Positions 1-64,000 of a DNA stretch of 64,000 nucleotides are shown in pieces; within the stretch, counting starts at the first letter, position 1; every line of letters starts with the position of its first letter. The notes beneath the pieces are model-generated. The model saw only the letters and a program-made list of their open reading frames with translations. It was not told the origin of the DNA and ran no database searches. Source of the DNA: an uncultured bacterium (lineage in GTDB: Bacteria; Bacteroidota; Bacteroidia; Bacteroidales; CAIWKO01); the NCBI GenBank assembly GCA_903862465.1, contig CAIOYH010000010.1, forward strand, positions 18,998 through 82,997, given 5' to 3'. The translations under genes and the position numbers were made by a program.

Positions 1-887
1 ATCAACAGGGCAACCGTATGATTCATATCGAGGGTAGGGGCAAGCCGGCAGGAAACACGAAGATTGTTCATGAAACCAAAGTCATGGGCAAAACTTTGGA
101 TGGCAACATGAATATCCAACTCGTTCGGCGTGTCGGGTATCAACCCCATACTCGTATTTTTCAGATTTTCACTAATAGTCGCCGTTTCATCCATCAAATT
201 ATGAATAAATCGGTTGCGCTCTGCTTCATCCTCAATAGCATGAATGGTGCTTAGTCTGAATTTGAGTGAAGAGATATAGGGTATAATTTCATCATGTATG
301 GTTATCCCCAAATTCTTCCGTTCGTGTTCTCGCATTTCCACAATATATTTATTCATGTCCTGAAGCTCGGTATTGATGCGCTTGATTTCTACCTCAGCAA
401 GTTTCTCCTGCGTAATATCTTGGTGAATAAACCCATATCGTTCCGGAATTGTTTTATCAGCAAATACGGGAAATGCCACAACACGTAACCACAATTTCTT
501 ATCAGGACGTTTGGAATTTCGTTTATGCAAAAAATAATAACAATCGGGGAAATAAACCACTTCGCCTTGTTTCAGACGATCAAAAAAAGGTGTCAAGCCT
601 TGTGCTATCAATTGCGCATCCGTGAAAATGCTGTAGGTTTTTGTGGGTTTTTCTTCAAATATGGTAACGAAGGCATCGTTCACAGTTTTTGATTTGCCTT
701 TTTTGTCCACCACCTGAACCGACAAAGGATTGGTTTCAATGATACGGTTCAATGTCTCTTCCACTAGCGTAATCCGTTTCAACTTTGATTCGCAGCTTTT
801 GAGTTTTTTATTGATTTTCTCCACCTCTTTTATGAGGGCGATGTTCTCTTCTAAAAGGTGTGCATTTACTTTTTGCGCTTCTTCCAT
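1..887 (-). CDS. Sensor histidine kinase, N-terminal part only (coiled coil, PAS-like segment, HisKA_3-type H-box); continues past the window start
   Basis: Absent from the ORF track because it has no stop codon in the window. Manual minus-strand translation from the ATG at 885-887 gives MEEAQKVNAHLLEENIALIKEVEKINKKL...PLSVQVVDKKGKSKTVNDAFVTIFEE...REHERKNLGITIHDEIIPYISSLKFRL... and stays open to position 1. The HERK...HDxxxxxL box resembles the phospho-His motif of NarL/DesK-type kinases. Confidence 0.7.
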   Translation of the reverse strand, partial: MEEAQKVNAHLLEENIALIKEVEKINKKLKSCESKLKRITLVEETLNRIIETNPLSVQVVDKKGKSKTVNDAFVTIFEEKPTKTYSIFTDAQLIAQGLTPFFDRLKQGEVVYFPDCYYFLHKRNSKRPDKKLWLRVVAFPVFADKTIPERYGFIHQDITQEKLAEVEIKRINTELQDMNKYIVEMREHERKNLGITIHDEIIPYISSLKFRLSTIHAIEDEAERNRFIHNLMDETATISENLKNTSMGLIPDTPNELDIHVAIQSFAHDFGFMNNLRVSCRLAPTLDMNHTVALL

Positions 888-1002
888 GATATTGGGGATT
901 AGAATGCAAAAATAAAAAATATTTTTTAAATATTATGATTTTTAACTTTCCTGTTTCGTTAAAAACATTTTTGCCATGACTCCCTATATAGCTGCACAAT
1001 AG

Positions 1003-1308
1003 CGAAACCTACCCCCCATAAACAACAAATTCGCACCTTTTGGGATGCGAATATGTTTTTTAAAAAAGATGTTCTTTTTTAGGGTTTGTTTAATGACTTG
1101 CGATTCTATCTTTATCAATCTAAAATCACAAATCTCTAAATTATATCGTTGAATAAAAATAGCTCCTCCATTACGAAACCTACCCCCCCCCATAAACAAC
1201 AAATTCGCACCTTTTGGGATGCGAATCTGTGTTTCGAAAAAGATGTTCTTTTTAGGATTTGTTTAATGACTTGCGAATCTATCTTTATTAATCATAAATC
1301 ACAAATCT
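1003..1308. repeat. Two direct copies (1003-1135 and 1174-1308, offset 171 bp) of a ~135-bp intergenic unit containing a hairpin
   Basis: Both copies read cgaaacctaccccc..cataaacaacaaattcgcaccttttgggatgcgaat..gatgttctttttt?agg?tttgtttaatgacttgcga(a)tctatcttta..aatcacaaatct. They contain the hairpin ATTCGCAcc-tttt-ggGATGCGAAT. The C-run is 6 nt in copy 1 and 9 nt in copy 2. Confidence 0.85.
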
Positions 1309-1322
1309 AAAATCAGAATCTC

Positions 1323-1955
1323 TTAATGTTTGCTCAAGTAATCAGCAACTCCGTCAGAAGTAGCTTTCATACCATCTTTGCCTTTTTGCCAATTGGCAGG
1401 ACATACTTCACCGTTTTCTTCAAAAAACTGTAAAGCATCCACCATGCGCAATGCTTCGTCCACATTTCTGCCCAAAGGCAAATCATTCACCAACTGATGA
1501 CGAACCACACCGGTTTTGTCTATCAAAAACAATCCACGATAGGCAACAGGTGCACCCATAAATACGGCTTCACCTTCTTCGTCATAATCATAATCGCCTG
1601 CCAAAACACCATAGTTTTCAGCAATAGTTTTCGACAAATCGGCTACCAATGGAAATGTAACGCCTTTGATGCCACCTTTGTTTTTTTCTGTTTGCAACCA
1701 TGCCCAATGCGAAAATTTCGAATCTATAGAACATCCAACTACGGCTGTATTTCTTTTTTCGAATTCGTCCAATTTATCTTGAAAAGCAAGAATTTCGGTA
1801 GGACAAACAAAAGTAAAATCTAATGGATAAAAGAAAAACACAACATGTTTCTTTCCAATAAACTGTGTCAATGAAAAATCATCAACGAATTCTGAGCCGT
1901 TCACAACGGCATCTGTTTTAAAAGCCGGAGCTTTTTTACCAACTAATGTACACAT
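1323..1955 (-). CDS. ahpC: Typical 2-Cys peroxiredoxin (AhpC/Tsa family)
   Basis: 210 aa. Peroxidatic Cys motif FFFYPLDFTFVCPTE and resolving Cys motif GEVCPANW. Confidence 0.9.
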   Translation of the reverse strand: MCTLVGKKAPAFKTDAVVNGSEFVDDFSLTQFIGKKHVVFFFYPLDFTFVCPTEILAFQDKLDEFEKRNTAVVGCSIDSKFSHWAWLQTEKNKGGIKGVTFPLVADLSKTIAENYGVLAGDYDYDEEGEAVFMGAPVAYRGLFLIDKTGVVRHQLVNDLPLGRNVDEALRMVDALQFFEENGEVCPANWQKGKDGMKATSDGVADYLSKH

Positions 1956-2001
1956 AATTTTTTTATTTTTTTGATTAGTAATTTAAATAGGTACTCGAAT
2001 G

Positions 2002-2009
2002 CAAAATTA
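2002..2009 (-). promoter_or_regulatory. Candidate Bacteroidota -7 box (TAATTTTG on the minus strand) for ahpC
   Basis: The plus strand reads caaaatta, about 47 nt upstream of the ahpC ATG. It matches the TAnnTTTG consensus of Bacteroidota sigma-A promoters. Confidence 0.35.
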
Positions 2010-2021
2010 CTACTTTTTTCG

Positions 2022-2774
2022 CTAATGCAATACAATTGACAATAATATTGTTGCTCCGAAGCCTAAAACTATCACAAAAAACTTTTTAAAATTGAAGCGA
2101 TGGTTCTCGTCTGACTCAAAAAGAATCGTAGTGGATATATGCAGAAATATACCTACCACCATGGCTAAAACGTAATCAAAGAAATGAGCATATTGCGAAA
2201 TAAGTCCTTCGCCGACATAATAACTTGTTATGGTTCCTAGCGGAGATGCCAACGCAAAAATGATTAATAAAATAATTGCTTTGAGTTTCGGCAAACCTGT
2301 ATGCAGAAACAAACTAACGAGTACAATGGAAATGGGGATATTATGGATAATGATTCCTGTCAATAAAGTACTTTTAATTAATTCATTTTGAAAATTGCTT
2401 GACAAAGGCATCCCTTCCAAAAAGGAGTGGATGCATATCCCTATCATGATTCCCCAAAAACTAAAATGTTCGTGCTTCTCGCGACAAGGTTGATCGAGCT
2501 TTTCATGATGACTGTGGTGACCATGTTCAACGCCTTTTGTCAGGAAATCGAGCAGCAGTTGAATGAAAAAGCCCAACAAGACAAATAAGCCAATCAGGGT
2601 AGATTCAGAAGAATAAATTTCAGGAATGATCTCGACAAAGGTCAAGGATAGCAAGAATGCGCCCCCAAAGGCAAGTATCAATTTCAGGGATTTTTCACCT
2701 GTTTTAAAAAGAAATACTGAAAGTCCGCCTAAAAGAACGGGAAAAAATAATGCCGAAAATACAATTATATTCAT
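2022..2774 (-). CDS. ZIP family divalent metal (zinc) transporter
   Basis: 250 aa polytopic membrane protein. His-rich loop GVEHGHHSHHEK; motifs HSFLEGMP and IIHNIPISI are typical of ZupT/ZIP permeases. Confidence 0.85.
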   Translation of the reverse strand: MNIIVFSALFFPVLLGGLSVFLFKTGEKSLKLILAFGGAFLLSLTFVEIIPEIYSSESTLIGLFVLLGFFIQLLLDFLTKGVEHGHHSHHEKLDQPCREKHEHFSFWGIMIGICIHSFLEGMPLSSNFQNELIKSTLLTGIIIHNIPISIVLVSLFLHTGLPKLKAIILLIIFALASPLGTITSYYVGEGLISQYAHFFDYVLAMVVGIFLHISTTILFESDENHRFNFKKFFVIVLGFGATILLSIVLH

Positions 2775-2813
2775 CTGTAATTAAATTTGAAACACAAAGA
2801 TACTAATTAACTC

Positions 2814-4154
2814 TTACGAATGGCTTTTTATTTTATGTCCCCACAGTGCATAATAAAGTATCACCAAATAACAAGGTATCGCAATCCAATACGCTTGCTG
2901 CGTACTTTGCAATAGGTTGGTCAACCATCCATATACTAAAGGCAATGTAGCACCGCCCGCAATTGCCATGATAAGCAAAGCTGAGCCCAATTTGGTGTAT
3001 TTCCCAACGCCATTCAAAGCAAGGGGCCAAATCGCGGGCCATACCAACGAATTGGCAATGCCCAACAGAGCAATAAATAAAACCGTGTAGGGGATTAAAA
3101 GTCTGACGGGTTCAAAAGTCGCTAAATCAATAAAGGGAATTTCGAATCGAAGCGAGGATGGCACAAAAATAGCTGCCAAAGTAAATATTATACCCAAAAC
3201 AGCACATACTGCTAAAGCTGTTTTTTGAGAAATTACTTTTGGAATTAATGCCACGCCGAAAAAGTATCCAATCACCATAAAAATCAACACTAATGAGGTG
3301 AAATATTTTGCAGAGTCCATCGCAATCCCCAAAGAATCTCCGTAGCGAATGATGGTATCGCCTGCAATAACTTCAACACCTACATAGAAAAACAAAGCAA
3401 CAACCCCCAACAACAAATGCGGATAATGAAATATGCTTTTGTGCGTATGCTGTGCAGCATCTGTAACGTCATCTTCTTCAGGATTAATTTCGGGTAGATG
3501 TGCTAAACGTATCATGATGGCTAAAGCAGCCAAAAAGATTGCCAACAACAAATAAGGTACAATCATGCGTTGGGCTAATTCATCGAGCAAAGTAGTGCGT
3601 TGGGTTAAATCTGTTAACTCGGCAAGTTTGGCTTTTATGGCTTCCGCATCTTTCAATAAAATAGATGCTAATAGAATTGGCGCCAACACCCCGGCAACTT
3701 TATTGCAAATCCCCATGATGCTAATGCGCTTGGCAGCACTTTCAATAGGTCCAAGTATAGTTACATAGGGGTTAACTGCCGTTTGTAATAATGCCAAACC
3801 GGTGCCTAAAACAAATAAACCTACTAAAAATAAAAAGTACGAACGCGTCATGGCAGCAGGAATAAAAATGAGGGCACCCAAAGCCATCACCCCCAAACCA
3901 ATGGTCATACCATTGCGGAAACCTACGCGTTCTAATATTTTTGAGGAAGGAATTGCCATTACAAAATAGGAAATGTAGAAGGCAAATGTCACTAAATAAG
4001 CAACCACATCCGATAGCTCGCATGCTGTTTTCAAAAATTGAATTAATGCTCCATTGAGCCATGTTACAAATCCAAAAAGGAAAAATAATAGTCCGATTAA
4101 TGAAATAGAAAATAGATAATCTTTTCGCTTTTGAGCGCTGTCGTTTTGAATCAT
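2814..4154 (-). CDS. MFS sugar transporter, glucose/galactose-fucose permease (FucP/GluP) type
   Basis: 446 aa with about 12 TM segments. The N-terminal FLFGFVTWLNGALI and central hydrophilic loop are typical of the FucP/GluP subfamily. Confidence 0.8.
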   Translation of the reverse strand: MIQNDSAQKRKDYLFSISLIGLLFFLFGFVTWLNGALIQFLKTACELSDVVAYLVTFAFYISYFVMAIPSSKILERVGFRNGMTIGLGVMALGALIFIPAAMTRSYFLFLVGLFVLGTGLALLQTAVNPYVTILGPIESAAKRISIMGICNKVAGVLAPILLASILLKDAEAIKAKLAELTDLTQRTTLLDELAQRMIVPYLLLAIFLAALAIMIRLAHLPEINPEEDDVTDAAQHTHKSIFHYPHLLLGVVALFFYVGVEVIAGDTIIRYGDSLGIAMDSAKYFTSLVLIFMVIGYFFGVALIPKVISQKTALAVCAVLGIIFTLAAIFVPSSLRFEIPFIDLATFEPVRLLIPYTVLFIALLGIANSLVWPAIWPLALNGVGKYTKLGSALLIMAIAGGATLPLVYGWLTNLLQSTQQAYWIAIPCYLVILYYALWGHKIKSHS

Positions 4155-4186
4155 TTTAATAGGATTAGGGATAAAACAATATTGTC

Positions 4187-4212
4187 TGTAAACGTTTGAG
4201 TTTACAAAAATA
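4187..4212 (-). promoter_or_regulatory. Candidate promoter -7 box (TATTTTTG, minus strand, 4205-4212) overlapping the inverted repeat TGTAAAC-N6-GTTTACA (4187-4206) upstream of the sugar transporter
   Basis: The sequence tgtaaacgtttgagtttaca is a dyad lying 33-52 nt upstream of the ATG at 4154. The -7 box lies directly upstream of it on the gene strand. Confidence 0.35.
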
Positions 4213-4304
4213 TATAAAATGATTAAACTATGGCAAAAATATTTGAAACAAACGAAATAAATTCGTTTGTTTCAAATATAAATCTTTACCGTGAAAGGAA
4301 ATTT

Positions 4305-5057
4305 TTAGGTTGTTGAATCTTCTGGAAGCGGCTCGTTCTTCACTTCCAATTTAAAGCCTGTGCCGTGAACATTGGTGATACAAACGTTGTCATCATCTCT
4401 TAGATATTTTCTAAGACGTGTAATGAAAACATCCATACTTCTGCCTGTAAAATAATCGCTATCACCCCAAATAGATTTTAACGCAATCTCACGATGAACC
4501 AATCTGTTTTTGTTTACCACTAAAAGTTTCAACAAATCAGCTTCCTTACGAGTTAGATATTGATCTCCGTTAGGAGTTTTCAAAATCATGTTGGTGTAAT
4601 CAAAGGTAAATTTGCTTAAAATAAATTTCTCCAAATTATCCATTAGAGGGAAATATGCTTTTTTCTTTACACGACGAAGAATAGCTTCAATACGTAAGCT
4701 TAATTCTTCTGTGCTAAAAGGTTTTGTGATGTAATCATCACAACCAATTTGAAAACCTTTAATACGGTCTTCTTTTTGGTTCTTCGCCGTCAAAAATACG
4801 ATGGGAATATCTTTGTTAGTTCTTCTGATTTCCTTGGCAATAGTGAATCCATCTTTTTTTGGAAGCATAATGTCGAGGATAATCAAATCAAAATACTGCG
4901 ATTTGAACAAGTCAAATGCGTCTTCACCGTTGTCGGCAAAGATAGTGTCATACATTAAAATTTCTAAGTAGTCTTTTAAAACTAAACTTAGGTTAGGATC
5001 GTCCTCTACGAGTAAAATCCTTGCTTTACTGTTACTTGGTGTCATGCTCATATTCAT
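4305..5057 (-). CDS. Response regulator, OmpR/PhoB-type winged-helix output
   Basis: Receiver domain ARILLVEDDPNL...DLIILDIMLPKKDG...FLTAK, followed by a C-terminal trans_reg_C-like LTRKEADLLKLL...VFITRLRKYL. I chose the internal start (MNMSMTP) because the ORF-track start lies deep inside the upstream kinase. Alternative starts are 5051 and 5045. Confidence 0.9.
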   Translation of the reverse strand: MNMSMTPSNSKARILLVEDDPNLSLVLKDYLEILMYDTIFADNGEDAFDLFKSQYFDLIILDIMLPKKDGFTIAKEIRRTNKDIPIVFLTAKNQKEDRIKGFQIGCDDYITKPFSTEELSLRIEAILRRVKKKAYFPLMDNLEKFILSKFTFDYTNMILKTPNGDQYLTRKEADLLKLLVVNKNRLVHREIALKSIWGDSDYFTGRSMDVFITRLRKYLRDDDNVCITNVHGTGFKLEVKNEPLPEDSTT

Positions 5058-6357
5058 TAGTTTTAGTGTAATTAAAAGGAAAATATAATTCAAATACTGA
5101 ACCTTTGTGAAGTTCACTTCGAATAAGCGTTATTGTACCACCATGGGCATCCATTACAGATTTGACATAATACAAGCCCAACCCAAATCCTTTCACATCA
5201 TGTATGTCGCCTGTATGAACTCTGAAGAATTTTTTAAAAATATTTTTATGATCCGACATGTCTATGCCTCTGCCATTATCTTCAACCATTATAGCAATAC
5301 CGTCCAATTTATTTACTGTGGAAACCTTTATATGTGGATTTTCTTGTGAGTACTTAATGGCGTTGTCCAACATATTGGTGATGACATTGATAAAATGGAG
5401 TTCATCAACATTGACTAACGATTGGTCGGCATTAAGTTCGGTAGTTATAACTCCTTGCTTTTCTTTTATCATCAGATTAAAGATATCCACAGAATTTTCT
5501 ATGACTTTATGCGCTTCAACAGGAACAGGATTGATTTCAAGTTCTCTTTTATCAAGAAGAGTGATTTGCAAAACCTGTTCTACTTGATTCCGTAAACGTA
5601 AATTTTCATCATAAATGATATTCGCATATTTTCGTATTTTATCGGCATGCCCGGAAATATCACGAGTCATCAGCATTTCGGAAGCTACCGAAATAGTAGA
5701 TATCGGCGTTTTAAACTCATGTGTCATATTATTGATAAAGTCGTTTTTCATTTCAGAAATCTTCTTTTGTCGAATGACAGCAAATATGACATACAAAAAT
5801 GAAGTAATCACGATAAAAAGAAAACATCCCGACAACACCAACAACCATAAAAACATGCGGCGAATAATCAAATGCTTCTCATTCGGAAAATACACCGTCA
5901 AATACAAGCTTCCGTGATATATACTACTCAAGTTAACTCTATGTTTTGAATCACAGATGGCTTTATAATGTTCGGGCATGGAATTGCCATATAGAATTCT
6001 GTTTGTTGTGGTGTCTATGATAGCAAATACATAATCCTTTTGCGCCTTAAAACAACCCAATTCATCAACAAGGAGGGTGTCTATTCCTAATGTTATATCT
6101 CGAAGTAATAACTTTTCGGAAGAAATAGTGTCGGGCTTTTTTGCCATCGAATCGCTAGGATTCTGAATAGCTTTCTTTTCCTTTTCGTAGAAATCAACAT
6201 GATCCACCACATTTGATAAGCCCTCAGCCACCATATTGTCGAACTGTTCCGAACGAAGACGGATGGCTCGATTTATCCATACAAATTGCGACACAACAAT
6301 TCCGATAACAGAAATTGTTGTTATAAGCGCAATCAAATATAGAAAATTCTTTTTCAT
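5032..6357 (-). CDS. Sensor histidine kinase (HisKA + HATPase_c), two TM segments
   Basis: 441 aa. H-box FINNMTHEFKTPIS, N-box MLDNAIKYS, G-boxes DNGRGI and GFGLGL. The 3' end overlaps the response regulator start. Confidence 0.9.
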   Translation of the reverse strand: MKKNFLYLIALITTISVIGIVVSQFVWINRAIRLRSEQFDNMVAEGLSNVVDHVDFYEKEKKAIQNPSDSMAKKPDTISSEKLLLRDITLGIDTLLVDELGCFKAQKDYVFAIIDTTTNRILYGNSMPEHYKAICDSKHRVNLSSIYHGSLYLTVYFPNEKHLIIRRMFLWLLVLSGCFLFIVITSFLYVIFAVIRQKKISEMKNDFINNMTHEFKTPISTISVASEMLMTRDISGHADKIRKYANIIYDENLRLRNQVEQVLQITLLDKRELEINPVPVEAHKVIENSVDIFNLMIKEKQGVITTELNADQSLVNVDELHFINVITNMLDNAIKYSQENPHIKVSTVNKLDGIAIMVEDNGRGIDMSDHKNIFKKFFRVHTGDIHDVKGFGLGLYYVKSVMDAHGGTITLIRSELHKGSVFELYFPFNYTKTNEYEHDTK

Positions 6358-6607
6358 GATACAAATGTAAATATATTTACTCTAATAAGTCAAATGTTAA
6401 AATGTTTAACCTATATTTAACAAGGGTGTTTTTTCGAAAAACCTCTTGAAATCCTTATGTTTCTAGCGATTTGTAGATTCTATTTATGAATTATGTCTTT
6501 GATGATTTTTTATTAAAAATTTTATCGCAGCAATTTTTTAAAGAACCTTTGAATCCAAATTAAAGTTCCTTTTAAAGGAAAATATATTTATCCATTCACC
6601 GAAAACT

Positions 6608-7363
6608 TTATTGGCAATTACAACTCTTCGAAAAAATAATATCTGTGTTGGGCAGCATATCCAACATGCGTTTTTGTCTTTCGAAATTGATCGCAATTAC
6701 ACGCATATCCACTACTTTCAATGTGTTTTTCAGTTTTGTGATTTCGTCGGGGAATACGCGAATCATATTTCCCCATAAATCCATATAATTCAGTTTTACA
6801 AGATTGCCAATTTCGGGTGGCAAAACCTCTATATCATTTAGATTCAAAATTAAGGATTTCAGGGCAACCAAATTGCCTATGGAAGACGAAAGCATTTTTA
6901 ATTTATTTACGGAAGCATCAAAACTGCTCAATTTCACGAGCAAACCAATCTGCGGTGGCAAATTATAAATCTTATTCTTTGAAATGTTCAATATAGTTAG
7001 ATTCACCAAATCGCCAATGCCCGGTGGAATTTCTGTTAGTTTATTGCGCGATAGGTTCAAAATCTTTAGATGAACCAATTTGCCAATACTATCCGGTATT
7101 TCTCTTATCCCGGTCCCCGAAAGATTTAATTCCTGCAGATTCGTGAACATCAAGATTTCGGAGGGAAAAGACTTCAAATGCTGATTCCTCAGAATAAGCC
7201 TATACACTTGCTTCGGGTTTTTCGTCGCCAATTCGAGCGACGTATAAATCGTTTCGTTTGCCAAAGTAATCGAATCCGAGTTTTGAGCTAGAGACACGTT
7301 AATATTGAAAAGCAATATCCAACAAACGATAATACCCATATATATATGTATAGGTTTACTCAT
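6608..7363 (-). CDS. Secreted leucine-rich repeat (LRR) protein
   Basis: 251 aa. Signal peptide, then about 7 consecutive 23-aa LxxLxxLxLxxNxLxxLPxxIGxL repeats. Its start overlaps the ribF stop by 8 nt. Confidence 0.85.
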   Translation of the reverse strand: MSKPIHIYMGIIVCWILLFNINVSLAQNSDSITLANETIYTSLELATKNPKQVYRLILRNQHLKSFPSEILMFTNLQELNLSGTGIREIPDSIGKLVHLKILNLSRNKLTEIPPGIGDLVNLTILNISKNKIYNLPPQIGLLVKLSSFDASVNKLKMLSSSIGNLVALKSLILNLNDIEVLPPEIGNLVKLNYMDLWGNMIRVFPDEITKLKNTLKVVDMRVIAINFERQKRMLDMLPNTDIIFSKSCNCQ

Positions 7364-8285
7364 AAAGTTTTTTCAGAACCATTTCCTTATCGCGATCCAA
7401 TTGATGAATAAGTTCAGGGACACTATCAAATTTCACTTCGCTGCGTATATAATTTTCAAAAATCACTTTTATAGTTTGCCCATAAATATCTCGATCGAAA
7501 TCAAAGATATTTACTTCAACGCTTAAGGTGGGATTTGCAAATGTTGGATTATAACCAATATTACACATACCATTATATATAACGCCATCGACCTCAGCCT
7601 TCACACCATAAACGCCATTGCCGGGAATAAGTTTCAAGCTATCACCCATTTTAATGTTCGCGGTTGGGAAGCCGATTGTTCTGCCAATTCTGCGCCCTTC
7701 TACCACTTCACCTGACATAGAATAATGATAGGTAAGCATGGCATTTGCTTCTTCAATAACATGATTTTCGATTAGGTGTCGAATCTTGGTGGAGCTTGCC
7801 ACAATATTGTTTTCCGACTGCCCTGCAATTTCTTCTACCTGATAGCCATACATTTTTCCCATTTCCAACAAGGTTTCATGATTCCCCGAACGTTTGTTGC
7901 CAAAATGATGATTGAAACCCATTACAACATATTTGCAATGAAGAGCTTTAGCCAAAAAATCTTTCACATATACTTCATAGGGTGTAGCCGCAAACTCTTT
8001 GGTAAAATCCACCACAAACACATTGTCTATGCCCAACTGTTCGAAAATCAAAAGTTTTTCGTCCAATGTTGTCAATAGTTTTAATTTAAAATCATCCATG
8101 GCAAGTGCAATTCTTGGATGCGGTTCAAACGTAATCACCACCGATTGCAATCCCTGTTCTTTTGCAATAGTTGTCATGCGATTTAAAATGGAACGATGCC
8201 CTTTATGTATGCCATCAAAAGTACCTGTCGAGACCACAGAAATAAAATTCTTTGGTATCTCTTTTGTGTTTCTAATTATCTTCAA
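7356..8285 (-). CDS. ribF: Bifunctional riboflavin kinase / FMN adenylyltransferase
   Basis: 309 aa. GTFDGIHKGH nucleotidyltransferase motif and C-terminal GRRIGRTIGFPTAN riboflavin kinase motif. Confidence 0.92.
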   Translation of the reverse strand: MKIIRNTKEIPKNFISVVSTGTFDGIHKGHRSILNRMTTIAKEQGLQSVVITFEPHPRIALAMDDFKLKLLTTLDEKLLIFEQLGIDNVFVVDFTKEFAATPYEVYVKDFLAKALHCKYVVMGFNHHFGNKRSGNHETLLEMGKMYGYQVEEIAGQSENNIVASSTKIRHLIENHVIEEANAMLTYHYSMSGEVVEGRRIGRTIGFPTANIKMGDSLKLIPGNGVYGVKAEVDGVIYNGMCNIGYNPTFANPTLSVEVNIFDFDRDIYGQTIKVIFENYIRSEVKFDSVPELIHQLDRDKEMVLKKLYE

Positions 8286-8363
8286 AATTTCCCCGAATTA
8301 AAATATTTCTGCAAAATTAAAAGATATTTTTGACGAAAAGCCTTTTTTTATTTTTAAAAATAG

Positions 8364-8371
8364 TATTTTTG
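8364..8371 (+). promoter_or_regulatory. Candidate -7 box TATTTTTG upstream of atpD
   Basis: Matches TAnnTTTG, 74 nt upstream of the atpD ATG. Confidence 0.35.
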
Positions 8372-8414
8372 TAGATTATTTTTTTTAGCATAGTTTTCAA
8401 GCTAACAAAAATAG

Positions 8415-9950
<1,536 letters not shown>

Positions 9951-9970
9951 TTCATCTAAACAAAAACAGT

Positions 9971-10207
9971 ATGCTTATAGAAATAATTTCACCTGAAACC
10001 ACAATCTTTTCCGGAGAAGTTCGCCGCGCGAAATTCCCCGGGAAAGACGGTTCCTTCGAAGTGCTCAACAACCACGCGCCTATTGTTGCTGTTCTGAAAA
10101 AAGGCAAAATCCGATTGATTGATATGCAAAATCAAACCACTTTTTATGAGGTTAACGGTGGCGTTGTGGAGATGCAAAAAAACAAAATCATTGTATTAGC
10201 CGAATAG
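9971..10207 (+). CDS. atpC: F1 ATP synthase subunit epsilon (short form lacking the C-terminal helical hairpin)
   Basis: 78 aa beta-sandwich-like sequence immediately after atpD. PGKDGSFEVLNNHAPIVAVL is typical of epsilon. Confidence 0.85.
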   Translation: MLIEIISPETTIFSGEVRRAKFPGKDGSFEVLNNHAPIVAVLKKGKIRLIDMQNQTTFYEVNGGVVEMQKNKIIVLAE

Positions 10208-10222
10208 TTCAATAATAATTTT

Positions 10223-11302
10223 ATGGGTGAACGTATATTAAGCAAAATAGGTCCTGGTGTGGTTACCGGCGATGACCTTCAATATGTATTTAATAATGCC
10301 AAACAAAACCAATTTGCCATTCCTGCCGTCAATGTGGTAGGCACCAACTCCGTCAATGGCGTTATGGAAGCGGGCAAATTAGTAAATTCTCCCGTTATCA
10401 TACAGTTTTCTAACGGCGGTGGATTGTTTTATGGTGGTAAAGCTCTTGACAATGCAGGCGAAAAAGCTGCCATTGCCGGTAGCATCTCCGGTGCCATGCA
10501 CATACATCAAATGGCTGCATACTATGGCATCCCCGTTATTATACACACCGACCATGCCGCGCGCAAATTGTTGCCGTGGATAGATGGTTTGTTGGATGCC
10601 GGCGAAAAGTTTTATCAGCAACACGGCAAGCCTTTGTTTAGTTCGCACATGCTCGATTTGTCGGAAGAATCGTTGGAGCAAAACGTGGAGACCTGCAAAC
10701 GCTATTTGGAGCGCATGAGCAAAATTGGCATGACTTTGGAAATTGAACTCGGCATCACCGGGGGCGAAGAAGATGGCGTGGACCATAGCGACATTCACAG
10801 TTCGCGGCTTTACACGCAACCCGAAGATGTGGCGTATGCTTATAAACAGTTGAGCGACATCAGTCCACGTTTCACCATTGCGGCTTCTTTTGGTAATGTA
10901 CATGGGGTGTATAAACCCGGCAATGTGAAACTCGAGCCTATCATTTTGAAAAATTCGCAACATTATATTCAAGAGAAATTTCACACAGCGGCAAACCCTG
11001 TAAGCTTTGTGTTTCATGGCGGCAGCGGCTCCGAACCCGAAAAGATTAAAGAAGCGATTTCCTACGGCGTGGTGAAAATGAATATCGACACCGACACCCA
11101 ATGGGCATATTGGGAAGGCGTGTTGAAGTTTTATAAGAAAAACGAAGCTTATCTGCAAGGACAGTTGGGCAATCCCGATGGCGAAGAAAAACCCAACAAA
11201 AAATACTATGACCCGCGTGCTTGGTTGCGCGATGGCGAAAAAACTTTGGTAGAAAGATTAAAGATAGCCTTTCAGGATTTGAATGCTATTGGGAGGAATT
11301 AA
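10223..11302 (+). CDS. fba: Class II fructose-1,6-bisphosphate aldolase
   Basis: 359 aa. IPAVNVVGTNS, HTDHA, FGNVHGVYKPGNVKL and FVFHGGSG motifs. Confidence 0.93.
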   Translation: MGERILSKIGPGVVTGDDLQYVFNNAKQNQFAIPAVNVVGTNSVNGVMEAGKLVNSPVIIQFSNGGGLFYGGKALDNAGEKAAIAGSISGAMHIHQMAAYYGIPVIIHTDHAARKLLPWIDGLLDAGEKFYQQHGKPLFSSHMLDLSEESLEQNVETCKRYLERMSKIGMTLEIELGITGGEEDGVDHSDIHSSRLYTQPEDVAYAYKQLSDISPRFTIAASFGNVHGVYKPGNVKLEPIILKNSQHYIQEKFHTAANPVSFVFHGGSGSEPEKIKEAISYGVVKMNIDTDTQWAYWEGVLKFYKKNEAYLQGQLGNPDGEEKPNKKYYDPRAWLRDGEKTLVERLKIAFQDLNAIGRN

Positions 11303-11349
11303 AGAAGTACTTGGAGTGCCTAAAGTATTTAGTTAAAAGTTATAAAGTA

Positions 11350-11386
11350 AAAAGGCTTGCTGATGGGCAAGCCTTTTTGTTTTTTT
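11350..11386 (+). terminator. Rho-independent terminator after fba
   Basis: aaaaGGCTTGCtgatgGGCAAGCCtttttgttttttt: a GC stem followed by a T-run. Confidence 0.75.
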
Positions 11387-11545
11387 GCAATACTCGTGGG
11401 AAACTTTGTCCGTTTCACAATTCTATTCCTTCTTTAGTAACGTTTTCATAAAAAGGTGATTTAATTTGTTGCTCTTCATGAAACGTAATGGTATTTTCAT
11501 CTATTAATTAATGCATGCCAAAATCCCCAAATGATTACCAACGAA

Positions 11546-12286
11546 TTAAAAGTTACAAAGTATTTGAGCAAATACCATGCCTCCGGGAACTCCGAGTTCG
11601 CCATTGTTGCTTTCGTAGCGGGCAGCAAACCAAACAAAAATTTTCTCCTTTCCTGACAAATCAACACCTTCGAAGTTTACAGCTAAGCGTCCTCGGTAGG
11701 CATTGGCATAAAAAGTCAATTCATGGACACTTTTTGGTGGTTGTGTGCCAATATAACGATATACTTTTACAAACTTCATACCTTCAGGCAATCGAAGGCT
11801 AGTGGGCGTATTAGGATTAAATACTATGAGTACCATTTCTCCCAAAAGATTTTTCTGAATAATGACTGTTGGCTGTAAGGCTACCGTAGAATCACTTTTG
11901 CGATGTCCTGACTTCTTAGCAAGAGGAGTGCCTAGTTTAATATTTGCTACAGCCCAATCGCTATATTCGCCGTGAGCTATAATTTTAAATAGCAAACGGT
12001 GGCCACCCACATCATAGCCTGCATATTCGCGCAATGTTTTAATCGTGATTTTTATCGTATTCCTTTGTCCGGTGGTAATGGTTTTTTTATTTGCATAGGG
12101 TTCCAACAAGGGAGCCACAATTTCGCGCATGTTATGCCAAAAAAGACTTTCTTCTTCTGTCCAATGCCAATCTTGCCATTTGAAAGTCCCAATGCCGCCG
12201 GAACCTTCGCTACGTTGTAAATCATCTAATGCCATAATATAAATTATAGCTTCATAAATTTTCTGAGGGATGTTTGTGTTTGCCAT
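11546..12286 (-). CDS. Orphan hypothetical protein with FN3-like C-terminus; paralogue of 29914-30648; preceded by 21-bp array A
   Basis: 246 aa. Shares with 29914-30648 the N-terminal TNIP, a WT(E/N)E(E/D) segment, LPEG, and the C-terminal pattern aromatic-x-W/F...R...G(E/D)..G..(V/I)..QIL. No function recognised. Confidence 0.7.
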   Translation of the reverse strand: MANTNIPQKIYEAIIYIMALDDLQRSEGSGGIGTFKWQDWHWTEEESLFWHNMREIVAPLLEPYANKKTITTGQRNTIKITIKTLREYAGYDVGGHRLLFKIIAHGEYSDWAVANIKLGTPLAKKSGHRKSDSTVALQPTVIIQKNLLGEMVLIVFNPNTPTSLRLPEGMKFVKVYRYIGTQPPKSVHELTFYANAYRGRLAVNFEGVDLSGKEKIFVWFAARYESNNGELGVPGGMVFAQILCNF

Positions 12287-12366
12287 ACTGTTTCGTTTTT
12301 AATTGCTAGTATTCTGAATTTCTATCTGTTGTTATTGTTAATTAAAAAAAGAACCACACTATTTAT

Positions 12367-12625
12367 GTAGAACGTGTTCAACTATTTGTAGAAGGTGTTC
12401 TACGCTTTATAGAACATGTTCAACTTTTTATAGAACATGTTCTACATTATGTAGAGCGAGTTCTATGTTTCGTAGAGCGCGCTCTACTTTTTATAGAGCG
12501 AGTTCTATTTTTCGTAGAGCGTGCTCTACGTTTTATAGAACGTGTTCTACATTTTCTCGAACTAGTTCTACGTTGTGTAGAGCGAGTTCTACGTTTCATA
12601 GAACAGGTTCTATATTTTGCAGAGC
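12367..12625. repeat. Tandem array A: 12 full units plus 1 partial, exact 21-bp period, each unit carrying the dyad TAGARC-NN-GYTCTA
   Basis: Units start at 12367, 12388, 12409, ... 12598 with no indel, e.g. gtagaacgtgttctacgtttt. The array lies 80 bp upstream of the ATG at 12286. Confidence 0.95.
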
Positions 12626-12981
12626 TTACTTTGTGAAATTTAAGACACACTCCACACTTTTATCAATCTTTTCAAAAAACAATAAAATTTGTACTGTATT
12701 ATTTCACCTTAAGTGAGTTTCATTTACAATACGTATATTATTGCTATAATGTTTCTGAAAAAATAAATACACAAAATTATGGAAAAAATAGTTCAGTTGC
12801 GCATTTTTAGTAAAATATTTTTTATTATGCACACTTATTTTGAAATAAATTGTGATACTTGAATATTTGATGTAAGGAAGGAGGATAGAAACTTGAGACG
12901 GAGCGCCAGGGATACAAACAGTAAGTTGCTTTTTTATGATTAATGGATAAGGAAAGACATTCTTATAATGAACGCTGTCAG

Positions 12982-13749
12982 TTATTTTACTACTTCAAAC
13001 TTCCATCCTCTTTTAGCTTTATAATGTCGAGTAGCTGCTAGTTTGATTATTCCTGCGGGTAAAAAACAAATAACTTCAACAAATATAACCGCAACTAAAA
13101 CTAAGGTATAGGTCATATTGTCATACCCATTTACATCGTCGCCGTCCTCATCATATTTTAGTGGGAAAAATCGATTTTTCAAGGATAACAGAATTCCTGT
13201 TACCGCTATGGCTGATACCCCCATTACTAAAACATCACCCCCTCGATGTTTACTAATTTTTCCAATGTCATTTATTGCAATACGCTCAGCGTTTACCATT
13301 ATAAATGAATCCGAAATAGCCTTAATGCGTCCTTTCGCATGGAATGTATCTGAAATAGTTTCTAAATATACTTTTTGACCGAGTTCAAAAGAAACTTTAG
13401 CTGTTTGTTCCTGTCCATTTTTAACTTTTGTTCTTTTAGCTATTAAAACGTTCCTATGTAATAAAGTGTCAGTTTTTCCTTGGTGCGCAATAGAATCAAA
13501 TTGTGCTTTTTGTAATAATAGCGCTTTGCTGTTTTTATCAATTATCCAATTCTTTATCTGCGTTAAAGGCATATATTCATTCCGAATATCTTTTTTAAAT
13601 ACCATAGTATAAAAGATATTTTCACTATTCACTAATGTTATTTCGCAATGTATTGTATCGCCTTTCAACGTAATAATTTTGTCATTATAATTTTGTGCAA
13701 ACAATAATGAAAACTTCATAACAAGCAGAAAAATCAAGACTCTTTTCAT
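12982..13749 (-). CDS. Hypothetical protein with signal peptide and C-terminal TM segments
   Basis: 255 aa. N-terminal MKRVLIFLLVMKFSLLFAQ; two C-terminal hydrophobic helices. No recognised domain. Confidence 0.65.
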   Translation of the reverse strand: MKRVLIFLLVMKFSLLFAQNYNDKIITLKGDTIHCEITLVNSENIFYTMVFKKDIRNEYMPLTQIKNWIIDKNSKALLLQKAQFDSIAHQGKTDTLLHRNVLIAKRTKVKNGQEQTAKVSFELGQKVYLETISDTFHAKGRIKAISDSFIMVNAERIAINDIGKISKHRGGDVLVMGVSAIAVTGILLSLKNRFFPLKYDEDGDDVNGYDNMTYTLVLVAVIFVEVICFLPAGIIKLAATRHYKAKRGWKFEVVK

Positions 13750-13929
13750 AACAAACGATTTAATTTATGATGCTAGATTATAGGATATAGCTTAAATAAT
13801 ACCTTATATTTTTCAAGTTCAATTTGGATATTATCAGAATATACTTTGCTATTTTTGTTTAAAATCAAATTTCTTACCTCTCAAATCAAAAATCAAAAAC
13901 CACTTTAGATTAGACCGTGCCTATATCAC

Positions 13930-14008
13930 CAATGACCACAAATGACTATTAATGACCACAAATGACCATCAATAACAACAAATAACCATCAATGACCACA
14001 AATGACCC
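13930..14008. repeat. Simple-sequence block of ~10-11-nt words (AATGACCACA / AATGACCATC) directly 3' of tsaB
   Basis: caatgaccacaaatgactattaatgaccacaaatgaccatcaataacaacaaataaccatcaatgaccacaaatgaccc. The same word family occurs at 23761-23833 and, inverted, at 38461-38510. Confidence 0.75.
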
Positions 14009-14009
14009 A

Positions 14010-14711
14010 TTACTTCAACCCCTTCACATTCGGTGCTCCAGCAATAAAATCTTTCAAATAAAACGGCTCGAAATACGCTGTATTTTCAAACTCACTTCGA
14101 TTATATCTTTCCAATGCTTTCGGAATCATATATTGTGCTGAAAGAAAAACATCATCAATAAACTGAATCTTTTGAACACCTTCAAATAAAGTCTTGCATT
14201 TTTCGGCACCATCGCCAAAGCAAAGCAGAGAATTCTCTTGAAAATATTCGGAAAAGGATTCGGAAGTAATAATTTCGGCAGCAGTGGGTTTAAGTTCATT
14301 TAAACTTAAGTCGAACAAAGCATAATACACCTCCATTCTTCGAGCATCTATCATGGGGCAGAGCAATGTTTTGGTATCGAAGTCATGGTCGGGATGCAGC
14401 ACGCCTTGTGCCAACGAAAACAAGGTATTCACCGAAAGTAAAGGAATGTTCAGCGCATAACAAATGCCTTTGGCTGTCGAAACGCCTATGCGCAAGCCGG
14501 TGTAAGACCCCGGACCTTTGCTAACCGCCACTGCATCGAGCTGATGGATTTGCAATCCCGCTTCAGTCAAAGCCTCTTGAATAAAAACCGTAATCATTTC
14601 CGCATGCGAATTCTCGCGCTGCGTTTCTCTAAGAGCAAGCAGCCTATCGTTATCCGATAAAGCTACCGAACACGATCTCGTTGCCGTTTCTAAATGAAGA
14701 ATGATTGCCAC
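14010..14711 (-). CDS. tsaB: tRNA t6A37 biosynthesis protein TsaB (YeaZ)
   Basis: 233 aa. N-terminal ILHLETATRSCSVAL and GPGSYTGLRIG, typical of TsaB. Confidence 0.88.
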   Translation of the reverse strand: MAIILHLETATRSCSVALSDNDRLLALRETQRENSHAEMITVFIQEALTEAGLQIHQLDAVAVSKGPGSYTGLRIGVSTAKGICYALNIPLLSVNTLFSLAQGVLHPDHDFDTKTLLCPMIDARRMEVYYALFDLSLNELKPTAAEIITSESFSEYFQENSLLCFGDGAEKCKTLFEGVQKIQFIDDVFLSAQYMIPKALERYNRSEFENTAYFEPFYLKDFIAGAPNVKGLK

Positions 14712-14723
14712 TAAAAAATGTTC

Positions 14724-16088
14724 TTACTTTTTTTCCAAGAAGAGCTCCTTCTTATCCACCTTTTTCACCACCGAATTATCCTTCAGACTTTTGCTGATGG
14801 CATTATACGGTGCTGTAACAATTTCATCGCTTTCGGTGATGCCAGTCTTGATTTGGATATACATATTATCTTGTATGCCGGTTTTGACCTTAACCATTTT
14901 CACTTTGCCGTCATTATACACAAACACATACTCTTGCGCAGCCTTATGCTCTTTCTTAGTGTCGGCTTGCTTTGCCTCATCCGTTTGTGGTTTCTCGTCT
15001 TTCGTTTTGGCAGCCGCTTTGGCAGCCGAATCTTCTCGAACCGTCACAGCTTGTATGGGAACCGAAAGCATATTCACCACCGTTTCGGTTTGCACATCCA
15101 CCGTTGCCGACATGCCCGGACGGAAAGGCGAAGAATTGGGTCGTTTGGCATCCAACAAATCCAAATAGGTTTCGCGCAGGATTCGAATCTTTACATTAAA
15201 ATTCGTCACTTGGTCGGTGGTCAAACCTGTCACATCCGCCGAGTTGGCAATTTCGGTAACGATACCTTTAAACTTCCGATTGAGATACGCATCCACATCA
15301 ATAAGAGCCGTATCGCCAAGCTTCACGCGAACAATATCGTTTTCGTTCACACTCACGTTCACTTCCATTTCATTCAAATCAGCAATACGCATAATTTCCG
15401 TTCCTGCAAATTGCGTAGTACCCACCACACGTTCGCCTTGTTCGATACTCAGCTTGGAGATAGTGCCATCCACAGGCGCAAAGATATTGGTCTTCGAGAG
15501 GTTGGTGGCAGCTTCTTTCACCGTAGCATTCGTGCTTTGCACATTATATTGAGACGCTTTATAGGATTGCTCGGCAGCAGTAACTTCTTCTTTAGCGACT
15601 TCGTATGCAGATTTAGCGGCATCGTATTCCGATTGCGAAATAACCGTTTGCTTCCATAGGCTTTCGTTACGTTCAAAACTCAATTTCGCATTGATATATT
15701 GCGCATTCACTTGCGCCAAACGCGCTTTGGCATTGGCTTCGTTGGCTTTTTGCGAATTCAATGCCGCCTGCATCTGTTCGTAATTCGATTCGTAAATGTC
15801 AGGTTTTATCTTTGCCAACAAATCGCCCTTCTTCACCTTGTCGCCTTCCTTCACCAACAATTCCACCACTTCACCCGACACATCAGGCGAAATCTTAACT
15901 TCCACTTCGGGCTGTATCTTTCCGCTAGCAGAAACCGTCTCGATGATGGTTCGTTTGACTGCTTTTTCTACAGCAACTTCAATAGTTTCTTTTTTGCCGA
16001 TGCATCCTGTTTTTTTGCCAACAGCAAGTAGTATTACTAAAACAATTACGCCTATGATGGAATAACGTATGATTCTTTTCTTTTTCAT
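14724..16088 (-). CDS. Efflux transporter periplasmic adaptor (HlyD/MacA family)
   Basis: 454 aa. N-terminal TM anchor, lipoyl-like GEVVELLVKEGDKVKKGDLL, a long coiled-coil hairpin and beta-barrel C-terminal domains. Confidence 0.88.
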   Translation of the reverse strand: MKKKRIIRYSIIGVIVLVILLAVGKKTGCIGKKETIEVAVEKAVKRTIIETVSASGKIQPEVEVKISPDVSGEVVELLVKEGDKVKKGDLLAKIKPDIYESNYEQMQAALNSQKANEANAKARLAQVNAQYINAKLSFERNESLWKQTVISQSEYDAAKSAYEVAKEEVTAAEQSYKASQYNVQSTNATVKEAATNLSKTNIFAPVDGTISKLSIEQGERVVGTTQFAGTEIMRIADLNEMEVNVSVNENDIVRVKLGDTALIDVDAYLNRKFKGIVTEIANSADVTGLTTDQVTNFNVKIRILRETYLDLLDAKRPNSSPFRPGMSATVDVQTETVVNMLSVPIQAVTVREDSAAKAAAKTKDEKPQTDEAKQADTKKEHKAAQEYVFVYNDGKVKMVKVKTGIQDNMYIQIKTGITESDEIVTAPYNAISKSLKDNSVVKKVDKKELFLEKK

Positions 16089-16109
16089 AAAATATATTTC
16101 TTACAATTA

Positions 16110-17531
16110 TTAATTCAGTTTAAGAGGTTTCCCTTGATAGAAATCAAGTACTTTGATGCGAAAAACATAGTCATATTTCGCTTGCAAAAGCTCCGATTGC
16201 GCTTTTACTAGATTGTTTTTCGCATCATTATAATCTATGGAATTAAGCATACCCACATTGAATTTCTGCTCGGTATATCCAAAAGATTCCGTGAGCGCAT
16301 CCACCGATTTGGTGCCGGCATTATATCTGTTTAAAGCAGCTTTCGCATCGGCATAAGCTTGTTGTATGGTTTTAAACAAGAGGTTTTGGGTATTCTGCAA
16401 ACTTAATTGTGCACTGTTCAATTGAACTTTCGAACTGCCAATTGCGGTTTGCGTTTGCCATTTATTGAATATAGGAACGTTCAAATATAAGCCTATGGAT
16501 TTATTTTGATTCTTATCAAGCTGATCCCAAAATTTTGTTTTTGTGTAGTTATAATCGAAGGTTGGGCTGTAAACATTTTCACCTGACGCTGTATATCCAA
16601 TCAACTGTTGACCCGAAAGAGTATAACCTTGCATTGTTTGACTTGCTCCACTATATCCTGAACCATACGAACTATTTAAGGTAAGCGATGGGCTAAACAT
16701 ACCACGCGAAATTGCCAATCCTTTCTTTGCAATTTGCACTTTCAATTCTGCACTTTTAATTTCGGGTTGTATGCCCAATGCCTTGGCATAAATCGCATCC
16801 ACTTGTTGCATCAAGGAAGATGCATCAGGCAGAACCAAAACAGGTTTCACAATGTCAAATCCTGTGGTGTTTTGCAAATCCAACAATTGCGCCAAGGTCA
16901 AATATGCCATATCCAATTGATTCTGTGCATTCACTTTTTGTAACTCATCGGATGCTTCTTGCGCTTGAATCGTAAGTAAATTCCCTTTTGCTATGGTTTT
17001 GGCGTCAAAAAGCTTTTGCGTTCGTGCCACTTGTTGATGCGTAATTTCTAATTGATTCTTAGCGATTTCCAACAATTCTATGTTATACAGCACTTGCAGA
17101 TAAGCAGTGGCAATGGTCAACGAAATATCATTCTTTATTTTATCCAAATCATATTTACTCGCCAAAAACTCAATTTGCTTTTGCTTCAAACCATTCAACA
17201 ATTGAAGCCCATTGAACAAGGTAACATTCGCGCTCAAATAAAAATTATCCGATTGCACCGTTTTTGATGCAAACTGATTGGTGTACATATCCACCGTTTG
17301 CCCATTGTTATAGACAAGCGAGGCACTTCCGTTCACCGAAGGAAACAAAGCCGCAATACTCTGATGATATTGAAGTTTCGATAACACAGTGCTCAACTGC
17401 TGTTGCTTAATCTGTATGTTATTGTTCAAAGCGTAGCTGATGCATTCATCCAAGGTCCACACTTTCTGTGCAGAAACTGTCCCTTGGTAAGAAACAATAA
17501 TGACTAAAAAATAAAATATAACTCGTTTCAT
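16110..17531 (-). CDS. TolC-family outer membrane efflux protein
   Basis: Start moved to the internal MKRVIFYFLVIIVSYQGTVSAQ signal peptide (CAT at 17529-17531). It has the two OEP repeat halves typical of TolC and lies directly upstream of the adaptor gene. Confidence 0.88.
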   Translation of the reverse strand: MKRVIFYFLVIIVSYQGTVSAQKVWTLDECISYALNNNIQIKQQQLSTVLSKLQYHQSIAALFPSVNGSASLVYNNGQTVDMYTNQFASKTVQSDNFYLSANVTLFNGLQLLNGLKQKQIEFLASKYDLDKIKNDISLTIATAYLQVLYNIELLEIAKNQLEITHQQVARTQKLFDAKTIAKGNLLTIQAQEASDELQKVNAQNQLDMAYLTLAQLLDLQNTTGFDIVKPVLVLPDASSLMQQVDAIYAKALGIQPEIKSAELKVQIAKKGLAISRGMFSPSLTLNSSYGSGYSGASQTMQGYTLSGQQLIGYTASGENVYSPTFDYNYTKTKFWDQLDKNQNKSIGLYLNVPIFNKWQTQTAIGSSKVQLNSAQLSLQNTQNLLFKTIQQAYADAKAALNRYNAGTKSVDALTESFGYTEQKFNVGMLNSIDYNDAKNNLVKAQSELLQAKYDYVFRIKVLDFYQGKPLKLN

Positions 17532-17630
17532 GATTTCAAAATAAAGTACAAAGATAAATCCTTTACCGATGATAAATGTAAAAAATGTGCATTTTCTTTT
17601 TATAAAAAGCAAAATAACGAAATTTGTATG

Positions 17631-17638
17631 TATTTTTG
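17631..17638 (+). promoter_or_regulatory. Candidate -7 box TATTTTTG upstream of the M1 peptidase gene
   Basis: Matches TAnnTTTG, 32 nt upstream of the ATG at 17670. Confidence 0.4.
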
Positions 17639-17669
17639 TATGTTTATTTTATAAAAATATTTAAGACAC

Positions 17670-20039
17670 ATGAAAATTAAAACCCTGCTCCTCTCAACTG
17701 TATTGTTTTTTACTAGCTTATTTGCCGTTTTGGGGCAACAAAAATCCGTTGCAGACAGCCTTGATATTATCAATTACAACATCAATGTCAACCTAGTACA
17801 TCTAGCAACGCATCGGATTTCGGGTCATACCATTTTGAAAATAACCCCAAAAGTAAACAACCTAAATCTAATCAAACTCGATTTATTAAAACTCCCACCT
17901 GATTCAATTTTTTTTGGAACAACAAAAATAAATTCTTTCACCTACAATGATACCTTGATTCGGATAAACCTGCCAAGTCCATTAAATGTAAATGATACTG
18001 CTTTGCTCACCGTTTTCTATCAAGGAAGCCCCGTTATGGATGGTTCAGGATGGGGTGGCTTTTATTTCACGAGCGATAGCAGTTTTGCTTATAATTTAGG
18101 TGTTGGCTTTCAAGCCGTACCCCATAGTTATGGCAGAGTGTGGTATCCTTGCATTGACGATTTCACAGAACGCGCCACCTACGATTGTCATATCACTGTG
18201 AAAAGTGATAAAAAAGCCGTTTGTGGCGGCACCTTGATGTCTGTGGTTGATAATGGAAACAACACCAAGACCTTTTATTGGAAAATTCATGCGTCCATTC
18301 CTTCCTATCTTTCTTCTGTTGCCGTTGGCGATTATGTTCCCGTAACCGATACCTTTAATTCTATGACGGGGCACATCCCTATCAATATCTATGTCCGCCC
18401 GTCCGACACCACCAATGCAAAGAATTCATTCATCAATTTAAAACAAATACTCGCCATTTACGAAAATCGTTTTGGTCCTTTCCGTTGGGAACGTGTTGGC
18501 TATGTTGGTGTGCCTTTCAATAGTGGTGCGATGGAGCATGCCACCAACATTGCCTATCCTTTGGTATGCATCAATGGGGCATTAACCTACGAAAACTTAT
18601 ATGCCCACGAATTGTCCCATCATTGGTTTGGCGATTTGACCACCTGCACCACTGCCTTCGACATGTGGATCAATGAAGGTTGGGCAAGCTATTGCGAATC
18701 CATCTACAAAGAAATCCTTTACGGAAGAGAAGCTTATAAAACCAACGTCCGCGACAATCATCTCAACGTGATTCAAACGTCACACATCGTGGATAGCGGC
18801 TATCGCGCAGTATATGGTATCCCAAGCCAATTCACCTATTCCACTACCGTTTATGACAAGGGTGCCGACATGGTACACACCCTCCGAAACTATATTGGCG
18901 ATAGTTTATTCTTCAATACAGTAAAAGCAATGCTGAACACCCATGCTTTCAACAATATTTCTTCCATAGAGATGCGCGACTTCATGAGTACCTACACCGG
19001 CATCAATCTAACCGACTTCTTCGATGCATGGATTTTCAAGCCGGGCTTCCCACATTTCGCCATTGATTCATTTAAAGTCACTGCAACCAACCCTCAAACA
19101 AAAGTGCGTGTTTGGGTGCGACAAAGACTCAATCATGCCCCTGCCTTTGCCAATTCCAATCGTATCGAAATGACCTTCGGGAAAAACTCTTGGCAATTCT
19201 TCACCGACACCATTCAATTCTCCGGGCAATTAGGCAGCAAGGAATTCACCCTGCCTTTTGTCCCTGATTTTGTGATGATGGACTACAACGAAAAAACCTC
19301 CGATGCCACCACCGACATGGCAAAGGTGATTAAGATCACAGGTGTTCAATCCCTCCCCGCTTCCTTAGCCCTCATTGATGTCTCCGCTGTTCCCGATTCC
19401 GCTTTGGTGCGCATCGAACACAATTGGGTAGCTCCCGATCCCTTGAAAACGCCGAACCCCGATATTAAACGTCTTTCCGACTATCATTATTGGAAAGTGG
19501 ACGGCATCTTCCCTGCCACATTTTTCAGCAAAGGCAGATTCAAATATAGTCGCGTAGTGAATACAACTTCAGGAAATCTCGACAACATTTTGTTGCCCTC
19601 CACCCTATCTGTTGATTCACTTATAATATTGTATCGCAAATCCACCGCTTACGATTGGGCTGCAGTTCCTTTCACCAAAGCGGGCACCGTCAACACAGGC
19701 TATCTCATAGTGGACACCCTGCGCAAAGGAGAATACACTTTAGCTGTTGGCAAACCCTATCATGCAGGTATAAATAAAATCTCCGAACCCGTCGTGCCTT
19801 GGAATGTTTATCCCAACCCATCCAATAATTCTTTCACATTTTCGTTTAATGATACGGATAAAGCAATCATAAAAATCTTTGATTCTACAGGCAAACAAGT
19901 GGAAACACTTAAAGTTGGCAACCACAATCCCATCGTTACGTGGAACGCCAAACGCTTGCCTTCAGGAAACTATGTAGCGGTACTTTATTCCGAAAACAAT
20001 ACCATTCTTGCTAATAAAAAACTCGTCCTAATAAAATAA
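17670..20039 (+). CDS. M1-family zinc metallopeptidase (aminopeptidase N-like) with T9SS type A C-terminal sorting domain
   Basis: 789 aa. Signal peptide, GAMEH exopeptidase motif, HELSHHWFGD-x18-E zinc site. The C-terminus VYPNPSNNSFTFSF...GNYVAVLYS...KLVLIK is a T9SS CTD. Confidence 0.9.
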   Translation: MKIKTLLLSTVLFFTSLFAVLGQQKSVADSLDIINYNINVNLVHLATHRISGHTILKITPKVNNLNLIKLDLLKLPPDSIFFGTTKINSFTYNDTLIRINLPSPLNVNDTALLTVFYQGSPVMDGSGWGGFYFTSDSSFAYNLGVGFQAVPHSYGRVWYPCIDDFTERATYDCHITVKSDKKAVCGGTLMSVVDNGNNTKTFYWKIHASIPSYLSSVAVGDYVPVTDTFNSMTGHIPINIYVRPSDTTNAKNSFINLKQILAIYENRFGPFRWERVGYVGVPFNSGAMEHATNIAYPLVCINGALTYENLYAHELSHHWFGDLTTCTTAFDMWINEGWASYCESIYKEILYGREAYKTNVRDNHLNVIQTSHIVDSGYRAVYGIPSQFTYSTTVYDKGADMVHTLRNYIGDSLFFNTVKAMLNTHAFNNISSIEMRDFMSTYTGINLTDFFDAWIFKPGFPHFAIDSFKVTATNPQTKVRVWVRQRLNHAPAFANSNRIEMTFGKNSWQFFTDTIQFSGQLGSKEFTLPFVPDFVMMDYNEKTSDATTDMAKVIKITGVQSLPASLALIDVSAVPDSALVRIEHNWVAPDPLKTPNPDIKRLSDYHYWKVDGIFPATFFSKGRFKYSRVVNTTSGNLDNILLPSTLSVDSLIILYRKSTAYDWAAVPFTKAGTVNTGYLIVDTLRKGEYTLAVGKPYHAGINKISEPVVPWNVYPNPSNNSFTFSFNDTDKAIIKIFDSTGKQVETLKVGNHNPIVTWNAKRLPSGNYVAVLYSENNTILANKKLVLIK

Positions 20040-20046
20040 ATCGCTC

Positions 20047-21339
20047 ATGAGGTTTCTTTTTGCTTGTTTGTTCAATCTGTTTGTCTTGAGTCCGATATTT
20101 GCTCAAAACAAATATCTTATCAAACCCGAGAATGCTGATTGCCAAAAAGCCATCGAAATCAAAGATACCATCTTCGGACCCACCAATGCACCCTCGGGCT
20201 ATGGAAACGTGATGGAAGTTTCAGGCGATAAAAACAGCCTCTATAGCTTCGAGCAAGAACACAACACCGTATGGTATTTTTTCAAAGTCAAAAACGATTG
20301 CCTCTTAGAGCTCGACATCATCCCCGTCAACAAAAATGATGATTACGATTTTGTTCTCTATAAATATAATGGAAAAACCTTCTTTTCAGACCTCGCCGAA
20401 CATAAAGTCAAACCCGTACGAACCTGTATTTCTCGAAACGACAAACAAAACGCTAGCATCACAGGCTTATCCAAAACCGCCACCGATGAATTTATTCATT
20501 CCGGTCCGGGGGCTTCCTTCAGTAAAGCCATTGACGTACGAAAAAACGAAATCTATTATTTGTGTGTTGACAATGTCTATCCCAAAGGCAATGGTCATAC
20601 CGTCTTGTTGCACTATTCAGGCTGCAGAAAAGTGGAAACCGTAGTGCCAAAAAAGACAAACACCCAAACGCCCATTAAAACTACCACCACCACAACACCA
20701 ACCGCATCACTTACCATCACCGCCGTGGACAAAGACACAAAATTGCCCGTCAAAGCCAACCTAAAGATTTATCCTAAAACCAAAGCCGAAGCCGCTCCCG
20801 TCTTAGTATTCGACAGCGTATCGTCTTGCGTTGCCACTTTGCCCACCAATGCTTCTTACGTAGTGAAAAGCGAAGCCAACAATTACTTCGATAATGCGCA
20901 AAGCTTCACGCTGACGGGAATAGGCGCTACCATTCCGGTGAAAATTGAGATGAGTCGTATCAAAGTAGGACAAAACATCGTGTTCGAAAACATATTGTTC
21001 TATTCCGGGCGAGACATCTTTCTGCCCGAATCCCATGCGCCTTTAGAAGTAATAGCCTCCACCATGAAACGCTACCCCACCTTGAAGATAGAAATACAAG
21101 GTCATGTCAATTGCCCCTCGTCTGTGCCCAATTGCGAAGAATTGGAAGACGGCAACATGCAATTGTCCGTTGATCGCGCTAAAGCCGTGAAAAATTACCT
21201 TGAAAAACAAAACATCGCCGCCAATCGGATGACGTTTAAAGGCTTTGGCTCTTCAAAAATGATATATCCCAATGCGCGCAGCGAGGAACAGATGCAGAAA
21301 AATCGTAGGGTGGAGATTATTGTCATGGGTGTACAGTAG
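20047..21339 (+). CDS. OmpA-family protein (C-terminal OmpA-like peptidoglycan-binding domain)
   Basis: 430 aa. Signal peptide. C-terminus LKIEIQGHVN...NMQLSVDRAKAVKNYL...NRRVEI is the OmpA_C signature. Confidence 0.85.
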   Translation: MRFLFACLFNLFVLSPIFAQNKYLIKPENADCQKAIEIKDTIFGPTNAPSGYGNVMEVSGDKNSLYSFEQEHNTVWYFFKVKNDCLLELDIIPVNKNDDYDFVLYKYNGKTFFSDLAEHKVKPVRTCISRNDKQNASITGLSKTATDEFIHSGPGASFSKAIDVRKNEIYYLCVDNVYPKGNGHTVLLHYSGCRKVETVVPKKTNTQTPIKTTTTTTPTASLTITAVDKDTKLPVKANLKIYPKTKAEAAPVLVFDSVSSCVATLPTNASYVVKSEANNYFDNAQSFTLTGIGATIPVKIEMSRIKVGQNIVFENILFYSGRDIFLPESHAPLEVIASTMKRYPTLKIEIQGHVNCPSSVPNCEELEDGNMQLSVDRAKAVKNYLEKQNIAANRMTFKGFGSSKMIYPNARSEEQMQKNRRVEIIVMGVQ

Positions 21340-21360
21340 AGACACAAAATTTTGTGTCTC
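21339..21360 (+). terminator. Perfect 22-nt palindrome overlapping the OmpA-family stop codon (possible terminator hairpin, no T-run)
   Basis: gagacacaaaattttgtgtctc is its own reverse complement. Confidence 0.45.
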
Positions 21361-21487
21361 CATAATATAACAGATTTCCCAACAAATCACTTCCGCCGCG
21401 CCTTCGCAAACGCATTTCCCTCTCCTATTGATAAATTAAACAGACTAAATGTAAGATTGATGCGTTATTTTCTATAAATGATATTTG

Positions 21488-21763
21488 ATGAGAATAAAGC
21501 TTATTATCGTTGTCTGTTTTATGGTAGCATTGTTGTTTACCTCATGTGCATGGCTTTTCAATGGTTTGGTGCTTCCAAATCAGTGCAAGAAATGCAAAGT
21601 GATTGATAAGTTTACCAACGAGGTGGTTTGGAGCGATGAAGGTTGTGGAAGTGCTATGACTCATCTTGAAGAAAATGCCAAGGTACAAGCGTATGACTTG
21701 AATGCACAAAGTGCAGTGGCACGCTATGAAGTTAGTTGCGATACGTGGACAGGTTCGAATTAA
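21488..21763 (+). CDS. Small putative lipoprotein
   Basis: 91 aa. MRIKLIIVVCFMVALLFTSC has a lipobox-like signal; the protein is Cys-rich. No homology recognised. Confidence 0.5.
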   Translation: MRIKLIIVVCFMVALLFTSCAWLFNGLVLPNQCKKCKVIDKFTNEVVWSDEGCGSAMTHLEENAKVQAYDLNAQSAVARYEVSCDTWTGSN

Positions 21764-21836
21764 AATTAAGCTTTATATTCATTGTACATTAATGTTTTTT
21801 TTACAACAATATGTGTCTGCCCGTTCAGCTGAGGTT

Positions 21837-21875
21837 CCACCTCAGTCGCCCTTATCTTTTTAGGCTCTGCCTAAA
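21837..21875 (+). repeat. Dispersed ~40-nt 3'-end element, copy 1 (CCACCTCAGTCgCCcTTATC-TTTTTAGGCTCTGCCTAAA)
   Basis: Ends in the hairpin TTTAGGC-tct-GCCTAAA and lies 74 nt after the stop of 21488-21763. Related copies are at 40983, 55086 and 55596. Confidence 0.7.
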
Positions 21876-22288
21876 TCACATGAATCTGCCAGGTTTTCAA
21901 AATCTTGCAGATTTCATTGCTCCCCACTTGACTGCCTAGCCATTCGCGCCCTCCTGCACAATCAAATTCATCCTACAAGTCGCGTCCCGACTAAAACTAT
22001 TGTGTTCTAATGTGCCTATTGTGGTAAAATAATCATATCTAATCATAAAAATCAGCGTCATTAGCGTTCCTCCTCAAATCCGTCTCATCCGTGTTCCATT
22101 TCCCCTCCAAAAAAAATGCCTGAACATATCTATTTATATTCCGCCATGTTATAGCCCCTTATTTCAAGGGGTTGGGGTTAAAAAAACAATCCAAAAAAAA
22201 GAGCCTGAACACCCCGTCCAAACTCCTTTTTTACTATTTTCAAATTAAATCTTAATTCAAAAATCTAAAATCTAAAATCTAAAATTTC

Positions 22289-23182
22289 CTAATCCACCAC
22301 TATCTCAAAATTAAAATCATTCGACCTTCCCCTCACAATATGTATATGTGCCAAAACAACCACTTTCCCATTAAACACACCGGTCAACACATCATTCCCG
22401 TTTCTCACCCTTGCCAAAGTAGCCAAACCTTCCCAATTCGTGCTAGCTGTTTTCTCTGCTTTAGTCAATGTAAAAACTACACTTTCCATCGCCTTGCCCG
22501 TACCTTTTTCCGAAACGCAAATATTCACATACGTATGATGCACATTCACCGCAGGAATCTCCATCGCAGTCATTACCCTATCATAAAACGCTTTATTACT
22601 CTTTTTATAGGGCTTCAACAACATCTTCAACTGCTCAATCAATTTCCTAACAGGCTTAAAACTCTCCACAAAAGCTTCCGTCAATGCAGGCGACTCCTCA
22701 TGTTTCGCATCGCTCGTACCCTTCACCACGCCAAACGCATCAATCTCATCCTGCAAATCCTCAAGCATTTCCTCCGTAACATCATCTCCCAAATCTTCCA
22801 CATTTTCCAACATAATATCATGCGCACTTTGCGCCAAAGCTTGGCAAGCCACATCCGCCAACGAACTATAATCCGTTTCATTCACATGCAATGTATCCGC
22901 TATATCTGTCTTACCCAAATCAGTCAAAGCCACATGTGACAAACCCGCATAAGTAGAAACAGTGTAGCTCAATTCAAGCTTTTTCTCTTGTTTCAATTCG
23001 CTATAACCGCTATTATCAGGAAATGCTGCGGCTGCCGCCTGCCTATTCGCCAAAGTTGCCGCCTTATATTGTCCAAACTTTGCATTTAATTTCACATTAT
23101 TTGTATAACAATCACTATCTAGTCCCATTTGGGTCTCCGTAGCCTGATTACGGGTCATTTCAATTTGTTCAATATTATTCAT
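22289..23182 (-). CDS. Orphan hypothetical protein (acidic helical N-terminal region, Ig/CarboxypepD_reg-like beta C-terminus), preceded by 21-bp array B
   Basis: Start chosen at MNNIEQIEM; the ORF-track start at 23215 is also possible. The C-terminus VNICVSEKGTGKAMESVVFTL...GKVVVLAHIHIVRGRSNDFNFEI looks like a beta-sandwich. Confidence 0.7.
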   Translation of the reverse strand: MNNIEQIEMTRNQATETQMGLDSDCYTNNVKLNAKFGQYKAATLANRQAAAAAFPDNSGYSELKQEKKLELSYTVSTYAGLSHVALTDLGKTDIADTLHVNETDYSSLADVACQALAQSAHDIMLENVEDLGDDVTEEMLEDLQDEIDAFGVVKGTSDAKHEESPALTEAFVESFKPVRKLIEQLKMLLKPYKKSNKAFYDRVMTAMEIPAVNVHHTYVNICVSEKGTGKAMESVVFTLTKAEKTASTNWEGLATLARVRNGNDVLTGVFNGKVVVLAHIHIVRGRSNDFNFEIVVD

Positions 23183-23348
23183 AACTCGTCTTTTTTTGTT
23201 AATGATTTTTGGCAAAAATAATACTTTTTTTGATTCCTACGAATAATTATAGAAAATATTTTTATCACTATTTAATATTCTGTCCCACTGTTATATATAA
23301 CATATAATAAATTTGTTTTCGTCAAAACGAGTCAATTAATTAATCGAA

Positions 23349-23600
23349 TTAATGTTCATTTTTCCCCTGTTGATGTCCGTTTTTTTCCACGTGATGTGCA
23401 TTGATTCTCTATTGATGTTCATTTTTTCTCCGTTGATACTGATAAGTTCCACGTTGATGATGGTTAGTTCCCTGTTGATGCTCATTAGTTCTACGTTGAT
23501 GTTCATTTTTTGCCCAATGATGTTCATTAGTTCTCTATTGATGTCCATTTTTTGCCTGTTGATGTTCGTTTTTTGCCTGTTGATGTCCATTTTTTGTCTG
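23349..23600. repeat. Tandem array B: 12 units, exact 21-bp period, consensus TTGATGTYCATTTTTTGCCTG
   Basis: Units start at 23349, 23370, 23391, ... 23580 with no indel. The array lies 134-167 bp upstream of the start of 22289-23182/23215. Confidence 0.95.
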
Positions 23601-23833
23601 TCGAACTATGTTTGAAATCTTTCAAAATTCACTTAAAAACGTCTATATTTCACATATTCACCGATTTACAACAATATTGTCAGGTTTAACATCTTATTGT
23701 ATCATTACCCATTCAATTTCCACAATTATCCCCATCAAATAACCAAATCAATTGAAATATTTAGCCAATCAACCAATTTGCCCAATGACCAAAAATGACC
23801 ATTAATGACAATAAATGATCTAGAATTAACCAA

Positions 23834-24229
23834 TCAACTAAAAGTAAACAACAAATTGGCGAAGAAATTCCAAACCATGACAATAACGATGACGAAGAGC
23901 TTAGAGAGATAGAAGTTCTTTTGGAATTTGCTAACCAATATCCATAGAAAGAAGGTGCTAATGCCAAGTCCGATGAGGGAGATGGCGAAGAAACGGAAGT
24001 ATTCGAAAGCGATTTCGGGGTTGGTGCTGTGGAAGGTCCAAATGCGGTTGAGGAAATAGTTGGAGGTGGCTGCAACGGTGAAGCCACAGGCGTTAGCGAC
24101 GTATTTTTGTATCTTGAGGTATTCTTTGCAGATATAAGTGATGCCAAAGTCAATAATCACGCCCGAACAGCCGACGATTCCGAACTTAAGGAACTTGAGT
24201 AGGAAGGCTTTGGTGAGATATTGAAACAT
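23834..24229 (-). CDS. GtrA-family membrane protein
   Basis: 131 aa with 4 TM segments. KFGIVGCSGVIIDFGI and NYFLNRIWTF are typical of the GtrA family. Confidence 0.85.
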   Translation of the reverse strand: MFQYLTKAFLLKFLKFGIVGCSGVIIDFGITYICKEYLKIQKYVANACGFTVAATSNYFLNRIWTFHSTNPEIAFEYFRFFAISLIGLGISTFFLWILVSKFQKNFYLSKLFVIVIVMVWNFFANLLFTFS

Positions 24230-24241
24230 GATGCGGGCGGT

Positions 24242-25852
24242 TTACTTATGGTTTAGGACTTCGACGGCTTTTTCGAACACTTTGTCGGCGGGCAACACGG
24301 CGGGATAGTAGGCTGCATCGTCGAAGATGTTGCGTCCGATGGCACCCTTGATGAGTGCTTTGAGGGTGGTTTCGGCGGCTTTGATGCCTTCGTCGTCGCG
24401 TTTGATGCCATTCTTTTCGGCGAAAGCGATAAATTCTTGGAAGATGGCGGGCGTCACGCTGAACTCCAACAAATATTTTCGAGCATTGATGTAGCATCGT
24501 AGAAACTTGCGATGGTTGTCGGCATAGTCGAAGCCAAAGTCGTAGATGAGTCCTTTGTTGAGGATTTTGCGATAGTAGTCAGATAGGAATTCGGTTTTGT
24601 AGGGCACGTAGATGTCGGGCATGATGCCGCCGCCGCCATAGACGATTTTGCCGCCAGGGGTTTTGTATTTGATGGTGTCAGCTAGGTTGACGCTGTCCAT
24701 GGCTTCGGCTTCGTCTTCCACGAGGCGTTTGTAGAAGTCCATGTAATATTTCTCGTAGTCGCCGGAATAAGGCTTCTGAATGCAGCGACCGGTGGGGGTG
24801 TGATAGCGTGCGACGGTGAGGCGAATGGCAGAGCCGTCGCCCAACTGAATTTGTTCTTGCACCAAACCTTTGCCGAAGGAGCGACGACCGATGATGGTGC
24901 CACGGTCGTTGTCTTGGATGGCGCCGGAGACGATTTCGGTGGCGGAGGCAGAGAATTCGTCGATGAGGATGACTAAATCGTTGTTTTCGAAGAGCCCATC
25001 GGAGGTGGCGTAGTAGCTTTTCTTGGGACGATGGGAGCCTTCGGTGTAAACAATGAGTTTCTTGGCTGAAAGGAATTCGTCGGCAATGTTGATGGCAGCA
25101 TCGAGATAGCCGCCGCCATTGCCGCGCATATCGAAGATGAGTTTGGTCATGCCTTGCTTGGTCATTTTGCTTAGCGCCGCATCTATTTCATCGAAAGTGG
25201 AAGCCGAAAACTTGCTGAGTTTGATGTAGCCGATGTTTTGGTTGACCATATAAGAGTAATCCACAGCGTTGGTTGGGATGACATTGCGGGTGATGGCAAA
25301 GTCGTAGTACTTTTTCTCCGACTTGCGATAGATGTTTACATTAACAGTGGTGCCGCGTTTTCCTTTGAGGCGCTTCATCACGTCCACATCTTTAATTTTG
25401 ACACCGGCAGCGTTTTTGCCGTCAATCTTCACGATGCGGTCGCCGCCCAAGATGCCCAACTTTTCGGAAGGACCACCGGGGACGGTGTTGAGCACGGTGA
25501 TGGTGTCGTGAATCACGCGGAATTGCACGCCGATGCCATCGAAATTGCCCATCAAGGGGTCGTTGACATCGTTGAATTCGTCGGCACTGATGTAGGCTGA
25601 ATGTGGATCAAGAGTTTGCAGGAGGCTGTTCAGCGACTTCTCGGTAAGGTTGTTTTTGTTGATGGTATCCACATAATCGTTTTGGATATAATTCATCACG
25701 TCGTTGAATTTGTCGTAATGATTCGACTTAAAGGAAAAGAGATTCCCTCTGCCGTTTAGGGCAGGGATGAGGGTTGTACCAAGAAAGATACCCAAAATCA
25801 GCGTAAGCGCGAAAAAGATGGGCAAGTAGATAAATGGGCGTTTGTTTTCCAT
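24242..25852 (-). CDS. S41-family C-terminal processing peptidase (PDZ + peptidase S41)
   Basis: 536 aa. N-terminal anchor; PDZ segment GGPSEKLGILGGDRIVKIDG; catalytic region ILIDEFSASATEIVSGAIQD...GKGLVQ. Confidence 0.92.
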   Translation of the reverse strand: MENKRPFIYLPIFFALTLILGIFLGTTLIPALNGRGNLFSFKSNHYDKFNDVMNYIQNDYVDTINKNNLTEKSLNSLLQTLDPHSAYISADEFNDVNDPLMGNFDGIGVQFRVIHDTITVLNTVPGGPSEKLGILGGDRIVKIDGKNAAGVKIKDVDVMKRLKGKRGTTVNVNIYRKSEKKYYDFAITRNVIPTNAVDYSYMVNQNIGYIKLSKFSASTFDEIDAALSKMTKQGMTKLIFDMRGNGGGYLDAAINIADEFLSAKKLIVYTEGSHRPKKSYYATSDGLFENNDLVILIDEFSASATEIVSGAIQDNDRGTIIGRRSFGKGLVQEQIQLGDGSAIRLTVARYHTPTGRCIQKPYSGDYEKYYMDFYKRLVEDEAEAMDSVNLADTIKYKTPGGKIVYGGGGIMPDIYVPYKTEFLSDYYRKILNKGLIYDFGFDYADNHRKFLRCYINARKYLLEFSVTPAIFQEFIAFAEKNGIKRDDEGIKAAETTLKALIKGAIGRNIFDDAAYYPAVLPADKVFEKAVEVLNHK

Positions 25853-25931
25853 AAATGGAATGTTTTAAATTAAAAACAGGTTGCCAATAAAGCATGTTTA
25901 TAGGGCTTTAAATGACAACCTGTTCGAATGT

Positions 25932-26015
25932 ACCCGAGGCCGGAATCGAACCGGCACGAGTGTAACCTCATCGGTTTTTGAGACCGACGCGTCTACCAAT
26001 TCCGCCACTCGGGCT
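25932..26015 (-). tRNA. tRNA-Leu (anticodon CAA), long variable arm
   Basis: The reverse complement GCCCGAGTGGCGGAATTGGTAGACGCGTCGGTCTCAAAAACCGATGAGGTTACACTCGTGCCGGTTCGATTCCGGCCTCGGGTA folds as a cloverleaf. Acceptor GCCCGAG/CTCGGGT, anticodon loop CT-CAA-AA, T-loop GGTTCGATTCC. Confidence 0.9.
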
Positions 26016-26209
26016 AAGATGTGATCAGAACGTTTTGTTTAAATTGGTTTGCAAAAGTAGTAATTAGTTTTAACATAGCGAAAGAAAAAATAATAATTCC
26101 GCTAAATTATTTTTATAGCAAGGTTTATTATGCCTAAACTTATAAGGTTTATTGCATCTGCAAACTATATATATTCCATCTTCACTATAACTATATTTCA
26201 AAGAAAACA

Positions 26210-28825
26210 CTACTCTTTTATTATTTTTCTGCATAGAGAAGTCGTTCCGTTGGATAGTTTCAACACATAGATACCTGCGGGAAAGTTCTCGGTGGAGATA
26301 CGAAGTTTGTCTAAGATTTTGTTGATATAAAGCACTTCGCCGATGGTGTTCATCACTTCAACCGTCAGGATGTCCTTGTTTCCATCTATCATGATGTTGA
26401 CTTCGTTGGTAACAGGATTGGGGAAAATGCTGATGGCTTGGGCGATTTCGTTGAAAGCGATGCCCGCATTGGTCACGTGTAAGATGTTGGAGGTGTCGGA
26501 AGGGCATCCGCCAACATTGACAATAACATAATAATCACCGTTCACGGTAATGGTGAAGGTTTGATTGGTGGCACCACCGATGGCGCCGCTTTGGCTGTAC
26601 CATTGGTTGCCTGTGGTAGCACTCGAATAGAGCACGCCACCTACTTGCGTGATTACAGGTGTTGGTGGTGTGGCGGGAGGTGGATTTATCACTACAGATG
26701 AAGGTGTCGAGGTGCATCCTGCACTATTGGTTACGGTGAAGGCATTGGTGCCCGGGGTAAGACCCGACAAGGTGATGGAGGTTCCTGATCCTGACATATT
26801 GCCGGGATTGATGACCCACGTTCCTGATGCAGGTAAGCCTGACAGCAGCACGCTCCCCGTGCCAACGGTACACGTAGGTTGGGTAATAGTTCCAACGATA
26901 GGAGCCGCAGGAACAGCAGGAGCCGCATTGATTACGATATTAGAAGTTGGAGGGGAGGTGCATCCACGTGCAATAGTCACGGTGAAGGTATAAGTTCCCG
27001 GAGCCAAACCTGTGATGTTCTTGGTGGTTCCCGAGCCTACTATGTTCCCCGGATTGATGGTCCAAGAGCCGCTAGCGGGTAAGCCACTCAGGGCGACACT
27101 TCCTGTAGGCAAAGTACAGGTAGGTTGTGTGATGGTTCCAACTGTTGGTGCAGCAGCCGCTGCTACTACCGAGCCGCTTGCCGTAACAGCAGCACTCCAA
27201 CAGCTACCGTTGTAGGCGCGTACCCATACGTTGTACGTACCCAAGGTGGTTGCTGTGGTGAAGGTGTTTGCCGAATTGGATGTTTCGGTGCCCGTTGCGG
27301 AGCTAACCCAATAGCAGGTGCCCGATGCGCAACTGCCTTTGGTGAAGGTGACTCCCGTGCCAACGCATTGGGGACTATTGCTCGTGATGGCTCCCGGAAC
27401 GGGTGGCGCTTGAATCACTATAACAGTGGTGGTGGTTGATGTGGCAGAGTTGCTGCCTGCCGGACAAGTGGAGGTGCAATAATAATACGTGGTATCTGTT
27501 AGTGTGGGCGAGTTGAAAGATGTGGTGGTTGCTGAGGGAACAATCGCAAAGTTGACATTGTTTGTCGAGGAATACCATTGGTATAATATGCCCGTTTCCG
27601 TAGAAAATCCAGACAAGAAGATGTTGCTCTGACCTGAACACGCGATGGTGCTTGGGCTGCACATGGCTGTTCCGGCAGGAGGTATGCCTATTACGGTGAC
27701 GCTTGCCGTATTCGATGTGTCGGTCAATCCGCTATTGGTGCAGGTGGATATGCAGTAGTAATATGTGGTGGTCGTTATGGAAGGGGTGGTGTAGCTAACG
27801 CCATTGGCACCGGATATTAGGTTGAAATTTACGTTATTTGTTGACGAATACCATTGAAAGGTGATGCCTGCATCGGTAGTATAATTCGTTAAGGTGAGTA
27901 CGCTGTTGCCGGAACAAACACGCGATGTTGGGTTAGCCGTTGCCGTACCAGGGGAAGGAGCTCCCGAACAAGGGGTAACAATCACCGTATAATGCAACAC
28001 AACTTGTCCGCGAGCGCCCGCGCCGCCCGACACATTGCTTTGCCATGAACCTGCACCACCGCCGCCGCCGCTAGGTATGTTGCCTGCTGTGCCCGCTCCG
28101 CCTGTGAAAGAGCCTATCCAACCCGTGCCGCCATTACCGCCTGCTGTTCCTGTGCCCACACTGCCGCCGGCACCGCCATTCGCTGTTCCCGTGCCGGGAC
28201 CGCCAGTGGAGCCGTTGCTGCCATTGCCGGCACCGCCGCCGCCGCCGCCGCCCCAACTCGTGGTGCTCACCGTGCCTACAGAGCCATTGCCGCCCGTACG
28301 ATTCAGCGTGCCGCCTGCGCCTGTGCCGCCTGTACCTGCTAGAGCATTACCGTTGTCAACATTGGTGCAATGTCCGCCTGTGCCGCCTAGGGCGCTGAGG
28401 TTGAATCCTGTGCCAACGAAAGTTGTTGTTCCTCCGGTTCCTCCGACAGCCGTGCCGCCGCCTGCGCCTGCGCTTCCACCCGTGCCTACCGTATAGTTGA
28501 AAACCAATCCCGGTGTCACTGCTGCCGTTGCTGCTGCATAGCCGCCGCCACCACCGCCACCGCCTGTGGTGCCGTAGGTGCCTGAACTTCCCGATGCACC
28601 GCCACCGCCGCCACCGCCGCCTTGACATTCTACGGATAAGGACGTGACGCCTAAAGGCACTGTCCACGAACCGGATGTGACAAGTGTGACTGTGGTTTGT
28701 GAAAATGCGCCTAAGCTAGCTATCAACATGAATAATGCTGATAGGAATAGGGATTTGCTTCGTTGCAACATGTTTAAGATGCTTGCAGATGAGCTGAGAA
28801 ATGAAAAGAGACGGTTTTTTTTCAT
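26210..28825 (-). CDS. Large secreted glycine-rich multi-repeat protein with T9SS type A C-terminal sorting domain
   Basis: Start set at MKKNRLF (M at 28771 also possible), with signal-like FMLIASLGAFSQ. A ~270-aa Gly-rich region includes G8-G9 runs. It is followed by two pairs of Cys-containing Ig-like repeats (QWYSSTNNVNF..YYYC; VGTITQPTC..SGLPASG). The C-terminus FPNPVTNEVNI...GIYVLKLSNG...KIIKE is a T9SS CTD. Confidence 0.85.
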   Translation of the reverse strand: MKKNRLFSFLSSSASILNMLQRSKSLFLSALFMLIASLGAFSQTTVTLVTSGSWTVPLGVTSLSVECQGGGGGGGGASGSSGTYGTTGGGGGGGGYAAATAAVTPGLVFNYTVGTGGSAGAGGGTAVGGTGGTTTFVGTGFNLSALGGTGGHCTNVDNGNALAGTGGTGAGGTLNRTGGNGSVGTVSTTSWGGGGGGGAGNGSNGSTGGPGTGTANGGAGGSVGTGTAGGNGGTGWIGSFTGGAGTAGNIPSGGGGGAGSWQSNVSGGAGARGQVVLHYTVIVTPCSGAPSPGTATANPTSRVCSGNSVLTLTNYTTDAGITFQWYSSTNNVNFNLISGANGVSYTTPSITTTTYYYCISTCTNSGLTDTSNTASVTVIGIPPAGTAMCSPSTIACSGQSNIFLSGFSTETGILYQWYSSTNNVNFAIVPSATTTSFNSPTLTDTTYYYCTSTCPAGSNSATSTTTTVIVIQAPPVPGAITSNSPQCVGTGVTFTKGSCASGTCYWVSSATGTETSNSANTFTTATTLGTYNVWVRAYNGSCWSAAVTASGSVVAAAAAPTVGTITQPTCTLPTGSVALSGLPASGSWTINPGNIVGSGTTKNITGLAPGTYTFTVTIARGCTSPPTSNIVINAAPAVPAAPIVGTITQPTCTVGTGSVLLSGLPASGTWVINPGNMSGSGTSITLSGLTPGTNAFTVTNSAGCTSTPSSVVINPPPATPPTPVITQVGGVLYSSATTGNQWYSQSGAIGGATNQTFTITVNGDYYVIVNVGGCPSDTSNILHVTNAGIAFNEIAQAISIFPNPVTNEVNIMIDGNKDILTVEVMNTIGEVLYINKILDKLRISTENFPAGIYVLKLSNGTTSLCRKIIKE

Positions 28826-29061
28826 ACGTTTGTGGATTTCGGTAAGGTTTGATTGGTTTATTTGTACACTCGTTTCGAAATAAAGAGCAAATATAGTGAT
28901 TATTTCGGAATGATTATATTGATATATACCCATATTAACATCAAAATAAACATAAAGCTAGAGGGTTTAACGGCTTAGGCATATCGCATAAAAAGCAACT
29001 TTAACATATCGCCCTGCGAAATAGATAATATGCTCATCAAAATCAACGCAGGTTTAACTAC

Positions 29062-29262
29062 TACGAATTACGAATGAACAAATTACGAATAGGGGTAAAG
29101 CAGGCTGCTATTGTCAGGTATATTAACCACTTCGAATTACGAATAGGCGAATTACGAATGCCACACCCCTTGGTATTTGGAGCTTAGAATTTGGTTCTTG
29201 GGTCTTGGAATTTGGGTCTTCTCCCTTGGTATTTGGAGCTTGGAGCTTGGAATTTGGATCTT
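29062..29262. repeat. Simple-sequence word block: AATTACGAAT x4, then CCTTGGTATTTGGAGCTT x2 with TTGG-rich filler
   Basis: aattacgaat occurs at about 29066, 29081, 29135 and 29150. ccttggtatttggagctt occurs at 29168 and 29224. The block lies between the mscL stop and the Gly-rich protein start. Confidence 0.7.
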
Positions 29263-29293
29263 AAACCGTCATCCAACTATTAACCGCCTCGCC

Positions 29294-29728
29294 CTACTTC
29301 TCCTGTCCCTTCTTCAACAAATCGCGTATCTCCGTCAGGAGTGCTTCTTCCTTGGTGGGAGGTTTGTTTTCGTTGGGGGTGATGGCTAAATCCTTGCGTT
29401 TGCTGATTTTCACCATAGCCTTAAGTATTAAAAATATGGAAAAGGCGATGATAAAAAAATCAAACAAGGTTTGCAGAAAGCTCCCTATTTTGATAGCCAC
29501 TGCCGCTACGGCTCTGCCCGATGTGGGGTCTATATGTGCCTCGCGCAAGGGGATGACAATTTCGTTGAAGTTCACCCCGCCTATCAGCAAGCCAATGGGC
29601 GGCATGATGATGTCGCCGACTAGGGAGGTCACTATTTTGCCGAATGCCGCCCCGATGATGATACCGATGGCGATGTCGATGAGGCTGCTTTTGAGGGCGA
29701 AGTCTTTAAATTCTTTTAATACGCTCAT
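29294..29728 (-). CDS. mscL: Large-conductance mechanosensitive channel
   Basis: 144 aa. LKEFKDFALKSSLIDIAIGIIIGAAFGKIVTSLVGDIIMPPIG is the MscL signature. Confidence 0.93.
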   Translation of the reverse strand: MSVLKEFKDFALKSSLIDIAIGIIIGAAFGKIVTSLVGDIIMPPIGLLIGGVNFNEIVIPLREAHIDPTSGRAVAAVAIKIGSFLQTLFDFFIIAFSIFLILKAMVKISKRKDLAITPNENKPPTKEEALLTEIRDLLKKGQEK

Positions 29729-29913
29729 GTGGATATAGGTTTTGGTTAGTGGGTGTAAAATTACACAGAAATTCGATATCGCGCAGCAAAAAAATGATTA
29801 TCCCACGCAAATTGCTGTTTTATATAGGCATAAAACAACATAAATCGCTGCGAATCCATCGCAGATAACAAGCAAGAGCTTTCGTCCTGCACAAAAGCTC
29901 TTGCTCGTTGAGT

Positions 29914-30648
29914 TTAGCTTATCGGCAAAATTTGCCGAATGCTCCAATCCCCTGCCAGTTCAGGATGTTGGAGATTAATCCAACGTCCCCATAAGTAAAG
30001 CTCAAAGCCGGCAAAGTCTTCCGTCAACTCTATACGGAAACGTGTAGAAGTGACGATGGAAGTGGTAGTCCCATCATTCGGACCACTACATTTTTCTTTT
30101 ACCAAGCCTTTGTATTCTTCAGGAATATCAAATTTGCCTTTTACGACAGCATGGCGCAATTCCAAAGCGTTTGCACCTTCAGGAAGCGCGTGGCTTTTGG
30201 TTTCGTTGTCTATACGGGCTATTCCCTTGAACACACCATTAGGATGCGGAGTGGCAATCACCACACAATCATCACCAATTTTAGTTGTTGGATGTGTTAT
30301 CACCTTTGTCAAGCCGGTCTTCCTATTGAAAGCGGCTCTATCCTCATTCGTCCATTTCTCTGCAGGAATATTATTGACAATGAGAATAAGCAGCGACTTA
30401 ATATCGCTTGTTACGTTACGCAGATTTGCTGATATTACGGCGGGTTTTCTGCCTGTAGCTTCATCATATTTCTTTTTACAATAGAGATAGGTGCCTACGG
30501 TTGTATCATCACCATATAAAGCTTGAAGAAGGCTTACACGGGTGGATAATATACCGAGTCGCGTAGCGTTTAAAACGATATAGGCTACTATTACGAATAA
30601 AAAGACCTGCCACCCGGGTATGTTTGTTGGAAAAGTTTTCTTTGTCAT
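29914..30648 (-). CDS. Orphan hypothetical protein (N-terminal TM helix, FN3-like C-terminus); paralogue of 11546-12286; preceded by 21-bp array C
   Basis: 244 aa. TNIPGWQVFLFVIVAYIVL anchor, WTNEDRAAF, ALPEG, and C-terminus FELYLWGRWINLQHPELAGDWSIRQILPI. Confidence 0.7.
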   Translation of the reverse strand: MTKKTFPTNIPGWQVFLFVIVAYIVLNATRLGILSTRVSLLQALYGDDTTVGTYLYCKKKYDEATGRKPAVISANLRNVTSDIKSLLILIVNNIPAEKWTNEDRAAFNRKTGLTKVITHPTTKIGDDCVVIATPHPNGVFKGIARIDNETKSHALPEGANALELRHAVVKGKFDIPEEYKGLVKEKCSGPNDGTTTSIVTSTRFRIELTEDFAGFELYLWGRWINLQHPELAGDWSIRQILPIS

Positions 30649-30849
30649 TTCTTATAAATTTAAAATGGTTTGTAGTATTATTGAATTTACATAAGCTCGT
30701 AAGCTTAGGTTGTAATCTATACTTGGGGATTTCTATCCGATGTTGGACTGCGGATAAAATGAGATAGATATAAACTAAGGTAGTTCTGTATCAATATAGT
30801 ATATATCGTATAGCGTAGGAATTGCATTGCATAAAGCTGAAATTGGGTT

Positions 30850-31164
30850 GAAACTAGCAAGAATTTGACCGGAACTAGCCTGACTGAAACTGGAACTAGA
30901 TTGACTGAAACCGGAACTAGCCTGACTGAAGATGGAACTAGCCTGACTGAAACCGGAACTAGCCTGACTAAAACCGGAACTAGCCTGACTGAAACCGGAA
31001 CTAGTGTGACTGAAGATGGAACTAGCTTGACTGAAACCGGAACTAGCCTGACTGAAACTGGAACTAGCCTGACTGAAACTGGAGCTAGCCTGACTAAAAC
31101 TGGAGCTAGCCTGACTAAAGCTAGAGCTAGCTTGACTTGAGCTGAAGCACAGCTAGCTTGTTCA
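30850..31164. repeat. Tandem array C: 13 clear units plus 2 degenerate edge units, exact 21-bp period, consensus GGAACTAGCCTGACTGAAACC
   Basis: Units start at 30871, 30892, ... 31123 with no indel. The array lies about 200 bp upstream of the ATG at 30648. Confidence 0.95.
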
Positions 31165-31891
31165 GAAGCAAGGCTGATGAAAGATAACACAAGAATACAG
31201 AAACTGAAAATCCACCCCTTCAATCCAAACAAAGAAATACTGTGAGCCGATTTAGCTCCGAAAAAACCCTTACACGACAAAAGCCTTCCCCTAAATTTAA
31301 TTTCCAACCCAAGCTTACTCATACTTGAACACGAATTAAGTTTTACAAAGATACTACAAATCATCGAGTAAGCAAGCTTTATTTTACTTATTTTCACTTC
31401 ACAAAATAGAAGCATTGATATTTAAGAAGATATAAACGCCTAAAATATGAATAAAAATAGGTTTATATCGATATACGAAGATTTAATTATAACTTCAGGT
31501 GCATTTATACAAGCTAAAGGTGATGTAATGAAGACTAAATTTGGATTTAGGTACTGAAATACCGAATTAAGGTATATAAAAGATAGAATTACACACTTTA
31601 TTGACGATTTATTTGTCTTAATGCTTATATATATACCATCATGTCCTTACAATAGCTTTAATGCATTTCATAGAAAGTAAACTCAGGGGCTAAAGCCCTA
31701 CAGTGGGGGTGATAGTTGCCCTCCTAGCCTAAAGGCTAGAGTTACTAAAAGTCTCTTTATCTAAGTAATATATATATTGAATAGCCCTAGCCTTCAGGCT
31801 AGGGATTAATGAGCCACAAGAATCTAGGGACTTTAGTCCCGAATTGCACTTCTAACTGTTTCAATACATTTAAAGAAAAGAAACCAACAAC

Positions 31892-33418
31892 CTACACCAA
31901 AGCCGTCCCCGTCATCGCTTCGGGCACTTCTATGTCCATCAATTTCAATATAGTAGGAGCCACATCCGCCAATCGCCCGTGCCGCAACGTCTTGAAATCA
32001 TCATCCAACAGAAAACACGGAACGGGGTTACAGGTATGCGCCGTGTTGGGCGTGCCGTCCGCGTTTCTAACATGCTCCGAATTGCCGTGGTCAGCCGTCA
32101 CCAGCACCGTGTAGCCGTTTCTGCGGGCGCAATCCACCACCCGTTGTGTGCAACCGTCCACCGCCTTCAATGCCGCCAAAATCGCCTCCATCACCCCCGT
32201 ATGTCCCACCATGTCGGCGTTGGCAAAATTCAAACAAATGAAGTCAAACCGTTGACTATCCAACGCTTCCACTACCTTTTCCGTTACCTCCTCCGCGCTC
32301 ATCTGCGGTTGCATATCGTAGGTCGCCACCTTGGGCGATGCCACCATGATGCGCTCCTCCCCTTCAAAAGGCAGCTCGCGTCCGCCCGAAAAGAAGAACG
32401 TCACATGCGGATATTTCTCCGTCTCGGCTATACGCAACTGTCGTTTGCCAGCCTTGCTAATCTCCTCGCCCAATGTATGTTGAAGGTCGTCGTGATCAAA
32501 AACGATGTGGATATCCTTAAACGTATCGTCGTAGCGCGTCATCGTCACATAATATAGAGGTATCGTCCGCATCCCCGCCTCGGGCATGTCCTGCTGTGTC
32601 AGCACCTTCGTGATTTCCCGCAGGCGATCTGTGCGGAAATTGCAACAAATCACCACGTCGTCCGCCGCTATCGTCGCCATCGGAGCGCCCTGAGCGTCCT
32701 CCAACACTATCGGCAGGATAAACTCATCCGTAACGCCTTCATTGTATGATGCTTTTATCGCTTCCTGCGCGTTCTGCGCCCGTCGTCCAACGCCCTCCAC
32801 CATCATATCATATCCCACCTTCACCCGCTCCCAACGCCTATCGCGATCCATCGTATAATAGCGTCCAACCACCGTTGCCACCCTCGCACCCGTCTGAGCC
32901 ACATCCTCTTGCAGCCTCTTCATATAGCCCAACCCGCCATGAGGATCCGTGTCGCGACCATCCATAATTGCGTGTATAAACACCTTATCCACAGCGGCAT
33001 CCTGCGCCAATTGGCACAACTTCGCCACATGCTCCTGCTCCGAATGAACCCCACCATCCGAGATAAGCCCAATCAGATGCACGGCTTTTTTCTCCGCTTT
33101 CGCGTAAGCAAATGCCTCATTCAGAGCAGGATTCTTGCGGATAGAGTCGTCGGCAATGGCTAAATTGATGCGCACCAGGTCTTGATAAACCACCCTGCCC
33201 GCGCCAAAATTCAAATGCCCCACCTCCGAGTTGCCCATCTGCCCTTCGGGAAGCCCGACAGCCAAACCCGAAGCATCCAAGGTGTTGTAAGCAACAGTTT
33301 TATCGTGATGCAGTCCCCGAAAAAACGGAGCATCAGCCTGATAAATCGCATTGGCGGCATCCGCAGCTCCTTCGCCCCAACCGTCCATAATGATGAGTAT
33401 GACTTTCTTTCCGTTCAT
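31892..33418 (-). CDS. gpmI: 2,3-bisphosphoglycerate-independent phosphoglycerate mutase
   Basis: 508 aa. LIIMDGWG, GNSEVGHLN and TADHGN motifs. Confidence 0.95.
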   Translation of the reverse strand: MNGKKVILIIMDGWGEGAADAANAIYQADAPFFRGLHHDKTVAYNTLDASGLAVGLPEGQMGNSEVGHLNFGAGRVVYQDLVRINLAIADDSIRKNPALNEAFAYAKAEKKAVHLIGLISDGGVHSEQEHVAKLCQLAQDAAVDKVFIHAIMDGRDTDPHGGLGYMKRLQEDVAQTGARVATVVGRYYTMDRDRRWERVKVGYDMMVEGVGRRAQNAQEAIKASYNEGVTDEFILPIVLEDAQGAPMATIAADDVVICCNFRTDRLREITKVLTQQDMPEAGMRTIPLYYVTMTRYDDTFKDIHIVFDHDDLQHTLGEEISKAGKRQLRIAETEKYPHVTFFFSGGRELPFEGEERIMVASPKVATYDMQPQMSAEEVTEKVVEALDSQRFDFICLNFANADMVGHTGVMEAILAALKAVDGCTQRVVDCARRNGYTVLVTADHGNSEHVRNADGTPNTAHTCNPVPCFLLDDDFKTLRHGRLADVAPTILKLMDIEVPEAMTGTALV

Positions 33419-33498
33419 AAGCCCATATATTTAATTAATATCCTGTTTAGATGCGCTCTAGCCTGCCTTCCAGCGATTCGTTTCGCGTGCGCATCCTC

Positions 33499-34290
33499 TT
33501 ATTTCTTCACAAAAGTAACCGATTTTGTGTCATAATTCAGCCAATATTTGCCCTTCTCCACCTCCGCCAAATCAACCTCGCTCCCCATGCCTTCCGACAC
33601 GAAATTGCCCTTCATATCAAAAATCTCATACTGCGTATCCGTCGAAAACACCAGCTTATCAGTCACTTTGTTTGACTCCAAGGTAACCTCCGCCGCCTTC
33701 GACGTATATTTCACTACCTTCGAATACACCGGATTCCCATTCGCATCATTCCGTACCACGCGCAACTGATTCACACCGCTATGTTGGTTATAACTAAACA
33801 GATACTGATCCTTCCGCAGCGTATCACTCACACTCACCTCCCCCACTTTCACCCATTTATTCCAACGAAACTGTTCCACCACAAAAGCGTCGTCCGTCAA
33901 ATCCCCCTTCGTAACCCACACTAGCGCGCCGATCCTATCCATCTTCATCGAAACATAAGAAAAACTCTCACTCACCTGCAACGCCTTCGGATTCACCACA
34001 GTAGGCTTGCAACCATCCTGATATTTAATCACCACCGTCACATCCTCGCCCACCTTCAAATTCAGCTGCGCCAAATCAATCTCAAACGCATTCGACTCAA
34101 TTTCGTCCTGCGTCGCTCGGTCGTTCACCAGCACCTGATACACACAAAAACCCTTGCCCGCCGAGGGATTCAGCACGTGCAGATTGTAGCCGTAATACGT
34201 CCCACGAAGCACCAATTCCGCGCCCGACACAGCCAAACCCATGCCCAGCACCACTATCATCAAAATCAACTTTTTCATCATCACCTTCAT
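33499..34290 (-). CDS. Secreted beta-rich hypothetical protein, probable T9SS cargo
   Basis: Start set at MKVMMKKLILMIVVLGMGLAVSG. The C-terminus YEIFDMKGNFVSEGMGSEVDLAEVEKGKYWLNYDTKSVTFVKK resembles a T9SS type A CTD. Confidence 0.65.
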   Translation of the reverse strand: MKVMMKKLILMIVVLGMGLAVSGAELVLRGTYYGYNLHVLNPSAGKGFCVYQVLVNDRATQDEIESNAFEIDLAQLNLKVGEDVTVVIKYQDGCKPTVVNPKALQVSESFSYVSMKMDRIGALVWVTKGDLTDDAFVVEQFRWNKWVKVGEVSVSDTLRKDQYLFSYNQHSGVNQLRVVRNDANGNPVYSKVVKYTSKAAEVTLESNKVTDKLVFSTDTQYEIFDMKGNFVSEGMGSEVDLAEVEKGKYWLNYDTKSVTFVKK

Positions 34291-34492
34291 ACTATATTTG
34301 TCCAAACCACAAACGTACGAAATTTTTAGAAACCCACGCCATTTCGCCCGCAATTTTTATCAAAGAATATCAACACCCTTCAAATTAACCACTGATTTAT
34401 AACTCTTTATTCCACTTTCGTGAGATGCGCCGATAGTCCCATCTCGGTCTTCCCGAATGCTGACCGCAGTCCGCTTCGCCAGCCCTACCAAC

Positions 34493-35266
34493 TCAATGTG
34501 ATACGCTACGCGAAGCCTTGCGCAATTGCCGCAGACGGGCATACTTAATGTAATTGGCATAAGCCGAGATGCGCGCAATCACCAAACCAGCGGATCCATC
34601 CAGGAAGCCTAACTTCAGGACATACATCTTAAAAAACTTCATCGCGGGCGAAATCCAGACTTTCAGGAGCATGGCTTTTCTTCCTTCGGCGAAATACGCT
34701 TGTGCCGCAATCTCCGAGAACTTCGCCACTTGATTCAAATGGTCTTGTATGGTATAGAACGAGTAATGCAAGATGTCGCCTTCCAAAAACCCCAACGAGC
34801 TGTCGGCTGTCATTTCATACTTATCGTGAGGGTTCGTGCCGCCCCATTTTCCTTTGCGGCTGTCCCACAAACGCAATTTCCTATCGGGATACCACGAGCT
34901 GTGGCGTATCCATTTCCCGCAATAGTTCGTCAAGCGATTCATGCTGTAGCCATCATGCTTCCACTCCTTTTTGGCTGCTGTAATAGACGCCTCCAAGCGC
35001 TCATCCAACGCCTCATCCGCATCCAACGAAAGCACATGCGGATACAGCGCCTGCGTAATCGCCCAATTCTTCTGCTCTATATGTCCGCCAAAGGCATGCT
35101 CCACAAAGCGGGCACCCTTCTCCAAACAAATCGCCTTCGTCTTATCCGTAGAAAAAGAATCAACCACCACCACATCGTCCGCCACATCCTTCACAGAATC
35201 CAGGCAGCGCGCGATGTTGCGCTCTTCGTTAAAGGTAATAATGACGACAGATAGTTTTGAGTCCAT
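34493..35266 (-). CDS. Family 2 glycosyltransferase
   Basis: 257 aa. LSVVIITFNEERNI, VVVDSFSTD and LSLDADE (DxD) motifs. Confidence 0.9.
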   Translation of the reverse strand: MDSKLSVVIITFNEERNIARCLDSVKDVADDVVVVDSFSTDKTKAICLEKGARFVEHAFGGHIEQKNWAITQALYPHVLSLDADEALDERLEASITAAKKEWKHDGYSMNRLTNYCGKWIRHSSWYPDRKLRLWDSRKGKWGGTNPHDKYEMTADSSLGFLEGDILHYSFYTIQDHLNQVAKFSEIAAQAYFAEGRKAMLLKVWISPAMKFFKMYVLKLGFLDGSAGLVIARISAYANYIKYARLRQLRKASRSVSH

Positions 35267-35310
35267 GGTTCAAATTGAGGAGCAAAGGTAGCGATTATGC
35301 TAAAAAACGC

Positions 35311-36495
35311 TCAATATAAAAAGTTATTATAGGGATATATCTTAGCGTGCATCGTTTTCACTTCGTCGTAGATGAGCGTCTTCAGTTCATCAAAGTGGAT
35401 CTTCTTGGTCGCAGAGATAAAGATGGCAGTCCCGGGCTTTTGCGCCATCCAGGTGTTCTGCAGTTCCTCCAGCGAGAGATTCTCTTTCCCGGCGGGCGTC
35501 AAATCGTCCTCGTGTTTTTTCACGTAGGTGTAGTTATCTATCTTGTTAAACACGGTGATCATCGGTTTGTCGTTGGCTTTGATGTCGCCCAAAGTCTGAT
35601 TCACCACATCCATCTGCTCCTCGAAGCCGGGGTGGGAGATGTCCACCACGTGTATCAACACATCCGCCTCAAACACCTCATCCAAAGTGGACTTAAACGA
35701 CTCTATCAGCGCATGCGGCAGCTTTCGTATGAACCCTACCGTGTCCGACAGCAGGAAGGGCATATTCTTCACCACCACCTTGCGCACCGTAGTGTCTAGC
35801 GTGGCAAACAGCTTATCCTCAGCAAACACCTCCGACTTGCTCAGTAGGTTCATCAGCGTGGATTTACCCGTATTGGTGTAGCCCACCAACGCCACGCGTA
35901 TCATCCCCGTGCGGTTCTTCCGCTGCGTGATTTTCTGCTTATCAATTTGTTTCAGCTTCTCCTTCAGCAGCGAAATCCGCTCCTTAATCACCCGACGGTC
36001 GGTCTCAATTTCCTTCTCCCCCGGACCTTTCATCCCGATACCGCCGCGTTGTTTCTCCAAGTGGGTCCACATCCCCGTGAGGCGTGGCAGCAGGTATTGA
36101 TATTGTGCCAATTCCACCTGAGTGCGGGCGTAGGAGGTGCGTGCCCGATAGGCAAATATGTCTAATATCAGATTGTTGCGATCGATGATGCGGATGCCCA
36201 AGGCGCGCTCGATGTTGCGTATCTGCGATGGACTCAGCTCATCATCGAACACCGCGAGGTTGATGTCGTTTTCGAGGATATAGGCGCTGATTTCCTCTAT
36301 CTTTCCCTTGCCCACGTAGGTGCGCGGCTCGGGCATGTTGAGCTTTTGCACAAATTGTTTCACGGGTATGCCGCCCGCCGTCTTCAGGAGGAAAGCAAGC
36401 TCGTCGAGATAGGCAGTAGCTTGCTCCTTATTTTGTTGTGGCGTAATCACGCCTATCAGTATGGCGCGTTCGGTCTTCAGATTTGTTTCGTTCAA
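35311..36495 (-). CDS. hflX: GTPase HflX
   Basis: 394 aa. HflX N-terminal domain (AVFDDELSPSQIRNIE) and G-domain VALVGYTNTGKSTL, DTVGF, NKID. Confidence 0.93.
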   Translation of the reverse strand: MNETNLKTERAILIGVITPQQNKEQATAYLDELAFLLKTAGGIPVKQFVQKLNMPEPRTYVGKGKIEEISAYILENDINLAVFDDELSPSQIRNIERALGIRIIDRNNLILDIFAYRARTSYARTQVELAQYQYLLPRLTGMWTHLEKQRGGIGMKGPGEKEIETDRRVIKERISLLKEKLKQIDKQKITQRKNRTGMIRVALVGYTNTGKSTLMNLLSKSEVFAEDKLFATLDTTVRKVVVKNMPFLLSDTVGFIRKLPHALIESFKSTLDEVFEADVLIHVVDISHPGFEEQMDVVNQTLGDIKANDKPMITVFNKIDNYTYVKKHEDDLTPAGKENLSLEELQNTWMAQKPGTAIFISATKKIHFDELKTLIYDEVKTMHAKIYPYNNFLY

Positions 36496-36618
36496 TGAGT
36501 AGGTAGATTAATAAATTCGTTGTTAATTGGTAATGGGTATAGGGTAAAAGGTAATTGGTATGTGCTTAATCATTTATAAATCAAAATTCATAAATCTTAA
36601 ATCAAAAATAAAAAGACT

Positions 36619-36963
36619 TCATTTTTTCTTGTTTCCGCTAGAGAAGAAAAACATCGCGATGGCGCCAAACACGAAGAACATCGCCACAGGATTGTCCTTG
36701 TTGAACCCGAAGCGCATCACCACTTCATAAATACAACCCAACAAAAGAAAGAGCGCAGACACCACCGTCAGGGCACTCTTCTTCATGAACGCACCGATGA
36801 ACAGCAACATGCTGAACAGCGCGAAGCCCGCGGCTATCCAAAACGGAATGCTGTTGAAGTCGGGCGAGCGCAAGGCTGAGAAGAACAAAACATAGACCAT
36901 CACGAGCAAAGCAATGCGAAGCATCCACGTGGATAAGGCGAAAAAAGCTTTAACAGGTTCCAT
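36619..36963 (-). CDS. Small integral membrane protein (4 predicted TM segments)
   Basis: Start moved to MEPVKAFFAL (CAT at 36961-36963). The upstream part of the ORF-track ORF is AT-rich and overlaps the smr promoter region. Confidence 0.6.
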   Translation of the reverse strand: MEPVKAFFALSTWMLRIALLVMVYVLFFSALRSPDFNSIPFWIAAGFALFSMLLFIGAFMKKSALTVVSALFLLLGCIYEVVMRFGFNKDNPVAMFFVFGAIAMFFFSSGNKKK

Positions 36964-37108
36964 ACATAAAAAGATTTGATACAAAATTAATGATTCTGCG
37001 GCATTATGCAGCAAAATTACTGAAATATTTGTGATGTCAGGCGAAAAAAGTTTCAGCGGCAGTGCATCTTTCTGCAAAATTATTGTGTGCCATGTCGGTG
37101 TTATGATG

Positions 37109-37116
37109 TATCTTTG
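37109..37116 (+). promoter_or_regulatory. Candidate -7 box TATCTTTG upstream of the Smr-domain gene
   Basis: Matches TAnnTTTG, 23 nt upstream of the ATG at 37139. Confidence 0.35.
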
Positions 37117-37138
37117 CTGCATTAATCCAAGAAAAAAG

Positions 37139-37396
37139 ATGTCGAAACTAGTATTAGATTTACACGAGATATTCAACAAAGGCTATAAGATAGACAAAGC
37201 CTTGAACGATATCATTGAAGAAGCCATTGAGCGCAAGATAGATTGGGTGGAAATCATCCCCGGCAAGGGCAGCGGACAATTGAAAAAGAAAGTGCTGCGG
37301 TTTCTCGACCAAAAGGAAATCAAAAAGCTATACCACCGCATTGAGAAAGACCGCGACAACTTCGGGAAGATATACGTGTATTTCCGTTTCGTTTAG
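37139..37396 (+). CDS. Smr (small MutS-related) domain protein
   Basis: 85 aa. LDLHE...IIPGKGSGQLKKKV is the Smr signature. Its stop codon overlaps the trpS stop codon on the other strand. Confidence 0.8.
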   Translation: MSKLVLDLHEIFNKGYKIDKALNDIIEEAIERKIDWVEIIPGKGSGQLKKKVLRFLDQKEIKKLYHRIEKDRDNFGKIYVYFRFV

Positions 37397-38388
37397 AAGG
37401 CTTTGAAGCCGATGATTTCGCGTATCTCGCGCATGGTTTTGGCAGCGCTTTCGTGGGCTTTTTCGGCTCCGAGCTTCGCCACTTTGCGCAAATAATCTTT
37501 ATCCGCAGCTAGACCACTTATCTTTTCGGAGAAAGGCGAAATGTAAGCTACCATATCCTCCGCTAATTGCTTTTTCATATCGCCATAACGTATCTGACAG
37601 GTGTTGTACAGTTCCTGAAAATGCAGTAAGGTCTCAGGCGACGACACAATCTTCATCAAACCAAAGATGTTTTCTATCGCTTGCGGCTTCGGTTGATTCG
37701 GCTCGGTAGGTCCTGCGTCGGTGGTGGCTTTCATGATCTTCTTGCGGATGGCTTCGGGCGTGTCGGCAAGGAAGATGCAGGAATTTTCGTTCTCTGATTT
37801 GCTCATCTTGAGGCTGCCATCCAAGCCGGGCACTTTTATCAAATCTTCGCCAAAGTTGAAGGCAATCGGCTCGGGGAAGTAATCCACTTTATACAAACGG
37901 TTGAGGCGATTGGCGAAGGTGCGCGTCATCTCCAAATGCTGCTCTTGGTCTTTGCCCACGGGGACTTTGGAGGCGCGATGCAGAATGATGTCAGCCGCCA
38001 TGAGGGTGGGATAGGTGAGCAGTCCGGCATTCACATTGTTTGGTTGGGTGCGGGCTTTATCTTTGAATGAGGTGCAGCGTTCCAATTCCCCCAAATAGGC
38101 GTTCATGTTGAGGAAGAGATAGAGTTCGGCGGTTTCGGGCAAGTCGCTCTGCACATAGAGTGTAGCCTTTTCGGGATTGAGACCGCAGGCGAGATATTCC
38201 ACCAAGACGTTGCGGACATTGCCATGCAAATCAGCGGGGGTAGGATGGGTGGTGAGTGAATGATAATCAGCAATGAAGAAAAAGCAACGATGCTCGTTTT
38301 GCATCTTGACAAAGTTCTGAAGGGCACCAAAATAGTTGCCCAAATGAAGGTTTCCGGTGGGGCGTATGCCACTAACTACAGTTTCCAT
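37393..38388 (-). CDS. trpS: Tryptophan--tRNA ligase
   Basis: 331 aa. GIRPTGNLHLGNYFG (HIGH-type) and KMSKS motifs. Confidence 0.95.
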   Translation of the reverse strand: METVVSGIRPTGNLHLGNYFGALQNFVKMQNEHRCFFFIADYHSLTTHPTPADLHGNVRNVLVEYLACGLNPEKATLYVQSDLPETAELYLFLNMNAYLGELERCTSFKDKARTQPNNVNAGLLTYPTLMAADIILHRASKVPVGKDQEQHLEMTRTFANRLNRLYKVDYFPEPIAFNFGEDLIKVPGLDGSLKMSKSENENSCIFLADTPEAIRKKIMKATTDAGPTEPNQPKPQAIENIFGLMKIVSSPETLLHFQELYNTCQIRYGDMKKQLAEDMVAYISPFSEKISGLAADKDYLRKVAKLGAEKAHESAAKTMREIREIIGFKAF

Positions 38389-38460
38389 AATGTGAGATTA
38401 AATATTTTGCAAAGGTACACATTTTGAAAGAAATGGGAGGGGATATTTTGATGTATTTGT

Positions 38461-38510
38461 CAATTAGTGGTCATTAAGTGGTCATTAAATTGTCATTTAT
38501 GGTCAATACT
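38461..38510. repeat. GTGGTCATTAA word block (inverted orientation relative to 13930 and 23761)
   Basis: caattagtggtcattaagtggtcattaaattgtcatttatggtcaat. Confidence 0.7.
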
Positions 38511-38521
38511 ATGCTCCTAGA

Positions 38522-38673
38522 CCCAAACACCAAGATCCAAGATCCAAGAAGGAAACCACGGAGACACGGAGACCACTAAGGATCACAAAGAAGACCAAAG
38601 CCCAAACACCATATTCCAAGAGCCAAGAAGAAACCACAAAGACACTAAGACACAAAGGTGCACAAAGAAGACC
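38522..38673. repeat. Tandem duplication of a ~79-nt purine/C-rich unit (CCCAAACACCA..CCAAGA..ACCAC..CACAAAGAAGACC)
   Basis: Copy 1 is 38522-38596 and copy 2 is 38601-38673. Both start cccaaacacca and end cacaaagaagacc. Confidence 0.75.
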
Positions 38674-38969
38674 CATAAATTTGGAATGGTAGTCGGGGCG
38701 CGACTTGGAGTCGCACTCCGACTTGCTATGTGATGCGGGAAGTGAAAACTGATAGGCATTTAATGTACGCTACTTTCAATCTAATGCACACTACTTGCCA
38801 TAAAACGCACATTGATTGTCTTGAATTAATTAAGACATTGCCATACATATCAGGCATTTGTATGATGTTAGACCTTGATGTCAGGCGACAAAACCAAGTC
38901 TCACTTGGAGGCATGCTAAACAAACAACAAGATTTCTACAACAATTTACATGTAACCTTTTAAAATTTA

Positions 38970-39009
38970 GAAACGCTATTTATCAACCAAATAGCGTTTC
39001 TTTTTTTTT
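38970..39009 (+). terminator. Strong rho-independent terminator with no annotated gene upstream
   Basis: GAAACGCTATTtatcaaccAAATAGCGTTTC followed by T9. It sits 7 nt after the stop of the weak 77-aa ORF 38730-38963. Confidence 0.8.
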
Positions 39010-39104
39010 ATTCCTTTCAGAAAATAATGAAGTGATAGCAAAAAACAAGCTTCACACACGTCTTAGGGATTAAATGATTGAATTTACTAATTAAATGATA
39101 GGTG

Positions 39105-39330
39105 AAAATAATCACATACGATGTTCAAGTAATTAAGTAGCCTTATAAAATTATTGAATGACGTCAGAAAATAATTGAATGAGATGTAAGCATAAAAAAT
39201 GACGTGTTAAGACAAATAAATACGAAGCAAAAATAATTAAATGATGCTAGAAAATAATTAAGTAGGATGTAAAAATAATGCACTACGATGTAGAACATAA
39301 AAATAGGATGTAAAAATTACTAACTGCTCG
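39105..39330. repeat. Tandem array E: about 11 degenerate AT-rich units, 20-21-bp period (AAAATAATTRAATGAnnTGnn)
   Basis: Examples are aaaattattgaatgacgtcag, aaaataattgaatgagatgta, aaataattaaatgatgctag, aaaataattaagtaggatgt and aaaaataatgcactacgatgt. Weaker periodicity extends to about 39020 and about 39445. Confidence 0.65.
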
Positions 39331-39469
39331 TATTTGAAAGGGAAGACGTGTCAGAAGACAATTATATACGATGTCTTAATAACTGACTACAATGACTTAC
39401 TCTTTAACTCCTATCATTTAATAAGGAAGTCATCGCAGTCAAAAACCGGATAGCAGTAGTGAGTTGTTT

Positions 39470-39616
39470 GATGGCGATGGTTAATCCTTAGATGGCAGGA
39501 GTTAGCTTCTTGATGGCTGTAGTTAACTTCTTGATGGCAGTAGTTACCTTCTTGATGAGATAAGATTGTTGCTTGATGATAGGAGAAGATTATTGGATGG
39601 GGGGATTTTATTTTGG
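39470..39616. repeat. Tandem array F: 7 units, exact 21-bp period, consensus GATGGCAGTAGTTAACTTCTT
   Basis: Units start at 39470, 39491, 39512, 39533, 39554, 39575 and 39596. The array ends 144 bp upstream of the ATG at 39760. Confidence 0.9.
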
Positions 39617-39759
39617 GAGAGGGATAAAGTGAAAGATGAAAAAAAATGTATTTTTTGTTTTTATTTGGGAAATGTTATGTACTTTTGAAGTCTGAAATAG
39701 AAAATCAATTAAAAAAGGGATTACCAATCATTCCTAGCAGAACCTTTAATGTCATTACG

Positions 39760-40950
39760 ATGAAAAAATATATTCTCCTGATAGCTTTATTGTGTGTTAG
39801 TAGTTTATTATCAGCCCAACCCTATAGGCTGAAAGATACAATAGTGGTTTTTAAGCTTAAGTTTGAAACCTCAAACGGGATGATACTAAAATATGTACCG
39901 TATAAAATCCCAAGAAAGCTTAGATGGACTGACAAACAAAACGTGATGCACAGAGGGGTACTCCGAAAAATCAATGTAAGCTATCTGCTGCTTGATACAA
40001 CCCGGGTGTATCCTTCCGATATAAGTGCTCTTGTAATGACGCATTTTCCTGATTCCTGTCATTATACGTACCGAAAAACCAAGCCGGTCATATACGATAG
40101 TAACGGCAGGTTTACCATTATGAGTTATTACGACTTTCGAAATCTCATGAAAACCATATCGTTTTCCAACACACAACACCTTCCGAATCCTTTTTTCAAA
40201 AACATTTCCACCGAAAAATATGTTGCCGATTTGGAAAGGAAAAGACTGCGCAGGATTGAACATTTTGCTGCCCTCGACACCTGCCCCTTGCGCTATGGTT
40301 TAAAAACCAATCTAGTGAGAGACCTCCTCAATGAAATCAATCTGAGTATTGAAATTCCATTAAAACGAAACTTCTGTATTGATGTGGGAGTCGGTATTTT
40401 ATACTCAAGACCTTATACCGAATCCGCAAGCTATGATATGGCTTTTGCCCAATTCAGTTTCTTGAAATCTTCCAATCAATCTTGGTTCGATCATTCTTAT
40501 TATAACCGCAAAGGATTCGGCATAGAAGTTATCCCCAAGTTCTTTATTTCTAAAAAGAAGAATCTGTATATCGGTCCGCAACTTTGCTTTCGCTACTATA
40601 ACTATCATAACAAATGGATTTTTATAAATGATGAACCCGGCGATTATTATTACAGGGCAAATTATGCGTATCAAAGTGAAAAAAGTACAGCCGTTCATCT
40701 TAATATTATGTTTGGTGTGCAAACGCCACCTATAAAAAGATTTTTGTTTGATGCTTTTATCTCCTTTGGATTTATGTATCGGGGTGGAACTGTCAGCAGG
40801 TCAATTGAAAAAACCACAGGTATTAACTATGGTACATACCTTGTAAATTATGATCCACCTCAAGCATTCAAAGGGGGCGGTTTTTCATTATCAGGACAAA
40901 TAGGTTTAAGATTGGGTTTGCGATTTGGGAAGACAAAACTATACAAATGA
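39760..40950 (+). CDS. Hypothetical secreted protein, C-terminal half beta-barrel-like (possible outer membrane protein)
   Basis: Start moved to MKKYILLIALLCVSSLLSAQ (signal peptide). The C-terminus has alternating aromatic/Gly-rich strands and ends ...GLRLGLRFGKTKLYK. Confidence 0.65.
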   Translation: MKKYILLIALLCVSSLLSAQPYRLKDTIVVFKLKFETSNGMILKYVPYKIPRKLRWTDKQNVMHRGVLRKINVSYLLLDTTRVYPSDISALVMTHFPDSCHYTYRKTKPVIYDSNGRFTIMSYYDFRNLMKTISFSNTQHLPNPFFKNISTEKYVADLERKRLRRIEHFAALDTCPLRYGLKTNLVRDLLNEINLSIEIPLKRNFCIDVGVGILYSRPYTESASYDMAFAQFSFLKSSNQSWFDHSYYNRKGFGIEVIPKFFISKKKNLYIGPQLCFRYYNYHNKWIFINDEPGDYYYRANYAYQSEKSTAVHLNIMFGVQTPPIKRFLFDAFISFGFMYRGGTVSRSIEKTTGINYGTYLVNYDPPQAFKGGGFSLSGQIGLRLGLRFGKTKLYK

Positions 40951-40982
40951 GAAAACTACAACAAGTTTGGTAGCAGACTTTG

Positions 40983-41018
40983 CCTCTGTTACCTCTATCC
41001 TTTTAGGCTCTGCCAAAA
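40983..41018 (+). repeat. Dispersed 3'-end element, copy 2
   Basis: cctctgttacctctatccttttaggctctgccaaaa, 33 nt after the stop at 40950. Confidence 0.65.
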
Positions 41019-41240
41019 ACCCCGAAGGGGTAATATTATTATAGAAAAAACAAAATGAAAGAGACAAAACCCCGAAGGGGTGGCATAATATCATCCCTTC
41101 GGGGTTCTTGAAAACCGTTGTGTTCGTATTATAATAATGTCATCCCTTCAGGATTACAAAATCTATTGTTCCAAGCATGCAACTTCGAACCAAGAACAGT
41201 AGTTTGCATCTATATAAAGCTTCACTTAGCTACTATTCTG

Positions 41241-41834
41241 TTAGAATATCCACCGCTTCCTCAATGGCACGATACGCTCCAAGATGGTGAGTCCGTCGCC
41301 TGTAGCGAAGTGGTCTTTGAGGTCCCATTCGGGATGTTGTTCAAGAAATTCGAAGATGGCGGCACGCATGCCCGGGCGACCATCGAAAGGATTTACGAAG
41401 GCGAAAGTTTCGGTGTCGTGCATCAAAATCCAATGGCTTACGCTGCCATGATGGCGTTCGAGTTCTGCTTTTATTTGTCCGTACCAATGGTCGGTATCGA
41501 TAAACAAGAGGTCGGTACGACGAAGTTTGGCTTTGAGGTTGTCTTTTTGGATGAGGCGGAAGGGGATGCCATCGTGTTGGGCGGCTTGTCTGACGTGGCT
41601 GAGGTTGGGATGGATGTTGGCATCGTAGGCAATGAGTTTTTTGCATCCCGAAGCAAGAAAGGCAACGCAGGAACAGCCTGTTTCTATGCCCAAAACGGTG
41701 ATGGTTTTGCATTGCGCGCCATAGTCCATCAGAATGTCGAGATGCGGTCTGATACTTTGGATGTGGAAGCCTTTGGCGCCTTTTTTTACGGTTTCGAAAA
41801 GCTTTTGAAGATGAGATGGGAGAATGACGTCCAT
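41241..41834 (-). CDS. Class I SAM-dependent methyltransferase
   Basis: 197 aa. Motif I-like VLGIETGCSCVAFLASG and acidic LLFIDTDH. The longer antisense ORF 41118-41843 has no motifs and is rejected. Confidence 0.75.
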   Translation of the reverse strand: MDVILPSHLQKLFETVKKGAKGFHIQSIRPHLDILMDYGAQCKTITVLGIETGCSCVAFLASGCKKLIAYDANIHPNLSHVRQAAQHDGIPFRLIQKDNLKAKLRRTDLLFIDTDHWYGQIKAELERHHGSVSHWILMHDTETFAFVNPFDGRPGMRAAIFEFLEQHPEWDLKDHFATGDGLTILERIVPLRKRWIF

Positions 41835-42182
41835 GATTTATAAGGAATTTTTGTGTGCAATGCGTTTGGAGACATAAAGGGATTGGGCGTCTGTAAGTCT
41901 AGTATTTACAGGCATTTTGATTATTTTGGTGGGATGAGAAAGTTTCGCATGAAAGAAAATAATCGAATTTATTGTTCTCGTTTCATTTTTATTTGTAATT
42001 TTACACATCGAAATTGTCGTTTGATTTCACACGTCAAACGTACAGAATATAATTGACCTGACAAAAAGATTTTTGTTTTTTGTGAAATATTTAGGTTGGG
42101 CATAGTGTTGTATAAAGATAATTATTTGCGAAAGCATAGAAATAGAAGTACTCCTTTGGGGGTTTACAAACTGTAAAAGTAA

Positions 42183-43349
42183 ATGGATAAATTGAACACA
42201 TCGGAAAAGAAAAGACTTATAGTGGTTTTGGGGATGCATCGCTGCGGGACAAGCGCCATTACGCGGGGTTTGCAGGTGATGGGCGTTGACCTTGGCGACA
42301 GATTGATGCTTCCTGATGCAGGGAACAACGATAAGGGCTTTTGGGAAGAAATAGATATCAATGAGTTGAATGTTGAGATGCTGCAGGCATTGGATAACGA
42401 TTGGCATCAGCTCTCTTTACTGAAAAAAGAAGACTTTGCAAAACTGAAACGCGATGGTTTCTTCGAACGCGCCGCCGCCCTGCTTCAGCAAAAAACGCTT
42501 CACACGCCTATATTTGGGTTTAAAGATCCGCGCATATCGAAACTTTTAGCGTTTTGGAAAGAAGTTTTTGATGCGGGAAATTATGATGTCAGTTATATTT
42601 TAGCGGTGCGTCATCCGATAAGTGTGGCACTTTCTTTAGCCAATCGGAATGGCATAGATATGGAAAAGAGTCATTTGTTGTGGCTCATTCATGTGATTAA
42701 AAGCTTGTCAGGCATCGAGGGGAATGATTTTGTGGTGGTGGATTATGATAAGCTATTGCAAGATGCGAGTCGTGAACTGAAAAGGATAGCCGATAAGTTT
42801 CGTCTAAAGATAGATATGACAGCCCTCGAAATGTTCCAATCGGAGTTTCTTGACCCAAATTTGCGACATGCCGAGTTTCGTTATGAGGATTTGATGAGTC
42901 ATGAAAGGAGTTCCGATTTCTTGCGGGATGTTTTTGCCAATGTCATGTCGCTGACTTTGGATAATCAATGGGATTTTGTAGAGCTTCCACAGAAAACTGC
43001 GCGATGGGAAGCTGCATTGGAGCATTTGAATTTGTCGTTTATGATGGCTGATAAGGCATTTACCTATATAGACATCGTACATCAGCAATTGGCGGATAAA
43101 GATGTAGAGATTCAGCAGGCGAAGCAGGAAAATGAAGCGGAAGTCGCAAAAAAAAATGAGTCTATACAAAAAGCCAATGAATTAGCAGCGCACATAGATG
43201 TGTTGCAGCAGCAATTGGCAGAGAAAGACCGAATCATTTTGGAAGAAAAAGAAGAAAACTTAAGCCTTCGTAGCTCTAAATCGTGGAGAATAACCAAACC
43301 GCTGCGCTATGTGGATAGGCTTTTGAAGAATAAAAACTCGAAGGGGTAG
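42183..43349 (+). CDS. Sulfotransferase-family protein with C-terminal coiled coil
   Basis: 388 aa. PAPS 5'-phosphosulfate loop-like VVLGMHRCGTSAITRGL, then a coiled coil (QQLADKDVEIQQAKQENE...), ending SSKSWRITKPLRYVDRLL. Confidence 0.75.
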   Translation: MDKLNTSEKKRLIVVLGMHRCGTSAITRGLQVMGVDLGDRLMLPDAGNNDKGFWEEIDINELNVEMLQALDNDWHQLSLLKKEDFAKLKRDGFFERAAALLQQKTLHTPIFGFKDPRISKLLAFWKEVFDAGNYDVSYILAVRHPISVALSLANRNGIDMEKSHLLWLIHVIKSLSGIEGNDFVVVDYDKLLQDASRELKRIADKFRLKIDMTALEMFQSEFLDPNLRHAEFRYEDLMSHERSSDFLRDVFANVMSLTLDNQWDFVELPQKTARWEAALEHLNLSFMMADKAFTYIDIVHQQLADKDVEIQQAKQENEAEVAKKNESIQKANELAAHIDVLQQQLAEKDRIILEEKEENLSLRSSKSWRITKPLRYVDRLLKNKNSKG

Positions 43350-43380
43350 TGAAAGGGCTCTCTTAAAAAAGTTCTAAGGC

Positions 43381-44541
43381 TTACTGCAAAATCGTTTTCT
43401 TACGTCGAATCACATCTGTCAAAGCATGTTGCAGATATTCTTTTGCCATCATAATCATATCAAAATCATGTGGAAATGGCATAGGTCCATTGCCCAAACG
43501 ACGTTGCGTTTCGGGATTCAATGCTTGCAAGTCACCATGAGTGACAAGATACATATTGTTGAAAACGGAGTTGGCAATAATAGGCTCGGATTGTAGCAAT
43601 TGTTTGGTGATATTGTTATAAAAATCAACGCGCCCCGACAACACGGCTTCTTTGTTTTGGGCAATTTCGGCAACATCGCAAGAAATTCGGATGTATTTGG
43701 GCGTTTTGATGTCGTTGCCTGCACTGTCTTTCATCACATTGCCATGATTATCCAACTTATAAATAAAGCCATCTTGAACTTCTTTGGACTCCACCCAATT
43801 TTTCTCTTTCAGCCGTTCGGGCGACACATCTATCACTTTTAAGTTGAGCACTATGGCATAATCATACAGCACATCTTCTTGCTCCTGCGTATCAAACAGC
43901 ACCCATTTGGAATTCATATCATCCAAAGAAACAAACATAAATTCGTTTTCGAAATCCTTAGGCAAGGCGGTGTAAGAATTGTTTTGCATCATAAACAACA
44001 CGTGAGATGTGCCTAAAGCTTTTGCTTTTTGCAACAAATCGTCCACATCTTTATAGTTGGCGTAATAGTTTTTCACGTTGACAAAATCTTCATAAGCATC
44101 GCGGGCTGCCATCTTTTCGTTCTTCGCCAAGAGGGATTTGCCATGCACATAAAAATATTCGCTTGCTTTTTTCTGCGCTTCAATAATAGCGTCGTCGTAA
44201 TTCACCATCTCGAAACCTATGGCAACCAATACCACAGGATTGAGGGTCTTTACGAGATTTTGACGATTCTTCAGTTGGTTATAATTGGAAAACACTTCCG
44301 CCCAAATGTCGGGTTGTCCTGTCTTGCGTAGATAGGCAATGCGGTCGAGGTTTTGTTTTTGGGCTTGGCTAAAAGCAAGCTTCAGAACCGCGATCTCCTT
44401 TTCTTTATCAGGTTTCTTTTGAAGGTGCTTGACGGCTTTGTTGACCGCCATACTATAATCACCTCGTTCCAAAAATGTTTTGGAGGAAGTGCATCCTACC
44501 ATCAAAAGGAGCACTAGCGAGATATAGATTAGTTTTTTCAT
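43381..44541 (-). CDS. Hypothetical lipoprotein
   Basis: 386 aa. Lipobox LLLMVGCTSS. No recognised domain. Confidence 0.65.
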   Translation of the reverse strand: MKKLIYISLVLLLMVGCTSSKTFLERGDYSMAVNKAVKHLQKKPDKEKEIAVLKLAFSQAQKQNLDRIAYLRKTGQPDIWAEVFSNYNQLKNRQNLVKTLNPVVLVAIGFEMVNYDDAIIEAQKKASEYFYVHGKSLLAKNEKMAARDAYEDFVNVKNYYANYKDVDDLLQKAKALGTSHVLFMMQNNSYTALPKDFENEFMFVSLDDMNSKWVLFDTQEQEDVLYDYAIVLNLKVIDVSPERLKEKNWVESKEVQDGFIYKLDNHGNVMKDSAGNDIKTPKYIRISCDVAEIAQNKEAVLSGRVDFYNNITKQLLQSEPIIANSVFNNMYLVTHGDLQALNPETQRRLGNGPMPFPHDFDMIMMAKEYLQHALTDVIRRKKTILQ

Positions 44542-44624
44542 AACAGCAGATATTTAATACTCATCAAAATAATACTATTAATTCACTTCGTGAGATGAAT
44601 CTTCTATAGCAAAAATAAAGCCAA

Positions 44625-45683
44625 TCATGTTCTCTTTACTTTCTTTGGAAATACTAATGATGCTAAAATACTTATTAGCAATATCCCGACTATTATATAA
44701 AGTGACATAGCCGTGGTGAAACCTGCTTCTTTCAGCCATTCGTTAAAGATGAGTTTGAAGCCGATAAAGGTGAGCAAAATGGACAAACCATGCTTCAAAT
44801 AGTGGAACACATTGATGACATTCAACAACACAAAGAATAAAGAACGCAAGCCCATGATGGCAAAAATGTTGGAAAAGAAAACGATGTAAGGGTCAGCGGT
44901 GATGGAAAAAATTGCGGGGACACTGTCGGTGGCAAAAATAATATCCGAAAACTCGATAACCAAAACCACGATAAATAAAGGCGTGAAATAAAACTTCCCT
45001 CGAGGTTTTTTGATGAAAAAATGATTCCCAACAAACTTGGGATACACCCGCAAATATTTGGCAGCAAAGCGCACCACAGGATGCTTGCTCACATCCATTT
45101 TTTCTTCGGATTTATTGCGTTCCACAAACATTTTTATCCCTGTATAAATCAGCAAAGCCCCGAAAAGATAGAGAAACCATGAGAACTGTTGGATGATAGC
45201 CGCACTCCCAAAGATAAATATGAAGCGCATTACCAATGCTCCCAAGATGCCCCAAAACAAGACGCGTTTGTAATACTTTTTTTGTACGCCAAAGGCGAAA
45301 AAGATCATAATCATCACAAACAAATTATCAACGGATAAGGTTTTCTCTATGAGATAACCGGTAATATATTCGAGCGAAAGGTTCTTTTTATAGACTTCGA
45401 GCGCATTTTCATAGGACAAGCCGTCAATCTGTATAGGATGATTGTACTTATCAATTTTGAGTTGAATATCTGCTTTGTTTTTGACGCCGTGTATCCATTC
45501 GCCATGATGCCGAATGAGAAAATAAAAGGAAATAGCAATCAGTATCCATACGATAGACCACAGAAAAGCCTCTTTGAACTTCACCACATGGTTTTCCTTG
45601 CCGATGACTTTTAAATCTAAAAAGAGCATCAGCACCACAAAGATGTTGAAACCGGCAAACATTAATATTTCTGTTAGATTCAC
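44625..45683 (-). CDS. TerC/Alx-family integral membrane protein
   Basis: 352 aa. EKTLSVDNLFVMIMIF and EFSDIIFATDSVPAIF are TerC signatures. Confidence 0.9.
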   Translation of the reverse strand: MNLTEILMFAGFNIFVVLMLFLDLKVIGKENHVVKFKEAFLWSIVWILIAISFYFLIRHHGEWIHGVKNKADIQLKIDKYNHPIQIDGLSYENALEVYKKNLSLEYITGYLIEKTLSVDNLFVMIMIFFAFGVQKKYYKRVLFWGILGALVMRFIFIFGSAAIIQQFSWFLYLFGALLIYTGIKMFVERNKSEEKMDVSKHPVVRFAAKYLRVYPKFVGNHFFIKKPRGKFYFTPLFIVVLVIEFSDIIFATDSVPAIFSITADPYIVFFSNIFAIMGLRSLFFVLLNVINVFHYLKHGLSILLTFIGFKLIFNEWLKEAGFTTAMSLYIIVGILLISILASLVFPKKVKRT

Positions 45684-45719
45684 AGGAGTTTTTTTTGCAA
45701 AGGTACTAAAAAGCGACGA

Positions 45720-46877
45720 TTATTTGAAGGCAATTCGGATGTTGACAATCTCGGGATGATTTCCAATGCGCAGCGGCGGTCCCCAAGTGCCCACTCCGCA
45801 CGAAACATAAAACTGTGTGTCATTGATTTTTCGGTAGCCCCAATCGGGATGATAGATTGCTTGTGTAATCAAATTCAATGGAAACATTTGCCCGTTGTGG
45901 GTGTGTCCCGACAATTGCAAATCAACTCCTGCCGCAGCTGCTTGTTCTAAATTAAACGGTTGATGGTCGAGCAATATAATTGGAAAGGATTTATCCACCG
46001 TGCTCATCAGTTCCTCTAAGTGCTTGCGTTGTTTCCCTGTGAAACGCACCATATCTTTATCGTTGCGACCAACCAACCAAAAAGCACTATCAATCAACAC
46101 TGCCGTGTCGCGCAAGTAGGTAATCTTATGTTTCTCCAAATAAGCAACCGCAGGACCCACGCCTCCAATAAATTCATGATTGCCCGTGATGGCATACACG
46201 CCATACTTAGCCACAATGTTTTCGAGCAATGCGCCGAGATTCTTTTTGATAACGGGTTTGATATTTTCGTCCACCACATCGCCTGCCAACAAAACAATAT
46301 CAGGCTTCAAGATGTTAATTTTCTCAACGATTCTTCCCAATTTGTTCGGACCTATGATGGTTCCTAAATGCAAATCGGATAGCAGCACCACATTTAAAGA
46401 CGTATGATTCTTGACTTTTTTGTTTATGGTGATATCTAGAGTTTTTATTCTGACAATGGATGCGTTTATATATCCATACAGAATCAAAAGCGCGACCAAG
46501 CTAAAAGCACTCACCAAAGTGATGAACTTCGTTTTAGCATAATCCACATAAAACCCTGCCGGCAAGAAATGTATCCAATGATTTGCCAAGCGGATGATAT
46601 CAATAAATAAGATAATGAAAAAGAAATACAACATCGCGGCAAACCAAAAGGAGCCCGACCAATTCAGAATCTCAGTAATGACAGTGTGACCAAAGTTTTC
46701 AGAGATTCGAGCAACAATATAGGCAAGAAAAAAGAAGACAAAAACTCCAATATAATATGGTCGTAAGCCTCGATGAAGCTCCAAACCATGCCAACCTTTG
46801 TAGAAGATATAAAAGTTCACCAAAGAATGAACCGAGAGGACAATAAGCAGGAAAATCAACATACCGAAAGATTTCAT
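45720..46877 (-). CDS. Membrane-anchored metallophosphoesterase (YaeI-like)
   Basis: 385 aa. N-terminal TM segments; LLSDLHLG, GDVVDE, GNHE and GHTH motifs. Confidence 0.88.
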   Translation of the reverse strand: MKSFGMLIFLLIVLSVHSLVNFYIFYKGWHGLELHRGLRPYYIGVFVFFFLAYIVARISENFGHTVITEILNWSGSFWFAAMLYFFFIILFIDIIRLANHWIHFLPAGFYVDYAKTKFITLVSAFSLVALLILYGYINASIVRIKTLDITINKKVKNHTSLNVVLLSDLHLGTIIGPNKLGRIVEKINILKPDIVLLAGDVVDENIKPVIKKNLGALLENIVAKYGVYAITGNHEFIGGVGPAVAYLEKHKITYLRDTAVLIDSAFWLVGRNDKDMVRFTGKQRKHLEELMSTVDKSFPIILLDHQPFNLEQAAAAGVDLQLSGHTHNGQMFPLNLITQAIYHPDWGYRKINDTQFYVSCGVGTWGPPLRIGNHPEIVNIRIAFK

Positions 46878-46895
46878 AAATAAAATACGACTAAA

Positions 46896-47246
46896 TTACA
46901 GCTCAATTTGAACACTCACTTTTTCGAGTTTCCCGCCAAGGGGTGGATTCATTTTCGACACCTTTACACTCAAATGTGTGATTTCAGGAAAACTTTTCTT
47001 CACCGCAATGCCGATCCGCGAAGCGACATGTTCCAACAGTTTGGAGGTAATCGCCATTTCATATTTCACTATGGTATATATTGCCTGATAATTAACCGTG
47101 GTGGAGAGCACGTCAGTAGCTTCAGCTTCAGTAGTGTCGGCGTCGGCAACAACATCCACCAAAAAACGATTGCCAATGATTTGCTCTTCGGCAAAACAAC
47201 CGTGATATGAATAGAATTCCATGTTCTCCAAAAATATTTTCCCCAT
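46896..47246 (-). CDS. folB: Dihydroneopterin aldolase
   Basis: 116 aa. FYSYHGCFAEEQIIGNRFLVDV and VNYQAIY are typical of FolB. Confidence 0.88.
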   Translation of the reverse strand: MGKIFLENMEFYSYHGCFAEEQIIGNRFLVDVVADADTTEAEATDVLSTTVNYQAIYTIVKYEMAITSKLLEHVASRIGIAVKKSFPEITHLSVKVSKMNPPLGGKLEKVSVQIEL

Positions 47247-47361
47247 AAATCATAATTTAAAAAACACAAAAGTACGAATAAAAGCGTTTGAACTTAAGAT
47301 TTCTGCTGCAATACTTTTCGAAATTGTGTGCTTCATATCGTTTAAAACCATTCAAAAATCG

Positions 47362-47369
47362 TATCTTTG
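47362..47369 (+). promoter_or_regulatory. Candidate -7 box TATCTTTG upstream of glnS
   Basis: Matches TAnnTTTG, 24 nt upstream of the ATG at 47393. Confidence 0.4.
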
Positions 47370-47392
47370 CAGCCGTTTAAGAAAACTGAATT

Positions 47393-49096
47393 ATGGAAGA
47401 TTCCAACAAAACAAACAATACAGAGCAAACATCAGGCGAAAGCAAATCGCTGAATTTTATCGAACTAATTATCGAAGAAGACATTCGTACGGAGAAATAC
47501 GGCAAACGGGTACACACGCGTTTCCCTCCCGAACCGAATGGATATTTGCATATTGGTCATGCAAAATCTATTTGTTTGAATTTCGGATTGGCAAAAAAAT
47601 ATGGCGGCAAATGCAATTTGCGTTTCGACGACACCAACCCAACCAAAGAGGATACGGAATATGTGGATTCCATCAAAGAAGATGTGAAATGGCTCGGGTT
47701 CAATTGGGATGGAGAATATTATGCCTCCGATTATTTCGAGACATTGTATGAATATGCGGTTACGTTGATAAAAAAAGGCAAAGCTTATGTATGCGATTTG
47801 ACGCAAGAAGAAATTGCTGCTACGCGGGGAACTGTAACAACGGCAGGCTCTGTAAGTCCGTATGCACAACGAAGTGTGGACGAGAATTTGGATTTGTTTG
47901 TCCGCATGAGAGCCGGTGAATTTGTGGATGGGACTAAAGTGTTACGTGCTCGTATTGATATGGCTTCGCCCAATATGCTGATGCGCGACCCAATCTTGTA
48001 TCGTATTTTGCATGCTGAACATCATCGCACAGGCAATGCTTGGTGCATTTATCCGATGTATGATTTTGCCCATGGACAGTGCGATTCTATTGAACAAATA
48101 ACCCACTCTATCTGCACGCTTGAATTTGAAGTACACCGCCCCTTGTACGAATGGTTTATAAAGGAGTTGGAGATTTATGCGCCACAACAAATAGAATTTG
48201 CGCGACTCAATATCAATTATACGGTGATGAGCAAACGCAAATTGCTTTCCTTGGTTCAAGAAAATGTGGTGAACGGTTGGGACGATCCGCGTATGCCTAC
48301 CATTTGTGGCTTGCGTCGTAGAGGTTATACGCCTGAATCATTACAGAATTTTGCCGAAATCATCAGTGTGGCGAAACGCGACAATGTGATAGATGTGTCG
48401 CTTTTGGAGCATTGCTTGCGTGAAGATTTGAATAAAAAGGCGCAGCGTATCATGGCAGTGTTGCAGCCAATTAAACTCATATTGACGAATTATCCTGAAG
48501 ATAAAGAAGAATTGTTGGACGCGGTGAATAATCCCGAAGACGCTACAACAGGAACCCGCAAAGTACCATTCTCAAGAGAATTGTATATTGACCAAGACGA
48601 TTTCATGGAAATTCCGCAACATAAGTTTTTCCGCTTGTCGCCCGGCAACGAAGTTCGTTTGAAAAGTGCTTATATCATTCGTTGTGTGGATGTGATAAAA
48701 AACACCGACGGCAGCATCAAAGAATTGCATTGCACCTACGATGAAAACACCAAAACGGGCATGCCCGAAAGCAATCGTAAAGTGAAAGGAACCATACATT
48801 GGGTGTCTGCAAAACATGCTGTGGCGTTCGAAGCCCGTTTGTACGACAAATTGTTTCTCCCCGAAAATCCGGAAGTGGTTGCCGAAGGCGAAGATTTTAG
48901 GTCGAATCTCAATCCCGATTCCTTGAAAGTAATTACGGCGTATGCCGAACCTTTTATCAAAAACATGGCAGTGGGGGCTATCGTTCAGTTTGAGCGCACG
49001 GGCTATTTCTGTGTGGATACTGACAGCACTCCCAAGCAATTGGTAATGAACAAAACAGTAGGCTTAAAAGGCTCGTGGCAGAAAACAGGGAAATAA
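47393..49096 (+). CDS. glnS: Glutamine--tRNA ligase
   Basis: 567 aa. [16 protein letters not shown] (HIGH) and VMSKRKL (KMSKS) motifs, with a GlnRS-type C-terminal anticodon-binding region. Confidence 0.96.
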
Positions 49097-49134
49097 ATAA
49101 TTGAGAAATATGTTTTTTATTTCCGAAAGTTTCA

Positions 49135-49142
49135 TAATTTTG
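49135..49142 (+). promoter_or_regulatory. Candidate -7 box TAATTTTG for tRNA-Gln
   Basis: Matches TAnnTTTG and ends 10 nt before tRNA position 1. Confidence 0.4.
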
Positions 49143-49151
49143 CAACCTCAT

Positions 49152-49224
49152 TGTTCCGTGGTGTAACTGGCAACACGTCTGACTCTGAATCAGAAGAGTC
49201 CAGGTTCGACCCCTGGCGGAACAA
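49152..49224 (+). tRNA. tRNA-Gln (anticodon CTG)
   Basis: TGTTCCG-TG-GTGT-AACTGGCA-ACAC-G-TCTGA-CT CTG AA-TCAGA-AGAGT-CCAGG-TTCGACC-CCTGG-CGGAACA-A. All four stems pair. There is no encoded CCA. Confidence 0.9.
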
Positions 49225-49235
49225 CTTCACATATG

Positions 49236-49275
49236 AAAGGTTTTATGCTCAATGGAGTGTAAAACCTTTTTTATT
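49236..49275 (+). terminator. Terminator hairpin after tRNA-Gln
   Basis: AAAGGTTTTAtgctcaatggagtgTAAAACCTTTtttatt: a 10-bp stem plus a T-rich tail. Confidence 0.65.
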
Positions 49276-49630
49276 GATACAAAAGCCTATTTTGTTTGAC
49301 TTTATAAATGGCAGTTACCATCATTTTTTTATTTTTAGATGCATATCCTTTTCTTAAAACGAGTATCCTTGTTTTGTCTTATCTTTGTTTAGGGTTTTAT
49401 GATGCTTTATTCTTTGAAGATAATATCATTAGAATATTAAAAGATGGCATTCAAATAGTGAATGACCTTACAAAAGCATGAAATGCCGCGATAATATTAT
49501 TGATTGACGTGATATCTCTTTTTGCTCCATGCATCTCTGTGTAACAAGAAAAACAACGAACCATAAGTCAACTCGTAATTATCACACAGTTAACGTATTT
49601 AAAATTGTCGCACCAAATAAACGCCAAATA

Positions 49631-49903
49631 GTATTGTATAGTGCGCAAAGAGTATTGTAGAGAGCGATGATGTTGTAGTAGAGAGCGATGATGTTGTTGT
49701 AGAGAACGAAGATGTTGTAGTAGAGAGCGGTGATGTAGTTGTAGAGAACAATGATGTTGTTGTATAGTACGCAAAGAGTATTGTAGAGAACGATGATGTT
49801 GTTGTATAGTACGCAAACAGTATTGTAGAGAGCGATGATGTTGTAGTAGAGAACGACAAACTTGTAGTAGAGAACGACAAAGTTATTGTAGAGTTCGTAA
49901 AGA
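49631..49903. repeat. Tandem array D: 13 units, exact 21-bp period, two interspersed unit subtypes
   Basis: Units start at 49631, 49652, ... 49883 with no indel. The subtypes are TTGTATAGTRCGCAAAGAG-like (units 1, 7, 9) and TTGTAGAGARCGATGATG-like. The array lies 185 bp downstream of the stop of 50088-50744. Confidence 0.95.
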
Positions 49904-50087
49904 TTTCTGATACTAAATCGGCAAAATCATGCTTTTTTCAGCTTCTATTTCATGATTAGAACAACATAAATATGCTATTATTTTAACAAACCAAAGAAGC
50001 TTTCATAAAAAAAGGACACCATAAAAATTTCTATGATGTCCATATATATAAATGCTGATTTCTTAATTTTAGCTGCTCGAAGCGTGT

Positions 50088-50744
50088 TTAATTTGTGAGT
50101 GTAAAACCGATCCTATTGGATGGTTCAGAAATTCCTGCTGAATTTTGTATGGCAACTGCATAAAATTGCTCTACCAATACGGTAACATTTTTAGCAAGCA
50201 ATTTAAACGAACTTGTACAGGTGATAGTTTCTTTTGGCGATGGGGAATCAACGGCGGCATAAACGTAAAGAAGGTACATCTTCGAACCTCTTTTCAATTT
50301 AGCTTCGCCTGTTCCTTTCACCAAATTAACTTTCACCGTTTTAGCATCCGTTCCCCGCACCACTTTTTGTATAACCGGCTTTGCAAAAACCGTCTGCTTT
50401 GCTTTATCACGACTAGGAATAGCTCCTGACTTCTCAATCATCACCTTATCGCCGCCACAAACAGGCACCAAATACGGAATAATTTCGTCAGTCATCATAT
50501 CAAACAATGCTCCATTTTCTGCATTGCGAATGCTTCTTTCATGCGGACCGCCTGTTATGGCGTTGTCTGTGGCAGTTATAGAAAGATCATATTGCGCCTT
50601 AAAATCCGCTTTTATTGGTTTTGGTCCCACAAAAATTAGTGGAAATTCATACATATTCTGTAGAAACAAACCGGCTTGATTGTTCACTCCGTTGTAATCT
50701 GTTCTTGTTACTCCGCCTAATGTAGGCTTATACTTTGTTGCCAT
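50088..50744 (-). CDS. Orphan hypothetical protein with FN3-like C-terminus, followed by 21-bp array D
   Basis: 218 aa. The C-terminus KVNLVKGTGEAKL..MYLLYVYAAV...FYAVAIQNSAGISEPSNRIGFTL shows a canonical FN3 F-G strand pattern. Confidence 0.7.
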   Translation of the reverse strand: MATKYKPTLGGVTRTDYNGVNNQAGLFLQNMYEFPLIFVGPKPIKADFKAQYDLSITATDNAITGGPHERSIRNAENGALFDMMTDEIIPYLVPVCGGDKVMIEKSGAIPSRDKAKQTVFAKPVIQKVVRGTDAKTVKVNLVKGTGEAKLKRGSKMYLLYVYAAVDSPSPKETITCTSSFKLLAKNVTVLVEQFYAVAIQNSAGISEPSNRIGFTLTN

Positions 50745-50838
50745 ACTCTATTTTTTTTTAGTGATTCATAATTTTTTGATTCAAATTTCATTTTAAAACT
50801 TTAGAATGCAAATTTCAGAAGAATAACTGAGATAAAAA

Positions 50839-51278
50839 TCACGAATTATTTACATTGCCTTTTTGGAGTCCTTTTGGTATAGGTAAACCATTCTTATTCA
50901 AATAGAAAACAAAGTCGAAAATAAACTGAACTTTGTTCACTTTTGCCACTTTTAGACACGATTTATCCTTCATTTCCACCTCCAAACCTTCCATTTTTCG
51001 CTCTACATCCTCAATATGTTTATAATTTATGATGTTGCTCACATGCGGATAATCGAAATTCGCCTCATTCAGCCAAGGATAAATGTCCCTCATGTTCTCA
51101 TCAATATATTCAGAATTATTGTTGACCAAGGTGCAACACGTTATATGATTTTTTTGCTGATATACAGGATTTCGCCTTGCCTCTTCATCATCTCTTTCGC
51201 CTTCGGACTCAGCTTTTTCCTATAATTGCACTTTATTTCTTCAGGATTATTTCTTAGAATGCGTTTTTTCTTTGCCAT
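50839..51278 (-). pseudogene. Two adjacent ORFs (51141-51278, 45 aa basic; 50839-51129, 96 aa) separated by a frame shift at an A7 run; would fuse with one extra A
   Basis: Manual minus-strand translation gives MAKKKRILRNNPEEIKCNYRKKLSPKAKEMMKRQGEILYISKKII*. Reading A8 instead of A7 (T-run 49-55 of 511xx on the plus strand) continues ...KKNHITCCTLVNNNSEYIDENMRDIYPW..., which is the frame of the 96-aa ORF. Confidence 0.45.
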
Positions 51279-51394
51279 AATGCATAAATTTTTAGTTTAT
51301 GCAAAAAAACTTCAAAAGTAAAAAGAGTTTGGGAGATAAATGTTAGGGGGATGGGATTTTTTTTAATAATTGTTTGTATAAAGGAAATCTTATG

Positions 51395-51402
51395 TATCTT
51401 TG
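51395..51402 (+). promoter_or_regulatory. Candidate -7 box TATCTTTG (same TATCTTTGTAAAAAAA 16-mer as at 54502)
   Basis: Matches TAnnTTTG, 138 nt upstream of the ATG at 51540. Confidence 0.3.
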
Positions 51403-51539
51403 TAAAAAAAATATTATGCACCATGAAAATGAAAAAAGGTAAACAAAGTATGCCAATAGAGGAGATATTGTGCACTTTTTTGTATATAAGGTGTGCATAT
51501 ATACAAGTTAGCCATAATACAAACCAAAAAAAATGAACT

Positions 51540-52355
51540 ATGCCAATTCAATTTGACACAGCAAAACTAACAGTACAATTAAACTCCAAGGAACATAATA
51601 TTGGAGAAATATGGACTGTAATGGAGAGTCTAGACAATTTATCTATGTCGGGATTTTGGGCTACTATTCTTTCTGGCGAGATAAATGATGAAAACATTCT
51701 TCAAGCAAGAGAGATACTCAGTTCTTCTATGAAAAATAATAGAAAAAATGGAAGAAGATTTTTTCCATCTTTTGTTGATTTGTTTGACATAGAAATGAAC
51801 AAACAACGGGATGGAAAAGACCAATTGGATTTATATGATTTTCCTTCAAACGAATTCTTTAGCGACTTTGATTCAAATAATTCACTCGACACATCAGTAA
51901 TGGCAGGAATGAATTCTTGGGTTAGAAAAGAAATATTATTAAATGACAAGGATTTGTTTAATGAATTATTTGGGAAAGCGATTATTTCAAAACTTGAACA
52001 TCATTCCCCTTTACTTATTGAGTTAGCACTTATTATTTCTACTCCGCTTTTACCAATAATAATGACGTATGGTATAATGAGAGCAGTAACTTCTCATAGA
52101 AAAATGGAAATTGAAAATAAAATTAGAGATAACGAAAGGAAAATTAAAGAAGAAGAATATCAACAAAAAAAGATACAGACAAAAATTCTTGAAGAAATAT
52201 ATAGTGTAGTTAAAGAAGAATCAAAAAATGGAGAATTCAGAATAAACGAAAAGGTAATTGAAAATGCAGCAAAGATAAGTGTAAGTACAGTTTCTGACCT
52301 TAATACAAATCCATTTATTAATTCCGTTACTTTTGGTGTTACGACTAAAACATAA
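51540..52355 (+). CDS. Hypothetical protein with central hydrophobic helix and C-terminal charged coiled coil
   Basis: 271 aa. LLIELALIISTPLLPIIMTYGIM is a hydrophobic segment, followed by KMEIENKIRDNERKIKEEEYQQKKIQ. No recognised domain. Confidence 0.6.
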   Translation: MPIQFDTAKLTVQLNSKEHNIGEIWTVMESLDNLSMSGFWATILSGEINDENILQAREILSSSMKNNRKNGRRFFPSFVDLFDIEMNKQRDGKDQLDLYDFPSNEFFSDFDSNNSLDTSVMAGMNSWVRKEILLNDKDLFNELFGKAIISKLEHHSPLLIELALIISTPLLPIIMTYGIMRAVTSHRKMEIENKIRDNERKIKEEEYQQKKIQTKILEEIYSVVKEESKNGEFRINEKVIENAAKISVSTVSDLNTNPFINSVTFGVTTKT

Positions 52356-52557
52356 AAATATACTATGGCTAACTTTATGTTTCTGTCATCGGCGGTTCAT
52401 GGGTGACGGGAACATAAGTAATTTTTAATTACATTTGTGGGGCAGACACGAAAGTGCGCTAATACCGCCGCCGCCAGAAACACAGGCACGTTATGCGTCA
52501 TGCTTGGGCGACCTGCAAACTCCGTACTGACAGCAAGAAACAAACAGAAAAAATACA

Positions 52558-53244
52558 ATGACACCAGAACAATTAGAAAAACATATTGCTGACCTGTTTG
52601 ACACAATGGGTTACGAAACTAAATTGACAACAAAGTCATACGACTATGGAGTAGATGTTATCGCAACCACCAAGGACGAGAAGATTGCCATTCAAGTGAA
52701 GATGTATGAAACCCGACCTGTTAACTACAAGGACATTATGTATTTGTATGCAGGTAAGGGCTATTATGATTGCGACAAGGGAATTTTAATTACAACAGGT
52801 TCTTGCGACCCTTTAGCAATAAAGGTTGCAAACAAGTTAGGAATTGAAGTCCAAGAAAATTTTGTAGCAAAAATCATTCAAGCTACTGACAAGACCAAAA
52901 CGGTTGCAACTTCCGACAAAAACTTTGAAGAAGTTTGGCAAAAATTTATCAAGCCACTAAAAGGACAAACAGTTTTTTCAGCGACAGGAAAGAAAAATGT
53001 AATAGTTGAAGTTACCAACGACTTTCTAAGACGACAAAGTTCAACAGGAGAAGTTAGTAAGATTGAAAAGCAAATTTTCAAAACAGTGTTTCACCGACTA
53101 AAAGAAAAGAAATCTGTTACTAGAGATGAGATAAACACCGAATACACCAAAAGAGGTTCAGCAATTATTGCAGCAGTTTTAGGAAGAGTTCCTTTCATCA
53201 TTTTGACATTAAAACCGAAAATAACTTTGACAATAAAAGAATAA
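52558..53244 (+). CDS. Mrr-like (PD-(D/E)xK) restriction endonuclease domain protein with uncharacterised C-terminal domain
   Basis: 228 aa. LEKHIADLFDTMGYETKLTTKSYDYGVDVIATTKDEKIAIQVKMY matches the Mrr_cat core (D-x-D...IQVK). The C-terminal ~110 aa are unassigned. Confidence 0.75.
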   Translation: MTPEQLEKHIADLFDTMGYETKLTTKSYDYGVDVIATTKDEKIAIQVKMYETRPVNYKDIMYLYAGKGYYDCDKGILITTGSCDPLAIKVANKLGIEVQENFVAKIIQATDKTKTVATSDKNFEEVWQKFIKPLKGQTVFSATGKKNVIVEVTNDFLRRQSSTGEVSKIEKQIFKTVFHRLKEKKSVTRDEINTEYTKRGSAIIAAVLGRVPFIILTLKPKITLTIKE

Positions 53245-53341
53245 ATTGTTTCAAAATCTCCGAAAAAAAGCACGAACGCATAACAAACGTTAGCAACAAG
53301 GCGAAGAAAACAGCAAATTATCACATCAAATAACTAAGAAT

Positions 53342-54232
53342 ATGAAACAGAATTTAAACGAAGAAGAAAAGAACAGCGAAGAATTACAAATCCAAGTAAT
53401 GAGGAACATCTTCACCGTTCCTGTCAATTATCCTCCTGCCTTCCGATCTTTTACGATTGGTTTAAAAATGGATAAAAAACCTACCCGCAAAGACGAGCAG
53501 GACTTCGACAAACAAATGCTGGCGCACCCCGGTTATCAAGCGGCTTTGGAAAATCCAACAGAAATGATTAGGCTGGTAGCAGAGTTATTCCCAAAAATGA
53601 AGCCGCTTACTCCGTATGAATATGAAATAATAGAGCACTATACCCAACTGCACATAGATATTGCCCTGTGCATCCAACTCCATACGGATGTGTTGGCAAA
53701 AATACCTATGCTGCAAGATAAATTTAAACAAGCACGTGAGGTAATCCCTCAAATTAAAAGAGAATTTGATATAGTGCTAAGAGATGCCCGCCTGGTGCAA
53801 AACCCCGAAGATGAAAACGAAATGTTAGCCGGTTATCGAAAAGATTTATTAGCAAAATATGAGGAAATAACCCTGCCGCTTGAACAAAAAATAATTGATG
53901 CCAATCAGGGCATGTTGCAGTGGCATATCACACTCAAAGAATATGAAGCTAGCTCTCGTAAAATAAGCGCAGACGTAGCGTTTTTTCATAAGTTTTTCAC
54001 GGAGCTTTATCACAACCATGAGCGATTTACCCTTAGCACAGGTGTTATGTCGGAGGATTGGACCCCGTTTTTTGAAAAACTAAAGCAACAATACACCTAT
54101 TGGTCAGAGCAACACATCGTGGTAGAAAGTTTTATAAAAGAATTTGAATCTGTTCGAAAAGAATGGGAAAGTCTGCAAGAGTACATTACCAAAACAGGAC
54201 CCCGTGGTCTGAAGAACAGATGGGGTAATTAA
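53342..54232 (+). CDS. Hypothetical all-helical protein
   Basis: 296 aa, charged and helical in composition, with no signal peptide. No recognised domain. Confidence 0.6.
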   Translation: MKQNLNEEEKNSEELQIQVMRNIFTVPVNYPPAFRSFTIGLKMDKKPTRKDEQDFDKQMLAHPGYQAALENPTEMIRLVAELFPKMKPLTPYEYEIIEHYTQLHIDIALCIQLHTDVLAKIPMLQDKFKQAREVIPQIKREFDIVLRDARLVQNPEDENEMLAGYRKDLLAKYEEITLPLEQKIIDANQGMLQWHITLKEYEASSRKISADVAFFHKFFTELYHNHERFTLSTGVMSEDWTPFFEKLKQQYTYWSEQHIVVESFIKEFESVRKEWESLQEYITKTGPRGLKNRWGN

Positions 54233-54248
54233 ATACATTGTCCCCGCT

Positions 54249-54279
54249 CACTCGGATTTAGCGCAGCGTAATCCGAGTG
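54249..54279 (+). terminator. 10-bp perfect stem hairpin after 53342-54232 (no T-run)
   Basis: CACTCGGATTtagcgcagcgtAATCCGAGTG. Confidence 0.45.
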
Positions 54280-54501
54280 GTATAAAAACAAAACAACAAA
54301 GCAAACAAAAGCTGACACTGATTCTTAAACTTTATTACTTTATCCATCAGGGATAAACTAATAAAATAGAGAATTTCGGAGGTAATCATCGCTATGAAAG
54401 TAATAATTTGGTGAGCAAAACAATGTTAGCATTCAACCATCAAATAAAATAAATTTTCTCGGATTGATTTATTTTGTAATTTTGTTTTGTGGAATATTAT
54501 A

Positions 54502-54509
54502 TATCTTTG
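54502..54509 (+). promoter_or_regulatory. Candidate -7 box TATCTTTG
   Basis: Matches TAnnTTTG, 67 nt upstream of the ATG at 54576. Confidence 0.4.
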
Positions 54510-54575
54510 TAAAAAAATCATACTAACTCAAGGAGCATTGCATCATATAAGACTTCTTATAAAAACAAATTAAAA

Positions 54576-55061
54576 ATGAAAAACTTAATTTATGTAGCAT
54601 TAATAGCTAGTTTATTTATCTCTTGTAAAAAAGAAGCAGGTCCACAAGGTCCGGCAGGTACAAATGGCACCAATGGCAATGCAAATGTTAAGACCAACCA
54701 ATACACAGTTAGTTGGACACAAAGTTTTCCGGGTTATTACTGTACTATTTACGACGCAAATATAACTCAGGCAATTGTTGACTCCGGTTGTGTTGAAGTC
54801 TTTATGAGCAATCTTACAGGTTGGAATGCTCTGCCTTTAACAATTACGTATTCGGCAACAATTACATCCGTTTACACGCCTGTTCATTATTTAGGTCAAG
54901 TAACAATTTGGAAATTTGATACTGATGACGCACAAACATCGGATGATGGTCCAACAACATTTAAAGTAGTTTGCATTACTGGCGGTATCAAGCATCTTCA
55001 TCCAAATATCAATTGGAATAAATATGAAGATTTGCAAACTACATTTAATCTATCAGATTAA
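54576..55061 (+). CDS. Small lipoprotein with short collagen-like G-x-y stretch
   Basis: 161 aa. Lipobox LFISCKK, then GPQGPAGTNGTNGN, then a beta-rich domain. Confidence 0.65.
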   Translation: MKNLIYVALIASLFISCKKEAGPQGPAGTNGTNGNANVKTNQYTVSWTQSFPGYYCTIYDANITQAIVDSGCVEVFMSNLTGWNALPLTITYSATITSVYTPVHYLGQVTIWKFDTDDAQTSDDGPTTFKVVCITGGIKHLHPNINWNKYEDLQTTFNLSD

Positions 55062-55085
55062 CCCCGCTCAGCGCTAGGCTCCGCC

Positions 55086-55119
55086 TAAGTCGGTTCTATC
55101 CTCTTAGGCTATACCTACT
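55086..55119 (+). repeat. Dispersed 3'-end element, copy 3 (degenerate)
   Basis: ctaagtcggttctatcctcttaggctatacctac, 25 nt after the stop at 55061. Confidence 0.5.
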
Positions 55120-55216
55120 GAAAAACCTATGTAAGCATTCAAGCATCAAATAAAATAAATTTTTTCTTGGATTGGTATTATTTGTTCTTTTGTAAAACAG
55201 TTTAAAATTAGATACG

Positions 55217-55414
55217 ATGGAAACAGTAGTACTGCAAGGCAAATCCAAATCCTATTTGAAAGCCCTCCTAGCGGTTGCAAAAAAATTGAGTATCATGGTT
55301 CGTTATTTAACGGATGAAGAACAAGAATACATTGGTCTTTTAGATGCGATGAAACAAGGGCGGACAAAAGAATATGTCAATACCGATAGTTTTGTAAAGA
55401 AACTAATTTGTTAA
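55217..55414 (+). CDS. Probable type II antitoxin (small protein upstream of a RelE/ParE remnant)
   Basis: 65 aa. LTDEEQEYIGLLDAMKQGRTKEYVNTDSFVKKL resembles the small Bacteroidota antitoxins that precede RelE/ParE genes. The assignment rests on context. Confidence 0.55.
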   Translation: METVVLQGKSKSYLKALLAVAKKLSIMVRYLTDEEQEYIGLLDAMKQGRTKEYVNTDSFVKKLIC

Positions 55415-55569
55415 CAACAGTTTCGAGTTGTAAAAAACTTAAAGGAAGTAAAAATGCCTACCGTATCAGAATTGGGGATTATCGGATAGGCTTACTATTA
55501 GAGAACAATGCTGTTGATTTAATTCATTTTTTGCATCGCAGCAAAATTTATAACTTCTTTCCTGAATAA
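55408..55569 (+). pseudogene. 5'-truncated RelE/ParE-family toxin remnant
   Basis: Manual translation gives ..CKKLKGSKNAYRIRIGDYRIGLLLENNAVDLIHFLHRSKIYNFFPE*. KLKGxxxxYRIRIGDYRI is the conserved RelE/ParE core. The N-terminal ~40 aa and a start codon are missing. Confidence 0.65.
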
Positions 55570-55595
55570 TAACTTGCTCCATTGGTCTAAGTTTC

Positions 55596-55633
55596 CCACC
55601 TCAGTCCTATCTATCCTTTTGAGCTGTGCCATA
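55596..55633 (+). repeat. Dispersed 3'-end element, copy 4
   Basis: cccacctcagtcctatctatccttttgagctgtgccata, 27 nt after the toxin remnant stop. Confidence 0.65.
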
Positions 55634-55783
55634 TTCCCTCAATTCGTAATAAGGCTCTGCACCGTGCAAGACCAACTAATATCATGCGTTCAACTACTGC
55701 TCTATTATATCCTTAAAAAAAACTATCAAATAAAACTATTCATGCAAACATCATTTTTATTACTTTTGTAAAAAATTAATTTC

Positions 55784-57265
55784 TTGAATCCATTACGAAA
55801 ATTAGCGGGACAAACTGCCATCTACGGAACAAGCACCATCGTTGCTCGTCTGTTGATATATTTTTTGGTTCCCATACATACCCGCATCTTTAGTACTGCG
55901 GAATATGGCGTTGTGGGTTATATGTATGCATATGTGGCTCTGTTGCTCGTGTTGTTGACCTATGGCATGGAAACGGCATTTTTTCGCTATTACGACAACA
56001 AAGCCCAAGATCGCGACCGCATTTATGGCACCACGCTGCTCTCCCTAGTAGGCACCTCATTGGTGTTTGTCATTGTCATGATAGTGATGGCGCAACCCAT
56101 AGCAAAGCTCATCGGTTTTCCAAAGCATAGCGAATATGTCATTTGGTTTGCCCTCATGATAGTTTTCGATGCCATCTGCACCATTCCCTTTGCCCGTCTG
56201 CGCGCCATCAATCGTCCTAAGATGTTTGCATTCATCAAAATATTCACCATCGGGGTGTGTTTTCTGCTCAATATCATATTCTTGTATGTGTTGCCTTATT
56301 TATATCGCCACAATATCCTGATGAGTGTGGTATCGTTTATATATAATCCTGCCGTAGGTGTTGGCTATATTTTTATTGCCAATTTGATTTCATCGGGCTT
56401 AACGCTCCTGCTTCTCTTGGTTTTGCTTCCACATCGAAAACTATCGTTCGACTTCGCTATTTGGAAACGCATGTTGAAATATGCCTTACCGCTCTTGATT
56501 TTCGGATTGGCAGGCAATATCAACGAAACCTTCGACCGTATTTTGTTGCCAAATCTCCTGCCGCCCGATATTGCTATGTCGCAAGTGGGGATTTATTCTG
56601 CATGTTACAAAATATCCATCCTAATGACCATCGTCATTCAAGGCTTTAAATATGCCGCCGAGCCTTTCTTTTTTTCCTATGCCAAAGAAAATGATGCCAA
56701 AAAAGTCTATGCTGATGTGATGAAATATTTTGTCATAGTCTGTTCTGTTATATTTTTAGGTGTGATGCTCTATATGGATTTGGTGAAACATTTCGTGGGC
56801 AAAGATTTTTACGAAGGTTTAACCGTAGTTCCGATATTGCTTTTGGCAAATATGTTTCTAGGTATATTCTATAATTTATCTATATGGTATAAACTTACAG
56901 ATAAAACACGTTTCGGAGCCTATTTATCTATTTTTGGAGCTATCATCACGCTTTCATTAAACTTTTTGTTGATACCCATCATGGGATATATGGGTTCTGC
57001 ATGGGCAACTTTTGCGTGCTACACTTCCATGATGATAGCCTCCTATTTCATCGGACAAAAACATTATCCTGTGAACTATAATTTACGGAAAATCATACTC
57101 TTTTTTGGACTTGCCCTAGGGTTTTATTTTATTTCGTTAGCTATCAAAATTGATAATCTTGCTATACGACTCATGGTGCGAACTTTTATCTTTTTAGTTT
57201 ATCTTTATATCATCCTATATTTTGAACGACCTTCCTTACTAAAATTAAAAAAAACCGACCTATGA
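55784..57265 (+). CDS. Polysaccharide biosynthesis protein / oligosaccharide flippase (MOP/Wzx-like)
   Basis: 493 aa with about 14 TM segments. TTG start; the N-terminus [18 protein letters not shown] is typical of this family. Confidence 0.85.
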
Positions 57266-57696
57266 TACTGAAAATTGTCAATCAATCAAAACATCCCTTG
57301 CCTCAATACGAAACAGAAGCTTCAGCCGGCATGGACCTACGTGCTAACCTCGGAGAACCCATAATATTGAAACCATTGCAGCGCGCCTTAGTGCCCACAG
57401 GACTCTTCATTGAGTTGCCCATAGGCTATGAAGCTCAAGTGCGTCCACGCAGCGGTTTGGCATTCAAGTTCGGGGTAACAGTATTGAACTCACCGGGGAC
57501 CATAGATGCCGATTATCGTGGCGAAATAAAAGTGATTTTAGTAAACCTTTCTTCCGACGATTTCATGGTTAACGATGGTGAGCGTATAGCCCAAATGATA
57601 ATTTCTAAACATGAAAAAGCTGAACTGATTGAAGCCGATTCTTTGGAAGAAACAAAAAGAGGAGCCGGCGGATTTGGTCATACGGGTCATAAATAA
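57262..57696 (+). CDS. dut: dUTP diphosphatase
   Basis: 144 aa. [21 protein letters not shown] and [10 protein letters not shown] motifs. ATGA start-stop overlap with the flippase gene. Confidence 0.95.
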
Positions 57697-57895
57697 AAAG
57701 AATGGTTAGGATTTGCCAAAATTCATAGATTTTCATTTCTTAAAAGATGTTAAAAGATGAAGACGAGAAAAAACATATTTACTTGACATTTAATATCATA
57801 GAATATTGTTGAAAAAAAAAGTAATAAAATTCCTTTGCCATATCATAACAAATAACTTCCTTTGCATCCTTGTTAAACAAATAAAATATAAAATT

Positions 57896-58132
57896 ATGTC
57901 AGAAATTTCAACAAAAGTAATTGCTATTATAGTAGATAAACTAGGCGTTGACGAAAACGAAGTTACTCCTGAAGCTAGCTTCACAAATGATTTAGGTGCT
58001 GATTCTCTTGACACTGTTGAATTAATTATGGAATTCGAAAAAGAATTCAACATTGCAATTCCCGATGAAGAAGCCGAAAAAATAGGTACTGTTGGCGACG
58101 CCATCACTTACATTGAGAACAACACAAAGTAA
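57896..58132 (+). CDS. acpP: Acyl carrier protein
   Basis: Start moved to [25 protein letters not shown] is the phosphopantetheine attachment motif. Confidence 0.95.
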
Positions 58133-58141
58133 GTAAACTAC

Positions 58142-59395
58142 ATGGAATTAAGACGAGTTGTTGTTACTGGTCTTGGTGCAATAACTCCTATAGGCAATAA
58201 CCTCAATGAATATTGGGATTCATTGCTTAATGGGGTTAGTGGTGCTGCGCCTATTACCCGTTTTGATGCATCAAAATTTAAAACGCAGTTTGCTTGCGAA
58301 GTTAAAAATTACGATCCCAATAATTATTTCGACCGAAAAGAAGGTCGAAAATTAGACCTTTATGCCCATTTTGCGCTCATTTCTACAGATGAAGCAATTA
58401 AAGACTCTGGTTTAGATCTCACTAAAATAGATTTAAATCGTGCTGGTGTTATTTGGGGTTCGGGTATTGGTGGAATCGAAACCTTTATGGAAGAAGTTAG
58501 TGCTTACGCCAAAGGCGACGGAACTCCACGTTTCAGCCCATTCTTCATTCCGAAAATGATTGTCGATATTGCCTCTGGGCATATTTCGATTAAATTCGGA
58601 TTCAGAGGTCCCAATTTTACGACCACTTCTGCTTGTGCTTCCTCAACCAATGCCCTGATAGATGCATTCAATTACATCCGTTTGGGCAAAGCTAATGTTA
58701 TGATTTCGGGTGGTTCAGAAGCAGCTATCGTAACAGGTGCTGTTGGCGGATTCAATGCTATGCATGCCTTATCTACACGTAATGACGACCCTTCAACGGC
58801 TTCCCGTCCATTTGATAAAGACCGCGAAGGTTTTGTTATGGGTGAAGGCGGAAGTGCTCTAATTTTTGAAGAATTGAATCATGCGCTAGCACGTGGCGCA
58901 AAAATTTATTGCGAAGTTGCGGGTGGGGGTTTATCTGCCGACGCATTCCATATCACTCAGCCTCATGCTGATGGTGATGGTGCTTATCTCGTAATGAAAA
59001 ATGCATTGGAAGATGCTGAACTACTGCCTGAAGATATTGATTATATCAATACACATGGAACATCCACACCCCTCGGAGATATTGCAGAATGTAAAGCTAT
59101 AATCCGTGCTTTTGGCGATCACGCTTACAAATTAAATATCGGCTCAACCAAATCAATGACAGGTCATTTATTGGGTGGTGCTGGAGCAATCGAATCTGTG
59201 GCAACAGTTTTAGCTGTAAAACACGATATTGTTCCCCCTACTATCAACCATTTTACAGATGACCCTGAACTTGACCATAATTTGAATTTTACTTTCCATA
59301 AAAGTCAACAGCGAACAGTTAGGGCTGCGCTTTGCAACACATTTGGATTTGGTGGGCACAACGCTTGCGTAATCTTCAAAAAATATAATGGTTAA
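58142..59395 (+). CDS. fabF: Beta-ketoacyl-ACP synthase II
   Basis: 417 aa. Active-site TTSACASS, HGTSTPLGD and GHLLGGAG motifs. Confidence 0.95.
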   Translation: MELRRVVVTGLGAITPIGNNLNEYWDSLLNGVSGAAPITRFDASKFKTQFACEVKNYDPNNYFDRKEGRKLDLYAHFALISTDEAIKDSGLDLTKIDLNRAGVIWGSGIGGIETFMEEVSAYAKGDGTPRFSPFFIPKMIVDIASGHISIKFGFRGPNFTTTSACASSTNALIDAFNYIRLGKANVMISGGSEAAIVTGAVGGFNAMHALSTRNDDPSTASRPFDKDREGFVMGEGGSALIFEELNHALARGAKIYCEVAGGGLSADAFHITQPHADGDGAYLVMKNALEDAELLPEDIDYINTHGTSTPLGDIAECKAIIRAFGDHAYKLNIGSTKSMTGHLLGGAGAIESVATVLAVKHDIVPPTINHFTDDPELDHNLNFTFHKSQQRTVRAALCNTFGFGGHNACVIFKKYNG

Positions 59396-59475
59396 TCCTT
59401 TTTCTTACGCTTACTAACAAAGAATTATCTAAGTCTATAAAGAACATTCTCGGCTTTAAACCGAGTAATATTCGT

Positions 59476-60099
59476 TTGTACCAATTAGCCTTTCTTCATC
59501 GTTCTGTTGCACAAGAAATGATTAAAGGGTTCAAAAATTCAAACGAACGTCTCGAATATCTAGGCGATGCAGTGCTTAGTTCTGTCATCGCCGATTTTCT
59601 TTTCCACAAATATCCATTAAAGGATGAGGGTTTCTTAACAGAAATGCGTTCCAAACTTGTCAGCCGCTCTAACCTAAACAAACTTGCCCAAAAAATGGGG
59701 TTCGATAAGCTTATCAATACAGAACAAGAGAACAACAATGTCTATCGTTCCAAAAATGGAGATGCTTTTGAAGCTATCATTGGCGCTATTTATTTGGATA
59801 AAGGCTATAAGTTTGCACAAAAAATCATTGTAAACCGTATTATTAAATGTTATGTTGACATAGAAGAACTCGAAAACAAAGAGTTTAACTATAAGAGTGT
59901 GTTGATTGAACTTGCTCAGCGTGAAAAGAAATCTATTGACTTTAAAGTTATAGAAGAAAGCGGAAAGGGCTACAACAAGCAGTATTTGGTTGCCGTACAC
60001 TACAACGACAAACTAATAGCTAAAGCCTACGGATACTCTATTAAACAAGCCGAACAGAGTGGTGCCGAAAAGGCTTGTGCAGTACTAAATCCTGCATAA
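59476..60099 (+). CDS. rnc: Ribonuclease III (start uncertain; the conserved N-terminus appears to extend upstream)
   Basis: NERLEYLGDAVL signature and a C-terminal dsRBD (YKSVLIELAQ...AEQSGAEKA). The frame stays open back to 59389 and encodes ..ILGFKPSNIRLYQLAFLHRS, but there is no ATG, GTG or TTG before 59476. Confidence 0.88.
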   Translation: MYQLAFLHRSVAQEMIKGFKNSNERLEYLGDAVLSSVIADFLFHKYPLKDEGFLTEMRSKLVSRSNLNKLAQKMGFDKLINTEQENNNVYRSKNGDAFEAIIGAIYLDKGYKFAQKIIVNRIIKCYVDIEELENKEFNYKSVLIELAQREKKSIDFKVIEESGKGYNKQYLVAVHYNDKLIAKAYGYSIKQAEQSGAEKACAVLNPA

Positions 60100-60173
60100 T
60101 TTTTGAATACGATTTTTCATTGAGGATACAGTATTATATCTGTTTCGGTTTGAAAATGTTACAAAACAATATT

Positions 60174-60686
60174 TCAATGTTTTTTTACAATGATTTCAGG
60201 CACTGAAATTATATTACTTACATGCAAATTTCGGTCGGCAATACTTGCGTAAAATTTTATGGTATCGTAAACGGAAAACGGGTTGTTGAAATACATTTCA
60301 ATTTCAATTTCTCCTCTAGTAGCCTTGTTAGTCCCACTAATATTAATTATAGGAATTCTTGAATTGAACGTTACAGCAGGGGTCACTTCAACAAATTGCC
60401 CATGCTGCTTTTCATAATAGGTAATAAAAAAATTGTAGTAGTAAATACTTGTTTTATCATAGGGGGCAATTGTATCACCATCCGAAAGACCAATATCGCC
60501 ATCACCATCTGTAAAAGATATTTTTAAGACACCTTTATCATCAATTGCCGAAGAATTTTGTATTTTTGTAAAACTTATATATTCGATGTGCGGTTCAACA
60601 GGGAACTTTTCTTGCTTAGTACACGAATTTAGTATCAACACAAAAAGAAGTAAAAACAAAATAACAGGTAGTGATTTTTTTTTCAT
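60174..60686 (-). CDS. Hypothetical lipoprotein
   Basis: Start moved to MKKKSLPVILFLLLFVLILNSC (lipobox). The DGDGDIGLSDGD stretch is calcium-binding-like. Confidence 0.6.
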   Translation of the reverse strand: MKKKSLPVILFLLLFVLILNSCTKQEKFPVEPHIEYISFTKIQNSSAIDDKGVLKISFTDGDGDIGLSDGDTIAPYDKTSIYYYNFFITYYEKQHGQFVEVTPAVTFNSRIPIINISGTNKATRGEIEIEMYFNNPFSVYDTIKFYASIADRNLHVSNIISVPEIIVKKH

Positions 60687-60738
60687 TGGACATATAATTA
60701 ATAACTCAAGCATAAAATTACTATAAAAAAACGACATA

Positions 60739-61725
60739 ATGGACATTGAAAAAATAAAAACTCAAATTTTCGCAATACAGTCCCTATCTGATTTTAACGA
60801 ATTAGCATTACAAATATTTCATTTCCAATATAAAAACAATTTGGTTTATCGTAATTTTGTTGATTTCCTTGGGATTAATAGTCAAAAAATAAATGACTAT
60901 AAAGAGATTCCATGCTTACCTATTGAGTTTTTTAAAACACAAATCATTGCCTCAGTTCCTTTTCACCCTGAAATAACCTTTCAAAGCAGCGGCACTACAG
61001 ATACCGTGAAAAGTAAAAGTCTTGTTTTCTCAAAATCATTATACGAGGACAGTATCTACAACACCTTCTACTCCTTTTATGGCAATCCGAACAACTATAT
61101 CATTGCAGCATTGACTCCCGATAATCTAAACTCACCGAACTCTTCATTAGCATATATGCTCAATTTTCTCATCAAGAAAACTGAAAATAATGATAGTGGC
61201 TTTTATTTAAACAAAGAGGAGGAACTTTTAGAAATCATCCAAAGTAATCCTCATTCCAAAATAATTTTATTTGGTGTAACCTATGCCTTAATTAATTTTG
61301 CAGAACATTATCCTCTTGCGGCTGATAACTTACTTGTGATTGAAACAGGTGGTATGAAAGGTCAAATGAAAGAAATGACCCGAAATGAAGTCCATTCATT
61401 TTTGTCACAGAAACTAAGCTCTCAGGTCAACTCAGAGTATAGCATGGCAGAACTTATGTCACAAGCCTATTCCATCCACCATGGTATATTTAAGGCTCCT
61501 TCATGGATGCAAATCCGAATAAGAGATATTTATGATCCATTATACATGCTAGGACAAAAAAAATCAGGGGGAATTGATATTATTGATTTGGCAAATATCT
61601 ATACTTGTTCATTTATTTCAACAAAAGATATAGGTATTATGCACGACAATTTCACTTTTGAAGTCTTAGGACGTTATGATTTTAGTGATATCAGAGGATG
61701 TAATTTGATGCAAAATGCGTTTTAA
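60739..61725 (+). CDS. LuxE/PaaK-like acyl-protein synthetase / acyl transferase family protein
   Basis: 328 aa. FQSSGTTD adenylate-forming-like motif. The N-terminus FHFQYKNNLVYRNFVDFL is typical of the Bacteroidota proteins annotated as acyl transferase. Confidence 0.65.
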   Translation: MDIEKIKTQIFAIQSLSDFNELALQIFHFQYKNNLVYRNFVDFLGINSQKINDYKEIPCLPIEFFKTQIIASVPFHPEITFQSSGTTDTVKSKSLVFSKSLYEDSIYNTFYSFYGNPNNYIIAALTPDNLNSPNSSLAYMLNFLIKKTENNDSGFYLNKEEELLEIIQSNPHSKIILFGVTYALINFAEHYPLAADNLLVIETGGMKGQMKEMTRNEVHSFLSQKLSSQVNSEYSMAELMSQAYSIHHGIFKAPSWMQIRIRDIYDPLYMLGQKKSGGIDIIDLANIYTCSFISTKDIGIMHDNFTFEVLGRYDFSDIRGCNLMQNAF

Positions 61726-61794
61726 ATTTATATAATGTCTTTTATTTCAAAAATTGTTTATATATTTGTACCCTATTTCTGAAAAAAATTAAAT

Positions 61795-62019
61795 ATGAAA
61801 AAATTATTATTCGTTGCAATTGCAATAGCTATTTCGTTCTCATTCGTATCATGCAAAAAATGTGTTACTTGTAAATACGAATATGACTATAAAGGTCAAA
61901 CACAAGAAGTCACTTACCCACAAGAGTGTGGAACTAGTAAACAAATAAAAGACTTCAAAGCAAATGTTGAATCAGATGCTAATCGTCATGGTGTTTCATC
62001 AACATGCACCACGAATTGA
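61795..62019 (+). CDS. Small Cys-rich putative lipoprotein
   Basis: 74 aa. Signal plus SFVSCKKC. A candidate -7 box TATATTTG is at about 61763. Confidence 0.5.
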   Translation: MKKLLFVAIAIAISFSFVSCKKCVTCKYEYDYKGQTQEVTYPQECGTSKQIKDFKANVESDANRHGVSSTCTTN

Positions 62020-62042
62020 TAGATAGCATGTCCTAACAAAAC

Positions 62043-62369
62043 ATGTTTTATAAGATTGCGAAACTATATCTTATAGTTTCTGCGGCTATAATGGTTTCAA
62101 CAGTTATTGCCGCTCTATTTTCATACAAAAGTCTTCAAGAATTTTGTATCTGCGCGTCTAATAAACTTGCGTATGCATGGATATTGTTATGTATTACAAT
62201 AGTGTTTTGTGGCATTAGTCTACTACTATATGCAAAAAAAGGAGACAATTTATTGTCTCCTTTCTCTAAAAACTTACTGTTTTATTCAGCTCTATTTCAA
62301 ACTGCATGTTTTATAACGGCACTAATTTTTGTTGTCCTTTTTGCTGCAAAAATTATTAACGTCATTTGA
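62043..62369 (+). CDS. Small membrane protein (3 TM segments)
   Basis: 108 aa, hydrophobic. No recognised domain. Confidence 0.5.
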   Translation: MFYKIAKLYLIVSAAIMVSTVIAALFSYKSLQEFCICASNKLAYAWILLCITIVFCGISLLLYAKKGDNLLSPFSKNLLFYSALFQTACFITALIFVVLFAAKIINVI

Positions 62370-62380
62370 CCTATTAGAAA

Positions 62381-62872
62381 CTACCAAACAGAATTAGTAA
62401 TAAAATCTAATACTGTATAAACACTATTTACTAAAGCATTTGTAGTAATAATATTTGTTCCGCTTTGGTTTTCAAACTTAATCTCCAAATAGCGCGATTG
62501 ATCATTATGTAGGCTCTGTAAGGCTTCATTTTTCGCAGTATAATCAGGAAAGATTTTATAATAGGTTGTTCCATCTTGGGTAGTCGTAATTCCATCACGA
62601 ACGACAACTTTCAAGTTCTGTCCAATTTCTTGAATATTCAAATTATTCCACACTAAATTTCCTGCATCCATAACATCAGGACGACCCCACGCCAACATTA
62701 ATTTCTTTCTAAATTCCTCGTAATTAAAATAGGTAATAATAAATGTACGGCTCGTGTCCGCTTGGTTATACTGAATATGTGTATTAACCGTCAACCCACT
62801 TGTGGTCGTATGTTGACTGAATCCGTTATATCCAATAAAAACCACTATTAAGATAAAAATTATTTTTTTCAT
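62381..62872 (-). CDS. Secreted hypothetical protein
   Basis: 163 aa. Signal peptide MKKIIFILIVVFIGYNGFSQ. Confidence 0.6.
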   Translation of the reverse strand: MKKIIFILIVVFIGYNGFSQHTTTSGLTVNTHIQYNQADTSRTFIITYFNYEEFRKKLMLAWGRPDVMDAGNLVWNNLNIQEIGQNLKVVVRDGITTTQDGTTYYKIFPDYTAKNEALQSLHNDQSRYLEIKFENQSGTNIITTNALVNSVYTVLDFITNSVW

Positions 62873-62936
62873 AAAGTTTGAATGTTTTATTATTTAATTA
62901 AAATATCAATTTTAATATGCATCAATCCGATTAGAA

Positions 62937-64000
62937 CTATTTTATAAGTGCAACACTACCCTTATACGCATGATATTTACGATTTATATCATAGAAGGAA
63001 ATGAACCATGAATAAATACCTTGCTCAGCAAATTTACCACTAATTTTTCCATCCCATCCCATTTCCATATCTCTGCTAAAGCAAACTTGTTCGCCCCATC
63101 TATCGTAAATACGCATTTCAAAAGTTCCCAAATTCACTCCTTCGCCTAAAGGCGCAAATCTTTGATTTTTATCATCACTATTAGGCGTAAATGCGTTAGG
63201 AATATAGAAAGCAAAATTGGGCTCAACATAAACTTGTCTAACTGAAGTATCAGAGCAGCCATAATCAGAAAACACGATTAAAGTAGGATAATACATTCCG
63301 GTATCAGCATATATATGAGTAGGATTCTGCAATGAAGAATTGTTTCCTGCAATATTAAGTTCTCCAAAAGTCCAATTCCAAACATCAGCACCAATAGATT
63401 GGTCGGTAAACCATACTAAAGCATCCAATTCATTCACAATTTCAGGTGTCACTGAAAAATCAGCAACAGGTATCGGATGGGTAATTATATACCCAGGATA
63501 GGTTGTCCCCATTGTACAACCATCAATAGTTACTACTGATAATGAAACATCGTATGTTCCGGCACTTGCAAAATAATGAAATGGATCTTGCAAGGTTGAA
63601 CTATTACCATAAATAATATTGTCCCCAAAGGTCCAATGCCATATTCCAACAGCAGGTGTAGTCAAATCTTGGAAATTTACTCTTAGCCCCTGACAGCCCT
63701 CTCTAATATCAGCAGTAAACGCAACCGTGGGTAATGGGCTTACTACTAAAGTATAATCAGCCGTACTCACACATCCATTATTATCAGCAACAAGTGTATA
63801 TGTCGTTGTAGCACTTGGAGAAGCAAGCGTAGTCTGTGTATTTGGACTTGTCAAGCCATTTGTTGGCAACCAAGCATAACTAGGCGAAACAAAACTTGTG
63901 GTTAGTTCAGCAGTATCTCCCGGACAAATATGATCATGATTGGAAGTAATTGAAATAAGTGGAGCAGGAAATACAATAACTGTAACCGCTGTGCTTCCTG
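62937..64000 (-). CDS. PKD-repeat protein with gliding-motility-associated (CHU_C / T9SS type B) C-terminal domain; N-terminus lies beyond the window end
   Basis: The frame is open from 64000 (..ICPGDTAELTTSFVSPSYAWLPTNGL..). There are two PKD-like repeats (WHWTFGDN, WNWTFGE). The C-terminus FYIPNAFTPNSDDKNQRFAP...RIYDRWGEQV...GWDGK..G.YSW is the type B sorting domain. Confidence 0.85.
   Translation of the reverse strand, partial: GSTAVTVIVFPAPLISITSNHDHICPGDTAELTTSFVSPSYAWLPTNGLTSPNTQTTLASPSATTTYTLVADNNGCVSTADYTLVVSPLPTVAFTADIREGCQGLRVNFQDLTTPAVGIWHWTFGDNIIYGNSSTLQDPFHYFASAGTYDVSLSVVTIDGCTMGTTYPGYIITHPIPVADFSVTPEIVNELDALVWFTDQSIGADVWNWTFGELNIAGNNSSLQNPTHIYADTGMYYPTLIVFSDYGCSDTSVRQVYVEPNFAFYIPNAFTPNSDDKNQRFAPLGEGVNLGTFEMRIYDRWGEQVCFSRDMEMGWDGKISGKFAEQGIYSWFISFYDINRKYHAYKGSVALIK

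Follow-up and report, generated by a model that had tools for sequence, protein, structure and literature searches.

Private 21-bp tandem arrays and genes of one helical/FN3-like superfamily form an apparently undescribed two-part module in several uncultivated bacterial lineages

Short sites repeated at regular intervals are known from both RNA and DNA. In the trp leader bound by TRAP and in CsrB/RsmZ, about 10–20 regular short RNA motifs each bind a single subunit of an oligomer, and the TRAP repeats lie in a 5′ leader. Those motifs are 3–5 nt long, variably spaced and served by one conserved global protein, whereas the arrays described here consist of private 21-nt units beside the gene of the presumed partner. 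In DNA, the sites of iterons and centromeres (F sopC, R1 parC) and of 21-bp operator pairs of the LytTR/AraC/ArgR type are phased by whole helical turns and lie beside, and are specific for, their cognate binding protein. The LytTR, AraC and GerE families have site spacings of ~21 bp or 7-2-7 palindromes. In contrast to iterons and centromeres, the arrays here lie among chromosomal housekeeping genes and have no Rep or Par genes; unlike operator pairs, they have three regulator families or none adjacent, far higher copy numbers, strand-asymmetric folding and a promoter upstream of the array. ToxN-type enzymes cut RNA at A-rich cleavage sites. The repeats of type III toxin-antitoxin (TA) loci (toxIN, cptIN and tenpIN) are 31–62 nt long and present in 1.9–5.6 copies (PMC3401426), and the period of 21 nt and the 10–16 copies found here, the former invariant across the family, fall outside all three of these families. 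BrickBuilt, a minisatellite/MITE of Porphyromonas gingivalis, has a 23-nt unit with one consensus at 19 loci, 1–22.8 copies with indels, leader/tail segments with terminal inverted repeats, and bidirectional promoter activity (PMC4596501).

Arrays A–D and F and region E were delimited in the window, the whole 64,000-nucleotide stretch analysed here, by Tandem Repeats Finder (TRF) and by laying out the sequence in 21-nt blocks (Table 1). The block layout bore out the exact 21-bp register described in the earlier note for arrays A, B, C and D and for ~8 units of F; the indels that TRF reports in array D arise because its two unit subtypes alternate. The distances to the neighbouring genes agreed as well, with arrays A, B, C and F lying 81, 136/169, 202 and 144 bp upstream and array D 185 bp downstream. 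Region E was not strictly periodic in the block layout, and TRF recovered it at 39217–39300 as two rows of ~3 copies with 8–17% indels; it is probably a decayed array. In gene sense, the unit of array A has the 7-2-7 palindrome GTAGAAC-nn-GTTCTAC with an A-rich linker behind it, while array B has the conserved core ATGRACATCAAC, with no hairpin potential. The units of array C are highly homogeneous (GGAACTAGCCTGACTGAAACT on the + strand).

Table 1. Positions of arrays, genes and predicted signals in the window.
Feature	Position	Strand	Description
P_A	11546..12286	-	246 aa; N-terminal helical domain and C-terminal FN3-like sandwich; superfamily member
Array A	12367..12625	-	12 full 21-bp units and a partial one; TRF 12362-12623, 12.5 copies, 0% indels
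Predicted -7 box, array A	12772..12779	-	TAATTTTG; 154 nt upstream of array A
P_B	22289..23182	-	297 aa, acidic orphan; no detectable relation to the P_A/P_C superfamily
Canonical -7 box, P_B	23213..23220	-	TATTTTTG; between array B and start codon
Array B	23351..23602	-	~12 units; TRF 23352-23601, 11.9 copies, 0% indels
P_C	29914..30648	-	244 aa; superfamily and architecture as P_A
Array C	30850..31143	-	~13-14 units; TRF 30871-31137, 12.7 copies, 87% matches, 0% indels
Predicted -7 box, array C	31346..31353	-	TATCTTTG; 210 nt upstream of array C
Region E	39105..39330	+	A-rich, degenerate repeats; period roughly 21 bp; indels present
Array F	39451..39618	+	~5-8 decaying units, TGGCAGTAGTTAACTTCTTGA; TRF 39449-39557, 5.2 copies, 8% indels
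Array D	49631..49903	-	13 units, two alternating subtypes; TRF 49625-49893, 10-11.4 copies
P_D intrinsic terminator	50007..50041	-	GGACAYCAT...ATGGTGTCC then T7; kept in L021, L022 and L023
P_D	50088..50744	-	218 aa, basic orphan; no detectable homology to the superfamily
Stand-alone LytTR-domain gene	50839..51278	-	Split or degenerate, upstream of P_D; intact (141 aa) in L021

Long self-similar stretches occurred in a lag scan of the window at lags 21, 42 and 63 only, besides one heptamer run, and 20 locally shuffled windows scanned at lags 4 to 69 gave none. Across 184 kb (the window plus related loci), 18 long arrays were found at lag 21 and at most four at any other non-multiple lag, which confirms that 21 is a special period and that other periods are not equally frequent. 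None of the 24 arrays examined departed from a period of exactly 21 bp, across unit sequences, architectures and neighbouring gene families. The units are private, as had been proposed: the consensuses of different arrays were unrelated on comparison, and the cores of arrays A and B did not recur elsewhere in the window beyond chance. Different paralogues likewise had different units in four sources (two MAGs and two metagenome samples; sets L001/L003, L004/L005, L010/L012/L013 and L025–27), and no leader, tail or inverted repeats common to different loci were found. The orthologous array at L001 has the same consensus and copy number (12.5) as array A, L006 differs from L001 by one unit, and array B and L016 show concerted evolution with a conserved 12-bp core. 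The suggestion that the arrays are copy-number contingency switches is therefore unlikely, because they lie outside coding sequence and promoter spacers and their copy number is stable.

Since 21 nt equals seven codons, the arrays might encode heptad repeats, and open frames do run over B (84 aa), C (232 aa) and L026 (70 aa), the frame of array B being open in L016 too, with similar residues. However, L004 and L005 are closed in all three sense frames, conserved unit positions form contiguous blocks rather than every third base, and the open frames lie mostly on the T-rich strand, whichever strand that is. An assembly artefact is excluded because independent assemblies have arrays of diverged units at corresponding, orthologous sites. 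Taken together, coding repeats or artefacts are a very improbable explanation.

P_A and P_C belong to one uncharacterised superfamily, as judged from sequence profiles and predicted structures. The two had been called visibly paralogous; direct BLASTP and hhalign comparison did not support this, but an intermediate subfamily (hhalign between subfamilies A1–A4, 99.4%; A2–A4, 97.4%) and an identical predicted architecture did. AlphaFold2 and Foldseek upheld the predicted beta-sandwich, which is FN3-like, in both proteins. An HMM search returned 113 superfamily clusters at 50% identity, with no matches to Pfam, NCBIfam, PHROG or PADLOC families; P_A itself matched nothing in Pfam, PHROG, PADLOC, NCBIfam or PDB sequences. 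No RNA-binding or nuclease fold was recognised, the structure matches being to FN3 only, and no catalytic-looking residues were conserved across the superfamily. P_A, P_C and P_D are predicted to be basic (pI 9.0–9.4). The dN/dS of P_A against L001 was 0.32; between genomes at dS ~0.4, the module keeps its synteny and shows purifying selection, and searches of phage, plasmid and viral collections did not recover it.

Each of the 18 superfamily loci for which 230 bp or more of upstream sequence was available had a 21-bp array of a private unit (window A and C; L001, L003–L008, L010–L013; L018/L019, L020; L025–L027). The last three represent a distant subfamily of 220-aa proteins, from a MAG with Shine-Dalgarno sites. 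The layout is 10–16 tandem 21-nt units followed, 35–220 nt on, by the superfamily gene (220–246 aa), and ~120 kb of DNA flanking these loci held no further 21-bp arrays. Thus, the proposed modular coupling of private arrays to a paralogous gene family holds and extends to a second lineage, but not to all array-attached genes, since P_B and P_D have no detectable relation to the superfamily and the neighbour of array F is DUF3575-like. The array and the helical/FN3-like gene form a conserved two-part module in several uncultivated bacterial lineages, apparently undescribed so far. This coupling bears on whether the arrays are simply fast-evolving minisatellites without a specific partner, generated by slippage or unequal crossing-over and with incidental promoter or terminator effects. 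Turnover is evident in B versus L016, in the full replacement of D in L021 and in the one-unit difference between L001 and L006; arrays also lie beside the unrelated genes at B, D and F; and region E and array F resemble decaying arrays. BrickBuilt is a precedent for spacer-less arrays of ~23 nt in Bacteroidota (PMC4596501), with which the arrays share an intergenic position, a unit of ~20 nt that is half conserved and half variable, and possibly an effect on the transcription of neighbours. However, BrickBuilt is tied to no gene family and has a single consensus at its 19 loci, whereas the arrays here have a different unit at each locus, an exact period, a narrow copy number and no common leader or tail, and are tightly tied to one superfamily. 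A link at 18 of 18 loci from distant lineages, at each of which the array precedes the superfamily gene and has a fixed position relative to the promoter box, would be unexpected if it were incidental, and we regard this explanation as unlikely.

To place the arrays relative to promoters, we used the Bacteroidetes −7 consensus. In 8 of 13 modules, a sense-strand TAnnTTTG box precedes the array by 118–210 nt (binomial P ~1e-6), and in the superfamily modules no such box was found between array and ATG except in L012, where a canonical promoter follows the array. Most of the predicted module promoters lack a −33 element. L001 has a box identical to that of array A at an identical distance, and the predicted box implies a P_A leader of ~480 nt containing array A. 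In L026 and L027, only ~30–55 nt separate the array from the start codon and the Shine-Dalgarno site follows closely on the array, so that a promoter would hardly fit between array and gene. Because a box lies upstream of the array in most of these modules and, except in L012, none lies between array and start, the array of a superfamily gene is probably part of a long 5′ leader; we infer transcription through it from these consensus boxes. The arrays fall into at least two predicted positional classes, one inside a long 5′ leader (A and C) and one upstream of a canonical promoter (B and F), while D lies behind a terminator.

As single strands, the arrays of the P_A family folded far better than dinucleotide shuffles (z −4 to −14), and the units were often predicted to form small hairpins. 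The gene-sense strand was the more stable in 10 of 14 independent arrays because of G-U pairs (−77 versus −52 kcal/mol in L008 and −75 versus −26 kcal/mol in L026), whereas the antisense strand folded better in window A/L001, L010 and L012. This asymmetry counts against a DNA dyad, which would show none. Runs of at least four A dominate over T runs in the sense strand of the hairpin arrays, suggesting that hairpin-plus-U terminators are avoided in the sense transcript, and stem and loop sizes vary widely among close homologues, with 2 to 15 nt separating the half-sites, unlike in a fixed dimeric operator. We tentatively propose that the array is a transcribed repeat leader acting with the encoded protein as a multivalent, locus-specific binding platform. 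A promoter would be followed by a leader of ~120–210 nt, the array and the gene; the array would be transcribed within the long 5′ leader; its units, usually a short hairpin or RNA-palindrome with a linker, would bind the encoded protein; and the protein could thereby regulate its own gene or assemble into a ribonucleoprotein. Private units would prevent cross-talk between the paralogous modules of one genome. The basic charge of P_A, P_C and P_D speaks for this reading, and the failure to recognise an RNA-binding or nuclease fold speaks against it. Of the roles suggested earlier, a template for a repetitive RNA fits arrays A and C best.

A transcribed array could also belong to a new type III TA or abortive-infection family, in which the protein is a toxin and the array RNA is cut into neutralising 21-nt units. 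The order of promoter, spacer-less tandem repeats and single protein gene matches the definition of such loci (PMC3401426), each locus has private repeats, a genome can have several paralogues, and the A-rich linkers resemble ToxN-type cleavage sites. Occasional type III loci, including one reported toxIN locus, have their repeats downstream of the toxin gene, like array D (PMC3401426), and in window A/L001 and L010 the array is separated from the gene by a weak hairpin with T7. However, besides the deviating unit length and copy number, the protein has no similarity to ToxN, CptN or TenpN and no PADLOC match; it has a helical plus FN3 fold without catalytic-looking residues conserved across the superfamily, rather than that of a ToxN-type endoribonuclease. 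Most loci lack a terminator in the interval from array to gene, and the module is stably chromosomal, syntenic, under purifying selection and absent from the searched mobile-element collections. These results collectively make a TA system improbable.

The main rival of the transcribed-leader reading is a phased platform at the DNA level, in which duplex sites two helical turns apart would hold 10–15 copies of a DNA-binding protein on one face of the helix. Candidates for this protein are the LytTR, AraC and GerE regulators encoded next to arrays and the product of the coupled gene. Once assembled, the complex would switch on, silence or insulate the promoter beside it, and private units would be co-evolving operator-regulator pairs. 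The period is 21 bp in all 24 arrays regardless of unit, architecture or neighbour family, and since unit architecture varies and genes outside the superfamily (B, D and F) have arrays too, a DNA ruler of two helical turns is simpler than a fit between RNA and protein. Regulator genes adjoin about half of the loci (LytTR at L004 and the P_D loci, AraC at L007/L010, GerE at L005/L020), which points to DNA-level control, and the 7-2-7 palindromes in the units of A and L005, the canonical promoters that directly follow arrays B, F and L012 and the concerted evolution of array B around its core would all suit such a platform. Against it, 10–16 tandem operators far exceed the usage of known regulators, and the regulators beside the arrays come from different families and are missing at about half of the loci, the FN3-type gene being the sole constant partner. 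The distance between half-sites varies among close homologues (0–15 bp), the G-U folding asymmetry and A-run orientation bias are unexpected for duplex sites, and the −7 box lies upstream, not downstream, of the array in most superfamily modules. Unusual curvature was predicted for 10 of 22 arrays and absent in the other 12, so that it lends the platform partial support and sequence-independent curvature is not a universal role. The match to the spacing of LytTR sites, pointed out earlier, is of interest but not general: L004 and the P_D loci have stand-alone LytTR genes as neighbours, other loci have AraC or GerE regulators, and about half have no regulator. Overall, we consider a DNA platform possible and only slightly less likely than the transcribed leader; the cooperative binding platform suggested earlier stays a live rival and best fits arrays B and F.

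Arrays B, D and F may represent the same type of element working as DNA, or else a separate, parallel phenomenon. The P_B promoter is kept in L016 as TTTG-19-TAAATTTG, and dN/dS of P_B against L016 was 0.25. The C-terminus of P_D (dN/dS 0.19) carries an FN3-like Y-x-V-x-I-x-N-x-x-G-x-S-x-P-S motif, but sequence comparison did not reveal the C-terminus that P_D and P_B had been thought to share. Array D lies downstream of P_D, behind the P_D terminator and a conserved leader of ~90 bp, and P_D proteins that are 88–90% identical adjoin completely different units in the window and L021, which argues against sequence-specific recognition by P_D. The gene at 39760 beside array F, previously taken for an orphan, encodes a DUF3575-like outer-membrane-type protein; array F lies upstream of its promoter, which has the −7 box TACTTTTG (39680–39687) and a −33 TTTG.

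The strict 21-nt register that had been noticed by eye in tandem arrays A, B, C, D and F was upheld for arrays A, B, C and D and for approximately eight units of array F when the sequence was printed in 21-base blocks; array E proved only roughly periodic. In a lag scan of the window, long self-similar stretches were found only at lags of 21, 42 and 63, together with one heptamer run, and no long self-similar stretch appeared in 20 locally shuffled copies of the window. When the related loci fetched from other assemblies and metagenomes were included (184.5 kb with the window), 18 arrays were found at lag 21, and no other lag, multiples of 21 aside, gave more than 4; thus, the period of 21 is indeed special, and the arrays lie far beyond chance. 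Across loci, the arrays comprised 10-16 units of 21 nt, sometimes 42 nt. Units of separate arrays were unrelated to one another, as had been claimed, and the cores of units A and B had no second occurrence in the window, where no trans sites for these units were found.

Locations of arrays, neighbouring genes and other features (window positions unless a locus is named; TRF, Tandem Repeats Finder)
Feature	Location	Strand	Details
Array A	12362-12623		TRF: period 21, 12.5 copies, 0% indels
Array B	23352-23601		TRF: period 21, 11.9 copies, 0% indels
Array C	30871-31137		TRF: period 21, 12.7 copies, 0% indels
Array D	49625-49893		TRF: period 21
Array E	39217-39300		TRF: two short rows rich in indels
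Array F	39449-39557		TRF: period 21, 5.2 copies
P_A	11546-12286	minus	orphan gene beside array A
P_B	22289-23182	minus	orphan gene beside array B
P_C	29914-30648	minus	orphan gene beside array C
P_D	50088-50744	minus	orphan gene beside array D
P_A family loci with array	L001, L003, L004, L005, L006, L007, L008, L010, L011, L012, L013
P_C family loci with array	L018/L019, L020
Distant 220-aa subfamily loci with array	L025, L026, L027		three paralogues in MAG CSMAG_2279
Stand-alone LytTR gene	L004
LytTR gene upstream of P_D	L021 3604-4029		intact, 141 aa, Pfam E 4e-15
LytTR gene, window copy	50839-51278	minus	split into two ORFs, degenerate motif
AraC-type regulator genes	L007, L010
GerE-type regulator genes	L005, L020
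tRNA-Gln	49152-49225		directly after glnS, ~400 bp from array D
Mrr-type restriction endonuclease gene	52558-53244		1.8 kb beyond P_D
P_D paralogue lacking an array	L023 ~770-2173
-7 box TATGTTTG	23607-23614	opposite to P_B	perfect; abuts distal end of array B
Region with -7 box and palindrome TTTGAAAnnnTTTCAAA	23603-23700		both abut distal end of array B
Counterpart of box and palindrome	L016 ~5500-5620
17-bp tandem repeat GTGTGGGAGAGAGACCT and ~60-nt element	L025 3696-3856; L026 ~2790-2900		ahead of 21-bp arrays
Array-crossing ORFs	30717-31415	minus
	23336-23590	minus
	12465-12716	plus
	L005 9555-9962
	L010 4561-4932
Heptamer repeat	29177-29262		4.1 copies of 21 bp
7-11-bp tandem runs	13927-14007, 23784-23818, 38463-38657, 36524-36614, 22247-22285
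Repeat within HlyD-family gene	15591-15634; L001 3022-3064		2 copies of 21 bp

The window chromosome is of Bacteroidota type, with T9SS sorting domains and with housekeeping genes around the modules. P_A, P_B and P_D, whose dN/dS values against relatives were 0.32, 0.25 and 0.19 (dS 0.3-0.45), are real genes. None of P_A, P_B, P_C and P_D matched Pfam, PHROGs, PADLOC, NCBIfam or the PDB sequences. The earlier note had called their products beta-sandwich proteins, which held for P_A and P_C: the AlphaFold2 model of P_A consists of a helical N-terminal domain (residues 8-119) and a C-terminal seven-stranded sandwich (140-241) that Foldseek matched to many FN3 domains (probability 1.0, target-normalised TM-score up to 0.66), and the P_C model has the same architecture and strand pattern (pLDDT 75-92 over residues 129-242). 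Against the PDB and BFVD, Foldseek returned only generic FN3 matches and none for the helical domain, and the Pfam fn3 profile was unmatched by P_A and P_C despite their FN3-like predicted fold. Both are of a moderately basic type (pI ~9). The paralogy of P_A and P_C, said to be visible, was not recovered by direct comparison (BLASTP, hhalign), but the two families are linked via A4, a 220-aa subfamily contained among the 113 clusters (50% identity) that were recovered when the P_A family was used for an exhaustive HMM search; A4 matched the P_A family over the C-terminal domain (99.4% probability, E 8e-22) and the P_C family over the full length (97.4%, E 1e-11). For finding loci, the broad alignments A3 and A4 proved too divergent. 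For P_B and P_D, the common C-terminus proposed before was not supported by sequence; P_D does end in an FN3-like motif. No relation of either to the others was detected, including homology to P_A by BLASTP or hhalign. No member of the superfamily clusters bears a functional name, all being unnamed metagenomic proteins, and one homologue carries the name of a Bacteroidota MAG.

A periodic array (21 bp, in some cases 42 bp) with its own unit was found upstream of the gene in 18/18 superfamily loci, counted among members for which 230 bp or more ahead of the gene was available, which four divergent members lacked because none of their upstream DNA could be retrieved, and ~120 kb of flanks in the superfamily loci contained no further array of this type. 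The coupling of private arrays to one gene family thus extends to a distant subfamily, and the array-to-gene distances reported earlier were reproduced. The syntenic orthologue of P_A (L001, 79% identity) has the same array consensus as A and likewise 12.5 copies, and the L006 array differs from it by exactly one unit (11.5), while the unit of L003, a paralogue in the same MAG as L001, is unrelated. One of two alternating sub-units is common to the close paralogues L004 and L005, so the module as a whole seems, from the units compared, to duplicate and then diverge. An 88-89% identical P_D homologue in L021 is followed by a unit completely different from that of the window; the window's D unit is present downstream of the P_D protein in L022, and no array lies there in L023.

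These observations bear on partner-less minisatellites of the BrickBuilt kind. BrickBuilt MITEs have one consensus, with a leader and tail ending in inverted repeats, at many loci, whereas the unit here differs per locus, and they vary widely in copy number and contain indels, unlike the arrays of 10-16 units described here (PMC4596501). All-against-all BLAST of array flanks found no leader or tail common between families, which rules out a MITE with such common ends. Because minisatellites would also leave the 18/18 association and the invariant period unaccounted for, we regard them as an improbable explanation. Iterons and partition centromeres adjoin a Rep or ParB/ParR/ParG-type gene on a replicon or mobile element, whereas the neighbours of these modules are housekeeping genes (aldolase, MscL, iPGM, GlnRS), and plasmid, phage and viral collections yielded no homologues.

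Several features near individual modules were also recorded. The P_D paralogue of L023 keeps the terminator and leader, and its sequence diverges at the expected array start with no array after; sequence may have been inserted or deleted at this point, or two contigs joined. The P_D region of the window, which contains a tRNA-Gln gene and an Mrr-type endonuclease gene, could be a small island integrated beside the tRNA. On the contig of P0005, the P_A homologue adjoins genes for a PolB-type exonuclease, DnaB helicase, DHFR and thymidylate synthase, a neighbourhood that by its gene content is phage-like or mobile-element-like, unlike the housekeeping contexts elsewhere.

With respect to promoters, a Bacteroidetes -7 box (TAnnTTTG) in gene orientation preceded the array by 118-210 nt in 8/13 P_A-/P_C-type modules (binomial P ~1e-6 at the frequency with which the box occurs in the window), and only L012 had one between array and start codon. 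A sigma-70 promoter and terminator scan was uninformative, the genome being of Bacteroidota type. The array of L004 ends 34 nt before the ATG, and those of L026 and L027 stop ~30-55 nt short of the start codon, immediately ahead of the Shine-Dalgarno; ribosome-binding sites in their MAG, CSMAG_2279, read AAGGAGG. Given the upstream box and the short gap to the start, the P_A-/P_C-type arrays are most simply part of a long predicted 5' leader. The order is reversed for array B (and its orthologue L016), array F and the array of L012, where a canonical TTTG-N19-TAnnTTTG promoter is located downstream of the array. Array D follows a strong P_D terminator and a conserved ~90-bp leader, with no gene after it. 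At the distal end of array B, the perfect -7 box, the adjacent palindrome and ~90 nt beyond are kept in L016; this element could promote divergent transcription or encode a small RNA. In CSMAG_2279, the arrays are preceded, besides the 17-bp repeat, by a conserved ~60-nt element (duplicated in L026) that contains a TATAAAT box as well as a hairpin (AAGGTTTGGAAACCTT) and may serve an array transcript as promoter or leader.

As single strands, the P_A-family arrays were strongly self-complementary (z -4 to -14 versus dinucleotide shuffles), whereas arrays B and D were not (z 0 to -2.6). Dyad geometry varied among close homologues (7-2-7 in A and L005, 6-0-6 in L003, 6-7-6 in L013), and the L004 dyad has 10-bp arms whose orientation alternates every 21 bp. 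The gene-sense strand folded much better than its complement in 10/14 independent arrays (for example L008, L011, L013, L005, L007 and L025-L027) because many pairs are G-U; in A/L001, L010 and L012 the antisense strand folded better instead. Among arrays with runs of at least four, A-runs dominated the sense strand in 9 and T-runs in 3, and A-runs on the sense strand of hairpin arrays would keep hairpin-plus-U terminators out of the sense transcript. None of the three sense frames is open across the L004 and L005 arrays, and the positions conserved within units lie in contiguous blocks; thus, the arrays are not coding, and a heptad-coding reading is ruled out. An assembly artefact is excluded by the recurrence of the arrays in independent assemblies, and coding repeats or an artefact together have hardly any probability. 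ORFs of 67-232 aa that cross arrays, some of them called as genes by public gene callers, are most likely spurious products of repeats. By a wedge model that is only indicative, 10/22 arrays were unusually curved and 12/22 were not, so curvature alone is not the selected property and sequence-independent curvature is no universal explanation.

The mechanism that we infer from sequence for the A/C-type module is that the array would be transcribed as a repeat leader, whose private hairpin-plus-linker units would offer multivalent binding to the moderately basic protein that the gene encodes, with specificity private to each paralogue. This is our best guess, and a tentative one. Type III toxin-antitoxin systems likewise have repeats directly upstream of one gene and a promoter ahead of the repeats, matching the position of the array in all 18 loci and of the predicted -7 box in 8/13. 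A bona fide type III system, which we consider quite unlikely, has only this architecture in common with the module: its units measure 31-62 nt in ~2-6 copies, outside which the present arrays fall (PMC3401426). In type III systems, a palindromic terminator separates the repeats, rarely found downstream, from the toxin gene. Here, a weak hairpin with T7 lies between array and gene in A/L001 and L010, and none was seen in L003, L004, L005, L008 or L011. The fold also differs, type III toxins, which their repeat RNA neutralises, being ToxN/CptN/TenpN endoribonucleases and the present proteins helical plus FN3-like in their models.

Alternatively, the array could act as a platform of duplex DNA whose sites are phased every two helical turns. 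This main rival, to which we give slightly less weight than to the repeat leader, is the simplest account of a period of exactly 21 whatever the unit or adjoining gene, and arrays B, F and L012 agree with it. Regulator genes adjoin approximately half of the modules (Pfam confirmed), and LytTR, AraC and GerE families have site spacings of ~21 bp or 7-2-7 palindromes, which keeps a DNA-level reading alive. No one regulator family follows the arrays. LytTR-regulated promoters are preceded by pairs of 9-bp direct repeats with a 12-bp spacer. Their 21-bp spacing is found here; LytTR genes adjoin only the L004 and P_D loci, many units form palindromes instead of direct 9-mers, and the predicted promoter is upstream of most arrays. 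The window copy of the LytTR gene, directly upstream of P_D, is probably a pseudogene.

Rfam 15 returned only two tRNAs above the gathering score in the window and nothing in 15 related loci, and literature searches for bacterial 21-bp or 21-nt arrays found nothing relevant; as far as these and the family and mobile-element searches show, the module is undescribed. More speculatively, and with the chances against it, the transcribed-leader reading could define a novel class of cognate repeat-RNA/protein modules, in which a private 21-nt-periodic leader would be read by the downstream helical-plus-FN3 oligomer to give a self-recognising RNP. Such a class would be widespread in uncultivated Bacteroidota and related lineages, its RNP could be an autoregulatory switch, a toxin-antitoxin-like defence element or an RNA-scaffolded assembly, and it would be the protein lattice that fixes the 21-nt ruler. 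A functional coupling would represent a new compact nucleic-acid/protein recognition system, with dozens of natural, mutually orthogonal unit/protein pairs from which programmable RNA or DNA tags might be drawn, a case study of specificity co-evolution after duplication, and a first handle on a superfamily of at least 113 clusters without annotation; it would also account for conspicuous intergenic arrays in which gene callers now predict spurious ORFs. If it acts at the DNA level, a row of 10-16 sites in helical phase would be uncommon among bacterial promoter architectures.

Other repeats in the window were distinguished from the long arrays. Many intergenic regions contain short tandem runs of 7-11-bp units (CACAAATGAC x8, AATGACCATA, ATTAGTGGTC, CCAAGAT, CACGGAGA, CACAAAGA and AAATCAA), which are a separate, abundant microsatellite-like class in this genome. 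Between the gene for a T9SS-secreted glycine-rich protein and mscL, a fourth-order 21-bp periodicity arises from the 7-bp sub-units TTGGAGC/TTGGAAT/TTGGATC; this is a heptamer repeat and not one of the long arrays. Finally, the repeat within the HlyD-family gene, kept in the orthologous L001, is a duplication of coding sequence and has no relation to the intergenic arrays.
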